Shown here one piece after another: positions 1-55,209 of a stretch of 55,209 nt of DNA. The notes under the pieces were generated by a model, which searched no databases, had not been told where the DNA came from, and saw only the letters and a program-made list of their open reading frames with translations. The stretch is from a virus (lineage: Duplodnaviria; Caudoviricetes): the IMG/VR virus record IMGVR_UViG_3300049846_001695, positions 1 through 55,209 of that record. One strand, written 5' to 3'. A program made the translations under genes and the position numbers. Every line of letters starts with the position of its first letter. Position 1 is the stretch's first letter.

Positions 1-301
1 CTGGGAATACGAGCCTTGCGAGCTCTGCGTAAATATCTGTAACAACTACTGCTTTCTTGCCATCCGAAAGTTCTTTGGCGAAAGACTTATTTAGGTCTGG
101 ATTTTCGTTGCCAATTACATACACCATAAATAGATCTTCTTCCAACGACTTGAAGAATTCTTTCTGTAATTGCGGAAGATTTCTTTTGGCCATTTGCTGC
201 TGCAAAAGCCATGAACCTCTCGTTTCTCTTGGAAATTCTTCTGGTTGTTTTTTGATTAGTTCCTGCGACTCTCTTATTTGAGTTTTGATTTGGGTATTCA
301 T
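1..301 (-). CDS. hypothetical protein, partial (runs off the window start)
   Basis: Not in the ORF track. ATG at 301 overlaps the DnaE stop (ATGA). The frame is open to base 1: MNTQIKTQIRESQELIKKQPEEFPRETRGSW...ELARLVFP. Confidence 0.7.
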   Translation of the reverse strand, partial: MNTQIKTQIRESQELIKKQPEEFPRETRGSWLLQQQMAKRNLPQLQKEFFKSLEEDLFMVYVIGNENPDLNKSFAKELSDGKKAVVVTDIYAELARLVFP

Positions 302-3300
302 TCTTTCTCCGATTCGTTCTTCCTTGAAGAGTGGACTGGAATTATAGCGTCTATATTAAAATCTGTCAATTCCTTACGTTTTGACAAAATTGCAATAGCT
401 ATCGTACCAACCGTATTCTCCCTAAGTGCCTTTAACTTGTATGGTGATTCATACTCTGGCCATTTTACAAATTCTTTAGTTACTCCGTCTATATCAAGCA
501 GGTATTTCTTGGCACTGAGCATTAGTCCCGTTTCTTTCTTCTGTCTGTCTCTTTGTTTGTATGAGAACTTGTTTTCATCCATGACAAATGTAGCAACAGC
601 TACTCTCAATACCTTGCCGTTATCAATACTTGCCTGCGTATTTAGCTCCTGAAACGTCTTGCCGTCTAGGAATGGCATTGGCTTTATTTTCTCTATCCCC
701 TGCGCCATTATCTTAGAAAGCACTTTCGGATCTTCTGGATAATAGATGTAGTAGTCTTTTACGCCAACCGTCTTCTTTTGAACCCCGTGGACCCTTGCCA
801 AGTACAGATCTGGAGCCAAGAACTTGGAATATACGGCTAGGAAGTCCTTTCTGATCTGGTAAATATCCAGTGGATTGGTTATCGCATATCTTGGATTTAT
901 CTTTTCTGGACGTTTCTTACCTAGAGCTTCAGCCATTTTTAGGTTAAAAAACTCTAACTTTTCTATTGTGTTCAAGCCGTGGGGGAATAGAGAGTCCATT
1001 ACTCCAGAAACAATCAGCTTACCGATAACCCCACTGTTGTTGAGGTTAGATCTCTTGGTTTTGATCTCTCCAGACTCATTAACGTATGTGGATTTCTTGG
1101 TTTTTGCTATTTTCTCGGTAAAGTCTTCGATGTTCTTATACGGAGAGTTCTCCACTAATTCTGTGTGAGCCTTTTCTCCCAACCCCTTTATGATTGAAAG
1201 TGGGGCGATGATTTTATCGTCCTTGATATAAAAGCTTCCTGTAGAGAACTGGATGTCTGGCAGAATAATATACTGTTTGCAGTACGGCCAGAATTGTTCG
1301 ATCTTTTCCTTGTTGGCATCTCTGAGTACGCCGCACCACCACTGTAATGGATAGAAATGTTTTAAGAAGGCTGTAGCATACGATAGATAGAAGTAGCTAA
1401 TCGCGTGAGACTTGTTAAACCCGTATTGACCGAATGTAACAATCTGATCCCAAACCTCTTCAGCGACTTCCTTGCCGATTAGTTTTGTGGCGTTTTCAAT
1501 GAATTGTGGCTTTCTGGCCTCTACCTTGTCTAGCTTTTTCTTACCAATGTCAGATCTAAAGGCTTCGGCTTCTATACCCGTACACCCACTTAGTTTTTTA
1601 TAAATCTTTGTTAAGTGCTCTTGATACACGATAACGCCGAAGGTTTGGGCAAGCTCGCTGCTTAGATATTGAATCTCCCCAATTGGCTTTCCGCCTCTAG
1701 CTCTTGCGGCGTATTCTTGAAGCATGTTTCTAGATGCGTTTTCATCAGAAACTACGGCATCAAGTGGCCCCGGTCTGTTAAGGGCAATAAACAGCGCGCC
1801 GTCTTCCTTATTGCTAATTAGATCGGTCCCGTCAGCTTTCTTGCCCTGAAAACTCTTGAGTCCCTTTCTGGCACTTGAAGTACCTAGCTGAAAAACGGTT
1901 TCAACGTCCATGTTTATGATTTGCTCATAAACCTCTGGCAAGTCAGGCAAGTCCCAAATATCATAGAACTTACCATCGTGCTTGAGAACACGGTGAGCCG
2001 GAACCTTTTTGCCGTTAAGAGTATATTCCTTTATGCTTGGATCTATCTTATTTTGTTCTCTTAGGATCTCTAAAGTTTGCTCAATATCCTTTAGGGCATT
2101 TACAGTAAGGTAGTCCATTTTAACCGCGCCAGCATCTTCGCAAGACCCAGCAGTATACTGTGTAGCTCTTTCTCCAGAAATTGTTATAAGCGGAATGAAT
2201 GAGTCAATGGGCTTGTCGGCAACAACAATGGCCGAAGCGTGTCTGCCCAGAGATCTTGTAACCTTTAGGATTTTAAGAACAATGCTCCATTGTTGTGGAC
2301 ATTCCTTTGCGAATCTCTGTAGACCTTCGTTCTGATAGAAATACCCCTTCACTTCTTCACCAGAATCGTCTGTATATCCAAAAAGGAATCTTAGGTCTTC
2401 AACCCCCTGTGGGGTAGATGGGATAGTTTCACACAATGCTTCTATTTCTGGAGTGATATGCCCCCAAGTAAATCTTGAAACGTCCTTTAGTGCGGACTTT
2501 AATCTCAAGAGATTTCTTGTGGAAATCTGAGCTACGTTGTTGCCGAATTTTTCTTTAATGAAACCAATGGCAACATCTCTATCCGAGAAGTCCATATCAA
2601 TATCTGGTAGTCTTCCAGATGCAATACGGTCGTGCGTCAAGAATCTGTCAAGAGATAGATCGTGCTTAATTGGGTCAATGTGAGTAACGTTAAGGTAATA
2701 GTTTATCAATAGACCCGAGGCAGAACCTCTGCCCGGTCCATTTAATCTACCGGCCTTAGAATAAGCCTCACAACTGTCTTCCGCGAGGAAGAAGTAAGGG
2801 AGTAGATCTATTACGCCATTTTTGTGGATTAGCTCAAGCTCTTTTTCGATTCTCTCTTTATATACCGGAGAGTCGTTGTACCTACCGTGTTTATTTACCA
2901 AACTCCAGAAATGCTCTAGAGTTTTTTCTGGATAAAATGACTTAGGTAGAGATACCTTTTGGTCAAGCTTGAAGTTCTTGAAAGAATCTCTCCATTCAAT
3001 ACTGTTATTTACATATTCGTCGAATTCTTTCTCCGAGATACCAAGCTCTTTGTTTAGGAGGGCGAATGCTTCTCCAGAGTCCTGTCTGTGGTAAGATCCA
3101 TAGAATCTAAATGAGTCACCCATTCCACCAAGCTTTGCGTCCTGAACGATCTTTAGGTCTGAGCTTGCGTAGTGAGCATCGTCGGAAATAAGTATCTTAT
3201 CCCCGTATTTCTTAGCTAGTTCTATAACAAAGCGATTGGCCCCCATTTGGACATCTCCATCTGGAGCCCACGGGCGGCATTCGTTTGGAAGGAAGTCCTG

Positions 3301-4098
3301 AACTAGATTTACAGAGAAAATCTCACTGGGTTCTAGCTGCTCCCATGTGCTACCGTTTTTAACGGCGATGATTTTGTCTACGATTTTGTTCTTAAGAAAC
3401 TCTTTGGCAAGGTCTACAACCTTGATTTCATCAAATCTTTCTGTTTTGACCTTCTTGCCAAGGTAATACTTAAGTTGCTTGCCGTTCTTTAGTGTGATGA
3501 ATACGCCAGATACCCAGTTTTTGTCGCACTTATGAGGAAAAAGCTCGACAATGAATTTGTCCTTACCGGCGATACCTCTAATCTTTTCGTAGTATTTAAC
3601 CGCTAGGTCTGGTCTGTCGGCCATAAGATGGCGCGACACGATTCCAACCAAGCATCCAGAGGAAAAAGTGCAGTTGTGGTGACTTAACTCTTCTAAGTCG
3701 TTCCATGAGAAAATAGGCTTGCGCTCTGAACCATGCTGCTCGGCGGTCAAATCTCTGTCTGAGACTTTCTTAATTAACGCTTCGTATGCAGCCTGATCTC
3801 TGGCGTGGATAAGGAGGTGTCCGTACTTATAATACTCAGATACCTTTTCAATGCCACTGGACTTGATTATTTGGCAATCATCGTCACGGTGGTATGCCTC
3901 AATACCCAAAATCGGTACGAGGTTATTCTTTTTGGCGAGAGAGTAGACCTCTCTACAAGCCCCTAAGAATCCATGATCTGTGCAGACCATTGAGCCAGTT
4001 CCTAGCTCTAATTCCCTCTTTAAGAAATCTTCTGGAGTAGATGCGCTGTCCAATGATTGAACATGGACGTGCGGAGAAACAAAGTTGGTCTTTTTCAT
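298..4098 (-). CDS. dnaE: DNA polymerase III alpha subunit (family C, DnaE-type), phage-encoded
   Basis: PHP motifs HVH..SLDS, TDHG, GIEAY, DDAHY; GPGRGSASG; catalytic PDIDMDF; GRHASA; KMDYL; QYGFNKSHA. Confidence 0.95.
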   Translation of the reverse strand: MKKTNFVSPHVHVQSLDSASTPEDFLKRELELGTGSMVCTDHGFLGACREVYSLAKKNNLVPILGIEAYHRDDDCQIIKSSGIEKVSEYYKYGHLLIHARDQAAYEALIKKVSDRDLTAEQHGSERKPIFSWNDLEELSHHNCTFSSGCLVGIVSRHLMADRPDLAVKYYEKIRGIAGKDKFIVELFPHKCDKNWVSGVFITLKNGKQLKYYLGKKVKTERFDEIKVVDLAKEFLKNKIVDKIIAVKNGSTWEQLEPSEIFSVNLVQDFLPNECRPWAPDGDVQMGANRFVIELAKKYGDKILISDDAHYASSDLKIVQDAKLGGMGDSFRFYGSYHRQDSGEAFALLNKELGISEKEFDEYVNNSIEWRDSFKNFKLDQKVSLPKSFYPEKTLEHFWSLVNKHGRYNDSPVYKERIEKELELIHKNGVIDLLPYFFLAEDSCEAYSKAGRLNGPGRGSASGLLINYYLNVTHIDPIKHDLSLDRFLTHDRIASGRLPDIDMDFSDRDVAIGFIKEKFGNNVAQISTRNLLRLKSALKDVSRFTWGHITPEIEALCETIPSTPQGVEDLRFLFGYTDDSGEEVKGYFYQNEGLQRFAKECPQQWSIVLKILKVTRSLGRHASAIVVADKPIDSFIPLITISGERATQYTAGSCEDAGAVKMDYLTVNALKDIEQTLEILREQNKIDPSIKEYTLNGKKVPAHRVLKHDGKFYDIWDLPDLPEVYEQIINMDVETVFQLGTSSARKGLKSFQGKKADGTDLISNKEDGALFIALNRPGPLDAVVSDENASRNMLQEYAARARGGKPIGEIQYLSSELAQTFGVIVYQEHLTKIYKKLSGCTGIEAEAFRSDIGKKKLDKVEARKPQFIENATKLIGKEVAEEVWDQIVTFGQYGFNKSHAISYFYLSYATAFLKHFYPLQWWCGVLRDANKEKIEQFWPYCKQYIILPDIQFSTGSFYIKDDKIIAPLSIIKGLGEKAHTELVENSPYKNIEDFTEKIAKTKKSTYVNESGEIKTKRSNLNNSGVIGKLIVSGVMDSLFPHGLNTIEKLEFFNLKMAEALGKKRPEKINPRYAITNPLDIYQIRKDFLAVYSKFLAPDLYLARVHGVQKKTVGVKDYYIYYPEDPKVLSKIMAQGIEKIKPMPFLDGKTFQELNTQASIDNGKVLRVAVATFVMDENKFSYKQRDRQKKETGLMLSAKKYLLDIDGVTKEFVKWPEYESPYKLKALRENTVGTIAIAILSKRKELTDFNIDAIIPVHSSRKNESEKE

Positions 4099-4121
4099 AG
4101 TTGTTGTGCGAGTAAATGTTA

Positions 4122-4409
4122 TTATACGGTGGCCAGACAGCGCGAACAGATTTTTTCAGAGTCACCTTGCTGTAAAGCAAAGTGCGGAGAATCCACGTTA
4201 ATTACATACGCTGGAATGCATTTTGGTGGGGGATTTTCTTGATTTACATCAAGTCCGCAAACAGTCTTGCAAGAAAGCTTGCTTCCTTGTTGCGAACACC
4301 CATCAAACACATGGATTTTTACTCTGTATCCAGAAGAGTTGAATTCCTCTTCTGAGATTATATTGCCGTTTTTAACGACAATATCTGCTGGTTTTGTATA
4401 TGGTAACAT
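4122..4409 (-). CDS. hypothetical protein, Cys-containing
   Basis: 95-aa ORF packed in the operon; CxxxC and CxxC. Confidence 0.6.
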   Translation of the reverse strand: MLPYTKPADIVVKNGNIISEEEFNSSGYRVKIHVFDGCSQQGSKLSCKTVCGLDVNQENPPPKCIPAYVINVDSPHFALQQGDSEKICSRCLATV

Positions 4410-4622
4410 TTATTCGTCATTCGATAGTTGCTTTTTAAGCTTAAGTAGTATTTGTTGATAACGCTGTGTTATTTCAGCTTCGCCAATGGATAATGCCTGT
4501 GAGATGAGTCTATCAGAGACTCCGTTCGGGTGTCTCTCTAAAAGTTTCTTGAGGCTAAAATCGAACCTTTTAAGATTTATGAAGTCACTGTCGTTTTCTA
4601 TCTTTTCCTTTAAAAAGTTCAT
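4410..4622 (-). CDS. small HTH protein resembling sigma-70 region 4.2
   Basis: VSDRLISQALSIGEAEITQRYQQILLKLKKQL matches the S..EIA..L.IS...V.Q....AL.KLR pattern. Confidence 0.55.
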   Translation of the reverse strand: MNFLKEKIENDSDFINLKRFDFSLKKLLERHPNGVSDRLISQALSIGEAEITQRYQQILLKLKKQLSNDE

Positions 4623-4980
4623 ATACCGTAGCCGTTGTTTTCTTTTTTGGTGAAGGCTCTATCTTTATCTCCACCATCAAATTTATCTTGTTTGACAGTT
4701 CCTTGATTTGCTTGACCAATTCAAGCTCCTCTTTTTTATAGTCAATCAAGAGTTTTAAAATCTTGTCTATATTAAACAACAGATTTTGGTAAATGTCAAT
4801 TTTTATGATCTTTTCTTTTTTAAGGTTTTTAAAGTTTTGAACTAGAGTTTGATAAACAAGGTTAAACTGCTCTTGCAATTTTCTGTTTTTGGCAAGAGAT
4901 ATTTCAGCCTTATTCTTAAGTCGTTCTAGTGAAACTTTATCTCGGCTTTGGTTTGCTAAAGAAAACGTTGTGGGGCTCAT
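4585..4980 (-). CDS. hypothetical coiled-coil protein
   Basis: 131-aa K/L/E-rich ORF overlapping both neighbours. Confidence 0.6.
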   Translation of the reverse strand: MSPTTFSLANQSRDKVSLERLKNKAEISLAKNRKLQEQFNLVYQTLVQNFKNLKKEKIIKIDIYQNLLFNIDKILKLLIDYKKEELELVKQIKELSNKINLMVEIKIEPSPKKKTTATVYELFKGKDRKRQ

Positions 4981-6233
4981 AAACTTTTAAAGGGTTCAAT
5001 TATCTTATCTAAAGATTGGTTTTTCCGATCTTCTTCTGTAACCCACAAAGTTCTTAAGTCTCCGCATGGATATCCCTCTACGCTTTCAAAAAGCTGCTGC
5101 CCCGTTGGAGCGTCGGGGTCGATATTCAAGGACAGAGCATATCCATCTGTCGGAATTAGCGGAGGGTTTGTAATCAAAGTTGTACCATTTTTCATGGCAA
5201 TCTTCATTGCTGTATGAATGTGACCAACCATGAATACAGAGTATTTTTCTACGTTTTTTCTTGCATTTATCTTGTTTATCTCATTCTCTAGGTTTGAGAC
5301 ATTTATGACGCCCATTGGGTTCGGAACCTTTATCTGGTTATCGCCATGTGTACACCAATACCCCTCGTTAAACGATGTATATGAGTAAAACGGGGCCTTG
5401 GTTATGTTAAACTTGATGTTAGGGATATGTCTAAGCTGCTGTTTAACAGCATAGTAGATTACAGTTGAATAAGAGTTGTACTTATCTGACGTAGCCCTAT
5501 CTGGATGCGTATACGGGATTCTATCATGGTTTCCCGTAGCGCAATTTACCTCTATTTCTGGAAATTCAGAAGCTAGGATATGTAGCGAGCGCCCAAGGAC
5601 GTATATGGCTCTACACATTTGTACCGCCGCCTTGGCACTTGACTCTACGTCATGTATTTTCCCTTGAATAATATCTCCAAGAATGTTGACGTAGAGCTTG
5701 GTATTTTTTCTGTAATTTGTCTTGAAGTCTAGCGTGCCAGTTACAATTCTGGCCATCGATCTGCTTTCTTCTTCTGCGCCATACTTTCTAATGCCCGTAT
5801 CTGGATCTAGGTCAGATCCAAAGTGAGTATCGGAAATCATAAGGTGCTGGTGACGCTCCAAGAACTTCTCTCTCTTAGGAAGCTTTGGTAGTGAATAGGT
5901 GCCGCCGCCAAAAACAGAATCAACAGTTGAGGTTAATTTGTCAGAAATTATTTCTGCAATTTTTTGGTCTGTAGTTTGTTTTTTGATCTTTTTGGCGGCG
6001 GCTTTAACCTTTAGCGCCTCTGCATAAACGGCGGGGCCAAACAAAACAGTCTTTACGTTCGCAAATCCGCCAAGCTGCTTAATCATTTGACGGTAATCAA
6101 AAGAGATATTGCTGTCCTTTGCGAACTTTTGAAAGTCATTCCACTGAAGCTCCTTTGGGTCATTGCCAAAAACCTCTGAAGCATCTGTGAATAGTTTTGA
6201 AAATAGCTGTAAATCTGCCGTTTTAGAAGTCAT
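4977..6233 (-). CDS. calcineurin-like metallophosphoesterase (putative nuclease/exonuclease)
   Basis: SDTHFG, LGDII, GNHD, THGD and GHIH motifs in canonical order. Confidence 0.85.
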   Translation of the reverse strand: MTSKTADLQLFSKLFTDASEVFGNDPKELQWNDFQKFAKDSNISFDYRQMIKQLGGFANVKTVLFGPAVYAEALKVKAAAKKIKKQTTDQKIAEIISDKLTSTVDSVFGGGTYSLPKLPKREKFLERHQHLMISDTHFGSDLDPDTGIRKYGAEEESRSMARIVTGTLDFKTNYRKNTKLYVNILGDIIQGKIHDVESSAKAAVQMCRAIYVLGRSLHILASEFPEIEVNCATGNHDRIPYTHPDRATSDKYNSYSTVIYYAVKQQLRHIPNIKFNITKAPFYSYTSFNEGYWCTHGDNQIKVPNPMGVINVSNLENEINKINARKNVEKYSVFMVGHIHTAMKIAMKNGTTLITNPPLIPTDGYALSLNIDPDAPTGQQLFESVEGYPCGDLRTLWVTEEDRKNQSLDKIIEPFKSL

Positions 6234-6236
6234 TTT

Positions 6237-6797
6237 TTAACCCTCTTGTGGCTGTGCCTCTGGAGAGGAAACCTTCTTATAGATTTCCGTAATTACAACG
6301 GTGCCTCCGTCTGGCAAATCTACAGTTGAGCCAACCTTTTTGGCTACAAACTGATCTACCAATACTGGCGGTAGACTCATAACCTCTAGGGTTACTCTAC
6401 CGGCACCAAGGACTTTGCCTTCCTTCTCTGGTCTTGCGACCACGACACAATCTGTATCAACTTCTTCGGCTGGAGTCAAAAGGCCGCTCTTAACGAGCCC
6501 CTCAACCTGATAAGCCTCTTGCTTTGCTATTTCCTCTAGCTTTGCTTGCTTGAGTGCTTCAAGTCTACTGTGTAGGGACTCTTTTAGTTTGTATGAGTCC
6601 GTATCCAGCTTAACGGAAAGTTCTTCCACGAGATTATCTATTACTTCTTTCTGGATAGACAGGGCACTTCTCAGATTCTCAACTAATGTCTCAAGAACCT
6701 GTTCAAGAACCTGTACTCTGTCCGTACTACGCCTAACATCTGACTCTACTTGTCCTACTCTTTCATTGAAAGTCGTTGGTTTTTTGTCTGTACTCAT
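6237..6797 (-). CDS. hypothetical protein
   Basis: 186-aa ORF with N-terminal coiled coil and beta-rich C-terminus. Confidence 0.7.
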   Translation of the reverse strand: MSTDKKPTTFNERVGQVESDVRRSTDRVQVLEQVLETLVENLRSALSIQKEVIDNLVEELSVKLDTDSYKLKESLHSRLEALKQAKLEEIAKQEAYQVEGLVKSGLLTPAEEVDTDCVVVARPEKEGKVLGAGRVTLEVMSLPPVLVDQFVAKKVGSTVDLPDGGTVVITEIYKKVSSPEAQPQEG

Positions 6798-6799
6798 TT

Positions 6800-7645
6800 T
6801 TATTTAACCGTTGTTAACATTTGCGTTATTGCTGAATCTTGGGATGCTGATTGTACCTGTGCCATAGCTCTGCTTGCTGCTGCGTCTGCTATCTCCTGTA
6901 GAGATCTTTTCTTGACTCCATCCTGCTGCTGGTCTGCTGCCGTTTTTACGACTTGACCATTTGGGAGGGTTACTTCTATTTCTTTTCTTTTTCTAGGTGG
7001 CTTTACCTTTTCTGGTACTGTACTTCCAGAAACCTCTACGGTCGTAGCCACCCTTGGTGTTTTGTCTTGTGCTAACTTTGTTCTATTAACCTTTGGTGGT
7101 TCCGGTGGAGCTGGTTTTTCTACCTTTGGCTGCGCCATTGCTGGGTTTTTGTTCATAACTCTAGATGCTAGATGCTTAAGAGCCATTAACTCTTCCTTTG
7201 AGAAGGAATCGGTAGCAAGCTGCTCATGCTCAATTCCCATTAGAATTCGGAGTCTTTGCTTAATGAAAGACCTAACTTCGTTTTCTACCTCTTCGGCAAC
7301 CTTTGTTGCCGAATCAAAAAGAGAATTCTGTAGAAGCGCCTTGTAGCAATTGGCCTTCTCTAGCCTAAACTCTACTTCCGATAATTTTTCGTTATCTTTT
7401 TCTTCTTCCTCGATGGATTCTAACACCTCATCGGCGCTTTCTGCAAGCTCTTGATTCACGGATGGTGCAACCATAGGTACTATTGGTGCTCTCTCTAGCA
7501 TCCTACGGCGCTCCTGTTCGGCGCGCTGCTTCATTTCCTCTAGTGAAGGATATGAACCGCCGTGGGCAAGGGACGGCTCTTGAGAGTCATCCCTTGCAGA
7601 TGAAAATGCTGATTCAAACAAATCGTCTTCGGTTAGTTTAGGCAT
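6800..7645 (-). CDS. hypothetical protein
   Basis: Track ORF 6800..7687. The in-frame ATG at 7645 (MPKLTEDD) directly follows the RNR stop and is the more likely start. Confidence 0.7.
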   Translation of the reverse strand: MPKLTEDDLFESAFSSARDDSQEPSLAHGGSYPSLEEMKQRAEQERRRMLERAPIVPMVAPSVNQELAESADEVLESIEEEEKDNEKLSEVEFRLEKANCYKALLQNSLFDSATKVAEEVENEVRSFIKQRLRILMGIEHEQLATDSFSKEELMALKHLASRVMNKNPAMAQPKVEKPAPPEPPKVNRTKLAQDKTPRVATTVEVSGSTVPEKVKPPRKRKEIEVTLPNGQVVKTAADQQQDGVKKRSLQEIADAAASRAMAQVQSASQDSAITQMLTTVK

Positions 7646-7646
7646 A

Positions 7647-9506
7647 TTATAGGAATGATACGTCACATGAGCCGCCCGCACAGGCAACTGATTCGATTAA
7701 CTTCGTGTTATTATCAAATTCTTTAACCTGTGTCAAGTCAATGTCCTTGACCATTGCGTAGTATTTATCAAAAACTTCTTTGGTGCATGATTCGAAAGGC
7801 GCTTGCTCATAGATTCCATTATCGAATGGGAATAAGCTTATTCCCGTATAGTGCTCACGTTCCTTCCACATTGCCGTTAGTAATTCATCCCACTCGTTCT
7901 CTCGCACGTTAATTGTGCAAGAAACGTTATGAGTATTAGCTCCAGATCTGTGTCCCGGCCTTACCCAGTTCTTATTATACTTTATAACTCTATTGAATAA
8001 ATCAAGGGCCGTTGAGTCGTCATCTGTTGGAGCACCCTCTGGAGATTCCTGTGGGATCGTAACAACAGCCGTATTGGGCACGCCAACAGCATCCTCGATT
8101 AGATCCGGTATTGTGAATAATAGATATAGGTAAAGAGGATCGTCTTTGTTTATCTGGACCCTTCTTAGATAGTGTCTGCTCTTTCTATTATGAATACCAG
8201 AGCTTGAACCAAGTACGCACGAGCTTGTTCCTTCTGGCTTAACGCATGTTGCTCTGGCAGCTAAATTAATTCCGATTTTCTTAGCGTATTCCTCATTAAC
8301 CTCTAGAACTAGTTTAGCCCCCTGTCTTAACCAGTCGGCTGTAACTACGTTATTGGAGTCAGCGATTCCAGTGAACGAAACCCCTAGTAGGGCTTCCTTC
8401 TCCGTTTGCTTTTTCCAGTTTTCAGATAGATACGGGAAATCTGTATAGGATGCCTGTAGGGTTCCTAGTAGTGCAGCAGAGTACACTCTGGACATAAACT
8501 CTTCTTTTGTCTGAATTCCAGTCTGATTTACGATACTTAGATTACAGAATTGATCTGAAACCATGCCTATTTCTACACATGGATTGGTTCCCATATCTGG
8601 ATCATTCGTCCAGAAGAACCCCGGCTCACCAGAGCCAGAATTCTTGCAAGCCTCAAAAATCGTCTTGAATTCTTCGAAGGTGACTTCGTTTCTTGGTAAA
8701 ACAGCACTGTTGTTTGCTCTACCGCGCCAAGGGTATTTTTCATACCACTTTCCACTCTTTGCGGTAAGCATATCCTTGTCGGTTCTATCAAAGAGAGCGA
8801 TAAGAGAAGATCTTCTAATTCCTCCAGCCAATACGCAGTCAGATATTAGACAAATAATATCGTGAACTTCAATGCTTTTTAGTTGACGACCTATTGATTT
8901 TTGGAGAAAAGTCTCAACTTGAGCAAGCATGGACTTTAGTGGTTCTGGTCCCGGTGCTTTAGATCCGGTGGTTACAAGTTCAGCGCCCTTTGGTCTAATG
9001 TTTGAAAAATCAAATATCGGTCTTACAGCGCCGTGAAAATACGCATCCATTAAAACATGGATTGCTTGAGCCCACCCCTGAATAGAGTCTTGTATTACAA
9101 ATACCCCCTCTTCGGTTGGTTTTCTAACGGACGGCAAGTTGGATATATGTCTTTTTTGCAGAGAGTATCCAACTCCAGTACCAGATAATAGAAGGAAAAG
9201 TATTTCTGAAAACTTTCTTGGGGTGTCGATGTGCGTAAATGAACAGTTAAACCCGCGAGCGTTATTCTTGATAATTGGCGCTCCAGCGAATTGAAGTGTT
9301 CTCATCGATGGCATAACTTCAAAGTTATGCACCTTTTTAAACGCCTTGATAATCTGCTTAGAGAGCTTCGGGAATCTCTCTAAGTGCATCTGCATATCTC
9401 TGTTTATAGTTTCCTCAAAGATTTCTCTTCTTTGAAGGGGCTTTATATACTTTGAATATGTTCTAAAACTAACTAAATCACTAAGCAACTTATTTGAAGG
9501 TGTCAA
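7647..9506 (-). CDS. nrdJ: class II (adenosylcobalamin-dependent, monomeric RTPR-type) ribonucleotide reductase
   Basis: PSMRTLQFAG, FNCSF, GTGVGYS, GGIRRS, TNPCVE, CNL, VKPEGT and C-terminal CAGGSC. No adjacent beta-subunit gene. Confidence 0.9.
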   Translation of the reverse strand: MTPSNKLLSDLVSFRTYSKYIKPLQRREIFEETINRDMQMHLERFPKLSKQIIKAFKKVHNFEVMPSMRTLQFAGAPIIKNNARGFNCSFTHIDTPRKFSEILFLLLSGTGVGYSLQKRHISNLPSVRKPTEEGVFVIQDSIQGWAQAIHVLMDAYFHGAVRPIFDFSNIRPKGAELVTTGSKAPGPEPLKSMLAQVETFLQKSIGRQLKSIEVHDIICLISDCVLAGGIRRSSLIALFDRTDKDMLTAKSGKWYEKYPWRGRANNSAVLPRNEVTFEEFKTIFEACKNSGSGEPGFFWTNDPDMGTNPCVEIGMVSDQFCNLSIVNQTGIQTKEEFMSRVYSAALLGTLQASYTDFPYLSENWKKQTEKEALLGVSFTGIADSNNVVTADWLRQGAKLVLEVNEEYAKKIGINLAARATCVKPEGTSSCVLGSSSGIHNRKSRHYLRRVQINKDDPLYLYLLFTIPDLIEDAVGVPNTAVVTIPQESPEGAPTDDDSTALDLFNRVIKYNKNWVRPGHRSGANTHNVSCTINVRENEWDELLTAMWKEREHYTGISLFPFDNGIYEQAPFESCTKEVFDKYYAMVKDIDLTQVKEFDNNTKLIESVACAGGSCDVSFL

Positions 9507-9508
9507 AA

Positions 9509-10105
9509 TTAAACTCCAGAGACTAAGGATGCTCCCATTAGGTACGCCAAAGCTAGCGCGAGAGCATCTGCCTCGTTATTATCTTTCATTTTAAGGTTTA
9601 ACCCAAGGGTTTGATTGACAAATCTTACTGATAAGTGCTTTGTTGTAATCTTCCCCTTTAAACCAAGTTCTTTTTTAGATTGCTTCTTGCGTTTGGCTTC
9701 ATTGACCTTGGCGTTATTCTTTCTATCTTCTTTTGAAACCTTTATGTTTAGAGTCTTTCTCCAAGAAGATGTGTTCAAGTAAACGACCTTGCAATTCGGC
9801 AACAAACTATACAATCTTTGCAAAACCTGTAGATGAATAAATTCCAACAACTTCTGAGTATACCGCGCCTTCGCCTTGTTTGTTTCCTCTATAACCACAA
9901 TATCAGGATTTGCTTGGGAAACTAAGTCTACTATAACGTCGGCTACCGCACGACTTCTCTCTACATAGGAGAGGGGGTATGGCTTTGATTTTATCTCAGA
10001 AGTTGTTGGTCCGTCTAAAAAAATAGTTCCAGACTTGACATATTTCTGCCCATCAAAAATGGCAAAACCAGTTTGGGTACTTATGTCAAGACTGACGATT
10101 ATCAT
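9509..10105 (-). CDS. RuvC-like Holliday junction resolvase
   Basis: SLDISTQTGFA, VVIEE, SWRK and DNNEADA acidic motifs. Confidence 0.8.
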   Translation of the reverse strand: MIIVSLDISTQTGFAIFDGQKYVKSGTIFLDGPTTSEIKSKPYPLSYVERSRAVADVIVDLVSQANPDIVVIEETNKAKARYTQKLLEFIHLQVLQRLYSLLPNCKVVYLNTSSWRKTLNIKVSKEDRKNNAKVNEAKRKKQSKKELGLKGKITTKHLSVRFVNQTLGLNLKMKDNNEADALALALAYLMGASLVSGV

Positions 10106-10374
10106 TCGCTTTTTGAGGCTAGAACCTTAAGTGCATATTTTATCTTTAGGTTACAGCGGTCGCGGGCTTCTTTGTAACCAGCTTCGGCTTCCTTAAGCTG
10201 TTCCGCCAAGCTATTAACGTCTGGATCTTGCGACCACAGAACGTCGTTATCTTCTCTTTTCTTTGCCTCTTCGGCAATCCTTTCCTTTAGCTTTGGAACA
10301 TCGAGAGTGTCGGTTTCATCTCTCCACTCTTCGGGAATTTCCAGCATTTTCTTCGCAAAACGTGCGTCATCCAT
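10102..10374 (-). CDS. hypothetical protein
   Basis: 90-aa helical ORF with GGAG SD upstream. Confidence 0.7.
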   Translation of the reverse strand: MDDARFAKKMLEIPEEWRDETDTLDVPKLKERIAEEAKKREDNDVLWSQDPDVNSLAEQLKEAEAGYKEARDRCNLKIKYALKVLASKSE

Positions 10375-10385
10375 TTTTATCTCCT

Positions 10386-10739
10386 TTAGTTTACAAATGA
10401 CTTCGAATTATACAGAATCAACGGCCCCGCGTCAATCGTAGAGTTTTTTGCATTATATACCTCCACTATGACCGGGGAATTTGTTTTCGGAGCCATGTTA
10501 AAGGCAAACTCTAATATGCTTTCCGTTGTAAAGGAATCTGTCTGGATTTCTTGACCTACATCTTGATTTGATTTCTTGTTTATTTCGTTTGCAAACAAGT
10601 CGGCATCCTGCCTGCTTTCAAAGCACTTTAAGATGTATTTTGAGTTAGCCTTGTCAAAGTAAAACAACGGGAAGTCCTTATCCTTTGTTTTTATTGAATA
10701 AACGATATTCTTAAGCCTAAAGTATTTTTCGTACATCAT
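10386..10739 (-). CDS. hypothetical protein
   Basis: 117-aa ORF; ATGA overlap with the upstream gene. Confidence 0.65.
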   Translation of the reverse strand: MMYEKYFRLKNIVYSIKTKDKDFPLFYFDKANSKYILKCFESRQDADLFANEINKKSNQDVGQEIQTDSFTTESILEFAFNMAPKTNSPVIVEVYNAKNSTIDAGPLILYNSKSFVN

Positions 10740-10954
10740 GTAACTATTTCTTTTAATAGTTGCTCCGACAATGCTTCGGGCTTTAAAAGACCTCGTGAGT
10801 TGAGAAAATTCAATACAGACTTATAATAGCTTATAACGACCTTATCTTCAAGAGATAATTCTTTACCGCGACCTTCTAAGTTCTCGTTATCGCTTATTGA
10901 ATTAAGGATTGTGATAGCCATCCCCCTTATGATTTCTAGGTCTTTTTTATTCAT
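10736..10954 (-). CDS. hypothetical protein
   Basis: Track ORF extends to 11008. The in-frame ATG at 10954 (MNKKDL) overlaps the SbcC end and is the likelier start. Confidence 0.6.
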   Translation of the reverse strand: MNKKDLEIIRGMAITILNSISDNENLEGRGKELSLEDKVVISYYKSVLNFLNSRGLLKPEALSEQLLKEIVT

Positions 10955-12824
10955 AATTGATAACAGAAACTCCGTTTTCGTTCGTTGAAACTTCAATAAA
11001 TCTGTCAAAATTCTCTTTTGTTTCCGTTGAATGATCTACAACTAATACGGTTTTCCCACCATGAAGGCGACGGAGGATTTCCAAGCAGGCTTCTTTATCG
11101 TCTGTGTGCAGCCCCTCAAATGGTTCGTCAAGTATCAGCCAGTTGAGATCAAGACCTGTGCGGCGACTTATAACACCGTAGACGCTGGCATCAACAAGAA
11201 GTTCGATAGATGATTTTTGTCCACCAGATAGGCAACCTAGTTGTATCTTTCTACCGTTTTTTAGTACGTTTGTTTCTATCCTGTTTTTGACATTACCATT
11301 CTTTGATACAACAGAACTAGTAAAGCTAAAGGACACGTCTTTAACGTTTGGGACTAGCGAGATGTTCTTGTTTATGTCTTCGCTGATTTCTAGAAGTATT
11401 TCATCGAAGATTTTTGACAAAAACTCTTTATTTGTTTTTATACTTAACTCAAGAAACCTTCTTTCCTTCTCGACCGCATCTATCTTTTGTTGCAGTTCCG
11501 ACATCTTATCGTTAAGTGAGCTTATAAGCTTCTTGTTTTCATTATTTGCCTGTATTTTGCCATGAAAGAAAGATAGCTCTTTGACGGTAGCCATCTCTAT
11601 CTTTCCAAGAACGGCTAACTCGTGATTTATTCTCTTAGTTTCTTCCATGCACTCCACCAGTGCGGCACCTAGAGACAGGTCTTTAAAGTCCTTGGTTAGT
11701 TCTATATTGACAACTGCATCTTTGGCTGTGTTAATTTTTTCATCAATAGCCTTTAGCGATTGTATAAACGGCTCTTCGGAATAACTAACTATATAAAGCT
11801 CGGTGGTAGCTATCTTTTGCTGTAGCTCAATATTGAGCGTTTGTAACTTTGGGATTTCTTTCTGACTATCTTCCCAAGGTTGGTTGCAGGTATAACATTT
11901 GTTAAACCTAATTGACTCTATCTCTGCCGCATTTTGAATAAGAGTCTTTTCAAGTGTAAATAATTCCTGTTTTTTTCTTGAAAGTTCCTTCTGGTACGCA
12001 ACCAAATCCTTCTGTTTCGCCTCTTTCTGAGCAACCAGTTCTCTTATAACGGACTCGTACTCCTTTATTTTCAGAAGTTTTTCAGAATTTGCTTGAATGA
12101 CTTCCTTTTCTTTATCAAACTTTACCTGTTTTAACGACTCGTGCTTGGCCTGAAGTTCCTTTAGGGAAGCTAAAAATCCCTCTTTTTTAACCTGAATGTC
12201 TTCAATGCATTTTTTGAATACAGAAATCTGGTCAGCTATCACCGCTTCGTCTTCGATTTTTACGGAAGATATCGCCTCTTGAATTGCCGACTTCCTGTTT
12301 TGTAGATTTGACAGGTTTGAATCAACTTCGTCCAAGGACGTTTTCTGAAATCCAATAAAATCTTCTAACTCAGTCAATCCAAGTACGGTAGACAAGAAGG
12401 ATTTTTTGTCGGAATCATCCAAACTAAGAAATCGCCCATCTACTCGCTGGTTTCTGAAAGATAGCAGGTCTACAGACTCTAAGTTTTTGAATATTTCTCT
12501 TATTTTTACGTTAAGTGGGGTAGCGCCTTCTACTTTTTTCCCATCTTGGATGTAATAAGTCTCACCACCTCTAGCCAAAACTATCGGGTGGCCATCTATC
12601 TCAAGTTCTAATTCTGTTTGTAGCGGCGCGTCGGTGAAAATACTCTGAAGTTGCGTGCCCGGTATTTTATTCAGGCCAAGTGTATAGGCTATTGCTAGAA
12701 GAATAGAGGTTTTCCCGGCTCCAGAAGCTCCCTTTAAACAGTAAAAACCCTTGTCTAGAGGGATTTCTTGCTTGTCTAAGAAGCTTCTGAAGTTCTTTAG
12801 ACTAATCTTTTTTAAGGCTATCAT
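10947..12824 (-). CDS. SbcC/Rad50-like SMC ATPase (recombination nuclease subunit)
   Basis: Walker A GASGAGKT, coiled coil with CYTC zinc hook, LSGGQ signature, ILDEP Walker B, VDH H-loop. Confidence 0.92.
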   Translation of the reverse strand: MIALKKISLKNFRSFLDKQEIPLDKGFYCLKGASGAGKTSILLAIAYTLGLNKIPGTQLQSIFTDAPLQTELELEIDGHPIVLARGGETYYIQDGKKVEGATPLNVKIREIFKNLESVDLLSFRNQRVDGRFLSLDDSDKKSFLSTVLGLTELEDFIGFQKTSLDEVDSNLSNLQNRKSAIQEAISSVKIEDEAVIADQISVFKKCIEDIQVKKEGFLASLKELQAKHESLKQVKFDKEKEVIQANSEKLLKIKEYESVIRELVAQKEAKQKDLVAYQKELSRKKQELFTLEKTLIQNAAEIESIRFNKCYTCNQPWEDSQKEIPKLQTLNIELQQKIATTELYIVSYSEEPFIQSLKAIDEKINTAKDAVVNIELTKDFKDLSLGAALVECMEETKRINHELAVLGKIEMATVKELSFFHGKIQANNENKKLISSLNDKMSELQQKIDAVEKERRFLELSIKTNKEFLSKIFDEILLEISEDINKNISLVPNVKDVSFSFTSSVVSKNGNVKNRIETNVLKNGRKIQLGCLSGGQKSSIELLVDASVYGVISRRTGLDLNWLILDEPFEGLHTDDKEACLEILRRLHGGKTVLVVDHSTETKENFDRFIEVSTNENGVSVINYE

Positions 12825-13056
12825 TTCTATCTTCCAGCATTTCTCTTATATTCGATGGTTGTTCAATTCGTTTCGTTACGAGTCCGTTATCTATAACGTC
12901 TTTGACGTGTATAGCCTGCCCCGCCCCTAATACCTTCCGGGCGGCTCCATCGCAATTAGGACAAGACTGAGGTTTTTGAGAATCCGAATATGAACAAAAA
13001 GCGGAATATTCAAAACCGCACTCTTCATCTATGCATTTAAATGTGTAATTAGGCAT
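12802..13056 (-). CDS. FmdB-like zinc-ribbon protein
   Basis: MPNYTFKC....CG.....CPNC pattern. Confidence 0.75.
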   Translation of the reverse strand: MPNYTFKCIDEECGFEYSAFCSYSDSQKPQSCPNCDGAARKVLGAGQAIHVKDVIDNGLVTKRIEQPSNIREMLEDRNDSLKKD

Positions 13057-14797
13057 TTTCTAGTCCGGTGCTTTTCATGTAGTGAGCAGAGTCTACGGCT
13101 TCTTGACGCTCTAGGGCGCTATCTCTTTCAAATACTACTACACCTCCGACAGTACCGAGGACTGCCGAAATGGAGATAGAGTTTCTTAGTGCTTCAAGTA
13201 CGGCTGGGGTCGAGTCTAGCAACCCACTGACGTAGGGGTCAACAAAAGTCTGCGTAAACCCATCAAATGACTTGCCGTTGGGACCAGAGTTTTCTACAAT
13301 TTCTTTAATCTTTTCTTCTACTTCTTGGGCGTTAAGTCCGCAGTTCTCAAGTAGTTTCTGGATTGGATACAGAAGCGACGGTTTAACAACGGCTTCAAAT
13401 ACAGTTCCAGAACCCATCTTGCTTAGATGCGCCAGAATATTACCACCGCCCGGCAAACACCCCTGCTTGATAGCTCCTCTTACTGCCGCAATCGCATCCT
13501 CTGCTCTGTCTTTCTTTTCTCGTAATTCTCCAGAACTTGAACCTACCACTACTAGCTTTGCGATTCCGCCATTAAGTCTTGCTATTCTATCTTCTAGGAA
13601 GTGAGCATCGTATGAGCTAGCGGCTTCTGATAGCGCCTGCTTGAGTTGTTCTGCTCTATATTTTACAATTTCTGGTTCACAAAGACCGTGTATTACAGTC
13701 TTGAATCTTCCCATTTCGATCTTTTTGATTCCATACCCCAAGTCCGATAGTTCACCATTGTTGAGTGGTGCAGTAATTGGGTCAAATATCTTTGCTCCAG
13801 TTACGGCAGCAAGGTCTTCAAGAAAATGCTGCTCAGAATTCTGGATTCCTGTTCTTGGACAGATCATGGGAACAACGTTTAACGCTTCTGGCGTTGCTGT
13901 GTTTGTTCCGAATACTGAAAGAACTGACTCGGAGAAGTCTGGTGCTACAACTACAACATTGTGAGAAAAGGGCTTGCTTAATCCCACCTCTTGCGGGCGC
14001 TCCCAAGCGGTTCCTATTTTCTCCATTAATAGCTGTACCGAACCAAGGTCGGTTAATGGCATACTGTATAGGACAAATACTGGGTCTTCTAATGAAACCC
14101 TGTTATTCGCTCTATCGTTAATGAAAAGATTTAAGAACTTTTTGCAAGACTCTTCATAGCCAGTTTCTACGGAGTATCCCTCTATATGCTCGACAGCATA
14201 CTCTGAACGGCCAGATCTTTCCGTAACAACGATTGCGCCGTCGTTTCCTACGATATCAAAACATTTCATTACTGCGTCTGCAAGGTCTGTATCTCCGTTG
14301 GCGGATACCTTTGCTACACTGTATGCATCTTGCTCCGTTATTTTAGTTTTTGAGCACTTTAAGATTTCTGGCTCAAGCTGTTCCTTGAATATTTTCTCAA
14401 GCTCTCGCGTAACCTTCTGAGGGGTGATTCTTTTGTCGCTTTCGCATAGATTCATCAGGTTCTTAACGAATGCATAAGAAAGGACTGTCGCTGTAGTCGT
14501 TCCGTCACCGGCCTTTGCCACGGTTTTAGTAGAAGCATCTCTGGCAGACTCCATGATAGCGTGAGAAACCGGGTCTTCAAACCCTAAAGACCTAAAGACG
14601 GTAACGCCGTCTTTTGTTAGAATGTTTGGCAATCCATATTCTTGACGCTCAATAAGAACTGGTCTGCCAGAAGGCCCTAGCGTTGACCCAACGACATCTG
14701 AAATTACCTTCAAAGTAGATAAGGTCTTTTCCTTAAGTTCTTTTGGATCGTGAATTATTATCTTCGCTGCCGATTTCGCCTTTTTGTAAGAGTTCAT
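13049..14797 (-). CDS. groEL: group I chaperonin, GroEL-like
   Basis: STLGPSGR, TKDGVTV, AGDGTTTATV, ERSG, EKKDRAEDA, PGGG. No GGM tail. Confidence 0.92.
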   Translation of the reverse strand: MNSYKKAKSAAKIIIHDPKELKEKTLSTLKVISDVVGSTLGPSGRPVLIERQEYGLPNILTKDGVTVFRSLGFEDPVSHAIMESARDASTKTVAKAGDGTTTATVLSYAFVKNLMNLCESDKRITPQKVTRELEKIFKEQLEPEILKCSKTKITEQDAYSVAKVSANGDTDLADAVMKCFDIVGNDGAIVVTERSGRSEYAVEHIEGYSVETGYEESCKKFLNLFINDRANNRVSLEDPVFVLYSMPLTDLGSVQLLMEKIGTAWERPQEVGLSKPFSHNVVVVAPDFSESVLSVFGTNTATPEALNVVPMICPRTGIQNSEQHFLEDLAAVTGAKIFDPITAPLNNGELSDLGYGIKKIEMGRFKTVIHGLCEPEIVKYRAEQLKQALSEAASSYDAHFLEDRIARLNGGIAKLVVVGSSSGELREKKDRAEDAIAAVRGAIKQGCLPGGGNILAHLSKMGSGTVFEAVVKPSLLYPIQKLLENCGLNAQEVEEKIKEIVENSGPNGKSFDGFTQTFVDPYVSGLLDSTPAVLEALRNSISISAVLGTVGGVVVFERDSALERQEAVDSAHYMKSTGLENA

Positions 14798-14799
14798 AA

Positions 14800-15693
14800 T
14801 TATTTTCTATACGGTATTTTTAGGTTTAATTTAATAGAGAAGTTGAGGGGCTCGTGTTTTTCCTCTTCTTCTTTGTCCAATTCCTGCCAAAACTTTTCGC
14901 TCTCCTCTTCACGCTTCTTACGGAGGCGTTCTCTTAAATCCCTAAGTTCATTACCCGGATCTGGTTCGTCAATGATTTCATCTGGCTCTTTGACAACCCT
15001 GTTTTTCTTAAACATGATAAAATCTGGATCTGAGTCAAGGTCTTCAATACTCACGCTTTCCTTAAGCTCAACCTTGGGCTCTATCTTTACCTGTTCTTGA
15101 ATTATAGCATTTCCTTTTTGATCTGGGAATAGCCTATCTAGCTTCTCCTTGAAGAATTCTGGAGTTTCATAGCCAACCCTTTCAGGAGGTAGTATTCTCC
15201 CTTTGTAATCAACCAAAACCTTGTGGGTTTTAACAGCAAACTCCATCTTTTTAGCGAAGGTCTTTATCTTCTCAGGGGCTTTAAAGAAAAGCTCGTTTAC
15301 GGTATCATAGTGATCCGGCTTATGGTCGTGATACGACTGGATAAGTCTTTTCTTGTAAAACTTAACTCCACCAAATCTATTGATTTCTCTTTTTGCAGCA
15401 GATGTGTGAACGTGTATTTGTCCGGTTTCTCTCAAATACTGCAAGTAATACGTCACCTGACGCCTTTGTTTGCCCATTATCTTGCAAAAATACTCGCTGG
15501 TTGCATTACATACCCCATTCTCTCTCTGACAAAGAGAGTGAATATGTATTAAGAGAATATGAGCGTTCTGTTTAAACCTTTTTCCGACTTTCTTACCCTT
15601 GAGGTAATAGTCTTCATTTGGATCAAGTTGTTTAACAAAACTGTAGACTTCGGACATATTGCTAAATATAGCACGCCAATCTCTTGGTTGCAA
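14800..15693 (-). CDS. putative replication-initiator-like winged-HTH protein
   Basis: CNATSEYFCKIMGKQRRQVTYYLQYLRETGQI resembles the HTH of phage replication proteins; acidic/basic C-terminus. Start codon uncertain. Confidence 0.5.
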   Translation of the reverse strand: MQPRDWRAIFSNMSEVYSFVKQLDPNEDYYLKGKKVGKRFKQNAHILLIHIHSLCQRENGVCNATSEYFCKIMGKQRRQVTYYLQYLRETGQIHVHTSAAKREINRFGGVKFYKKRLIQSYHDHKPDHYDTVNELFFKAPEKIKTFAKKMEFAVKTHKVLVDYKGRILPPERVGYETPEFFKEKLDRLFPDQKGNAIIQEQVKIEPKVELKESVSIEDLDSDPDFIMFKKNRVVKEPDEIIDEPDPGNELRDLRERLRKKREEESEKFWQELDKEEEEKHEPLNFSIKLNLKIPYRK

Positions 15694-15730
15694 GGTCTTT
15701 TTCGGAAAGTGCTCATAGAGATACTACAAT

Positions 15731-15761
15731 CTCTGTAGCTACAGAGGCTTTTCTCTGTAGC
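15731..15761. repeat. three alternating copies of CTCTGTAG forming a 16-bp perfect palindrome plus an overlapping hairpin
   Basis: CTCTGTAGCTACAGAG (15731-15746); GCTACAGAG-gctttt-CTCTGTAGC (15738-15761). Confidence 0.85.
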
Positions 15762-15790
15762 GATCTCATGGATCTGTGTTATGTATGATC

Positions 15791-15819
15791 TTTACTTGTC
15801 ATCATTTAAGGTGTATAAT
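15791..15819 (+). promoter_or_regulatory. sigma70-type promoter for the rightward operon
   Basis: TTTACT-17 bp-TATAAT, then AGGAG SD before the ATG at 15842. Confidence 0.7.
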
Positions 15820-15841
15820 GCTGGGAATTTAGGAGACAATA

Positions 15842-16444
15842 ATGCTCATTGGATTTATCGGATTACCAAACTCTGGAAAAACTACAATAGCCAGTAAGAT
15901 GTTTTCTCATTTGAAGGAAAATGCAGCAAACTCTGAATTACTGGTAGAACAAGCTAGATTGTACATTGCAGAGAAGAGAACAAATTACAAAGATAAAGTA
16001 GAATTATCAGATGAAGATCAGTTACAGATAGCGGCAAGGCAGAAGAAATTAGAAAAGACAATGGTTACAGGTACAGATCCAGCAACCTACATTATTAGTG
16101 ATAGCTCGGTTCAGAATTCTGCAATTTATGTATCTAAGGATTTGTATGACAATCCAGACTATATCCAAAAGATACTGTTTGATGGATTGAGATATGACTT
16201 AATCTTTTACTGCCATCCGTTTGAATTACAAAACTTCATTAAAGACTCAAACAGAATTCACTCCCTAGAAGACATTGAAAAGCTTAGAGATAGAGCTAAT
16301 GACTTACTAGATAGGTTAAAGAAGAGTGGATGTAACGTAAAAGAGGTTATGGGGACATTCTCCCTAGAAAACAGATTTAAGACCAGTATGTATACCCTAA
16401 CAGAAGAGTATACAAGATTCTGTTCAAAACTCTCCTATGATTAA
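15842..16444 (+). CDS. P-loop nucleotide kinase (NadR/AAA_28-like)
   Basis: GLPNSGKTT, E.AR, IISDSS, YDLIFY, D.NR. Confidence 0.75.
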   Translation: MLIGFIGLPNSGKTTIASKMFSHLKENAANSELLVEQARLYIAEKRTNYKDKVELSDEDQLQIAARQKKLEKTMVTGTDPATYIISDSSVQNSAIYVSKDLYDNPDYIQKILFDGLRYDLIFYCHPFELQNFIKDSNRIHSLEDIEKLRDRANDLLDRLKKSGCNVKEVMGTFSLENRFKTSMYTLTEEYTRFCSKLSYD

Positions 16445-17930
16445 GATTACCAAAATAGTTCCATCCTTTATAAAACTAGAGGGAGTTCCTGTAGAGCAGG
16501 AAAAAGATCTAGAAAAGTTCTTGTCTTATACGGATAAGAAAGCGGTATTCCTCTATAATAAAGCTAGACATAACAAGAATCTGGCTAGAAGGATGGATAG
16601 AGAGGATTTCTTAGAATACTTAGAGAGACTTAAAAAAGCTCAAAAGGTATCTCTCCTTAAGAGAGACAGAAAAGGGAATATTTATACGTTCTCTGGATTA
16701 CTTAAGAAGGTAGAAAGCTTTTTCTCTGAAAACTCAATTAAATACATAGACAATACTGAGTATCCAGAACCAGAGAATCTACCGTTTAAGAAAGATCCTC
16801 CACAGTTACGGTATTATCAACAGGAAGCCGTAGATGCTCTTATAAAAGCTCGCCACGGTGCTATATCCGTCTGTACGGGCGGTGGTAAGAGCCTCATCCT
16901 CCTTTCTATTGCTAAAGAGTTTGGTCTTAAAACCGTAGTAATGTGCCCCTCTGCATCCATAGCTTCTCAGCTTTACGAAACCTTCTTAGAGTATTTAGGT
17001 AAGAAATATGTAGGTCTTTTTGGTTCTGGTAAGAAAGAGATAAACAAGTTAATTACCATAGCCATAGATAAAAGCCTAATCAACGTAGAGAAGGGGACTG
17101 AAGAGTGGGAGGTCTTAAGTAAGACCCAAGTAGCCATAGTTGATGAAAGTCATATGGTCGCTACTGAAACACAAGAAGTAGTAATGACAGGGGTTTTTAG
17201 AGATTCCCCATACAGGTTCTTCCTCTCAGCCACCCAGTTTAGGAATGACGGGGCAGACCTTCTTCTGGAGGGTATTATTGGAGATGTTGTTTATGACTTC
17301 CCTATTGAAAAAGGGATCAAGGAGGGGTTTTTAGCCGAGCCCACATTTTACATTATTCCAGTTAGAGTCCCCGAGGGCATGGTCTTCGGCAATGATCCGT
17401 TACAGAACTTGCGTACAGGAGTTTACGAAAACAAAGCACTCCACGAGTACGCGGCTAAGATAGCCAACAGATACCTAGCATCTGGTAAGAAAGTTATGAT
17501 AATGATTGATCAAGTAGACCAGTTCTCGCTACTTGTTAATCACCTGTCGGAAAGACCCGGATTTGCCTACGGTAGTCTAACCAAAGAGCAGAAATCTAAG
17601 ATAGATAAGATGTATTACGCTAAATCCACAGACATGGTGGACAAATTCAATGATGGCAAGCTGAACTGCCTTGTTGGAACTACCGCTATTGGAATGGGGA
17701 CTGACACTAGGCCAGTAGATGTAATCATAAACCTACAGGGCGGTCAGTCTGATGTTAAATTCTTGCAATTAATTGGCAGAGGCACGAGAAAAGTACCGGG
17801 GAAGAAAGAGTTTGTTTTTATTGATTTCGATGTAGTTAATCACGATTTGTTACATAAATGGGCACTATCAAGAAAGAGCCTGTTTAAGCAAGTTCACTCT
17901 AATGTATTTGTTGTTGATAGCGGAGTTTAA
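16437..17930 (+). CDS. SF2 DNA helicase (UvsW/ResIII-like)
   Basis: LRYYQ, TGGGKS, DESH, SAT, QLIGRGTR. Confidence 0.92.
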   Translation: MIKITKIVPSFIKLEGVPVEQEKDLEKFLSYTDKKAVFLYNKARHNKNLARRMDREDFLEYLERLKKAQKVSLLKRDRKGNIYTFSGLLKKVESFFSENSIKYIDNTEYPEPENLPFKKDPPQLRYYQQEAVDALIKARHGAISVCTGGGKSLILLSIAKEFGLKTVVMCPSASIASQLYETFLEYLGKKYVGLFGSGKKEINKLITIAIDKSLINVEKGTEEWEVLSKTQVAIVDESHMVATETQEVVMTGVFRDSPYRFFLSATQFRNDGADLLLEGIIGDVVYDFPIEKGIKEGFLAEPTFYIIPVRVPEGMVFGNDPLQNLRTGVYENKALHEYAAKIANRYLASGKKVMIMIDQVDQFSLLVNHLSERPGFAYGSLTKEQKSKIDKMYYAKSTDMVDKFNDGKLNCLVGTTAIGMGTDTRPVDVIINLQGGQSDVKFLQLIGRGTRKVPGKKEFVFIDFDVVNHDLLHKWALSRKSLFKQVHSNVFVVDSGV

Positions 17931-17933
17931 AAC

Positions 17934-18971
17934 ATGAGTTTCACATACGACCCACATTTTATAAAGTTTAGAAAATCGTTAGAGGGGATGCTGTCTAATT
18001 ACTCCTCTACAAGAAACACAGAAAAGAACGAGTTTACACAAAAGCAAAAGAAGCTTGTAGAAGATCTCGTTAAAAAAGAAAAGCAGTTTAGGCGGGCAGT
18101 TAAGAAACACAGGAACGGTAATCGCGCTTACTTGAAGTTCATCTCTTTCATACTTGACGACAAGAAGAATATTTTAGCAGCAAGACCGTTTTTCAGAGAG
18201 CGCCAGACAGACTTTTCAAAAAAGATTTCCCCGGCTATTAAGTCAAGGAATGTAAAGAAGATGTTTACGTTTAATATAAACTACCCGTTTATTGACTTTA
18301 TTATGTCGAACGAGAAGTGGGGGAAGAGTTCCGATGTCTTTAAGATAGCAAAAGAGATCAAGAAAATAAGAGAAGAAATCATCTTACAAAACATGCCACT
18401 AGCAATATCTAGAGCGACCCTCTTTAAGAAGAAGACTCCAGAAAATCATTTGAATTTCATGGACTTGAATCAAATATCTTTCGAAGGACTTATCAACGCC
18501 GTAGACAAGTTTGTACTTCCATATACAACAGTCTATAGAAGTGTTATAATCGGAAGGATTTCAGGCGATTTAATTGAAAACTATTCAGAGACAATGATGC
18601 ATTTTTACCCATCCGATAAACGTAAGATTTATCGCGCAAACAAAATAAACAAGGGTAGGGAGTTAGACGATCAGAATTTTGATACTCTGGCCGAGAACGT
18701 AAACCTAGAAGGTCCGAAACTGGAGTCCCCCGCTTCTGGAAGTGAGTTACAGGGGCTCATGGCGGCAGTCAGTCCATTGTCATTAGACGTGCCAATGACA
18801 GACGATACGCCGGATGCAAAAAGCTTTTCTTCCAACTTTGTAGCTCCAGAATCCGTCCAGCCAGACTATATCCTAGAAGACATAGAGACAAAAAGTCGTT
18901 TACAGGCGGCATATAGTTCACTAACTCCGCTTGAGCTTAAAATACTGAAAATGAAGGGGTTTAACTTATGA
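17934..18971 (+). CDS. phage sigma-70-family factor (regions 2-3; ends before the region 4.2 HTH)
   Basis: REEIILQNMPLAIS..A, MDLNQ..FEGLINAVDKF (region 2), SPLSLDVP (3.2), ends LTPLELKILKMKGFNL. Confidence 0.8.
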   Translation: MSFTYDPHFIKFRKSLEGMLSNYSSTRNTEKNEFTQKQKKLVEDLVKKEKQFRRAVKKHRNGNRAYLKFISFILDDKKNILAARPFFRERQTDFSKKISPAIKSRNVKKMFTFNINYPFIDFIMSNEKWGKSSDVFKIAKEIKKIREEIILQNMPLAISRATLFKKKTPENHLNFMDLNQISFEGLINAVDKFVLPYTTVYRSVIIGRISGDLIENYSETMMHFYPSDKRKIYRANKINKGRELDDQNFDTLAENVNLEGPKLESPASGSELQGLMAAVSPLSLDVPMTDDTPDAKSFSSNFVAPESVQPDYILEDIETKSRLQAAYSSLTPLELKILKMKGFNL

Positions 18972-19306
18972 GCGAAAAATATACTATCTATACAACGAAT
19001 GGGCATATCTTAACAAAACCACTCGTCGTTCAAAATATTGAATCATCTGTTAAGGGCGGATTCTTAACAATAAAGAACAAAACTACTTTTCAGTTTGTAG
19101 AGGTAGTTTATGGGGACGGGAAAAACTACGGTGCCGGAATGCAAGTAATGCTTAAGTCAGATGCATTCGTCCACCCTTGGGCCAAACAACGGTATGAAAT
19201 AGACGGACAGGAGTGTATCCTTGTTCCAATTTCCGAAATCGTAGGCGTTAAGGTTCCACAATTTGATACTATCCCACTTGGTTTGTTTGATAGGGAGAAG
19301 AAATGA
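18968..19306 (+). CDS. GroES-like co-chaperonin
   Basis: E..VKGGFL mobile-loop-like segment, EVVYGDG, G..V, YEIDGQECILV..SEIVGV match the Cpn10 pattern. Confidence 0.65.
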   Translation: MSEKYTIYTTNGHILTKPLVVQNIESSVKGGFLTIKNKTTFQFVEVVYGDGKNYGAGMQVMLKSDAFVHPWAKQRYEIDGQECILVPISEIVGVKVPQFDTIPLGLFDREKK

Positions 19307-20283
19307 AGATTTTGGTTGTTGGAGATCCTCACGTCAGATTTGATGATTTAGAGGATTGCGAAAATCTGTTCAATTTAGTCAAAGAAACGGCAGTTTCGTT
19401 TGGCGCGCAAAAGATAGTGATCCTTGGAGATCTCTTTCATAATCACTCCATTATCCACGTTTCGGTTTTGAACTTTTGGCGTCGCTGGTTCCTCGCGTTC
19501 AAGTCTTTGCGGATTGAGGTTATCGCCCTTAAGGGTAATCACGACTTCGGTATCCACAACCCTAGCGAGCATTCGTTAGAGCCATTTAAAGATGTTGCCA
19601 CGATAGTAGATACTCCTCAATACATTGATGGGATGTTATTTCTCCCCTACTTCGGACACAGAGAAAGCAAGGCTTTCTACGGGGCTGCCTCCCAGCAATC
19701 CAAAATAATGTTCTGTCACGAATCCTTTGACGGGGCAAAATACGATAATGGGTTTTATGCGCCAGATGGATTCAACCAAGAGATGTGTAATTCAGAATAT
19801 ATAATTTCTGGACATATTCACACACCGTCCGTTTTGAAGGGTGTATCAAATACCGTTTACTATATAGGTGCGCCCCGTTGGCAAACACTATCTGATGCTA
19901 ACGTTAATAGGCATATTGGGGTGTTTAATACAGAAACATTAGAATGGGACTTGGTAGAGACTAAAAAAGTCTGTAAGCAAATCCTTAAAACTGAAATTAC
20001 CGACATTTCTCAGTTGGACGATAAATACGCAAAAGAAAATTCTGTAGAAACACTGGTTCTATATGGAACCAAGGAAGAAGTCGATAAAATGGTTGAAAAG
20101 GTTCAGGGGCGTGGGTTTTTGATAAAAACTAGCATCAAGCACGAAGAAATTAAGATCAGGGAAAGCGATGGGATATCGAAAGCATATGTAGCCTTTCTGA
20201 ATGAAAGCTTTTCGAAGTTACTACCAAAGGAAGAAGTTGAGAAATATATAGAGAGGAATTCAACATGGATAGCAAAAATCTAG
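19303..20283 (+). CDS. SbcD/Mre11-like nuclease
   Basis: GDPH, LGDLFH, GNHD, FCH, SGHIH, YIGAP. Confidence 0.88.
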   Translation: MKILVVGDPHVRFDDLEDCENLFNLVKETAVSFGAQKIVILGDLFHNHSIIHVSVLNFWRRWFLAFKSLRIEVIALKGNHDFGIHNPSEHSLEPFKDVATIVDTPQYIDGMLFLPYFGHRESKAFYGAASQQSKIMFCHESFDGAKYDNGFYAPDGFNQEMCNSEYIISGHIHTPSVLKGVSNTVYYIGAPRWQTLSDANVNRHIGVFNTETLEWDLVETKKVCKQILKTEITDISQLDDKYAKENSVETLVLYGTKEEVDKMVEKVQGRGFLIKTSIKHEEIKIRESDGISKAYVAFLNESFSKLLPKEEVEKYIERNSTWIAKI

Positions 20284-20591
20284 AAAACGCTTCAGACCCA
20301 TCCTTAAAAGAAAAGATTCTCCTACTTAGAGATATGACTAGGAGGACAGGGGTTTTGCATGAGTTTCAGGTAGAAAACTTGAAATACTGGTTTTTTATGC
20401 TTTATTCCGAGGTTGACAAGTTTGAGATTATGTTCGATTTTGAAAAATCAACCTTAACCTATAAAGTATTGTCAACAAAGGATAGCGAGGCTTTCCATAA
20501 AAACAATAATTTCAATACCTTATCGGAGTATGTCAAGTTTTTACTTGGTCAAAATACTGTAGTTAAGGTGGTGTCTGAGCCAAATGTCTAA
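20265..20591 (+). CDS. hypothetical protein
   Basis: 108-aa ORF with GAGG SD, overlapping both neighbours. Confidence 0.7.
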   Translation: MDSKNLENASDPSLKEKILLLRDMTRRTGVLHEFQVENLKYWFFMLYSEVDKFEIMFDFEKSTLTYKVLSTKDSEAFHKNNNFNTLSEYVKFLLGQNTVVKVVSEPNV

Positions 20592-21171
20592 AAAGGAAGA
20601 TGCAATAGTCAAGGTAGAACAAGAGGCGCTAGAGCAATGGCAGAAGAAGCGTGAGCAGCACCTAACTCTTGATCAGTCAATGGCTTTATACGAGCATTAT
20701 CTAAACGGCCACTCCGTAGAGGAAATCTTCCATCTTAAGAACGGTAAAATACCCTTTGGTCAAATAGTAGACGCCAAGCAGAGGTACGAGTGGGATAGAA
20801 GAAAGAATACTCAGTTATCCAATTTGTATAAAAAGGTCGAAGAGCGTGCGGTTAAGGCGAAGGCCGACGCTGTTTTTCTACTTACGGACGCACTGGCTAT
20901 CGCCAAGAAACAGCTTGGAGATAGATTTAGAAAGTACATGGAAACCGGAGATGAATCACATCTCGGAACATTGGACTTGGCAAACCTCAAGAACTATAAA
21001 ATGATCTTAGAAATGTTACAGCTTTTGACTGAACAGAACAAGAATCAAAAAGAGGTTTCTGTTGGTGGCGTTGTAACACACCAACACAACGTTTCTGTCG
21101 ATAGCGTTAAGGCATCTGATCTATTAAGGCTTTTTGACGAGGGCAAAATAATAGACGGTGAGAAGAAATGA
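20584..21171 (+). CDS. putative terminase small subunit
   Basis: Immediately upstream of TerL with ATGA overlap; N-terminal HTH-like segment followed by helices. Confidence 0.55.
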   Translation: MSKKEDAIVKVEQEALEQWQKKREQHLTLDQSMALYEHYLNGHSVEEIFHLKNGKIPFGQIVDAKQRYEWDRRKNTQLSNLYKKVEERAVKAKADAVFLLTDALAIAKKQLGDRFRKYMETGDESHLGTLDLANLKNYKMILEMLQLLTEQNKNQKEVSVGGVVTHQHNVSVDSVKASDLLRLFDEGKIIDGEKK

Positions 21172-23567
21172 CCCCAATTCAGGAACAGATTTTAAGATCC
21201 GCCCTCTTTGTCCCATGCGATTCCAAAGAGGACTTGCATAGGTGGATTAAGATATATTTAGGAATGGATCTCCCCAATACAATCGTCTGCGACGATGAAA
21301 GACACCACCCTCCCTCAAACTCATCTCCAATGGATTTAGTTTGGGAGATATACCAAAAGGCTCGTCTTGGTCTTGACCCGGATTTTCAAGAGATTCTAGC
21401 CTATGCTGCCCGCGAAAGCGGCAAGACTGTTTCTGCTTCCATTATAGAAATTTTGTGCATTATCCACTTGGGAAGAGATGTGGTTCACTTAGCCGCCATT
21501 GAACCGCAGGCCAAATATTGTCTTGATTACGTTAGAAAATTCCTATCAAGACCTATTTTAAAGGAATTCGTTACTTCTACCAATAGAAGAGGATTGAAGT
21601 TTTCCAAGTATATAAGCGATAAAGATCCAAACGTCGTTATATCCCCGGTACAGTGGGAGTCCCTCGACCCAGAGACAAAAAAGACGTTCTCGGAAAGCAA
21701 AAACGAAATATTCTTAACTGTTGCCACGGTCGAAGCGTGTAACGGCCTCCACGCTCCGTTTATGTGTGTAACCGGCGACAGCAGGGTAATTCTCGAGAAT
21801 TTAGGCCCCGTTCCGATAGAAGATGTTATAGCCGACTCAATTGGCGGAAAAGCATCTCTTGTTGGGGAATTCAAGGTTGAGCCCACAAAGAAATTCAAGA
21901 TACTGTCGTGGCACCCAGAGCTTGAAAAATTTGAATTCAGGGAGATCAAAAAGGTCTTTAGAAGAAAAGCTACAGACGTTATAAAGGTTAAATTCTCAAT
22001 GACTTCTTGGGGGTCGGAGAAGAAAACATTTTCTACGATAGCCTGCACCAAAGATCATCAATTTTATTGTGTCCCGCCCAAAACCAGCAGCGTTAAAGGC
22101 TTTTGGATTCCGGCAAGAGAATTGAAGCCGGGATTTGAGCTATTCAGCGTTTTTGATAAATGCAAAATAGAATCCGTAACAAAGACAGAGAACACCGATT
22201 GGGTTTATGACGTAGAAATAGAAGAAACGCACAACTTTGTTTGCGAAGACGTTGTAATCCATAACTGCATGGATGAGCTAGATCTAGTCGATCCAGCCGC
22301 CTTCATGGAAGCTAAGAGTATTCCTACGTCAACGGTAGATAGAAAGTATCCAATTACGTTTATGACGAGCACCAGAAAGTATTCATACGGTCTGGTGCAA
22401 AAAGAAATTGATAGAGCCTCTACTGAAGATACTAGACTGAACATTAGACACTGGAATCTCATAGATATTACAGAGTCTTGTCCACCGCAGCGTCACCTCC
22501 CAGAAGAACCGAAAATTGAAATATTTGTAAATGAGGAATACCTAAAGGCTTTATCAAGAGAAGAGTACGAAACGCTCTCCGACAAGGAAAAGCAGGGATA
22601 CGAGAGTTACGATGGGTATGCTGGCTGCCTATCTAACTGCAAAATGTTCGCCGCCTGCAAGGGGCGTCTTGCAACGAAGCAAACCTCCCAAAGCCCGATG
22701 CTTAAGAGAATTGACCACACCCAATCAAATATTAGAAAGGTGTCTCTGGAGCACGCCAAGGCACAATATTTGTGCTGGAAGCCCTCTACCGCCGGTCTTG
22801 TGTTCCCGCATTTTGATAAGGAAAAGCACGTTATAACAGCCGCAGAAATGGCGAAACTGGCGACCGGAGATGATTTCGACAAGAATTTCTCAAAGGCCGA
22901 TTTGATTAAACTATTCAAGGATTTAGATGCAGAATTCTATAGCGGGATAGACTGGGGTTTTTCTCACAATTACGTTGTTGTTACAGCCGCTATGCTTGGG
23001 CATATTTTGTACGTTATAGACGTAATCGTGGGCGGCGAACTATTGCTTCCAGATAAGATAGACATAACAAAGAAACGCATAGGATATCTAAGTCCAACAG
23101 TTTTCCCAGATAACGCATATCCGGCTGACATTAGATCATTTAGACTGGCGGGATTTAAGATGATTGACTTCAGGAAGGACGTTCTAGAAGGCATCACCGC
23201 CGTATCTGAAAGACTTTATTCAATGCAAGACAAAAATCCTACCATCTGGTTCCTCAAGGATGATCCGGGCGTAGATTTCTTAACAAAAGAAATATCTCTG
23301 TACCACTGGAAACTAGATAAGGCAGGCAACTTACTGGATGAACCAGATAAGGTGGATGACGATAGCGTCGATGCTCTCAGATATTTGTGTCAAAACCTAC
23401 AAATAGGCAAGTCTAGGTTCGTAAAGATAGCTAAGGAACAAGAAACCCAGAGAAAGCCGACGATGTTACAGACATTTGTAAAGGATAAAATCAAGGAGCT
23501 TACTCGGGACGAAGTAGAGGAGATGCCTCAGTTAAAGGGTGGTCCCGGTTTCAAGTTTATTATTTAA
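21168..23567 (+). CDS. terL: terminase large subunit, intein-containing
   Basis: Walker A ARESGKT, Walker B FM|CMDE split by the intein, TST motif, nuclease GIDWGFS and DDDSVDALRY. Confidence 0.92.
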   Translation: MTPIQEQILRSALFVPCDSKEDLHRWIKIYLGMDLPNTIVCDDERHHPPSNSSPMDLVWEIYQKARLGLDPDFQEILAYAARESGKTVSASIIEILCIIHLGRDVVHLAAIEPQAKYCLDYVRKFLSRPILKEFVTSTNRRGLKFSKYISDKDPNVVISPVQWESLDPETKKTFSESKNEIFLTVATVEACNGLHAPFMCVTGDSRVILENLGPVPIEDVIADSIGGKASLVGEFKVEPTKKFKILSWHPELEKFEFREIKKVFRRKATDVIKVKFSMTSWGSEKKTFSTIACTKDHQFYCVPPKTSSVKGFWIPARELKPGFELFSVFDKCKIESVTKTENTDWVYDVEIEETHNFVCEDVVIHNCMDELDLVDPAAFMEAKSIPTSTVDRKYPITFMTSTRKYSYGLVQKEIDRASTEDTRLNIRHWNLIDITESCPPQRHLPEEPKIEIFVNEEYLKALSREEYETLSDKEKQGYESYDGYAGCLSNCKMFAACKGRLATKQTSQSPMLKRIDHTQSNIRKVSLEHAKAQYLCWKPSTAGLVFPHFDKEKHVITAAEMAKLATGDDFDKNFSKADLIKLFKDLDAEFYSGIDWGFSHNYVVVTAAMLGHILYVIDVIVGGELLLPDKIDITKKRIGYLSPTVFPDNAYPADIRSFRLAGFKMIDFRKDVLEGITAVSERLYSMQDKNPTIWFLKDDPGVDFLTKEISLYHWKLDKAGNLLDEPDKVDDDSVDALRYLCQNLQIGKSRFVKIAKEQETQRKPTMLQTFVKDKIKELTRDEVEEMPQLKGGPGFKFII
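21765..22265 (+). mobile_element. mini-intein (167 aa) in TerL
   Basis: Starts CVTGDS; block B TKDH; block F VYDVEIEETHNF; ends VIHN followed by Cys+1. Confidence 0.92.
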
Positions 23568-23604
23568 GAATCAATCTTTAGAGGAGATTTAACGGGGTAC
23601 TAAA

Positions 23605-24594
23605 ATGAAAAAAATATTCACACATACCGCAGGGTATGTAGTTTACGATGATTCTGTTTTAACAAATAATCCTTCCAAGCAATTTGGTAATTGGAAGAGA
23701 TCTAGTTATAACATCGAGGTCGAGAAGCCGTCTGGGCCTCAAGAATTATATGTCCCCAATGGAAGTAGCGTAGTTGCCTTCTCAGGGACTAGAGCTATAA
23801 CCACAAATGCATCAACCGACTTCAATCTGCAACTAAATCCGGTTAAAACCTCTACCTACAGATTGACTTGGAACGGAAATGGTACATTTTCTGGATTCAG
23901 AACCAAAAGGAGCATTGATTTTAACGGCGTAACTGTGACACTAACCGTTAACAATAACGCCACAATGCTATTTTCTTCAAGCGTAAACATTTCAACTGCT
24001 CAGGTAGGAGATGTTGTATTTATCCCGGCTACATCTACTGGTGACGCTGCTTCTCCGTTTAGCGAATCCAATGTTGGGTACTGGGTTATTACTACGAAAA
24101 ACTCTTCTACGTCTTTCTCTGCCACAAGACTGCCGGGTGAAACATTTAATGGAGTATCCGAGGCAGTTGCGGTTACTGCAAGCACACAAGTAGTTATATT
24201 TTCAAACTCACCAGTAGAGGTCGGTGACAGCATTTCTATCTCAAGCGGTTTCAGTCCAGTAACTCTAGGATATTACACGGTTTCCGCTCTTTCTTGGAAC
24301 TGGATTGAGTTTGTATCCACAAACCCACTCCCCCTAGAATCTGCTATCGTAACTGGACTTACAGGACTTACTATTTTCTCAAACGCAAAGAGATGGGTTA
24401 GAATCGAAGCTGACTCAAACGTAGTTTTAAGATTTAACAACTCAACAGAAAACACACTTGAATTAATTCCTAGAACAACACTATCTGATGCCCCTGTGGC
24501 GTGGTTTGATAGCTGGGGTTTGTTTTGGAAGCTTGAGATTGTAAACAACAACCCAACCAAAGGTTGCACAATAATTCTAAGTAGTGTAGAATAA
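23605..24594 (+). CDS. putative virion structural protein (beta-rich)
   Basis: S/T/N/V-rich 329-aa protein between terminase and portal. Confidence 0.55.
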   Translation: MKKIFTHTAGYVVYDDSVLTNNPSKQFGNWKRSSYNIEVEKPSGPQELYVPNGSSVVAFSGTRAITTNASTDFNLQLNPVKTSTYRLTWNGNGTFSGFRTKRSIDFNGVTVTLTVNNNATMLFSSSVNISTAQVGDVVFIPATSTGDAASPFSESNVGYWVITTKNSSTSFSATRLPGETFNGVSEAVAVTASTQVVIFSNSPVEVGDSISISSGFSPVTLGYYTVSALSWNWIEFVSTNPLPLESAIVTGLTGLTIFSNAKRWVRIEADSNVVLRFNNSTENTLELIPRTTLSDAPVAWFDSWGLFWKLEIVNNNPTKGCTIILSSVE

Positions 24595-24598
24595 CTAT

Positions 24599-26566
24599 AT
24601 GAGCAATAAAGGTAAAGTATTTTTCGTAGATTCTAATTTGGATCAGGAAAAATTAGAAAAATCAGAACAGAACGATGGGTGGTTTACGGAAAATCCATTG
24701 GCTAAGTCTTTAATTGCCTCGCTAAGAGGCAAGCAGAAGGCGCAAGCCATAGCCTTTTCTGAAGATCCGCAGGAAAGTAGGTATCATAGTCTATACATAG
24801 ACAAAAACAACACTCCTTTATTGCCCGACACCATCATAAAAAGAACGTCATATATTGACGATCTTATTGCAGCGATCGTAAGAGGTCGCGCAAACCACAT
24901 TTCTTCGTTTGGTACAATGTTACCAGATAGAAAGTCTATGGGATATCGTCTTGACCCGGAGAAAAATAGTAACTTTGACAAATTGCCGTTCGAAAAGAAG
25001 GCAGAGCTAATCAAGGAATCTATACGAGTTTCTAAGCTTCTCGCATCATGCGGGAATCTAGAGGGGTTAGATGATAGACAAAAACAAACCTTCTCAGAAT
25101 TTTTGTATGTATCGGCAGCTAACGCTGTTAGATTCGGCAGAATCACCACAGAACTAATTAAAGATTCTGGCGGCAAGTTCTGTGGGTTTAGAGCAGTAGA
25201 CCCAAGCACCATTTATTTTGCTAGAAAAAACTCAACAAGCACGAGTGCAAAGGTACTAAGAGAGCAAGCGTTTAAGCTTTTGCAGGAAATAAAGAAAGAA
25301 ACTGTTATAGATCCGCAAAAGTACGCTAACGATGAGTATGCGTTTATTCAGGTAATTAATGGAACGCCCCGTCACGCCTTCACGGATGACGAAATGGTTA
25401 ACTTCAATTTCTACCCTACAACAGACTTTGAAACAAACCATTATCCCATTACACCAATAGACACAGTTATCAATGCTATCATAACTCACGTCAATATTAC
25501 TCAGCACAACAAGCTGTACTTCCAGTCTGGTAGAGCAACCAGAGGAATGCTTGTTATCCAATCCGAATCGGTTAACGACTCTACGTTAGAGCAGCTAAAA
25601 CAACAGTTTCAGGCATCTATTAATGGAGTCCAAAACTCTTGGAGAGTGCCGGTAATTAGCGTAGGAACCAACGACAAGGTATCTTGGCAGTCCATTGACG
25701 GTCAGGGTCGTGATATGGAATTCCAGTATTTGTTCGACTCAAATATTAGAATCATCCTCGCCGCGTTCAATATGTCTCCCGACGAATTGCCGGGATATAA
25801 CCACTTAAGCAAGGGCACAAACAATCAGTCGTTGTCAGAAAGCAACAACGAGTATAAGCTACAGGCGGCAAGAGATGTTGGCATTAGACCACTACTCTCG
25901 ACAATGGAAACATTCATTAACTTGAAGCTTATTCCATTGTTTAATCCAGAACTTTCAAGGTACTTTAAATTCAAGTTTTACGGCTTAGACGCCGAAACCC
26001 CAGAGAAGGAAGCCTCTAGAATTGAGGCGGAACAAAAGCTATGGGGCACAATGAACGACACACTAAGAAGTGTCGAAAAGGAAGAAATCCCAGCCCACCT
26101 TGGCGGCGATTTTCCATTGAATCCAGTATATCAAGCGGTAATCTTTCAGTGTCTAACAATGGGAGAAATACTGGAGCACTTCTTTAAGAAAGAGGGGGCA
26201 TCCAAGGATAAGAGATGGGATTATGTTAGAGACAACTTCTACTTCCAGCATATTTCCATGATTCAGCAGCAGGAGATGGCACAACAACAGCAGCAAATGG
26301 CGCAGCAGGCAGCGGCTCAACAAGCTCAAGGGCAGCCGCAGCAGGGGCAAGAGGGACAACAACAGCAGCAACAGGGCGCTCCCCAGCAACAGCAACCGCA
26401 GGGCGACCCAGATGCCCAGAAGCTCCAGACGGGTATTGACCAGCTTATAAATACTTTGTCAAAAAGTGAAGCATTCAAATCTTCTGTTAGGGCGCAGCAA
26501 GAAAGAATAGTGGAGTCAATTTTAGAAGAATTCGAAAAAGGATTAGATGACTTGATCAAGGATTAA
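24599..26566 (+). CDS. portal protein
   Basis: AVDPSTI, FQSG..TRGML, MEFQ, AAFNMSPDEL, GIRPLL, NDTLR; position after TerL; Q-rich tail. Confidence 0.88.
   Translation: MSNKGKVFFVDSNLDQEKLEKSEQNDGWFTENPLAKSLIASLRGKQKAQAIAFSEDPQESRYHSLYIDKNNTPLLPDTIIKRTSYIDDLIAAIVRGRANHISSFGTMLPDRKSMGYRLDPEKNSNFDKLPFEKKAELIKESIRVSKLLASCGNLEGLDDRQKQTFSEFLYVSAANAVRFGRITTELIKDSGGKFCGFRAVDPSTIYFARKNSTSTSAKVLREQAFKLLQEIKKETVIDPQKYANDEYAFIQVINGTPRHAFTDDEMVNFNFYPTTDFETNHYPITPIDTVINAIITHVNITQHNKLYFQSGRATRGMLVIQSESVNDSTLEQLKQQFQASINGVQNSWRVPVISVGTNDKVSWQSIDGQGRDMEFQYLFDSNIRIILAAFNMSPDELPGYNHLSKGTNNQSLSESNNEYKLQAARDVGIRPLLSTMETFINLKLIPLFNPELSRYFKFKFYGLDAETPEKEASRIEAEQKLWGTMNDTLRSVEKEEIPAHLGGDFPLNPVYQAVIFQCLTMGEILEHFFKKEGASKDKRWDYVRDNFYFQHISMIQQQEMAQQQQQMAQQAAAQQAQGQPQQGQEGQQQQQQGAPQQQQPQGDPDAQKLQTGIDQLINTLSKSEAFKSSVRAQQERIVESILEEFEKGLDDLIKD
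26262..26405 (+). repeat. low-complexity CAG/CAA (poly-Gln) tract in the portal C-terminus
   Basis: IQQQEMAQQQQQMAQQAAAQQAQGQPQQGQEGQQQQQQGAPQQQQPQG. Confidence 0.85.
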
Positions 26567-27244
26567 ATGTTTAAAGTTTCTAGAAAAATAAAGAATGCAA
26601 TCTCCGAAAAGATTTCTTCCCTAGTTGATTCAATCAAGAAGAAGTTGTCTGACGGAGACTTGTCTTTAAAGAGGCTGTATTTAAATTCCGCGAAGGAAGA
26701 GGGATCTTTTTATCCAGACCTTAACTCATTTCAGGTCTTGGTAGACGCCACGATGAATTACTTGGATGGGTTTAAAACAAAAACAACCAACGAAATCCTA
26801 AATAACGTGGAATCTAGTAAGAACGTTAAGGAAACTCTAACAAACGACTTCGCCAAGGCATCCCGTAATCTTGAAACAATAATCAGTACGCAAACCCAGT
26901 CAGTCAAGAATCTCGGTGCCCTAAATGGCATTTTCAATATAAGCACCATAAAGGGCATCGAAGACCCCGTAATATATTTTGCGGGGCCAAACGACAACGT
27001 AACGTGTTCTATTTGCAAGAAGCTATATTTCACAGATGCGGGAGTGCCCCGAGTATGGAAGGTTTCTGAGCTAAAAACATCGTTTTTTAACCATAAACAC
27101 GATAATGTTCCAAGCATTCACTCCGCTCACCCGAATTGCAGACATACTCCGACTCTGGTATTGCCGGGATACGGATTTAGCGAAACGGGAAGACTTGTTT
27201 GGATTTCAGAGAAACACTCTGAGCTTAAAAAACAAAGAGGGTAA
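26567..27244 (+). CDS. MuF/SPP1 gp7-like head morphogenesis protein
   Basis: D.VTCSIC and HPNCRH motifs; directly after the portal. Confidence 0.8.
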   Translation: MFKVSRKIKNAISEKISSLVDSIKKKLSDGDLSLKRLYLNSAKEEGSFYPDLNSFQVLVDATMNYLDGFKTKTTNEILNNVESSKNVKETLTNDFAKASRNLETIISTQTQSVKNLGALNGIFNISTIKGIEDPVIYFAGPNDNVTCSICKKLYFTDAGVPRVWKVSELKTSFFNHKHDNVPSIHSAHPNCRHTPTLVLPGYGFSETGRLVWISEKHSELKKQRG

Positions 27245-27250
27245 TTCAAA

Positions 27251-29269
27251 ATGAAGGAATTGCACCCCAAAATAGAAGAAGTTCTCAAATTTCCAAGCCA
27301 CGGCACCGTTATTGACGGGGTTTTTGCGTCAGAAGCTATTGATACATCTGGAGAAATGATTGACATTAAGGAGATGGACATAACAAGTCTTAATGACGGA
27401 TCTGGTGTGGCAAATACCGAGCACATCAATCCAGAAGATAAGCAGTTCAAGGAAGCGAAGGCGGAAGATGCTGGTCAATGGGCGGTCATTGTTGGGCGCG
27501 TTATTTTTGCGAAAAAAATATTCTCAGAAGATGATTGCACTAGTGAGCGCGAACTGGCGTTCTGGAATGAAGTTAAGCTACCGTTCATATATGGAGCCGT
27601 AGAATTATTTGATTCAGATGGGCATCACAACGCTCAAGAGCTTGCGGCTACAATCTGGCACTATCACAAGAGAAAGCTACCCGTCGTAGCGCGTTATAGC
27701 ATTGAAGGATCTACGGTAGATAGAGATGGGCACATTTTAAGACCCACGATTGCCCGCCGCGTAGCTATTACTATTAAGCCATGTAATCAGGCTGCCGCGT
27801 CTTCTTTGGTTGAGAGAACAAACGTTCCTCCAAAGCATTTTAAGAAAGACAAAGAGCTTTCAAAGATTGAACAAATTGGTACATTTGAAACGGAATCGTT
27901 CCCGCTAGTATTTAGCTCTACAACCGACGATCTATTTGGCGCAGTATCCGATTTGAAAAAAGCCTTTGAGCTTGGCGGTGGCGATGTTGCCCCATCCGCA
28001 AGGACTGGAATGGCGGCATTGGCCTCCGAAACTACGCCAGAACACCAAGAGAAAAAGAGAAAGAAAAACGAGCTTAAGTATAGGCTTATGGCTGCCATGA
28101 GAGATTGGAATAGAATGACTCCAATCAAAGAACACCTTAAGCACGAACTAAGGGATGTACATGACTCCTTTATCGACAAATTCTCGGAAATGGCGGAAGA
28201 AATAGTTCTTTCCAAGAAAGAGGTTGAATATAAGGGTAATATGGTCAGACCGGGCGAAGCAATGATTCTTGCCGGTCCATTCGCGGGGTCTTCGCTGCCA
28301 ATCCTTCATCTTGATGAAAAGCACGCGCACGTTCAGTCATTTAAGTCCGGTGGTCAAGAGGCGGCAATAATCAATAAGTTATCTACTGCCACACTAGGTT
28401 CACATTGGGCAATAATTACTCACCCGAAGCTTTCTAGCAAACCCAATTTGCCGGAAGACGTTAAGGATTTAAATAGACTCCCCGCTCAGACACTTCTGCT
28501 ATATCACCTAGACCTAAATAACAAAATCGTAACAAAGACTTCTACGCACGGGGATGACGGTGCTGGCTGGTATTTGAATGGTATGTCAAAGCACGTCTTT
28601 GCAAAACCAGAAATAGAATCAGTACACGATGATGTAAAGAATCTATCTACCGCACAAAGAGAGGTAATTTTCTATCTCGCATCTGAAGAGTTTTTTGGAC
28701 TCGGGCGCTCCGTTCCAGTTACGGCACTCGTAAAAAATACGAAGACTGAGAAACTAATGTCAGTTATAGAAAAATTTGACGGCTCTCATTTCTTCTCAAG
28801 TCGTCCAGACGCTACTGGAGTAAGGACCGTAAAGCAGGCTGGTAATTCTGGAATTCTCGAGAAAATGGCAATAATGGATGTCATTATGGGGAATTGTGAC
28901 AGAACCAAGCTGAACTACATGGTTAACGGCGAACAAGTCGCCCTTATCGACAATTCATTTATATTCAATTTCAGAGATGAAATAATCCCAGCGTACATTT
29001 TGGACTACGCCCACCTGATTGGTCGCAAGCTATCTGAAATTTTGTTAAAGCAAGAAACGATAGACTGGCTTGGATCGTTAGACGCATTCAAGCTGAAAGA
29101 ATATTTAGAGTCGCTTGGGGTTCCAGAGGAATTTGCTACAGAGTCGTCAAAAAGACTTCTAAGTATGCAAAGCTGTCTATTCAAAACCAAGCTGGATCTT
29201 AATAGTATATTAATGTCCCATTTCTCTTTTGTTAATCCGGTGAAGCCAAATGAAGAAGCAAATATATAA
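27251..29269 (+). CDS. prohead protease fused to a C-terminal PI3/4-kinase/HipA-like domain
   Basis: N-terminus: IDGVFASEAIDTSGE, NTEH, YSIEG, VAITIKPCN (HK97-type protease). C-terminus: FAKP, REV, MDVIMGNCDRT..N, LIDNSF. Confidence 0.8.
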   Translation: MKELHPKIEEVLKFPSHGTVIDGVFASEAIDTSGEMIDIKEMDITSLNDGSGVANTEHINPEDKQFKEAKAEDAGQWAVIVGRVIFAKKIFSEDDCTSERELAFWNEVKLPFIYGAVELFDSDGHHNAQELAATIWHYHKRKLPVVARYSIEGSTVDRDGHILRPTIARRVAITIKPCNQAAASSLVERTNVPPKHFKKDKELSKIEQIGTFETESFPLVFSSTTDDLFGAVSDLKKAFELGGGDVAPSARTGMAALASETTPEHQEKKRKKNELKYRLMAAMRDWNRMTPIKEHLKHELRDVHDSFIDKFSEMAEEIVLSKKEVEYKGNMVRPGEAMILAGPFAGSSLPILHLDEKHAHVQSFKSGGQEAAIINKLSTATLGSHWAIITHPKLSSKPNLPEDVKDLNRLPAQTLLLYHLDLNNKIVTKTSTHGDDGAGWYLNGMSKHVFAKPEIESVHDDVKNLSTAQREVIFYLASEEFFGLGRSVPVTALVKNTKTEKLMSVIEKFDGSHFFSSRPDATGVRTVKQAGNSGILEKMAIMDVIMGNCDRTKLNYMVNGEQVALIDNSFIFNFRDEIIPAYILDYAHLIGRKLSEILLKQETIDWLGSLDAFKLKEYLESLGVPEEFATESSKRLLSMQSCLFKTKLDLNSILMSHFSFVNPVKPNEEANI

Positions 29270-29705
29270 AGGAGTTTTTAAGGTTTACGATAGAAAAACC
29301 GGATCTGTCCATGATAGGCTTTTAGCAAGATTTTCTTGTGACGGAGGAGAATTTAAGATCCTAGAAGACCACTTGGGTATTTTTGAGGACTCATTGCCAG
29401 AAGGCGAGATGACAGATCTTCACTTTAAGTTTTTGGACTCAATTAGGACATCACCGTATCTTCGTCTTTTGTCTGAGGAACAAATAAATAGCGGCGAACA
29501 CGATGATATGATAGACGATCTTGATATAATGGCGCAGCCAAAGCACGAGTTTTTGCTTTACGACGAAAAAACAAATGAAGAACCAATCAAGGTTCACGTT
29601 TTTGATAGTAACTGGGTCGTAAACGGGAAACAACTTCTACCTCACGAGAAAGATCTTTTAATTAAAAGAGTTCAGGGTGGCGAACTAACCATTCACAACA
29701 TATGA
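29250..29705 (+). CDS. hypothetical protein (C-terminus similar to 41810..42037)
   Basis: 151-aa ORF overlapping both neighbours. Confidence 0.7.
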   Translation: MKKQIYKGVFKVYDRKTGSVHDRLLARFSCDGGEFKILEDHLGIFEDSLPEGEMTDLHFKFLDSIRTSPYLRLLSEEQINSGEHDDMIDDLDIMAQPKHEFLLYDEKTNEEPIKVHVFDSNWVVNGKQLLPHEKDLLIKRVQGGELTIHNI

Positions 29706-30379
29706 AAAACTTAGAACAAATTTACGCAATGGATAGGTCTTTAAAGGAGGCACTATCCGACTTAAAGAAGGCCGATAAGACTGCCGCAAAAAAGATTGCA
29801 AAGCATCTTTTTACGGACACACTCTGCCCTTGGGTCGGGAATAGGGCTGCCTATAACGATTTTCTATCTAGACACAAATATCATGGATTCCATGTTTCTG
29901 TAGATTTGAACAGTTTTTCTGAAATAAACAACAGGTATGGACACTTGGTAGGAGATGATGCAATAAAGATCTTTTTCAAGATATCTAGTGAAATCTCTAG
30001 AATGTTAAAGGGCAAGAACTTCAGAGTTGGCGGTGACGAAAATCGCCTGTTCTTTAACGACAAGGCAACCGCAGAAAAATATTCTCAAGAACTTAAAGCA
30101 AGACTATCTAAGGAAAAGGTCAGAGATTTTCAACTGTCCGCATCCGTTGGTATTGGATATACTCCAGAACATGCCGAGGCTGCATTAAAGAAAGCCAAGG
30201 AACAGCTAGGAACAGAAGTCCAGTACGAAAAGGTACGAAACTTTAGGTCTGGCGAGGAGCCCACCGTAATTGTAACTCTTCTTAACGAAAGTCCACCAGC
30301 AAGCTGGTCCCCGGTTGTTGAGAAAGTTTCAAACGACGATAAGAAGGGAATGCTTAAGATAGACAATCCTTTAACTTAA
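29702..30379 (+). CDS. GGDEF-domain protein (diguanylate cyclase-like)
   Basis: TDTL...GNRAA, VDLNSFSEINNRYGHLVGD, FRVGGDEN, SASVGIG. Confidence 0.85.
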   Translation: MKNLEQIYAMDRSLKEALSDLKKADKTAAKKIAKHLFTDTLCPWVGNRAAYNDFLSRHKYHGFHVSVDLNSFSEINNRYGHLVGDDAIKIFFKISSEISRMLKGKNFRVGGDENRLFFNDKATAEKYSQELKARLSKEKVRDFQLSASVGIGYTPEHAEAALKKAKEQLGTEVQYEKVRNFRSGEEPTVIVTLLNESPPASWSPVVEKVSNDDKKGMLKIDNPLT

Positions 30380-30671
30380 GGCACTGTTTACATACCCCCT
30401 TTCTACCATAGAATGCCATGAGCAATAGCGGCTCGTGGCATTTTTTGCATTTTTTGATACCAACTCCCATAAGACACTTCTTGCACCAGTGTTCTCCCTG
30501 CCCCTCCCTTATTCCACAGTTTTTGCACTTATTCCGTAGAAGAAAGTTATTTCTAAGCTCTCTTTGTTTCTTACGGCACTCCTTACAGTAGAAGCTCCTG
30601 CCACGGGAATTTGAGGATTTATGGAAATTGCTTTCTGGTAATAGAAGTTCACAATCAGAGCATTTAATCAT
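30354..30671 (-). CDS. Cys-rich zinc-finger protein
   Basis: Six CxxC pairs in 105 aa; antisense to the head operon. Confidence 0.65.
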   Translation of the reverse strand: MIKCSDCELLLPESNFHKSSNSRGRSFYCKECRKKQRELRNNFLLRNKCKNCGIREGQGEHWCKKCLMGVGIKKCKKCHEPLLLMAFYGRKGVCKQCLKLKDCLS

Positions 30672-30782
30672 GTTAGGTTAAAGATTGTTACACATTTTTT
30701 GTTAGTCACCTATATAGCTGTAAACTTTACTTTAAAGAAAAAATTACTTTTCTTTTAAGATTTTTTTAGGAGATAACGAAAT

Positions 30783-31268
30783 ATGTCATTACAAAAAAAG
30801 ACTCCTCTTGTACTACAGAGAAAACTAGCGGAACACCTACGTCGTAGACTTGCTTCCACTTTAGTAGTAACCGAAACATTCGATAACAGTGGTAATCCAG
30901 TTATCACCGTTAACGATGGTACAGCAGCTACAACCGAACAAAACGTATTTATTAGAATCGTAGAATTAGCTGCGATTGGAACTGACTCAACTGGTCAGGC
31001 CGCTCAGTCATATGGGCCACACGTTGTTCAGATCGCACAGGAAAACCTAACCGCTACAACGCCTTCAATCGTTGCTGGCGCTCAAATGTCATGGTTAAAC
31101 GCAGTTAACTCAGCAATCGTACTACAGGGTGCTGTACTAACTGGCGCTCGTGTTGAACTATATCTAGAAACAGCAGGTTCTGCTCCTACAGTAAGTTCAA
31201 TCGACCCAGCAAAACTAGTTCTAACTCTCGATAGCAGCTTAATGTTTGGGGTTTACGCAGGTAAGTAA
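30783..31268 (+). CDS. putative virion structural protein
   Basis: AGGAG SD; first gene of the scaffold/capsid unit; codon usage looks similar to the capsid gene. Confidence 0.55.
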   Translation: MSLQKKTPLVLQRKLAEHLRRRLASTLVVTETFDNSGNPVITVNDGTAATTEQNVFIRIVELAAIGTDSTGQAAQSYGPHVVQIAQENLTATTPSIVAGAQMSWLNAVNSAIVLQGAVLTGARVELYLETAGSAPTVSSIDPAKLVLTLDSSLMFGVYAGK

Positions 31269-31294
31269 TTTAATTAACGAAGAGGGAGATTTGT

Positions 31295-32245
31295 ATGAAA
31301 ACATACTACTCAGATGACGAAATAGACGCTCTCGTTAATGAAGTTAAGACTGCATTTTTGAAGCCAGCTTTTGACCTTGCAAAGTCAGAAGGAAAGAAAG
31401 TTCCAACGTCAAAAGAAGGCGGAAATGGAACTGAACCACAAGCCGAAGTTAAATTAGAACAGGGCGATGGCGAAAGAGCAAATACGATTAAACAAGGACA
31501 GCCTTCTAAATCAGGAAAGGGGACACCAAGTATTATGACTAAGGCAGGGCCAGCACCAGAAGAAGCACAAGCGGAATCACCAGAGGCATCTTCTGCGGCA
31601 CCAGCCGGTCCATCAGATGCATCCCCGGCGTCAGCCGATCCTGCACAATCTGCACCTCCAGCCGACGCTGGCGCACCAGATGCAATGCAAGATCCTGCTG
31701 CCGGTGGAGCGGAAGGCGGGCCAGAAGGAGCACACAGCCCAGAAGATATTAAGGCAGCTTATGAGTCGCTAGATGATGAAGGTCTAAAACTTCACTACGA
31801 AGCACTAAAGGCTGTTCTAATGGAAAGAATGGGTGGTGGTCAGGGGGCTGAACAGGCTCCAGAGCAGGCTGCGCCAGAGCAAACACCTCCTCCAGAGGCC
31901 GCTCCGCAGCAATCTGCGCCTCCACAGTCGGCTCCAGCAATGAAGTCCGAAGAATTAAGCAAGGCAGAGGCAAAAATCGAGGAACTTTCAAAGAGTTTAA
32001 CGGAAGTGCTAGATATGGTAACAAAACTAGCTTCTCAGCCTCGCCCGAAGGCAATTACAGAAATTTCTCAATTGTCTAAGAGTGAAGTAGCACAAGATAA
32101 ACTAACCAAGGATCAAGTAGAGTCAAAGCTTTTGCAGAAGGCAAAAGACCAAGCCCTAATGAAGTCTGACAGAGCGTTAATCGTGCGTTACTTTACCCCA
32201 AACAATACTGTAAAATTTGAGGAAATCGCACACCTTTTGAAGTAA
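31295..32245 (+). CDS. scaffolding protein
   Basis: Directly upstream of the MCP; P/A/E/Q-rich disordered segments and coiled coil; repeated LxKS/A motifs. Confidence 0.7.
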   Translation: MKTYYSDDEIDALVNEVKTAFLKPAFDLAKSEGKKVPTSKEGGNGTEPQAEVKLEQGDGERANTIKQGQPSKSGKGTPSIMTKAGPAPEEAQAESPEASSAAPAGPSDASPASADPAQSAPPADAGAPDAMQDPAAGGAEGGPEGAHSPEDIKAAYESLDDEGLKLHYEALKAVLMERMGGGQGAEQAPEQAAPEQTPPPEAAPQQSAPPQSAPAMKSEELSKAEAKIEELSKSLTEVLDMVTKLASQPRPKAITEISQLSKSEVAQDKLTKDQVESKLLQKAKDQALMKSDRALIVRYFTPNNTVKFEEIAHLLK

Positions 32246-32260
32246 ACTAGGAGAATTATT

Positions 32261-33667
32261 ATGAACGATATTTTAACAAAAATAGAAGAACTTAAGAAAG
32301 CATTCGAATTAGGTTCTTATAACATGGCACCTACCCAGTTGAATCAGGGTAGTGCGGTACAGAAAGAAGATCTTTCGAAGATCATGCATGTTGTAACATT
32401 TGGTGAGAAAGACATCAAGTTACAAAAGGAAGTAAAGGTTGAGAAGGCTAAGGGGCAACTCTTCCAGTTTAACCGTCTATTGTCATACGGTACATTCGGT
32501 GGAACCGCTATGGGTGAAGGTTTGATTGGTCAAGAGGAAACTCCTGACATCATCCGTGCAGCAGTTCCGATGGCTTATTACTCGCTAATGACCCGGCCTA
32601 CACTAGCTGCAACAATGGCTGAAACTTTCGACGGCGTATCAGCCGAAGAGAGAGTAGCTATGGCAGCGGCGATGAAGATTGCCGGTGACGTTGAATTCGA
32701 CCTTTTCAGAGGAAAGGCTGACTTCTCTAACGCAGGCGTATTTGATGGTGCTCCAGAAGCAATCCCTCAACTACCTAACATAGTAGGTCTTGACGTTCAA
32801 GTACGTCAGTCAGACTATTCACTAGATACACAGGACTTAATGTTCGAAGCATATGGTTCTGGATTATCAGTAATCCTATCTGGTGGTGGTACGCTTGTTC
32901 AGTCAACAATCGAAGATGCTTGGATTCGTGGTGTAATGAACTTCTCCAAGGCTGACAGAATGTTTACTGATCCACTAGTTCTATCGAACTACAGCAAGAA
33001 TGCATACGCTTCAAAGGAGCGTTTCAATCTTGGATCAACTGCACAAGAGCCAGTAACGGGTGTCGATATTCGTAGACAGGCCGTTTCAGGTGGTGTAGTA
33101 ACACTAGAGCCAAGCCGTTTCCTATCTGGTCAGACCAAGTGGAAGCGTGCTCGCGTTAACTCACCCGGCGCTCCTTCAGTTGCGCTAAACGGTCAGGTAG
33201 CAAGCTCAACCACATTCCTAAACGGTCAGGTTTACAACTACGTTGTAACTGGTGAAAACGAACTTGGTGAGTCACTACCTTCCGCAGCACTACAGGTAAC
33301 AATCTCCGCTGGCGGAAACCTAGTTAACCTAGATATTACTGCCGGAACTGGTTCTGCTCGTTACTTCAACGTATTCAGAACAGGAGCAGGTGGCGCAGTA
33401 GCAACTGCTAAACTGGTTGGTCGCGTAAAGGCAGCAGTAAGCGGAACTACTCGTTTCGTTGACCGCAACAACCGCCTACCCGGCGCGCAGCCCGCATATC
33501 TAGTAGATATGGAATCAATGGGTATCCACGAACTAGCCCCTTACTCAAGAATCAAGCTAGCCGTAACTGACCTAACCCAGCCAGAAGGTCACTTTAGGTT
33601 CCTAACCCTAGCCGTATACGCTCCTCGTAAGAACGTGCTAGTAGACAACCTAACTGGCGCATTCTAA
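32261..33667 (+). CDS. major capsid protein (Herelleviridae/SPO1-Twort-like)
   Basis: N-terminus KAFELGSYNMAPTQLNQGSAVQKEDL parallels the Twort-like KSFxTGYGITPDTQxDAGALRRExL; EFDLFRG; C-terminal YNYVVTGENELGES insertion; LAVYAPRKNV. Confidence 0.88.
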   Translation: MNDILTKIEELKKAFELGSYNMAPTQLNQGSAVQKEDLSKIMHVVTFGEKDIKLQKEVKVEKAKGQLFQFNRLLSYGTFGGTAMGEGLIGQEETPDIIRAAVPMAYYSLMTRPTLAATMAETFDGVSAEERVAMAAAMKIAGDVEFDLFRGKADFSNAGVFDGAPEAIPQLPNIVGLDVQVRQSDYSLDTQDLMFEAYGSGLSVILSGGGTLVQSTIEDAWIRGVMNFSKADRMFTDPLVLSNYSKNAYASKERFNLGSTAQEPVTGVDIRRQAVSGGVVTLEPSRFLSGQTKWKRARVNSPGAPSVALNGQVASSTTFLNGQVYNYVVTGENELGESLPSAALQVTISAGGNLVNLDITAGTGSARYFNVFRTGAGGAVATAKLVGRVKAAVSGTTRFVDRNNRLPGAQPAYLVDMESMGIHELAPYSRIKLAVTDLTQPEGHFRFLTLAVYAPRKNVLVDNLTGAF

Positions 33668-33690
33668 TCAATAACTAAATAATTGATTAA

Positions 33691-33723
33691 GAGCCGCCGC
33701 GAGTTATCTCGCGGCGGTTTTTT
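33691..33723 (+). terminator. rho-independent terminator after the MCP
   Basis: CCGCCGCGAG-ttat-CTCGCGGCGG 10-bp stem followed by TTTTTT. Confidence 0.9.
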
Positions 33724-33724
33724 C

Positions 33725-33754
33725 TTGTCTTGAGGACTGTCGTGAGTCTATAAT
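33725..33754 (+). promoter_or_regulatory. sigma70-type promoter, probably producing a leaderless mRNA
   Basis: TTGTCT-18 bp-TATAAT; ATG at 33762 lies 7 nt after the -10; no SD. Confidence 0.6.
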
Positions 33755-33761
33755 GGGCTAC

Positions 33762-34847
33762 ATGAAAATTCTTGACAAGCAGTTTTTCACCTACGATGAT
33801 TTACTTATTTATCCACAATTCTCAAGAATAGCCTCAAGGTCTGATATAGACACTACGGTAGAATTCGGAGAAACAGAAAAAGAGCCCCCAATAAAGCTTT
33901 CTAAGCCAGTTATTGCAGCAAACATGGACACCATTTGCGAGCAAGATATGGCGATTGCCATGTGGCAAGCTGGTGGTATCGGATTTCTGCACAGATTCGC
34001 TCCAATAGAAAAGCAGATTGAATGGGTAAACGGCGCAACAAAGCGCGGGTGTGTTGCGATTCCATCTGTCGGGGTCGATCCAAATAAAAAGCTAGACGCT
34101 TTATCAATTTACGATGAAACGGGCGCAAATATTTTTTGTTTAGATATAGCGCACGCCAATAATACGGCGGTTTTGGACTTATTGGATTTCTACCACTCTC
34201 GATGCCCACAAATCTTCTTTATTGTCGGGAATATTGCCTCCCCTTCTCCAGAGTTATTTAAAAGGCTTTACCCGTCTAAGCGACGCAAATATTTCTCCTA
34301 TCCAGTAAACGAAGGTGGCAACATTATAGGTTTAAAGGTAGGAATTGGGCCGGGTAGCGCCTGTGAAACAAGAGTCGTCGCTGGCGTTGGGGTTCCTCAA
34401 GCCAGTGCAGTTGCGAATGTTGCTACGGCACTCAAGGAAAAGGGCGAAAGAACTTTTATTATAGCAGACGGAGGAATTCGACAGCCAGCCGATATGGCAA
34501 AAGCCATTGGGTTGGGAGCATCTGCAATTATGGTCGGCGGTCTTTTTGCTGGAACCAAAGAAACCCCGCCGCTTGGCAAGAAAATGTTTAGAGGAATGGC
34601 TAGCGAAAGTGCTCAACTTGACCATCGTGGTAAGGTTTCTAACTCAATCGCAGAGGGCGCTACCTTCGATATTTCAGAGAACAACGTACCTGCCGCATCT
34701 ATTGTTGAGTCATTGACTGGCGGCTTAAGATCTGCTATGAGCTACAGTGGATGCGCTACCATTGAAGAGTTTCAGGAAAAAGTCATATTCATCAGAGTGA
34801 CGGATGCGACAGTTAGAGAAAACGGCGCTCACTTCAAATTCAAATGA
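33762..34847 (+). CDS. IMP dehydrogenase / GMP reductase family protein (no CBS domains)
   Basis: TYDDLLIYP, AANMDT, GIGFLHRF, DIAH, GIGPGSAC, IADGG, FRGMAS, GGLRSAMSY. The track start at 33753 overlaps the -10 box. Confidence 0.9.
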   Translation: MKILDKQFFTYDDLLIYPQFSRIASRSDIDTTVEFGETEKEPPIKLSKPVIAANMDTICEQDMAIAMWQAGGIGFLHRFAPIEKQIEWVNGATKRGCVAIPSVGVDPNKKLDALSIYDETGANIFCLDIAHANNTAVLDLLDFYHSRCPQIFFIVGNIASPSPELFKRLYPSKRRKYFSYPVNEGGNIIGLKVGIGPGSACETRVVAGVGVPQASAVANVATALKEKGERTFIIADGGIRQPADMAKAIGLGASAIMVGGLFAGTKETPPLGKKMFRGMASESAQLDHRGKVSNSIAEGATFDISENNVPAASIVESLTGGLRSAMSYSGCATIEEFQEKVIFIRVTDATVRENGAHFKFK

Positions 34848-35179
34848 AAGAACTAATACAGGCGGGGATAATCGCGCATTTATGGAATCCAACTGATGAG
34901 TATTTTTTTAAAACCGCCGATACAATAGAAACGCCGCTCGTGTTTGAGTTTAGCTCTGATATCTATAACAGGCTTTGTAGCGTAGCGTTTTTGATTGAAA
35001 AATTGATAGACGACGGCGGCAGAAGTGTCTCTTCCCTAGAAAAAGGCTTTTTTCTTGCCAGACTAGCCTTTTTCAAAAAAAATAATGAAGAATTGAAGGG
35101 GATTGAGGGATATAGAGACTTAAATGGCCCACTTGCAGATTGCTTAGAAGGTTTAAACAGATTATATGATCAAAGCTGA
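34844..35179 (+). CDS. hypothetical protein
   Basis: 111-aa ORF with ATGA overlap. Confidence 0.65.
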   Translation: MKELIQAGIIAHLWNPTDEYFFKTADTIETPLVFEFSSDIYNRLCSVAFLIEKLIDDGGRSVSSLEKGFFLARLAFFKKNNEELKGIEGYRDLNGPLADCLEGLNRLYDQS

Positions 35180-35990
35180 AATTATTGCAGACTCGGTATC
35201 TCCAACTGGAGACAGAATCACCACCTATGTACTCAAGTTTCATAGGTTTATTTTACCTGAATTCAACACCCATAGGCAATTTAGCCGTAATGCCGCTAGC
35301 TCTAGAGCTATTCCTGTTAAAAAGATGCTGGATCAAGTCACTTTTGACCCAGCAATTCCAGTAAAATGGGGAAAGAATCAACCGGGAATGTCAGCAAAGG
35401 AAGTTCTTTCTCCAGAAGAACAAGAGGCTTGTCTAAGATCTTGGTTGCAGGCGCGCGATTATGCCGTCGCAACGGTTAGATCCCTCTCGGAGTCCGTTCC
35501 ACTACACAAACAGACGTTAAACAGGCTATTAGAGCCTTGGATGTGGGCTCACGTCGTAATGACTACCACACACCACCCATCTCAGCTAGATAACTTCTTT
35601 AAACAAAGAACCGCAGGGGACCAGCCCCAGCCCGAAATGCTGGAATTGGCGACAAAAATGAAAGAAGCTCTGGCCAATTCAACGCCAAATAAAATAGAGT
35701 ACGGCGATTGGCACTTGCCGTTCATTACCATATCCGATCTTGTCAGGTCAGATGTCCACCCCAGCCATTTAAAGAAAATTTCAGCCGCAAGGTGTGCAAG
35801 AGTAAGTTACTTAAACCACGATGGGACAAAAACCGATCTTGATAAAGATTTAGAGCTATATCAAAGACTGAAGACAGATTGGCATATGTCTCCATTCGAA
35901 CACCAACAGACCCCCGCTTCTGGCTGGTGGGCAAATTCTTTTGGATGGAAACAACAAAGATACTTTATTGAAAAGGGAGAAGATTTATGA
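35166..35990 (+). CDS. thyX: FAD-dependent thymidylate synthase (phage-type ThyX)
   Basis: EFNTHRQFSRNAASSRAIP, NRLLEPW, ARCARVSY, HMSPFEH. Confidence 0.9.
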   Translation: MIKAEIIADSVSPTGDRITTYVLKFHRFILPEFNTHRQFSRNAASSRAIPVKKMLDQVTFDPAIPVKWGKNQPGMSAKEVLSPEEQEACLRSWLQARDYAVATVRSLSESVPLHKQTLNRLLEPWMWAHVVMTTTHHPSQLDNFFKQRTAGDQPQPEMLELATKMKEALANSTPNKIEYGDWHLPFITISDLVRSDVHPSHLKKISAARCARVSYLNHDGTKTDLDKDLELYQRLKTDWHMSPFEHQQTPASGWWANSFGWKQQRYFIEKGEDL

Positions 35991-36403
35991 TGGATTATGT
36001 TAAATTGGCACAGGAATTGGGCGAATTGGTATCAAAGAAACAGGAAGCATACGGAGATTCTTTTGGCAAGTCGGAGCAAATTTTCAAGATTTTGTACCCA
36101 AATGGAGTTAAACCAGAAAACTATGGGGATTTCTTGGCCCTAGTTCGCATTGTGGACAAAATGTTTAGAATAGCGACCAAAAAGGATGCTTTTGGCGAAA
36201 ATCCATTTATGGATATTGAGGGATATGCTTTACTTGCCAGAGCCAAGAATGAACCCAAGGAAAAGAGCGAGGAACCATCGCTTACAAACGGAACCGTAAG
36301 CAGGATAATCAAAGATCTTATTGATTCAGGGACCAAAGAATCCTCAAGTAAAAAGTCAGCCTATAAATGGGAGGAGGTTTCTAAGTCACGAGAAGAAGAA
36401 TAA
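35987..36403 (+). CDS. DUF1599/Nmad1-like protein
   Basis: KKQEAYGDSF...RIVDKMFRI...DIEGYALL. Confidence 0.5.
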   Translation: MMDYVKLAQELGELVSKKQEAYGDSFGKSEQIFKILYPNGVKPENYGDFLALVRIVDKMFRIATKKDAFGENPFMDIEGYALLARAKNEPKEKSEEPSLTNGTVSRIIKDLIDSGTKESSSKKSAYKWEEVSKSREEE

Positions 36404-36423
36404 AAAATCTCAATCTATAGGAT

Positions 36424-36741
36424 ATGTCAGACGTACAGAAGCACTTTTTTGAGATTTTTGAACAGATAACATCTGATCTCGGCTGCAACAAGATCAGTAA
36501 GAGAGAATTTAACAAAAAAGTATTAACACTATCTTACGATGCTGCACTAAGAGGGTTTGAACAGGACTCTCTTTTGTTTTTTTTAGAGATAGATGAAAGT
36601 TACTTCAATAAAGACTTTATACAGGATGCGGATACAGATGAATCCTTGCATAGAAAGTGCATTTTTCTGTATGAGTTGTATAAGTATTTAGACTATATTG
36701 ACTGGAACGTAGAAGCTACTCAAAAGGAGGCCCTAGCATGA
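36424..36741 (+). CDS. hypothetical protein
   Basis: 105-aa ORF. Confidence 0.65.
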   Translation: MSDVQKHFFEIFEQITSDLGCNKISKREFNKKVLTLSYDAALRGFEQDSLLFFLEIDESYFNKDFIQDADTDESLHRKCIFLYELYKYLDYIDWNVEATQKEALA

Positions 36742-37199
36742 AATGGAACCCATTCAAAAGAACCAAAAAACCTGCCCCGCAGGTTGAGGTTACGGAAACG
36801 GTGGTCACAGACCGGGCTGACGTTATAAAGCTGTACGGGGAGGTTCTTCTCCTAGACAACAATAACCCCCTTGCAAACGGACATCGCGAAAAAAGTAAGG
36901 TTATCGTAGATAGTCCGGTGCCAGTGTATTCAGACGATAATCGACTCATTGGAGCCGCCTCCGTAGAAAGGGGTGGGCAATCTCTACCGCGCGTTGATGC
37001 TGTTATTTTTCTAGATTACAGCACCCCAGAGAGATTAGATATTGAGAATGGTGTAGCCTTTTACATCCATCCATTAATGGATGATTTCGTGATAGACGAT
37101 ATCACAAAAACCATTAAGATCATAAAAACAACCAAAATAAAGGCCCTATTCCTAAAGAGGGAGCAACCCAATGATAAAAGAATTTCTGCTGTCAGATAA
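36738..37199 (+). CDS. hypothetical protein
   Basis: 153-aa ORF, AGGAGG SD, ATGA overlap. Confidence 0.7.
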   Translation: MKWNPFKRTKKPAPQVEVTETVVTDRADVIKLYGEVLLLDNNNPLANGHREKSKVIVDSPVPVYSDDNRLIGAASVERGGQSLPRVDAVIFLDYSTPERLDIENGVAFYIHPLMDDFVIDDITKTIKIIKTTKIKALFLKREQPNDKRISAVR

Positions 37200-37380
37200 C
37201 GTTAGTGTATTGTTGTCTTTTTTAAACATAGGGCTGTGTAGCTCTTTGGTTTATCAAAATAACTGGAAACTCAATCCTTACTTCTGGACGATTCTGCTAG
37301 TGACGTTTTCGATGTTAATTTTAAACAAATCTATCTTCTCGGAGGCTTATAATGTTATTAGGCGCAACCATACTAAATAA
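37171..37380 (+). CDS. small membrane protein (two hydrophobic helices)
   Basis: VSVLLSFLNIGLCSSLV and YFWTILLVTFSMLIL. Confidence 0.5.
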   Translation: MIKEFLLSDNVSVLLSFLNIGLCSSLVYQNNWKLNPYFWTILLVTFSMLILNKSIFSEAYNVIRRNHTK

Positions 37381-37738
37381 TGTAGCGAGCGTAAACAACT
37401 TTACGGAATCTACATCAACGTCATTTACGGAAGGTGATGCCGTAACTGTTTACTTAAGACTCAAGGATTTTAATAGCAACGTAAGCAGATATATCCCGGC
37501 GTCTGGAGCGACACTTAGCGTTACATTCAAGAATGTAAATACAGCAAATACTGTGACAAAAACTGCCACAAATCCATTCGCCTCCGACACATCAATTTGG
37601 GCGTTTACGATTGCCGCAACAGATCATGTTAAGGGCACATTATCGCTACAACTGGTTCTAACAGAGGGAGCGACGGTAACAAGAGGACTCGTCAAAGACT
37701 GCGTTCTAGTTCAACCCTTTAACTCAGCTTACGTTTAA
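37352..37738 (+). CDS. putative virion structural protein (Ig/BppU-like beta fold)
   Basis: GGAGG SD; T-rich beta-strand pattern; precedes the adaptor gene. Confidence 0.55.
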   Translation: MLLGATILNNVASVNNFTESTSTSFTEGDAVTVYLRLKDFNSNVSRYIPASGATLSVTFKNVNTANTVTKTATNPFASDTSIWAFTIAATDHVKGTLSLQLVLTEGATVTRGLVKDCVLVQPFNSAYV

Positions 37739-37743
37739 TATTT

Positions 37744-38592
37744 ATGGCAGATTATTCAAATTCAAGACCATCTGTAGGCTCTATCTATCCGGTCGGCGCA
37801 CAGGACGCTCAACAATGGCTCCGCGTCGAGCCCCTTTTGACCCCAGCCAATCTCAAGACCAACTTCTTACTTGGTATCCCACTAGTTTCTTATTTTCCGC
37901 ACCCGGTTACTGGCAAGAGAGAGGAGCTTACAGAAGAAGATTTAAAGAGCTATATCTCAAGAGCGGTTTCCGTAGTTGAGCTAGAAACAGGACTAACTTT
38001 ATTCCCGGTTCAATACAAAGAAAAGCACCCATACGATATGAACTTTTGGCGTTCAAACGCCCATGTTCGCGTAAAGCAAAGACCTGTAACATCTGTTGAG
38101 AACTTCTCATTTCAGGCTGCAAACGGTGCGGACTTGCTTGTAATCAATAATTCATGGATTGAACTTGGGCAAGGACACCAAGGACAGATAAATCTTATCC
38201 CAATTCTCCCATCTGTGGCAACAAACGCTGTTCCAGCCTCTATGCCAGCAGCATCGGGTGCAGGATATTTGTCACTATTCGTTGGCGGTCCATTTTGGGT
38301 TCCATCGGTCGTTAACGTTGTTTATACTTGCGGCTATCCAGACGGCAGATTCCCAAGAGTTATAAATGAAATTGTTGGAATAACCGCCGCGATAGACATT
38401 CTGTCATCCCTAGCGGCAACGTATCGTTCCGGCTCTTACTCAATGTCAGTGGATGGAATAAGTCAATCTCAGTCAACTCCCGGTCCACAGCTTTTTGATC
38501 CAAGAATTAAGCAGCTTACTGAAAAGAGAGCGTTTTTGATTGAAAGAATCAAGGAGATCTACGGGCTAAAATTTAAAATTGGGTGGTTATAA
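37744..38592 (+). CDS. head-tail adaptor (neck) protein
   Basis: LLGIPL..PVTG, AVSVVELETGL, RPVTSVE, YTCG, SMSVDGISQS, as in Twort-like adaptors. Confidence 0.7.
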   Translation: MADYSNSRPSVGSIYPVGAQDAQQWLRVEPLLTPANLKTNFLLGIPLVSYFPHPVTGKREELTEEDLKSYISRAVSVVELETGLTLFPVQYKEKHPYDMNFWRSNAHVRVKQRPVTSVENFSFQAANGADLLVINNSWIELGQGHQGQINLIPILPSVATNAVPASMPAASGAGYLSLFVGGPFWVPSVVNVVYTCGYPDGRFPRVINEIVGITAAIDILSSLAATYRSGSYSMSVDGISQSQSTPGPQLFDPRIKQLTEKRAFLIERIKEIYGLKFKIGWL

Positions 38593-38595
38593 TGT

Positions 38596-41500
38596 ATGGC
38601 AAAGCCAAGCAATTCTACAGAGCGCGAACTAATGCCGGGAGGAGAGGGCGACAACCAGCCTGATTCAAGGTTTAACCCCAAGGATTTAAAAATTGGGGTA
38701 CAGACAGAGCAAAAGGAACACGGCCTAGATCCCAAAAGAGCTAAAGAGGTTGCGAAAGATCATTTAGTTAACAACCCAAAGAATTACTCTATGAAACCAG
38801 AGGATATCTTGGGGTTCATAAAGACAGCGGAAACCTACTTTAATTCTCATACCGAACTAACGAAAGAAGAGTCATTAGAAAAAATGGCTCTTATTTACAG
38901 AAACGAGTCCAAACCAACATATGTTTGGGCCGTTAGAAATAGAGATGGAAGAGGGCCATATACAACGCGCGGCCCTAGCGGGAAGCGCGTTGATTGGGAT
39001 ATTAGTCATTTAAAAAACGACAAAAGACTCAATCCCTATTCATCTGCGTTAGATACGGTTAATCCACCCCCAAACAAGGATTTAGATGATGAAGACTGGA
39101 TCGCGTTTTCGGGCTCTCCAGATAGAGAGGAGGATATTTTTCTTGGTCAGAGCAAATATGATAGGCAGTTTAAGTTTGGCTTTGAAAGACCAGAACACGC
39201 TGTAGACTGGTTCGGTGAACAGGGGTTGCGCGATTTGGCATCACAGGGATTTAAATTGGTAAAACTACCAGCCATAGAAGTTAGACGTTCATCTTCTGGT
39301 CGCCAAATCATGTATAAACCACATAAACCAACAACGTTTCAACATATGGTAGCGGCATTTCCAGAATTAGATCAGGAAACACAAATCCAGTCGCCGCAAC
39401 CGGAGCCGACCGGACTTGAACCAGCGCAAGTCCGTCCAAATCAACTCGGTCATGGGCCAACATTTAAGAGTGAATTAAATAACGATGAACTAAAAAAGGG
39501 GATAATGGCCCCGCTTGTAGTGGGAACTGCGTTAGCTGTGTCTCAAATGACACCCAAGCTAAAAGATGCTTTTGACAGAGCTACTGCACCAGTAACTCAA
39601 CAACAAAAGCCAGTAGCTCCATTTAATCCTAAAACTTTGCATCCAGATATGCACGGTATCGCCTTCCTCGAAAGCTCTTACGGGAAGAGAATGAATCATG
39701 CGGCACATTCTGGAGGAGAATTTGAAACTGCCTACGGACCTCTTGGGTTTAAGCCCTCTACGGCATTTGATGAATTTACAAAGGCAAAGCACTTAACCGA
39801 CATTTATCCACATCTAAAGGATAAGGATAAGTTTCTTGAGGAGTTTAAAAAGAACCCCGACTTCTACAATCTAGTTGCAGGAACACACTGGAACAGATTG
39901 AAGCAAGTAACTGGTTCTGTAAAGAATGCTTCATTTGCTTGGACTCATGGCCTCGGGGCATACAGAAAAGCCACGCCAGCTATTGTTGATAATGATGAAT
40001 ACGTCAACAAATATTCAAAGGTGTCAGAGTCAAAGCCTTGGGCCGCAAAGATGCAGAAGTCGGAATCGTTTAAAAAGTGGAAAGTGGGAGCAAAAACCGT
40101 AAAGGGTTCTCACGTCACTGATTTTGACTACAACCATATGCTTGAGCCCGCGCACCTTAACGGTGGATACTCCGTTAAAATAAATGAGGCAAGGCTACCC
40201 GGCTCGGATGATATTGAAATCGTAGCAAACCTTCAGCACCCAGTAAGCAGGACTCCGGTTGGCTGGGTTGGTGGCGCTATTTCAAAGTTAAATACTGGTA
40301 ATAAGCTTTTTATAGAAAACGCAACAATAAGTGCCCCCCACCGAGGCAGGGGATTTGGAAAGAAGCTTTATGAGGTTCTACTAGCCCACGCCCATAACCA
40401 CCATAACGTTATAGACGCAATTGGTGGAGTGCATTCATCTATGGCTCGCCGCGCCCATGATTCAATCAAAAGAGATTACGAAACAGGATATGAGCCAGAA
40501 AAGAATGTTGGAAAGGACTCTTTTTATTATCCAGATGAAGAGTCATGGGCTGCGACACCAGATGACGCATATGATGAAAAGTGGGGTAAGTACAGACTAA
40601 CACTCAAGATCGAAAACAATCTCTCAAAGGCTTTAAAAGAGTATGAAATGCAAGGGATTGTTGGTAGCGACGCGGCCCGTAAAGCATCGGGTTCTTCTAT
40701 TTCAAAGGTAGATCATTCGTTAATTCCAGAAACGCCACACAAAGAAAATAAACAACACTTCGAACAGCATGTAAACAAGCCTGAACACACACCACCTGTC
40801 TGGAACAGCTTAAACGCCGATCCGTTCGACAAGAAAGAGGATTACGAGCTTGGTGGAGCCGAGAAAATGGTTTTCAACATAGATAATCATAAATATCTTG
40901 TGAAATCTGGAGAAGATGCGTTTGTTGAATCAGCTTGCCAAGGCGTTTACCACGCCGCTGGTCTTGGGCATTTAATGCAACAATCTCATGTTTCTCATAT
41001 ACCCACCCTAAACGATCCACAAAAGAAGGTTCCTGCTTGCGTTATCAAATTGGATCCTAACGCATCTCTATTCATGGAATATAGAGACAGCAAACAAAGA
41101 GACTTCTCTCAACCAATTCACGCCCACAAGACAATAGAGCACTTAAGCAAGAGTGATTACGTTAAAAATCAGGCGCGTCAGTTGGTTTTGATGGATTATC
41201 TATTGGCGAACCACGATAGGCACGGTGAGAACCTAATGATCAAAAAAGATAAAAGTGGCCGTAAGCACGACCTCTTATCCATTGACCACGGCTACAGCCT
41301 AGACTATGATTCATACGCAGAAAAACTGTCTGAATACGTCTACCATACCCCATTCGCCAATATATTGTATGGTTCCGGTCCAATAAATCCAGATAAAAAA
41401 GATTACGAAGCATGGGAAAGCGCCCTAGAACCTATCGTTAAGAATAAAGCTCAAATATCTGCCGCCTTCTATAATCACCTAAGCGCATTACAAGATCCTG

Positions 41501-41622
41501 TTCAGAGAAAGCAATTCTCTGGTAGCTTTGATGTTAGACTAAGGGGTATCGAATCTCTATACAAAAAGTTAAGAGATGGTACAATAGACCAAAAACAGCA
41601 TTTTCTACACAACTATTTATGA
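38596..41622 (+). CDS. polyvalent protein: DUF5661-like + unknown domain + lytic transglycosylase-like + GNAT + PI3/4-kinase/HipA-like
   Basis: KEH....AKEVAKDHL; GIAFLESS..AYGPLGF.P.TA; HRGRGFGKKLY; MDYLLANHDRHGEN..IDHG. Confidence 0.8.
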   Translation: MAKPSNSTERELMPGGEGDNQPDSRFNPKDLKIGVQTEQKEHGLDPKRAKEVAKDHLVNNPKNYSMKPEDILGFIKTAETYFNSHTELTKEESLEKMALIYRNESKPTYVWAVRNRDGRGPYTTRGPSGKRVDWDISHLKNDKRLNPYSSALDTVNPPPNKDLDDEDWIAFSGSPDREEDIFLGQSKYDRQFKFGFERPEHAVDWFGEQGLRDLASQGFKLVKLPAIEVRRSSSGRQIMYKPHKPTTFQHMVAAFPELDQETQIQSPQPEPTGLEPAQVRPNQLGHGPTFKSELNNDELKKGIMAPLVVGTALAVSQMTPKLKDAFDRATAPVTQQQKPVAPFNPKTLHPDMHGIAFLESSYGKRMNHAAHSGGEFETAYGPLGFKPSTAFDEFTKAKHLTDIYPHLKDKDKFLEEFKKNPDFYNLVAGTHWNRLKQVTGSVKNASFAWTHGLGAYRKATPAIVDNDEYVNKYSKVSESKPWAAKMQKSESFKKWKVGAKTVKGSHVTDFDYNHMLEPAHLNGGYSVKINEARLPGSDDIEIVANLQHPVSRTPVGWVGGAISKLNTGNKLFIENATISAPHRGRGFGKKLYEVLLAHAHNHHNVIDAIGGVHSSMARRAHDSIKRDYETGYEPEKNVGKDSFYYPDEESWAATPDDAYDEKWGKYRLTLKIENNLSKALKEYEMQGIVGSDAARKASGSSISKVDHSLIPETPHKENKQHFEQHVNKPEHTPPVWNSLNADPFDKKEDYELGGAEKMVFNIDNHKYLVKSGEDAFVESACQGVYHAAGLGHLMQQSHVSHIPTLNDPQKKVPACVIKLDPNASLFMEYRDSKQRDFSQPIHAHKTIEHLSKSDYVKNQARQLVLMDYLLANHDRHGENLMIKKDKSGRKHDLLSIDHGYSLDYDSYAEKLSEYVYHTPFANILYGSGPINPDKKDYEAWESALEPIVKNKAQISAAFYNHLSALQDPVQRKQFSGSFDVRLRGIESLYKKLRDGTIDQKQHFLHNYL

Positions 41623-41813
41623 TAAAAATTAGAGTTACCCATTTAACTAATCACGAAGCGCCAGAAACAATCGCTGCACCAGATGAAGATGCCCTGCGCC
41701 ATATTTTAATAGATAAGTATTCAAGCCTGAGAAAAAAAGGTTTCGAAACCGCATCAGAGATGATAAAGTATCTAAATAAGTCTCAGTTTATTCATATTGA
41801 AAGGATACCATGA
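41619..41813 (+). CDS. small hypothetical protein (similar to the N-terminus of 50623..51684)
   Basis: 64 aa, ATGA overlaps. Confidence 0.65.
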   Translation: MIKIRVTHLTNHEAPETIAAPDEDALRHILIDKYSSLRKKGFETASEMIKYLNKSQFIHIERIP

Positions 41814-42037
41814 AGCCAATTATATACATTTACATAGCGGAAAATGGGGAAAAACGAACGTTGGTTAATACCGATAACGAATGGTTCATAGACGGGAACA
41901 AGGCCACTGAGCGGGAGGTAGCGGCAATCTTTAAAATGGCTCAACAGGGCCACGGCACCATTTCCGGTGGTTCAAAGCATAAGGTGCTTCATATCCCTGA
42001 AAATGAGCTAATGTCTAAATGGATTTACGGTGATTAA
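41810..42037 (+). CDS. small hypothetical protein
   Basis: 75 aa, AGGA SD, ATGA overlap. Confidence 0.65.
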   Translation: MKPIIYIYIAENGEKRTLVNTDNEWFIDGNKATEREVAAIFKMAQQGHGTISGGSKHKVLHIPENELMSKWIYGD

Positions 42038-42040
42038 CCT

Positions 42041-45000
42041 ATGCCAGATAACAAGCAAACCCCACCAGCCGAGCCAGCGGAATTTCTACCTCAGTCTGTG
42101 CCCACAGAGGATGATGTACAAACTCAGTCACTAAAGACGCTATTCGGCTCTACGGAAGGTGAACCTGCCCCCATCGAACAACCCCCGGTTTATGACGAAA
42201 TCTTAACGTCCATCCCCAAGCCCTCGGTCCTTGCTAAGAAGTTGGAAAAATTCAAGGACAGTAATAAAAGGCTGTTAATCAGACTTGGGCAGAATTCCAA
42301 TGTTGATAGCGTAACAGAAAACGGAAGCAACTCACCTTCTGGGATGCTTGATAGCCACAGGACTCGTTATAAAAACATAGATTACGATTTTTCAGACTTC
42401 CACCTCCACCCTAAAAGCTCTAAATTTCTACACGATTTTCTTGACAATTCGGTTAGTCACCACGAGCTTTTTCTAAAACCAAAGACACTGGATTCTTTTG
42501 AAAAAATAGTAGATTTTAAGTTAAAGGTGAAAGATAAGGACTTGGAGTCCACTTATGACCCCGTGTACGATAAAGAAGCTTTTCAGCAATACTCGTACAA
42601 TCTAGCCGATTTTTTTGAGGCGGCAGATAAGAATTCCCCGCTACACAATTTAGTGGAAAAAGAAATAGCTCCCAAAAAGCTATTTTTCAATTCTCAAAAT
42701 AGGAATGCGGTAATTGACTTCGTAAACAAAAGTTCGCACCCATCTTTTTTGGCTGCATCTATCTTCCACAAGAACGTAGGTGGATTAAATAGATATGCCA
42801 AAAGTTTAAATGTAGATTGGCCAGAAGTTTTTGAACATATGTTCTTTACTAAAGAACTAGACAAAGATTATTACGAATACACTAGCTACGATAATCAGAT
42901 CGACGACTTCCTTAAAGACAACCCGCAGGCAGAGGAAGACATAAAACAGGCTTCAAATTTTGATGTTAATGAAGACTCAACAAGTCTTCAAAAGACGTTG
43001 TATGTTTTGCAAAATATTGATGGCGATAAGTTCCAAAACATACTTAGCAAGAAAAAAGAGCTAAGATCTCTGTTTACAGATAATGAAGTCGGTGAATTTT
43101 ACGCTTCCCCACGCAGATTGATTATTGAGAAATTCTCTTCACAGAACCCTGTCGATGACGAACAACACATTGTTGATGCGAACGCACTCATACAAACGGG
43201 GATTATGCCGATATTTAATCTCGTTAGAGCGGTCGGTGCATTGACGGAGAGGGGCCCGGTCCAATACGTCATCGGCCCTCTTGATGATAAGGTCATTACA
43301 GATCATTTCTTAGATCCAAACTACAACTCTGGGTCTTTGTCGGATGGCATATACGTTAACGGGTTTTTATTGAGCAGACTTCACGATCAAAATAAGCCAG
43401 CGTTTATAGATTTAATGAATAGTCCAGAGGTGGGCAGCAATTCTGTTTTTGAAGCACTAAGTCGCACTATTGGAATTGCGGGCGATCATGGTTATTACGG
43501 TTACAAAACCTATCCGCTAGAAAGAAAACAAGCTTTCGATCTGTTTGATACATCTATAAATCACTTAGGCAAAGATCAACTTAGAAGGCTTGTGTACTTC
43601 AGTCACATACCTTCAACTGTCAGATTCATAACTAACAAAAACGCTGAAACAAAGCCGATGACGGTTGAAGAAAATAAGAGTAACACTGAAAACACCCTAG
43701 TCAAAATGGCGGAAGCAAACCCCTCTGTTTTCTTGAAGGGAGATAATAACGTATACGGAGAACTTGAACATCGAGGAATGCCCGATGTTGGATCTCGCGT
43801 CTATCAAAGAATTCTGTCCATGCCACCAGACCAGCTTTTCCATAATCCGATGTTTGAATTTTCGCCGGGGTCTGTTGGGGCCAATATGTTGGACTACATA
43901 GACGTACTTGAGCAAAGAAAAATAGCGACTCTTCCTCGCCAACACATAGATTTCCTAGTTAAAAAGGCTACAGAAGTAGAAGTCCCGCAAGATGCATTTC
44001 CAAGCGAAATATTGTCTGCGATAGTTCGAATACTAGAAACATCCGCAACGCTAAAGAACTTCGATAGTGAGGCTCATGGCCATCCGCTTGTCAATAAGGC
44101 GCTTCAGGCCTTTGATGAAATACATCACAGATCCTCTATTTCACTGGCTTTGTCTGATTTTTATAAGTCGCTAAGTGAACCAGCAATGAAACAGTTTAAG
44201 GAGCCCGTAGACAAGTTTCTCGAAGGGTTCATGGGCAGAATGCTGGATGGAATCATAAAAGACGCCGCAGCAAATAATTTCTACACACCAGATCGCGCCC
44301 CACACCAAAACAAACCGTTTGCCGGAAATCCAGTTTTGTCAGCAAAATACTACGACGCACTTGTTCAAAAATACCTTGAACACGACAATCTTGGCCCGCC
44401 AGATTCTCAAATACAGAAATATATATCGGCGGCAACAATGTCTTCATATGGACAAGCTTATTCTGACGATATCGTCTTAAACGCAGAAAAAAGCACCGCT
44501 CCAGATTTGTTTTTATTCCAAAAGACTCCAGTAATGAGGATTCCTAGTCAGCTAGCTGTATTTAGCGATAACGCTAAGGCAAGTGTGGTAAAATTCTTGC
44601 TATCTAAGAAGAATAAAAACGTTATTTGGAGAATTAGCGCAAATGATGTTTCTTCTCATCAACAGTTCGTAAAGAAGAACGTTATATTCCCGGCCCTAGG
44701 CGCGAAGTTTTTTGAGCCAATTTTTGAAAATTATACTTCAGCCTTCCCCACTGTCGAGGAGCAGTTAAGAAGCATAGGCTATGTTTCGGAGGCTATGGAA
44801 ACACCCCCAAAGGAAATTTCTGTTGGTGGTGCCGGTAATATATCAAAAAGATTCTTGATTGAATTAATGAATAAATTCCCCGAATCCAAGATTACGGTTT
44901 CGGATTGGAACGCTCAATTCCACAGCGAAATAAATATAAACGATGAAAATGATTCTGTTTCGTTTGAGGATCTCACAAGGATATTTAGGGCTAATCCCCC

Positions 45001-47608
45001 AAAGGCAATTGAAGTTCCCGAAGCACTTTCGTATACCAATAGAAAGGAGTTTAGAGTCAATGAAGCTTCGTTAGCTCTAGTAAAGCGAATTTATGATCAG
45101 CTAGAGAAAACTCCAGAATTGGTATCAAACGATGTAATTTTCAACAATTTACGCGCCGCATTCAGTGGCCTCGATTTTACAGACTTCCCATTCCATAGGC
45201 TTTTTAGCGTTCCGGGCGGCTCCCGCCGCACGAGGCCCGAGTTGGGCTCGAAGGAAGAGTTTGTAAAATTGGGGACTAGATTCGCTGGCGTCGATTTTTT
45301 GAAGAATGTATTAAGGACAGAAGATGACTACGAAGTTTCGACTCTCCCATATCACATTTTTGAGCCATATCTTCCGCAATTAAAAAGCCTTGTAGATGAA
45401 ACTAAATTCTTCCCGTCTGAGGGGTGGTCGGCTTCATCTTTGGCTGGGCTAAACAACCTGCTTTCAATAATGAATAAAGAGGTTTATAACAAGAAAGAAA
45501 GTAGCGTTTTTTCTTACGATTTCCTTGATTACGCAATAAATAAGATGGCTATAGATGTAGTTGGAGAAAGCCATGAACACTACATTGAAAATAAGGATAC
45601 TTTGATAGTAAATCCAAAAAATATCCACAATGTATTGTCTCGCCTTTTTGTTAAAAAATATCTTCGCCCAGAATCTTCATTTGATTCGCTACCAAAACAG
45701 CCGGATGTCAGAAGGCTTGTTGCAGCCTCAATGTTTGAAAACTTTGATTCTCTTCAGATTGAAAGCTTTTGCTCAGACGGGGAAGAAAATAAAGCAAAGG
45801 TAGGGGAGGTACTATCCTCTCTCTTAGATGAAAACGGTGAAATAAACTTTAGCAATTTAGATGTAGAAAGATTTATAAAAAATCGCGTATATAGATACTA
45901 CAACAGTTTCCTGTCTGGGCTGATTAGTTCTGTATATGCCGATGCCCCGGCTGAAAAAGTAGACAAGGCGTTTGACACTCTTTTTAGAGAGAGCAGGCAT
46001 GACATGAGTTCATTTATGACTGATTTCTCTACTGATTCATCAAAATACCACAGCGCGTTTTTGAGGTTCGCTGGCAAATTCTTGAATACTTTCTTTACGG
46101 ATGACAAAGCTCTTGAGTTAAATATAAGATCGTTTGAGGACGCAGCCGGTACTCTTATCCGTCGCATGTTTGAAAGCGATGGTCATTTTCAAACGTATGC
46201 CGATGAAATTTACTACAATTCTCCTAAAACGCTTATAGATCAATTAAACCATCAGTTTGCCGGTCTGTTTGATGGGGGCGGAGAAATTGACCCATTAAAG
46301 AAAGCCAGAAGAACTGCCATTAAGAGCGCCTTTATTGAAATTTTCAATAAACAGAAAGGGCATTTTAATGCTTATTTAGATGAAATGCAGAAAGCCCTTA
46401 TTGAGATTTCTAAGAAAACCAAGATACCATTCGGTATTTTTAACGATTTGTCTTCAAAAGACTTTGAAGATTTAGAATCAGAAGAAACAAAGAATATCAT
46501 AAAGGATTACCTTAAGTTTCAAGAGGGGCTCATTTCGTCTATTAAAACCATTGGTGAAATTAAACAACTACATCCATCTATCATTCTCAAGAATCTGCAC
46601 CTTTTTGGATTACACGATTTTAGTGAGTTCTTACAGGACGCTAGTAACACAAATTTGAAATCCAAGATCGATCCAAACCTTCTGAAGTTTGATTATTTGG
46701 ACCCCGACAAAGCCAGCGACTATAACCTAATAATTCCTCTTGCTTCAACTTATGGTAATTGGCTTTCCGAAGTAGAGAAAAGTGATTTACCTCGCGCAAA
46801 CAAAATGAGGTACGGTGTCAAGCAGATTAGGCTTATCTGGGACGGGTTTTATCAAGCTTATACCCAAAAAGTTAAGCCTTCTCACTTCGCTAAGGTCAAA
46901 AGTGCGTTTATGACAAACGATGCTCCAGTGTCGTTTGCTCATAGAAACAAAGTTCAGCCATCTACAGATCAAAGGTTTGATGGGGAATATATGAGATTCT
47001 TGACAAAGGTTTCTCAAGAGGTTTTAAGGAAGTTTATTGAAACCGAGTCTTATAAGAAACATTGGCCAGATTTTAACGAAAAAAGAATACAGCGAGATGC
47101 TAACGGAGAGCTTGTTTTTATATTAAACCGAGGTGTTTCTGGAGATTTTGCGTACCAGCTTTTGCAGAGTATGGGACATATAAGTCAAACCGGAGATCTA
47201 CTTGATCACAAAGATATAGAGGGTAACTTGGTTACGGTGTCTGAACTTCCGTTCTCTAGTTACGCTCACAGTTTTGGTGCTTCAGCGCCCTTCGCCAACA
47301 GAAGAGATATGAGAAGGGCCGATGGATCTAGGCAGCATATGTCTGGGGTTGTGTTTTCTCAAAAAATCCCAATAAGCAGGATTTTGTTATGCGAGGTTTT
47401 GGGGCTTGGACCGGGGTTTTCTCATACGCACATTACTGAAAGAGAATGGCTCATCCTAAACCCACTAGAGCAGCTAGTGCTTAAACCAGAGGACGTTATG
47501 TCTTATTCTTTGAATGGAACCGTAAAATTCAATGAAAAACACGATCTATTCAATGAGACTCAACGCGGAGGCCACCTATATGGCGGCGAGCTTGGTGGAG
47601 AAGATTAA
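42041..47608 (+). CDS. giant protein (1855 aa) with putative C-terminal ADP-ribosyltransferase domain
   Basis: C-terminal LNRG...FSSY...EREW (R-S-ExE order); the rest is predicted mostly helical and unassigned. Confidence 0.65.
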   Translation: MPDNKQTPPAEPAEFLPQSVPTEDDVQTQSLKTLFGSTEGEPAPIEQPPVYDEILTSIPKPSVLAKKLEKFKDSNKRLLIRLGQNSNVDSVTENGSNSPSGMLDSHRTRYKNIDYDFSDFHLHPKSSKFLHDFLDNSVSHHELFLKPKTLDSFEKIVDFKLKVKDKDLESTYDPVYDKEAFQQYSYNLADFFEAADKNSPLHNLVEKEIAPKKLFFNSQNRNAVIDFVNKSSHPSFLAASIFHKNVGGLNRYAKSLNVDWPEVFEHMFFTKELDKDYYEYTSYDNQIDDFLKDNPQAEEDIKQASNFDVNEDSTSLQKTLYVLQNIDGDKFQNILSKKKELRSLFTDNEVGEFYASPRRLIIEKFSSQNPVDDEQHIVDANALIQTGIMPIFNLVRAVGALTERGPVQYVIGPLDDKVITDHFLDPNYNSGSLSDGIYVNGFLLSRLHDQNKPAFIDLMNSPEVGSNSVFEALSRTIGIAGDHGYYGYKTYPLERKQAFDLFDTSINHLGKDQLRRLVYFSHIPSTVRFITNKNAETKPMTVEENKSNTENTLVKMAEANPSVFLKGDNNVYGELEHRGMPDVGSRVYQRILSMPPDQLFHNPMFEFSPGSVGANMLDYIDVLEQRKIATLPRQHIDFLVKKATEVEVPQDAFPSEILSAIVRILETSATLKNFDSEAHGHPLVNKALQAFDEIHHRSSISLALSDFYKSLSEPAMKQFKEPVDKFLEGFMGRMLDGIIKDAAANNFYTPDRAPHQNKPFAGNPVLSAKYYDALVQKYLEHDNLGPPDSQIQKYISAATMSSYGQAYSDDIVLNAEKSTAPDLFLFQKTPVMRIPSQLAVFSDNAKASVVKFLLSKKNKNVIWRISANDVSSHQQFVKKNVIFPALGAKFFEPIFENYTSAFPTVEEQLRSIGYVSEAMETPPKEISVGGAGNISKRFLIELMNKFPESKITVSDWNAQFHSEININDENDSVSFEDLTRIFRANPPKAIEVPEALSYTNRKEFRVNEASLALVKRIYDQLEKTPELVSNDVIFNNLRAAFSGLDFTDFPFHRLFSVPGGSRRTRPELGSKEEFVKLGTRFAGVDFLKNVLRTEDDYEVSTLPYHIFEPYLPQLKSLVDETKFFPSEGWSASSLAGLNNLLSIMNKEVYNKKESSVFSYDFLDYAINKMAIDVVGESHEHYIENKDTLIVNPKNIHNVLSRLFVKKYLRPESSFDSLPKQPDVRRLVAASMFENFDSLQIESFCSDGEENKAKVGEVLSSLLDENGEINFSNLDVERFIKNRVYRYYNSFLSGLISSVYADAPAEKVDKAFDTLFRESRHDMSSFMTDFSTDSSKYHSAFLRFAGKFLNTFFTDDKALELNIRSFEDAAGTLIRRMFESDGHFQTYADEIYYNSPKTLIDQLNHQFAGLFDGGGEIDPLKKARRTAIKSAFIEIFNKQKGHFNAYLDEMQKALIEISKKTKIPFGIFNDLSSKDFEDLESEETKNIIKDYLKFQEGLISSIKTIGEIKQLHPSIILKNLHLFGLHDFSEFLQDASNTNLKSKIDPNLLKFDYLDPDKASDYNLIIPLASTYGNWLSEVEKSDLPRANKMRYGVKQIRLIWDGFYQAYTQKVKPSHFAKVKSAFMTNDAPVSFAHRNKVQPSTDQRFDGEYMRFLTKVSQEVLRKFIETESYKKHWPDFNEKRIQRDANGELVFILNRGVSGDFAYQLLQSMGHISQTGDLLDHKDIEGNLVTVSELPFSSYAHSFGASAPFANRRDMRRADGSRQHMSGVVFSQKIPISRILLCEVLGLGPGFSHTHITEREWLILNPLEQLVLKPEDVMSYSLNGTVKFNEKHDLFNETQRGGHLYGGELGGED

Positions 47609-48867
47609 TGTTTTCTGAGATTTTTGATAAAGTTGAGAAAAAGTACGGGTTTAAGGCTAGACACAATCTGGCTGTAAATATGTACAACGCAATTCCTCAA
47701 CAATTTAAGCACGTTGTTGAAGACTTTGGACAAACACAGAAAACAGACCCCCGCTTTTGGCATGAATCGCGCTTAAACGCAATCCATTCATATCTAACAG
47801 ACCCATCTGTTCAGAAGAAGTTTCATTACGCTAAGGGACACATTTCTCAGCAGGAGCTTGAAACGCCGGAAGATAGGCCAACAAACGTTACTCATGTTTC
47901 GTATCTGGAAAACATGGGTAAGGCAATGCATTTTTTGCACTCATTGTCTACCAAGATAGACCCTAAATGGCTTAAGGGGCCGGTTCTACATAAGACGGAA
48001 GAAGAGTTTAGCGTTTCGGTAGATGACGCTATTAACATCTATTATTCTATTGGGGAATATGCTGAAAAATACTCCCCGGAGTTTGAGGCCGCACAGGTCT
48101 TGGCAGATGGGTATATTCCTTCCGACGATGAGGTTTTAGATGCTGTCAAGCAACACGAGGGCGACCTCGTTTCTATAGCTCTTATGGCCCACGGTCTTGA
48201 AGTAAATAGCGAAAACAAAGAAAAGCTAAAGGAGATGTGCGTTCTCAAGAAAACCACCCACTTTAAGGGCTTTCAGAAATTGGGGGTAGAAAATAGAAGA
48301 GAAACTCCGATCGTTGGTGGACAAGCCCTAGAGAATAAAAAGAAACTTCTAGTTGCTGGGGTAGAAAGAGAGCTAGGGCAGAAAGTCCCTCCCAAGGTTA
48401 AGCAGTCCGCAATGAAACAGAAATTCGGCGCTTCTTCTAGAAACCCCAATATTGCGGTTTCCTATGTTTCTGCAACCCCTCCTCAAACAACCGCAGGTAA
48501 AGATCCTAAAACGGTTATAGCCACAAAGGAGCACGAGGATTTTCATCAAACTTTAAGGATGGTTTCTAGAAAATACGGGCCGGAAGTTAAAAACGACATT
48601 TTAAACAAGATATGGGACACAATGCCAAAAGAAGGCAGAGATGCGCTATCTATATTCCTATCATCTAGAGTCGGAGTTAATGTAAAAACTCCAGAACAGG
48701 CCAAAGAAGAAGCAATGGCGTATGTTTTTAACTACCTCAATTCCCCCGGCGAAAGACAGTCGTTCCACAAACTGCACGGTCACAAAGATCCGAGGTTTAA
48801 CCTCAAGATGAAAATGGCTTTTAGGCATATACAAGAAGTCGCCAATAAGATAAAATTGAGAGGATAA
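47608..48867 (+). CDS. multidomain protein with C-terminal zincin-like metallopeptidase motif
   Basis: HEDFH followed downstream by EEAMA. Confidence 0.6.
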   Translation: MFSEIFDKVEKKYGFKARHNLAVNMYNAIPQQFKHVVEDFGQTQKTDPRFWHESRLNAIHSYLTDPSVQKKFHYAKGHISQQELETPEDRPTNVTHVSYLENMGKAMHFLHSLSTKIDPKWLKGPVLHKTEEEFSVSVDDAINIYYSIGEYAEKYSPEFEAAQVLADGYIPSDDEVLDAVKQHEGDLVSIALMAHGLEVNSENKEKLKEMCVLKKTTHFKGFQKLGVENRRETPIVGGQALENKKKLLVAGVERELGQKVPPKVKQSAMKQKFGASSRNPNIAVSYVSATPPQTTAGKDPKTVIATKEHEDFHQTLRMVSRKYGPEVKNDILNKIWDTMPKEGRDALSIFLSSRVGVNVKTPEQAKEEAMAYVFNYLNSPGERQSFHKLHGHKDPRFNLKMKMAFRHIQEVANKIKLRG

Positions 48868-48868
48868 G

Positions 48869-50626
48869 ATGGAACCACTTCAAAAAATGGCGGTAAGAGA
48901 TATTGCTCATGGGGAAAGACTCCCCAACGGAGATTTCTCTTATACAAAGGCCCTACCGGAGCATTTACAGTCAGAATATGATCTAGTTGTGGCTCAGTTT
49001 CAGGGCTCGCGTGGAGCCCAGCTAGGCGATCAAGCATCCTCTCTGGGCGCGTATATATACCATAAAAAAACCAACTCTGAAATCGGAAGAGTAGGCATGG
49101 GATTGGACCGTGGCGAAGGTGAGATAATTTCTGCGTCCGTAGACAAAGACCATACAGGCAAGGGGCTTGGAACCGCAGCGTATGAGGCGTTAATTGCCCA
49201 CGGTCGCAGATTTCATGGATTAAAGAGAGTTGTCGGCAGTTCGCACAGTTCAATGGCCCATGGGACGCATACTAAATTAATGCAAAAACACCCCGAGTGG
49301 GAGGGGTACGAGCCAGTTAAAATTGGCGAAGAAAAAGGACCGTTTGATGATGCTTGGGGTGATTACGAATACACCATTAAGGCAGAGTTAATGAAAAAAG
49401 AGGACTTGAGCAAGGCTCAAGATCCAAAGGGATTCCACGAAATTCTCAAACTATCAACTCCGCTTGGCGACAAATACGTTGACCACAAACCAGACTTGTC
49501 TGCTCACCCACCTAGTATTCATAGCGAAGTACATGCCTATAGAAATGATATTCAGGCAAGCCCCGGCAACTTCAAAAGCAAGAGAGTTCGCGGCGAAGGC
49601 GTTGGCATTTCGCAAAAGAATATTTTTACGCATCCAACTGGCACGAAATTCATGGTTAAACCATACCATGAAAGAGTTATCAAGCGCGTTAAAAATTGGC
49701 AGCAGTTTCCAATTCAGGGCTGGGCAGAAATGACCAACCAATCCCTATACCACTCCGCTGATATCGGGCACTTACATCAAAAGGTTCATGTTTCTGAGCA
49801 TAATATGCAAAGGAATGACTCTACAGATGCTACAAGCTCCAGAAGTTTAGCTACTCGCCAGAATCAACGACGGGGCGGCACAAATGAGCCAGCCCTCGTA
49901 ATCCATATGGAGCCAAATCTTTGGAGCCTTAGTGATGTACTTAGAGGCAAATTTGATTTAAATAGCGAACCAGTTCACAAAGACATTCATGTAGATGATC
50001 TTTTTAACATGCCGGAATATAAAGATCCAAACCTTGAGTGGAGAGGTGACTGGCGCACAACTCCAACTGGTCCCGCTCAGTATTACAAAGCGTTTAGAAA
50101 GCAGACTGTAACTCCTAAAAAGGAAGATCTTCAAAAAATAGCCGTTATGGATTTTTTGAGCAATAATCTAGACAGGCATTACGGCAATCTGATGTTTAGA
50201 GAGGACGGGACTCCATTAGCAATCGACCATTCTCGTAGTTTCCAGTATGCAAATACTCACGAAACCAAGGGTTTTCCACGTCACCATGTTGCTTCACTAC
50301 CAATGGACAAGAAGGTAGATTCTATATCGCATTATATAGAAAAAGCTCCAGCAATGTATCAGGTTTTGTATGGCAAAAACCCATCTACAGAGTGGGAAAA
50401 TACAATTAACAATTGGTGGCCTACGGTATCCAAAAAAGTTGTCCAGACAATGCAGGCACGCCTACAGCAGATCAAAGATCCAAACGTCAGGAAGCACATT
50501 GAAAATAATTTCATGGCTAGAGTTAAGCACTTGGATGAAATGGCTAGTCTAGATGTGAATAATTTTGGACAATTCGATTGGCACGAAACTCCGGTGCCAC
50601 ACTATTCTTTCGGTGAGAATCCATGA
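48869..50626 (+). CDS. GNAT acetyltransferase + PI3/4-kinase/HipA-like fusion
   Basis: HTGKGLGTAAYE; FMVKP, WAE, MDFLSNNLDRHYGN, AIDHS. Confidence 0.8.
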   Translation: MEPLQKMAVRDIAHGERLPNGDFSYTKALPEHLQSEYDLVVAQFQGSRGAQLGDQASSLGAYIYHKKTNSEIGRVGMGLDRGEGEIISASVDKDHTGKGLGTAAYEALIAHGRRFHGLKRVVGSSHSSMAHGTHTKLMQKHPEWEGYEPVKIGEEKGPFDDAWGDYEYTIKAELMKKEDLSKAQDPKGFHEILKLSTPLGDKYVDHKPDLSAHPPSIHSEVHAYRNDIQASPGNFKSKRVRGEGVGISQKNIFTHPTGTKFMVKPYHERVIKRVKNWQQFPIQGWAEMTNQSLYHSADIGHLHQKVHVSEHNMQRNDSTDATSSRSLATRQNQRRGGTNEPALVIHMEPNLWSLSDVLRGKFDLNSEPVHKDIHVDDLFNMPEYKDPNLEWRGDWRTTPTGPAQYYKAFRKQTVTPKKEDLQKIAVMDFLSNNLDRHYGNLMFREDGTPLAIDHSRSFQYANTHETKGFPRHHVASLPMDKKVDSISHYIEKAPAMYQVLYGKNPSTEWENTINNWWPTVSKKVVQTMQARLQQIKDPNVRKHIENNFMARVKHLDEMASLDVNNFGQFDWHETPVPHYSFGENP

Positions 50627-51684
50627 AAATAGAGATTTACAATCATGCCACAGGCCGCAGCGAGCACATGCGCGGTGACGAGCATCAAATTTTGGAATGG
50701 ATATCAAAAACACTTCCTTGGCTAAATGTTCGCAAAGGGGAATTGCTCGATGATGTTCTTGAGGACATAAATCAAAACCAAAATTTTGAAGCAATTGTTT
50801 CTGGAGAAACGGATTTAACAAAGAACGATGGTCGTATTGTTATAGAACCATTCACAGATCTCGACAAGGCTGGTGCAGCATTGGCTCAGAGAGCCCTTCA
50901 AAAGAATTCTATAAAGCCAATTAAGCTCAAGGGCAAGCATACTGCCGGGACTTCTTTGTTTTTGGATGAAATCAACCATATCGTATGGCTACTAAAGCCG
51001 GGTCGCGGCGGGATATCAAAGGCTCGTGGCGTTTCTGAAGAAAATGCATCTGGATCGAGGCGCGAAGTCGCGTTTAACGCAATAGCGTCAAAAATAGGTC
51101 TTTCAAACTTCGTCCCTCAGTCATACCTGTTAGAAGTTTCTGGTGAAGAAGTAGCTATGCTTCAGTTCTTTGCAGATGACTTCGATAATCTAAATCATGT
51201 ACGCAGAGAGCGCACTCCAGATTCCATTTTTCAGCCATATGTAAGCAACGGGGTACTGCACAGAATAGCTTTCCTAGACTACCTTTTAGGACAGACAGAT
51301 CGTCATGCAGGGAACGTTCTCGTAAATAAACATACTGGAGAATTTAAGCTAATTGACGCCGGGTCGGCATTTGCTGGCCCCAGCTTCTCTCCAACAACAG
51401 ATAGTCGCTCATTTATTCCCGTCTATTTGAGGGGGGTGACTTCTAACGAGTTTTCAGTATTAACTCCACAAGAAAGATACCAAAGAATGCCAAAACCCTC
51501 ATTATCGGGGCAGGAAGGCTTAAAAGTCTGGGTGCAAAACTTGCCCGAAGGAGTGATTATCAATCTATTAAATAAATACGGAATAAATCCACAGCCCGTA
51601 ATGGACAGGCTACAAAGGGTAAGGGACTATAGTGGTCCGGTACACGAGTTTTTGAATAAGTTCTGGTCTGGTGTTATTTTATGA
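50623..51684 (+). CDS. PI3/4-kinase/HipA-like kinase
   Basis: WLLKP, RREVA, LDYLLGQTDRHAGN, LIDAG. Confidence 0.8.
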   Translation: MKIEIYNHATGRSEHMRGDEHQILEWISKTLPWLNVRKGELLDDVLEDINQNQNFEAIVSGETDLTKNDGRIVIEPFTDLDKAGAALAQRALQKNSIKPIKLKGKHTAGTSLFLDEINHIVWLLKPGRGGISKARGVSEENASGSRREVAFNAIASKIGLSNFVPQSYLLEVSGEEVAMLQFFADDFDNLNHVRRERTPDSIFQPYVSNGVLHRIAFLDYLLGQTDRHAGNVLVNKHTGEFKLIDAGSAFAGPSFSPTTDSRSFIPVYLRGVTSNEFSVLTPQERYQRMPKPSLSGQEGLKVWVQNLPEGVIINLLNKYGINPQPVMDRLQRVRDYSGPVHEFLNKFWSGVIL

Positions 51685-51986
51685 AGATTTCTAGAGAGCA
51701 GTTAAGAGGCGACCCCAAAAAGATAGGCAAGACCAAGAGCGGAGATGTTTTTCACATCTCTACCAAGGGCGGTTTTAACATAATCATGTTAAAGGGGGAG
51801 AAGGAAACAAAAATGCTAGGTGCCGCCCCGCACATTGCTATTGCAAAGCATATAGCAAAGAAGAATGCCGAGGACTTGGTGTATTTTGAGCTATCGAAGG
51901 CAGATGAGCAAATAGACGTATTTTCACACCTTATTCCAGTTTTCGAACAAGTAACCAGAAGATTGGCGGAACAATTAAATGGCTAA
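51681..51986 (+). CDS. hypothetical protein
   Basis: 101 aa; contains ELSKAD. Confidence 0.7.
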   Translation: MKISREQLRGDPKKIGKTKSGDVFHISTKGGFNIIMLKGEKETKMLGAAPHIAIAKHIAKKNAEDLVYFELSKADEQIDVFSHLIPVFEQVTRRLAEQLNG

Positions 51987-52794
51987 ACCCGGAATTCCAC
52001 TTTCTCTTCCATACGAGAAAATAACATTAGATGACGCGGCCCTGCAATCCTTTATCAAGGACAGCGGACCTGTATTCTTGCATTATAAGGCAATTCCTTG
52101 CCCAATTGGCAAGATAGAGAAAATGTCTATCAGGTCGCCGCACTCAGAGCACAATGAATGCTCTAACGGATTCATCTATGAACTTGCTGGGGAGTTTAAG
52201 GCTCCGTTTACATCGAATGCCGCCCAACTTCAGTTAACTGACTTGGGTATTCTAGACGGTTCTACCGCTATCGTTACCATTCCACAACATTACGATAACA
52301 ACGGTAAGCAAATCTACATAAATACTTACGATAAGCTATATATCAAGGACAATGTTGTTTTAAGTACATTTAGCGAAGAAGTTGAATGTTCAATAACGGG
52401 ATTCGATAAGCTCACCTTCCCTGTAGTTGATGTAGAGTTTTTAATAGATAGCAAAGGAAAGAGATACGAGAAAGACGCCCACTTTAGCGTTGTAAACGGC
52501 GGCATTTCTTGGCTAACAGATGATCGCCCCGGCTTCGATGTTTCGATAAACAAAGGCGTTGTTTATTCTATTAGATACTTGTACGTTCCTTTCTACTATG
52601 TATCAAGACTTCTTCACGAGATCCGAATAATCGCTGTAGCTAATCTAGATGGCAGCCTGACCTACAGGAGAGGCCCGTATCAAATATCTATTGTAAGAGA
52701 GAAGTTCTTCAATAAGAATCAGCCAACAGAAAATGAACCACAGGAGCAGTCTACTGCCGTATCTCCCGGTACGGGCTTGTTTGGGGCGAAGTAA
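51979..52794 (+). CDS. putative neck / head-closure protein
   Basis: AIPCP...HNECSNGF and YSIRY...YYVSRLLHE.R resemble Twort-like neck proteins. Confidence 0.6.
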   Translation: MAKPGIPLSLPYEKITLDDAALQSFIKDSGPVFLHYKAIPCPIGKIEKMSIRSPHSEHNECSNGFIYELAGEFKAPFTSNAAQLQLTDLGILDGSTAIVTIPQHYDNNGKQIYINTYDKLYIKDNVVLSTFSEEVECSITGFDKLTFPVVDVEFLIDSKGKRYEKDAHFSVVNGGISWLTDDRPGFDVSINKGVVYSIRYLYVPFYYVSRLLHEIRIIAVANLDGSLTYRRGPYQISIVREKFFNKNQPTENEPQEQSTAVSPGTGLFGAK

Positions 52795-52797
52795 CGT

Positions 52798-53604
52798 ATG
52801 AAGTGGAAATCTTTCTTAAAAACTGTTCTGGGCGATGTTGGCTTCCAAGCCGTTAACAAGGCCGATCCGGTACTATTACCAGTTCTTGTTCCCCGCTCTA
52901 TTCTCGGCTGGGTTTATAGCGTATCGGAAAAGGGATATGACGGAGAGATACCGGGGATTAACGGGTCTTACATTTCTCTCCACAAAAATGAAAGTGGTTT
53001 AGAGGGAGCAATCACTATAGACAATCATTTGGCTGTATTTGAAAACGCTTCATATTATCATGTTGCGGCATCTATAGGCTCGTCACTAGACGTAGACCTG
53101 CCAGAGATAAACCCCTCGCTAAAGAAGAAGGATTTGACGGATTTTGGGTCAGCAATAGATCTACTAATCAAAACACAGACAATAAACTTGCATAAATCAG
53201 CTACGGCAGGTCGTCCCGGCCCACCGGCAAAGCCTAATGAGGCCCGCCCCCCAGCCGCCCCGGTTAGCCCCAGCCGTCAGATTGCCTACAATCCAGAAGG
53301 CACCCCAGTTAATATCCCAAACGTTACTGGTGGGCAGGGGCGTTCAGAAGAAGTGGCTCAAAAGATAACTCAAAAAAATGAGGAGTCGCAAAAGCTCAAA
53401 GTAACTAAGGACGAGTCGGAAAAGACTTGCCAGTTATGCAAAAAGAAGAGATTTAAAGAAAAACAATTCACCGGCTGCGACTGCCTAAAGGAAATGTCCA
53501 AGCACGTTAAGACAACGACAAATCCAGACGGATTTACGCTGACTTTTGATAGGCCATTATCGCAAGAAACACTAGAATCGCTTATCGATCTATTAAAGGA
53601 CTAA
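52798..53604 (+). CDS. hypothetical protein with C-terminal Cys cluster
   Basis: 268 aa; LHKS before a Pro-rich linker; CQLC...CDC. Confidence 0.7.
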   Translation: MKWKSFLKTVLGDVGFQAVNKADPVLLPVLVPRSILGWVYSVSEKGYDGEIPGINGSYISLHKNESGLEGAITIDNHLAVFENASYYHVAASIGSSLDVDLPEINPSLKKKDLTDFGSAIDLLIKTQTINLHKSATAGRPGPPAKPNEARPPAAPVSPSRQIAYNPEGTPVNIPNVTGGQGRSEEVAQKITQKNEESQKLKVTKDESEKTCQLCKKKRFKEKQFTGCDCLKEMSKHVKTTTNPDGFTLTFDRPLSQETLESLIDLLKD

Positions 53605-53605
53605 A

Positions 53606-53965
53606 ATGCTTTGGAGAGGAAGGAAAATAACCACGACTGATGACAGAGATGTCTTAGATCGTCTTTTTGCTAAGGTTTCTGGCAAGAACGGGAGTGTATC
53701 AAACAAAGAAACTGAAGATGTGGTATATAGCGGTTTTTTGAGGCAAAAGTTATTAGAGGGTGCAGCATTCCATACGGTCGCCGCCACCAAATGTAAAAAA
53801 ACCGACCCGGAAAAGCACTCTATCCACTGTGGAATATTGTCGCTTTATGCCCTAGCCGGGCTGAAGCTTGATTTTACCAAAGCCCAATCTTTAGTGAAGC
53901 CAGATGAAGATTTAAGTAAAAAATTTCATCCAAGCGATACTTTTGTTTTGTCATTAAGGGACTAA
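53606..53965 (+). CDS. hypothetical protein
   Basis: 119-aa ORF packed in the operon. Confidence 0.6.
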   Translation: MLWRGRKITTTDDRDVLDRLFAKVSGKNGSVSNKETEDVVYSGFLRQKLLEGAAFHTVAATKCKKTDPEKHSIHCGILSLYALAGLKLDFTKAQSLVKPDEDLSKKFHPSDTFVLSLRD

Positions 53966-53966
53966 C

Positions 53967-55209
53967 ATGCTATATATTTTTGCAAAAACAATAAATTTCG
54001 AAAATGATTTTGAGTATACCTTAATGTCAAACAATGAGGGGGCTGTAAAGTCCTTCTCAGCCGCCCCTCTTCAATTTGCTCACGAAATGACAAAGTGGGT
54101 AGAAAGCTCTGACAGGGGCAGGGTTATTACCAACCTATTTGGCGTTTTCGGAATGGTGATTAAAGACCCAATGCAGCTAGCCAATGTAAAGCAGCAGCTA
54201 GATAAGTGGGAACGAATAATCCCCATATCTGTTGGCGTAGCACCAAAAATCTTTGAGGCTTATCAGGCAATGGTCTTTGCTGAAGCCCACTCCATTCATT
54301 CGATTGTTTTTTATGATTCGAATGTCGAAGAGTATTTTAACAACAAGATGGAGGACGAGCTTTACAAGTCAGATGATGAAAACAATAACGCCCCGTCTTT
54401 TAGTTTACCGAATATTGAACTGGATGATGAAGAAAATGAAGATCAGCAGAAAACATCGGCAGCTTCTAAAAAGAAGATACTAGAGGTTTTGGTTGAGCTT
54501 AAGGAAAAGGCCCCAGCAATAGCACAATTAAAACAGGTAGACCCATCCGCCCTAAAGACTATAAATAAACTTGTAGAAGCTTTGGGGGCAATGGTTCAGT
54601 CTGGATTGGTAAAATCAGAACCTCTAGAAAAGGCTTGGCCCAAGGACGAAGCTGAAAACAAGGCCAACCGAGAAGGATTTTATACTCAACACCCTGAAAA
54701 AGCCGCTGTTGTAAGCGATATGGTAGAAGAGGGTATTCACGGTACTGAAGATACAACGCAATTAAAACAATTGCCGCGCACTCCCGGTATGCCAACTGAA
54801 GCTTATATTCCCTCGCCTCCCGGTGCAACAGATAGGTTTGAGCCTACAGATGAAGCTATGGCTCGTACTAGAGCCATTAGAAGTCCATTTGAAAGTCGAA
54901 ATACTCAGATAAATATGGAAGAAGCCGGAACGGAATCCGATTCGTTTATCCCGAGTATAGATTTTAATGAAAGTCGATTTGGAAAGCGATATTTCTTTAC
55001 TCCAGACCGTGAACGCCCAAATGGAATGTGGGTAGGTAGCTCAAATAGTGAGTGGACGGGGCATGGTCCGGTAAATGGTGCGTACTTTGACCCGTCTAAG
55101 GGTGAATTTAGTTACTACGAGGGCGATGATTGGACACCAGAAGAACTTAATTTCTTGCATCAACACATTGTAAAACACGCCCCACACCTATTCCCCGGCG
55201 ATCCTATCC
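53967..55209 (+). CDS. partial multidomain protein, N-terminal degenerate GGDEF/mCpol-like region (runs off the window end)
   Basis: Not in the ORF track. ATG at 53967, open to the end: MLYIFAKTINFEND...IPISVGVAPKIFEAYQAMVFAE...ELYKSDD...GLVKSEPLEKAWPK... Confidence 0.75.
   Translation, partial: MLYIFAKTINFENDFEYTLMSNNEGAVKSFSAAPLQFAHEMTKWVESSDRGRVITNLFGVFGMVIKDPMQLANVKQQLDKWERIIPISVGVAPKIFEAYQAMVFAEAHSIHSIVFYDSNVEEYFNNKMEDELYKSDDENNNAPSFSLPNIELDDEENEDQQKTSAASKKKILEVLVELKEKAPAIAQLKQVDPSALKTINKLVEALGAMVQSGLVKSEPLEKAWPKDEAENKANREGFYTQHPEKAAVVSDMVEEGIHGTEDTTQLKQLPRTPGMPTEAYIPSPPGATDRFEPTDEAMARTRAIRSPFESRNTQINMEEAGTESDSFIPSIDFNESRFGKRYFFTPDRERPNGMWVGSSNSEWTGHGPVNGAYFDPSKGEFSYYEGDDWTPEELNFLHQHIVKHAPHLFPGDPI

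Follow-up and report, generated by a model that had tools for sequence, protein, structure and literature searches.

A candidate lysine code for head-protease cleavage of capsid proteins and polyvalent cargo in an Mx1-like myovirus

Introduction

A short motif, L-x-K followed by a small residue, recurs in the portal, the scaffold, and the major capsid protein (MCP) encoded by a 55,209-nucleotide stretch of viral DNA (the window), and again in the enzymatic proteins encoded around them. Does this motif mark the positions at which the head protease cuts these proteins, so that multi-enzyme cargo would be divided during head maturation? The window comes from an Mx1-like myovirus related to Myxococcus phage Mx1 and covers part of its genome; a preliminary description had invoked capsid-protein maturation in the Twort-like phages (Herelleviridae), to which the virus is distantly related and outside which it falls. 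The best explanation, which we hold as a whole with moderate confidence, is that positions 24599-55209 are the head-assembly module of such a phage and that its head protease cuts the cargo proteins encoded there as well as the capsid proteins.

The closest known systems are the capsid-targeting leaders of T4 with gp21, head processing in phiKZ and SPN3US, and the “polyvalent proteins.” In T4, enzymes are packed via short N-terminal leaders that the head protease removes (PMC9026906), and SPN3US gp245 cleaves head and ejection proteins and takes off its own C-terminal piece (PMC10052503). An N-terminal leader targets P1 DarB for packing, and its removal is not described in the available text of PMC9024508. 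A literature search found no proteomic or biochemical data on the phage group studied here.

Results

Every motif position given in the preliminary description, including MQKS at 40051, was recovered, and the excess it anticipated in head proteins over replication proteins was borne out. With expectations corrected for the composition of each protein, the 26 ORFs from 24599 onward contain 37 L.K[ASMGT] motifs against 17.62 expected (Poisson P = 3.8e-5), and the other 25 ORFs, including DnaE, NrdJ, and an SbcC-like protein, contain 16 against 17.30. The head region retains 26 (15.19 expected, P = 0.007) when portal, scaffold, and MCP are left out, the seven cargo proteins named in that description have 18 (6.58 expected, P = 1.8e-4), and a six-gene metabolic insert at 33753-37199 has 1 (1.92 expected). 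L.K[AS][ED], a form refined on scaffold orthologs, occurs 11 times in the head region and 0 times elsewhere in the window, with 1.26 expected in each. The motif was picked after the same proteins had been seen, and when all 400 i,i+2 pairs are scanned agnostically within the window only, L.x.K comes second (92 found, 64.0 expected), a rank that would not pass Bonferroni correction by itself. It is related sequences that supply the decisive support.

In the isolated phage Mx1, the motif is found 36 times from portal to presheath against 14.8 expected (P = 2e-6), 4 times in the early genes and TerL (4.1 expected), 17 times in the replication genes (16.4), and once in the baseplate and fibres (4.2). 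The head-to-cargo blocks of two complete relatives have 33 (19.6 expected) and 31 (17.1), and the rest of these genomes 39 (35.7) and 53 (50.4); on genome maps at 10-kb resolution the enrichment is only 1.7-1.8-fold, with values of 1.8-2.1-fold in a few bins elsewhere. Among Herelleviridae, [LIVM].K[ASGM] sites are abundant in the scaffolds of SP-10 (8 vs. 1.4 expected) and CP-51 (13 vs. 1.44) and in their proteases (8 vs. 1.06 and 9 vs. 1.31, respectively), and number 0-1 in the sheath and tube.

The LKKA near the start of the MCP had been taken for its maturation site, and alignment agrees: the column reads L-x-K-[A/T] in 73 of 73 unique relatives and coincides (HMMER) with the known cut in the MCP of staphylococcal phage 812, ...VVK24/S25FQTG, where chain 9row (439 aa) begins, being chain 5lii (463 aa) without its first 24 residues. 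The MCPs of SPO1, SP-10, CP-51, and DAC19 have L-x-K-A at the same column. The MCP body (residues 61 to the end) avoids the motif, with 3 sites against 27.5±5.8 expected. Across 38 unique scaffold orthologs, L.K[AS] is 8.7-fold enriched (169 vs. 19.4 expected) with the consensus L-[ASKL]-K-[SA]-[ED], at positions that differ among orthologs; homology to the SP-10 scaffold is weak (hhalign 68%, E = 4.6e-5). A sixth scaffold site, LQKA at 32132, had not been cited before. On the strength of these comparisons, cleavage of both the MCP and the scaffold by the head protease is highly likely. In 22 portal orthologs, L.K[ASGM] sites gather in the N-terminal ~70 aa (19 vs. 3.8 expected) and the C-terminal tail (10 vs. 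2.6), and the core has 11 against 10.1 expected.

The head maturation protease is predicted to be the N-terminal domain of ORF 27251..29269, a homolog of the Herelleviridae head proteases. Searched alone, the domain from the window gave no Pfam, PHROGs, or PDB match; 32 of 41 aligned orthologs match phrog_1028 (head maturation protease), the protease profile aligns with the protease annotated in Bacillus phage SP-10 (hhalign 98.2%, E = 3e-14), and H58 and S150 are invariant among orthologs. Behind the domain, eight residues (LKKAFELG) are the same as at the MCP site, and K237 is nearly invariant. A copy of the phage's own MCP N-terminal arm (z of at least 4) is present in 49 of 59 unique protease proteins, and an HMM of the arm finds, apart from MCPs and protease proteins, just one truncated protease ortholog; because the copy is confined to the protease, the other cargo is without a known targeting signal. 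The kinase-like module at the end of the ORF matches Pfam PI3_PI4_kinase at residues 536-573 under the cut-off (21.8 bits) and is tied to other kinase modules by jackhmmer. Proteins of relatives join the protease domain to kinase, GGDEF, N1, B, and 47608-type modules, which argues that such modules are placed in the prohead. The C-terminal extensions of protease proteins hold 147 sites (60.6±7.5 expected), and the protease domain itself holds 10 (16.8 expected).

Among the cargo, the 1008-aa protein 38596..41622 had been described as five domains separated by four sites; homology breakpoints indeed cluster at all four. Its modules occur in 35 different orders among 149 diverse homologs clustered at 50% identity. 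When linkers are defined by homology breakpoints only, L-x-K-[ASGM] is found in 53 of 73 inter-module linkers and in 28 of 46 N-terminal leaders, in line with the suspected linker bias. The linkers contain 55 sites against 6.9±2.5 in shuffles (1.97 per 100 aa, compared with 0.08 in cores), module cores are depleted (28 vs. 52.2±7.1 expected), L.K before any other residue occurs 580 times (601 expected), and L.x.K is the first of 400 pairs in an agnostic scan of the linkers. The motif precedes five different module families (B, GNAT, kinase, GGDEF, and the MCP N-terminal arm) and in relatives flanks Pfam-defined NUDIX, GNAT, and ART domains. At many joints the motif belongs to a conserved module edge, e.g., L-x-K-M-A-I-K-D before GNAT, and thus the 53 linkers do not represent 53 independent events; a joint motif could be inherited with its module for a structural reason. 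K301 of this protein is nearly invariant. The motif by itself is insufficient, as two of its six matches here, K770 (the ATP-binding Lys) and K852, fall within the kinase fold.

Gene boundaries in one phage are internal joints in another, and the sites proposed ahead of the GGDEF, GNAT, and kinase modules are conserved in both free-standing and fused forms. The GGDEF cyclase exceeds its cut-offs (Pfam 43.2 vs. 23.8 bits; NCBIfam 38.7 vs. 37.4); its module ends the protease polyprotein in seven relatives, and its upstream site, mostly L-x-K then A or M and often then D/E-P, recurs in most of the free-standing and protease-fused forms listed. Protein 48869..50626 passes the Pfam cut-offs for both Acetyltransf_1 (27.9 bits) and PI3_PI4_kinase (32.0 bits), and its N terminus matches the internal junctions L-x-K-M-A-[IV]-x-D of homologs. 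The kinase 50623..51684 scores 30.5 bits (cut-off 27.1), with K31, N137, and D151 invariant in the profile, the catalytic-loop D132 nearly so, and the consensus DRHxxN. [FLM]-x-K-[ASG] lies ~40 residues upstream of the kinase core in six of its eight aligned orthologs (seven relatives and L059), and no such site is present in L004 and L059. The 47608 module follows the protease domain in relatives L051 and L056, and in L004 it is fused to a kinase as the N-terminal half. At the position of the site in the 101-aa protein, Mx1 has LSKSE and relative G003 has LEKSE. The truncated last ORF, a possible further substrate to judge from its motifs, contains 3 against 0.42 expected, two of them matching the refined form, and has no homologs among the loci compared. 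The 1855-aa ORF has no Pfam, PHROG, or NCBIfam match, no atlas match of at least 0.9, and no motif enrichment (4 vs. 3.24 expected). The label “muramidase” in the preliminary description finds no support in Pfam, PDB, or database names.

Table 1. Features of the head region, in positions of the window
Feature	Coordinates or sites	Strand	Remarks
Portal protein, 655 aa	24599..26566	+	Pfam Phage_portal, phrog_12
Portal sites near both ends	LEKS 24653, LAKS 24698, LSKS(E) 26456	+	
Predicted prohead (head maturation) protease domain, residues 1-232 of 672-aa ORF 27251..29269	27251..27946	+	
LKKA site (K237/A238) and copy of MCP N-terminal arm, right behind protease domain	27953..28030	+	
PI3/PI4-kinase-like module, C-terminal end of protease ORF	28637..29269	+	
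GGDEF-type nucleotide cyclase	29702..30379	+	23-residue leader ending LKK/AD (site 29762)
Scaffold protein, 316 aa, six L-x-K-[S/A] sites	31295..32245	+	Motif 6 vs. 0.79 expected
Scaffold sites	LAKS 31376, LSKA 31955, LSKS 31985 and 32072, LMKS 32156	+	
MCP	32261..33667	+	phrog_752
MCP predicted maturation cut K13/A14	LKKA 32291	+	Alignment to phage 812 MCP
Five-module polyvalent protein, 1008 aa	38596..41622	+	Pfam, PHROGs
Module N1 of 1008-aa protein	38596-38805	+	Weak DUF5661
Module A of 1008-aa protein	38869-39345	+	phrog_1106
Module B of 1008-aa protein	39493-40035	+	Hydrophobic Gly/Ala-rich segment and conserved domain, fold not assigned
GNAT module of 1008-aa protein	40108-40611	+	
PI3/PI4-like kinase module of 1008-aa protein	40798-41619	+	
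Junction sites of 1008-aa protein	LEKM 38875, LKKG 39490, MQKS 40051, LSKA 40621	+	
1855-aa ORF inside cargo block	42041..47608	+	System membership uncertain
419-aa protein	47608..48867	+	LHKT 47986, LKKT 48244
GNAT and PI3/PI4-like kinase protein	48869..50626	+	Pfam
Sites of 48869..50626	Leader MEPLQK/MA 48878; LSKA 49406 after GNAT	+	
Stand-alone PI3/PI4-like kinase	50623..51684	+	LDK/A 50860 ahead of kinase module
101-aa protein	51681..51986	+	Conserved site at residue 71 (LSKAD 51891)
Truncated last ORF	53967..55208	+	LYKSD 54360, LVKSE 54606, LEKA 54624

Discussion

Very probably, the head protease uses L-x-K with a small residue behind it as its site. The full form would be [L>M/I/V/F]-x-K before A, S, G, or M, in most cases accompanied by acidic residues at P4-P6 and frequently by one at P2'. 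What the preliminary description proposed as a Lys code at the MCP, the scaffold, and the cargo joints holds up in sequence comparison; cleavage and injection, which it also proposed, we infer.

Cleavage at the cargo joints, which we consider somewhat favored by these comparisons, has to be weighed against other readings. The joint motif may be a structural or recombinational linker element, e.g., a helix cap or a splice point of shuffling, that moves with its module; the multi-enzyme proteins would then work uncut, as the N4 virion RNA polymerase is packaged without processing according to the available text of PMC5512222, and only the MCP and scaffold would be true substrates. The shuffled module orders fit such an element, as do the longer conserved strings in which the motif is embedded before GNAT (L-x-K-M-A-I-K-D-I-x-P-G) and before B (L-x-K-G, then a hydrophobic segment). 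We nonetheless regard it as unlikely: the same tripeptide with a small P1' stands before unrelated modules in otherwise different contexts, it matches the motif of the MCP and scaffold, and it is retained as a short N-terminal leader by free-standing modules, where no linker is needed. The motif is also depleted in module cores and the MCP body, and baseplate, tail, and replication proteins of similar size show no enrichment. That the whole pattern is chance, selected after the fact, is scarcely credible despite the post hoc definition of the motif and its rank in the window, which loses significance on correction, since it is reproduced in independent sets (Mx1, the 149 homologs, Herelleviridae, and the polyproteins of relatives) and is already contradicted by the Mx1 and 149-homolog counts.

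The location and fate of the cargo raise separate alternatives. Cell-wall-acting modules are located on the tails of many myoviruses, and the genes on either side of the “polyvalent” cargo block, 37744 (phrog_772/442-like) and 51979 (phrog_1004-like), are of neck type and have counterparts that adjoin each other in SP-10 and CP-51. These proteins might thus be tail- or neck-associated and never meet the prohead protease, the enrichment being a by-product of composition or ancestry. This is quite improbable, as the same module families are covalently joined to the prohead protease in relatives, the enrichment was measured against the composition of each protein, and true tail and baseplate proteins lack it. 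There is likewise only a small likelihood that the proteins are cut as proposed and the products, rather than being injected effectors, work within the head or the cell that makes the phage, e.g., as core or inner-body material, assembly factors, or modifiers of virion proteins or DNA before release. The sequence is silent on ejection, a hydropathy scan (19-residue window) gave no strong transmembrane segment, and T4 core fragments mostly exit the head or just free space for DNA (PMC9026906). Kinases, GNATs, NUDIX, ART, and cyclases are, however, typical host-directed conflict domains, and polyvalent proteins with such domains are predicted to be injected, both as given in the available part of PMC5512222; delivery from myovirus heads has precedents in Alt and the internal proteins of T4 and in P1 DarB (PMC9026906 and the available text of PMC9024508).

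Under the favored explanation, cleavage in the head, the protease would cut after the Lys of the motif, maturing the MCP at K13/A14, trimming the portal at both ends, degrading the scaffold through its six sites, and severing its own C-terminal boundary at K237/A238. Cargo would enter the prohead first and then be split into single enzymes at the leaders and linkers of GGDEF 29702, the five-module 38596, the GNAT-kinase 48869, and kinase 50623, with 47608, 51681, and 53967 as probable additional substrates. Incorporation of the protease-fused kinase would be certain through the covalent linkage, perhaps aided by the copy of the capsid N-terminal arm; a head location of the unfused cargo is, from sequence comparison, a reasonably probable prediction. 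Cleavage would free PI3/PI4-like kinases, GNAT acetyltransferases, a nucleotide cyclase, and module B, the last with a hydrophobic Gly/Ala-rich stretch as its new N terminus. These enzymes would remain in the head and probably be delivered with the DNA, although we hold injection itself only tentatively. The idea of phages packing and delivering multi-enzyme “polyvalent” proteins has been published (available part of PMC5512222), and thus the arsenal as such is not new; the new element would be an explicit Lys code at the joints of polyvalent proteins.

Lysine sites in the capsid, scaffold and portal proteins

The viral record is a fragment of 55,209 bases with an estimated completeness of ~34%. 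Its closest MCP match is Myxococcus phage Mx1 (169.6 kb), with 52.5% identity; further matches, at 24-27%, come mostly from Herelleviridae, plus some Bacteroides and Thermus phages. Mx1 has the gene order of the window, from helicase, sigma factor, phosphoesterase, TerL, portal, "putative prohead protease" and nucleotide cyclase to a scaffold-like gene, MCP, large "NUDIX hydrolase" (1479 aa in Mx1) and "kinase" (619 aa) proteins and then the sheath; the succession portal (24599), protease (27251), scaffold (31295) and MCP (32261) is identical in Mx1, SP-10 and CP-51. DnaE, a B12-type ribonucleotide reductase, an SbcC-like ATPase and a GroEL-like chaperonin are encoded on the minus strand. The TerL ORF of the window aligns to the TerL of relatives only from about residue 344-368 onward, and an Intein_splicing match lies at residues 333-366 (28.7 bits, under the cut-off of 35.8); this TerL probably carries an intein or other insertion within its ATPase part. 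For comparison, relatives were collected by MCP profile as the best 80 of 114 related IMG/VR stretches.

Among MCPs whose alignments begin near the N-terminus (81 sequences including the window, 73 unique), L-x-K-[A/T] was observed at one N-terminal column in all 73 unique relatives, and the MCP leader of the window is 13 aa long; in Mx1 the site reads L-R-K, followed by residue 15. Using HMMER, residues 9-18 of the window MCP (EELKKAFELG) were aligned with EDVVKSFQTG of PDB chain 5lii_P (463 aa), which we take to be the MCP of phage 812. Chain 9row_B is identical in sequence except that it is only 439 aa long and starts at Ser25, 24 residues later; the shorter deposited chain thus begins exactly after the aligned Lys. 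The MCPs of A511 and phage K are cut at a K/S bond. L-x-K-A was also found at the aligned position in SPO1 gp6.1 (9vel), SP-10, CP-51 and DAC19. Felix O1 was set aside as irrelevant to the comparison, its MCP being apparently uncut. A second conserved site, L-Q-K-[M/A/S/G] at MCP residue 54, occurs in 45 of the 73 relatives (L004-L083 of the collected loci); the window MCP reads LQKE there and is without it.

In the scaffold orthologs (38 unique), L.K[AS] occurs 169 times versus 19.4 expected, at sites that vary in number and position and share the consensus L-[ASKL]-K-[SA]-[ED], whereas L.E[AS] is not enriched (3 versus 22.4). Portal orthologs (22 sequences aligned over 500 residues or more) carry the motif 19 times versus 3.8 in the first ~70 residues and 10 times versus 2.6 in the C-terminal tail, and the core is at expectation (11 versus 10.1). 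From residue 61 to the end, the 73 MCPs contain 3 sites versus 27.5±5.8 in shuffles, as would be expected of a mature shell that has to withstand its own protease. From the alignment to the mature N-terminus of the 812 MCP and the motif statistics, we infer that the head protease cuts the MCP and the scaffold after Lys.

Motif enrichment in the window

The preliminary description had proposed that L-x-K sites followed by a small residue are cut by the prohead protease, freeing packaged enzymes. All motifs it located are present where it placed them, and the enrichment over non-head proteins, which it had proposed as a check, is borne out. Against expectations taken from the composition of each protein itself, the 26 ORFs from 24599 onward carry 37 L.K[ASMGT] motifs versus 17.6 expected, whereas the other 25 ORFs carry 16 versus 17.3. 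Without portal, scaffold and MCP, the ORFs from 24599 still hold 26 versus 15.2 (P = 0.007). The count is 18 versus 6.6 in the seven proteins previously named as cargo, 6 versus 0.79 in the scaffold alone, and 1 versus 1.9 in the metabolic insert, a group of small and metabolic genes between the MCP and neck genes. A refined motif derived from the scaffold orthologs, L.K[AS][ED], was found 11 times in the head region and 0 times elsewhere, with 1.26 expected in each. The 1855-aa ORF 42041..47608 (+) is not enriched in the motif; it has no Pfam, PHROG or NCBIfam family and no atlas match of at least 0.9, and the two Mx1 stretches hold neither a match to it nor a gene of comparable size at the corresponding place. 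Because the motif was picked after these proteins had been viewed, independent data were sought.

Lysine sites at the joints of modular enzyme proteins

Exhaustive searching with protein 38596..41622 (1008 aa) returned 1067 homologs (E ≤ 1e-3), the best 149 of which, clustered at 50% identity (148,668 aa), were used to analyze joints. The five modules of the protein (N1, A, B, GNAT and kinase) are arranged in 35 different orders among these 149 homologs, and at least two of the five are present in 118. Alignments preferentially start or end in three intervals of the query (residues 290-309, 470-509 and 630-689) and, less often, at 80-99 and 240-249; the earlier placement of four sites (K96, K301, K488 and K678) at module boundaries agrees with these homology breakpoints. 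The motif also occurs within the kinase fold, at the ATP-binding Lys K770 and at K852.

L.K[ASGM] was found 533 times in the 149 homologs versus 230 expected, while L.K followed by any other residue (580 versus 601) and the reversed motif (168 versus 140) served as controls; the homolog counts are non-independent, because the junction motifs belong in part to conserved module edges. The count was restricted to module copies lacking no more than 15 model positions at the edge concerned and to gaps of 5-90 residues. On this basis, 73 inter-module linkers contained 55 motifs versus 6.9±2.5 in within-linker shuffles, with one or more in 53 of the linkers. N-terminal leaders contained 28 motifs versus 5.7±2.3 (28 of 46 leaders carry L.K[ASGM]), and the 239 module cores were depleted (28 versus 52.2±7.1). 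Plotted by position, motifs are absent from the first 60 residues of the B and GNAT cores and form sharp peaks immediately outside. When all 400 residue pairs were scanned agnostically in the 119 linkers and leaders, L.x.K ranked first (104 versus 39.6). By junction, the motif is present in 18/31 cases from the N-terminus to B, 10/15 from the N-terminus to GNAT, 23/29 from B to GNAT, 15/17 from GNAT to GNAT, 8/10 from GNAT to B and 5/6 from B to kinase.

Six large polyproteins of relatives have zero sites within their Pfam-defined NUDIX, GNAT, ART and LRV domains; a site lies ~20 residues past NUDIX in three proteins, and GNAT and ART are flanked by sites. Downstream of the neck gene, 24 large ORFs of relatives carry the motif 62 times versus 31.1±5.8, whereas L.K with other residues is at expectation (99 versus 98.9).

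Gene boundaries in some phages are internal joints in others. Stand-alone B proteins start with M-x(3-15)-L-x-K-[G/N/S] and then a hydrophobic segment, corresponding to residues 293-320 of the window protein, and the N-terminus of the 48869 protein, MEPLQKMAVRDI, matches internal B-to-GNAT joints of other proteins. The cyclase leader, 23 residues long in the window, likewise ends in a site, mostly L-x-K then A or M and often D/E-P next; in most listed forms the site precedes the cyclase both where it is free-standing (window, Mx1 and the relatives L004, L007 and L008) and where it is the last module of a protease polyprotein of 1236-1639 aa. These comparisons lend good support to the view that the Lys-specific head-protease motif also tags the junctions between modules of the enzyme proteins.

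Two further observations concern the cargo proteins. Directly after K301/G302, the 1008-aa protein has a moderately hydrophobic segment rich in Gly, Ala and Val, which is conserved in stand-alone homologs; no strong transmembrane helix was found in the cargo proteins (19-residue window, threshold 1.6). In SP-10 and CP-51, genes with annotations matching those flanking the cargo block ("tail fiber protein", "virion structural protein") lie next to each other, and the block therefore looks like an insertion hot spot, the counterparts being recognized by annotation.

Features of the window and of related phages
Feature	Source	Coordinates	Strand	Remark
TerL ORF	window	21168-23567	+	799 aa
MCP N-arm copy	window	27953-28030	+	pattern for window and relatives: L-x-K-A-L-E-A-G-S-x-x-A-A-P...G-A-A-L...E-D-L
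Second hairpin	window	30410-30444		3' of cyclase gene
MCP residue 54	window	32420-32431		aligned with second conserved site of relatives
Strong terminator-like hairpin	window	33689-33722		upstream border of metabolic insert
Metabolic/small-gene insert	window	33753-37199	+	between MCP and neck genes
IMPDH/GMP-reductase family protein	window	33753-34847	+	in metabolic insert
ThyX-like protein	window	35166-35990	+	in metabolic insert
Cargo block	window	38596-51986		between phrog_772/442-like gene (37744) and phrog_1004-like gene (51979)
Hydrophobic segment	window	39502-39555	+	residues 303-320 of 1008-aa protein
Site-crowded scaffold/protease region	SP-10 (L084)	5500-6924
Genes with matching annotations, adjacent	SP-10 (L084)	8763-10254
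Site-crowded scaffold/protease region	CP-51 (L085)	4327-5923
1146-aa ORF	complete relative G002	22018-25458	-	one refined site
487-aa protein	complete relative G002	28553-30016	-	refined sites LSKAE, LAKSE, LFKAD

Identity of the enzyme modules

Pfam places a GNAT and a PI3/PI4-kinase-like domain in each of 38596..41622 and 48869..50626, and only the kinase in 50623..51684. The kinase scores are 37.8, 32.0 and 30.5 bits, respectively, against a cut-off of 27.1, and the GNAT scores 22.1 and 27.9 bits against 20.7; the C-terminus of the protease ORF 27251 has a kinase match of 21.8 bits, under the kinase cut-off. In a profile of 27 kinase modules, the ATP-binding Lys K31, N137 and the metal-binding Asp D151 are invariant, and the catalytic-loop Asp D132, within the loop consensus DRHxxN, is nearly so. 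An atlas lead had pointed to a HipA-like kinase (HipA_2), which Pfam does not confirm; the profile instead matches the catalytic loops of PI3K, PI4K and PIKK in the PDB (E 1e-4). ORF 29702..30379 matches GGDEF in Pfam (43.2 bits, cut-off 23.8) and NCBIfam (38.7, cut-off 37.4), with a weaker mCpol match too. NUDIX, ART, GGDEF, GNAT and kinase domains were all found in relatives.

Module B had been called a muramidase. An E-S...G-x-L-G pattern is reminiscent of SLT. Neither Pfam, PDB nor database names support it: module B has 0 Pfam families at E ≤ 1, six stand-alone homologs have only sub-threshold matches to unrelated families (E 0.06-0.29), none of them lysozyme or SLT, the module B part of the profile has no PDB match, and the source names read only "hypothetical protein".

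The prohead protease and its copy of the capsid N-arm

Among 41 aligned protease orthologs, 32 match the head maturation protease family phrog_1028 (best E 8.7e-13), and the family profile aligns with the annotated head maturation protease of SP-10 (hhalign 98.2%, E 3.3e-14). The window protease domain alone (N-terminal ~232 residues of 27251..29269) has no Pfam, PHROG or PDB match, as a profile it matches nothing in Pfam or PDB, and tblastn of the domain against phages yielded Mx1 as the sole match. H58 and S150 are invariant in the sets of 41 and 40 aligned protease sequences and are candidate catalytic residues.

In 59 unique protease proteins, modules located C-terminal to the protease domain include kinases in 12 (among them the window and Mx1, whose protein has 1239 aa), GGDEF in seven, N1 in two and the 47608-type module in two, and module B lies downstream of the protease domain in one database homolog. 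The region C-terminal to the protease domain contains 147 motifs versus 60.6±7.5, and the protease domain itself 10 versus 16.8. Fusion to the prohead protease in relatives supports a head location of the cargo modules.

A copy of the first ~30-40 residues of the phage's own MCP, including L-x-K-A, was found directly after the protease domain in 49 of the 59 proteins (copies called at z ≥ 4 against shuffles), and LKKAFELG is identical in the MCP and the protease protein of the window. The protease may cut itself at K237/A238, and the piece so released would start like the mature MCP and could sit likewise in the shell. If this copy were a targeting signal for all cargo, it would be expected on other proteins as well; in the loci, an HMM of the N-arm matched 82 MCPs, 43 protease proteins, one truncated protease ortholog and nothing else, and a general role was rejected.

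The motif in Mx1, complete relatives and Herelleviridae

In Mx1, the portal-to-presheath genes carry 36 motifs versus 14.8 expected (P = 2e-6) and 8 refined motifs versus 0.9, and the counts are 4 versus 4.1 in the early genes and TerL, 17 versus 16.4 in replication and metabolic genes, and 1 versus 4.2 in baseplate, fibre and lysin genes. Two complete relatives have 33 versus 19.6 and 31 versus 17.1 in the head-to-cargo block, and 39 versus 35.7 and 53 versus 50.4 in the remainder, where a few 10-kb bins also reach 1.8-2.1-fold. In one of them, G002, a 487-aa protein outside the mapped head block has three refined sites and a neighbouring 1146-aa ORF has one; both may be further head substrates encoded elsewhere.

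In SP-10 and CP-51, [LIVM].K[ASGM] occurs 8 and 13 times in the scaffolds (1.4 expected) and 8 and 9 times in the proteases (1.1-1.3 expected), and their sheath, tube and neck proteins have 0-2 sites. The Lys code is thus common to Herelleviridae and the Mx1-like group and predates the latter. A literature search found no description of motif crowding in Herelleviridae scaffolds or proteases, and neither virion proteomics nor a cleavage motif for Mx1, the SPO1 capsid or phage 812/Herelleviridae; a search on packaged kinases or acetyltransferases likewise yielded neither for phages of this kind.

Comparison with known systems

The proposed mechanism resembles those of T4 and of SPN3US and phiKZ. 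According to the available text of one source (PMC9026906), 7-65-residue N-terminal leaders of IPI-III and Alt end in the gp21 protease motif, the scaffold core is fragmented, the enzyme Alt is packed, trimmed and ejected, and the leader is regarded as a general means of loading varied proteins. The window phage shares the short N-terminal leaders ending in a head-protease motif. However, T4 cuts after Glu (L/I-x-E) whereas the cut predicted here is after Lys; T4 cargo consists of single proteins rather than multi-enzyme chains with internal sites, and the T4 protease, unlike that of the window and its relatives, is not fused to cargo. By its motif, the Lys system appears to work like the T4 capsid-targeting leader system without being a member of it, its predicted P1 residue being Lys. 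In SPN3US (gp245) and phiKZ (gp175), one motif is common to the MCP, portal, ejection proteins and the C-terminal piece of the protease, with several sites per propeptide and 42 head proteins uncut, as given in the accessible part of PMC10052503; there the motif is A-x-E, and the cuts described, made after Glu, take off N-terminal propeptides and do not separate enzymes.

By architecture, the cargo resembles the polyvalent proteins of Iyer, Burroughs, Anand, de Souza and Aravind (2017), in which, in the portion of the paper available (PMC5512222), 2-15 unrelated enzyme domains are combined in one phage protein encoded near packaging genes, packing and injection are predicted, and processing by embedded peptidases is proposed. 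Unrelated enzyme domains (GNAT and kinase) share one chain in 38596 and 48869, the cargo block lies inside the structural module, kinase, GNAT, ART, GGDEF and NUDIX neighbours are shared, and ART-PolyVal matches occur in 3 of 37 relatives' proteins. That portion names no cleavage or junction motif ("linker" occurs 0 times in it), places assemblin-like peptidases "always at the C termini", whereas the window protease is N-terminal, and describes the polyvalent kinase as a truncated Ser/Thr/Tyr kinase, whereas that of the window is PI3/PI4-like. P1, in the excerpts available, carries in its head the 250-kDa multi-domain enzyme DarB, which is loaded by a signal of ≤30 N-terminal residues and is believed to pass into the cell (PMC9024508), and its DarA and DdrB are proteolytically processed (PMC9024508; PMC5512222); its MCP is cut after Glu120, and these excerpts report no shared junction motif and no cutting of DarB into modules.

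The Herelleviridae (Twort-like and SPO1-like) have an MCP and protease homologous to those of the window and, more weakly, the scaffold; they cut after Lys at the aligned MCP position, and their scaffolds and proteases are likewise dense in the motif. SP-10 and CP-51 differ in lacking a polyvalent cargo block, their two neck genes, as annotated, lying side by side, and in having a simple protease of ~250 aa.

A lysine grammar for head cargo

The core of the preliminary reading, a Lys-specific head-protease motif that marks enzyme joints, thus finds good support in the comparisons, and the muramidase label finds none. Actual cleavage, packaging of the unfused proteins and injection are inferred. 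A broader reading is that a very large, mostly uncultured phage group (the 1067 homologs) shares one Lys-specific grammar that loads and frees combinatorial arsenals. A module gaining a leader or linker that ends in L-x-K and a small residue would become head cargo, and since such a tag would suffice, gene fusion and fission at the joints would be free. The protease would double as a cargo carrier, anchored by the capsid N-arm copy and releasing a kinase or cyclase. A cut at K301/G302 would make the segment at residues 303-320 the new N-terminus of module B. Once ejected, this exposed Gly/Ala-rich hydrophobic end would be ready to enter a membrane, in the way that lytic peptides of some animal viruses are primed by maturation cleavage. 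As a whole, this broader reading is tentative and rather more doubtful than probable.

If the core reading holds, the leader and linker tags and the protease-fused carrier would be candidate handles for capsid loading in Mx1-like and Herelleviridae phages, with Myxococcus phage Mx1 as a tractable model in which to test the rule. Trypsin-based virion proteomics would be blind to such cuts, because trypsin also cleaves after Lys. The proposed processing of polyvalent proteins would become a testable rule, cleavage after the Lys of L-x-K followed by a small residue, and the mature products of hundreds of uncultured phages would be predictable from sequence.
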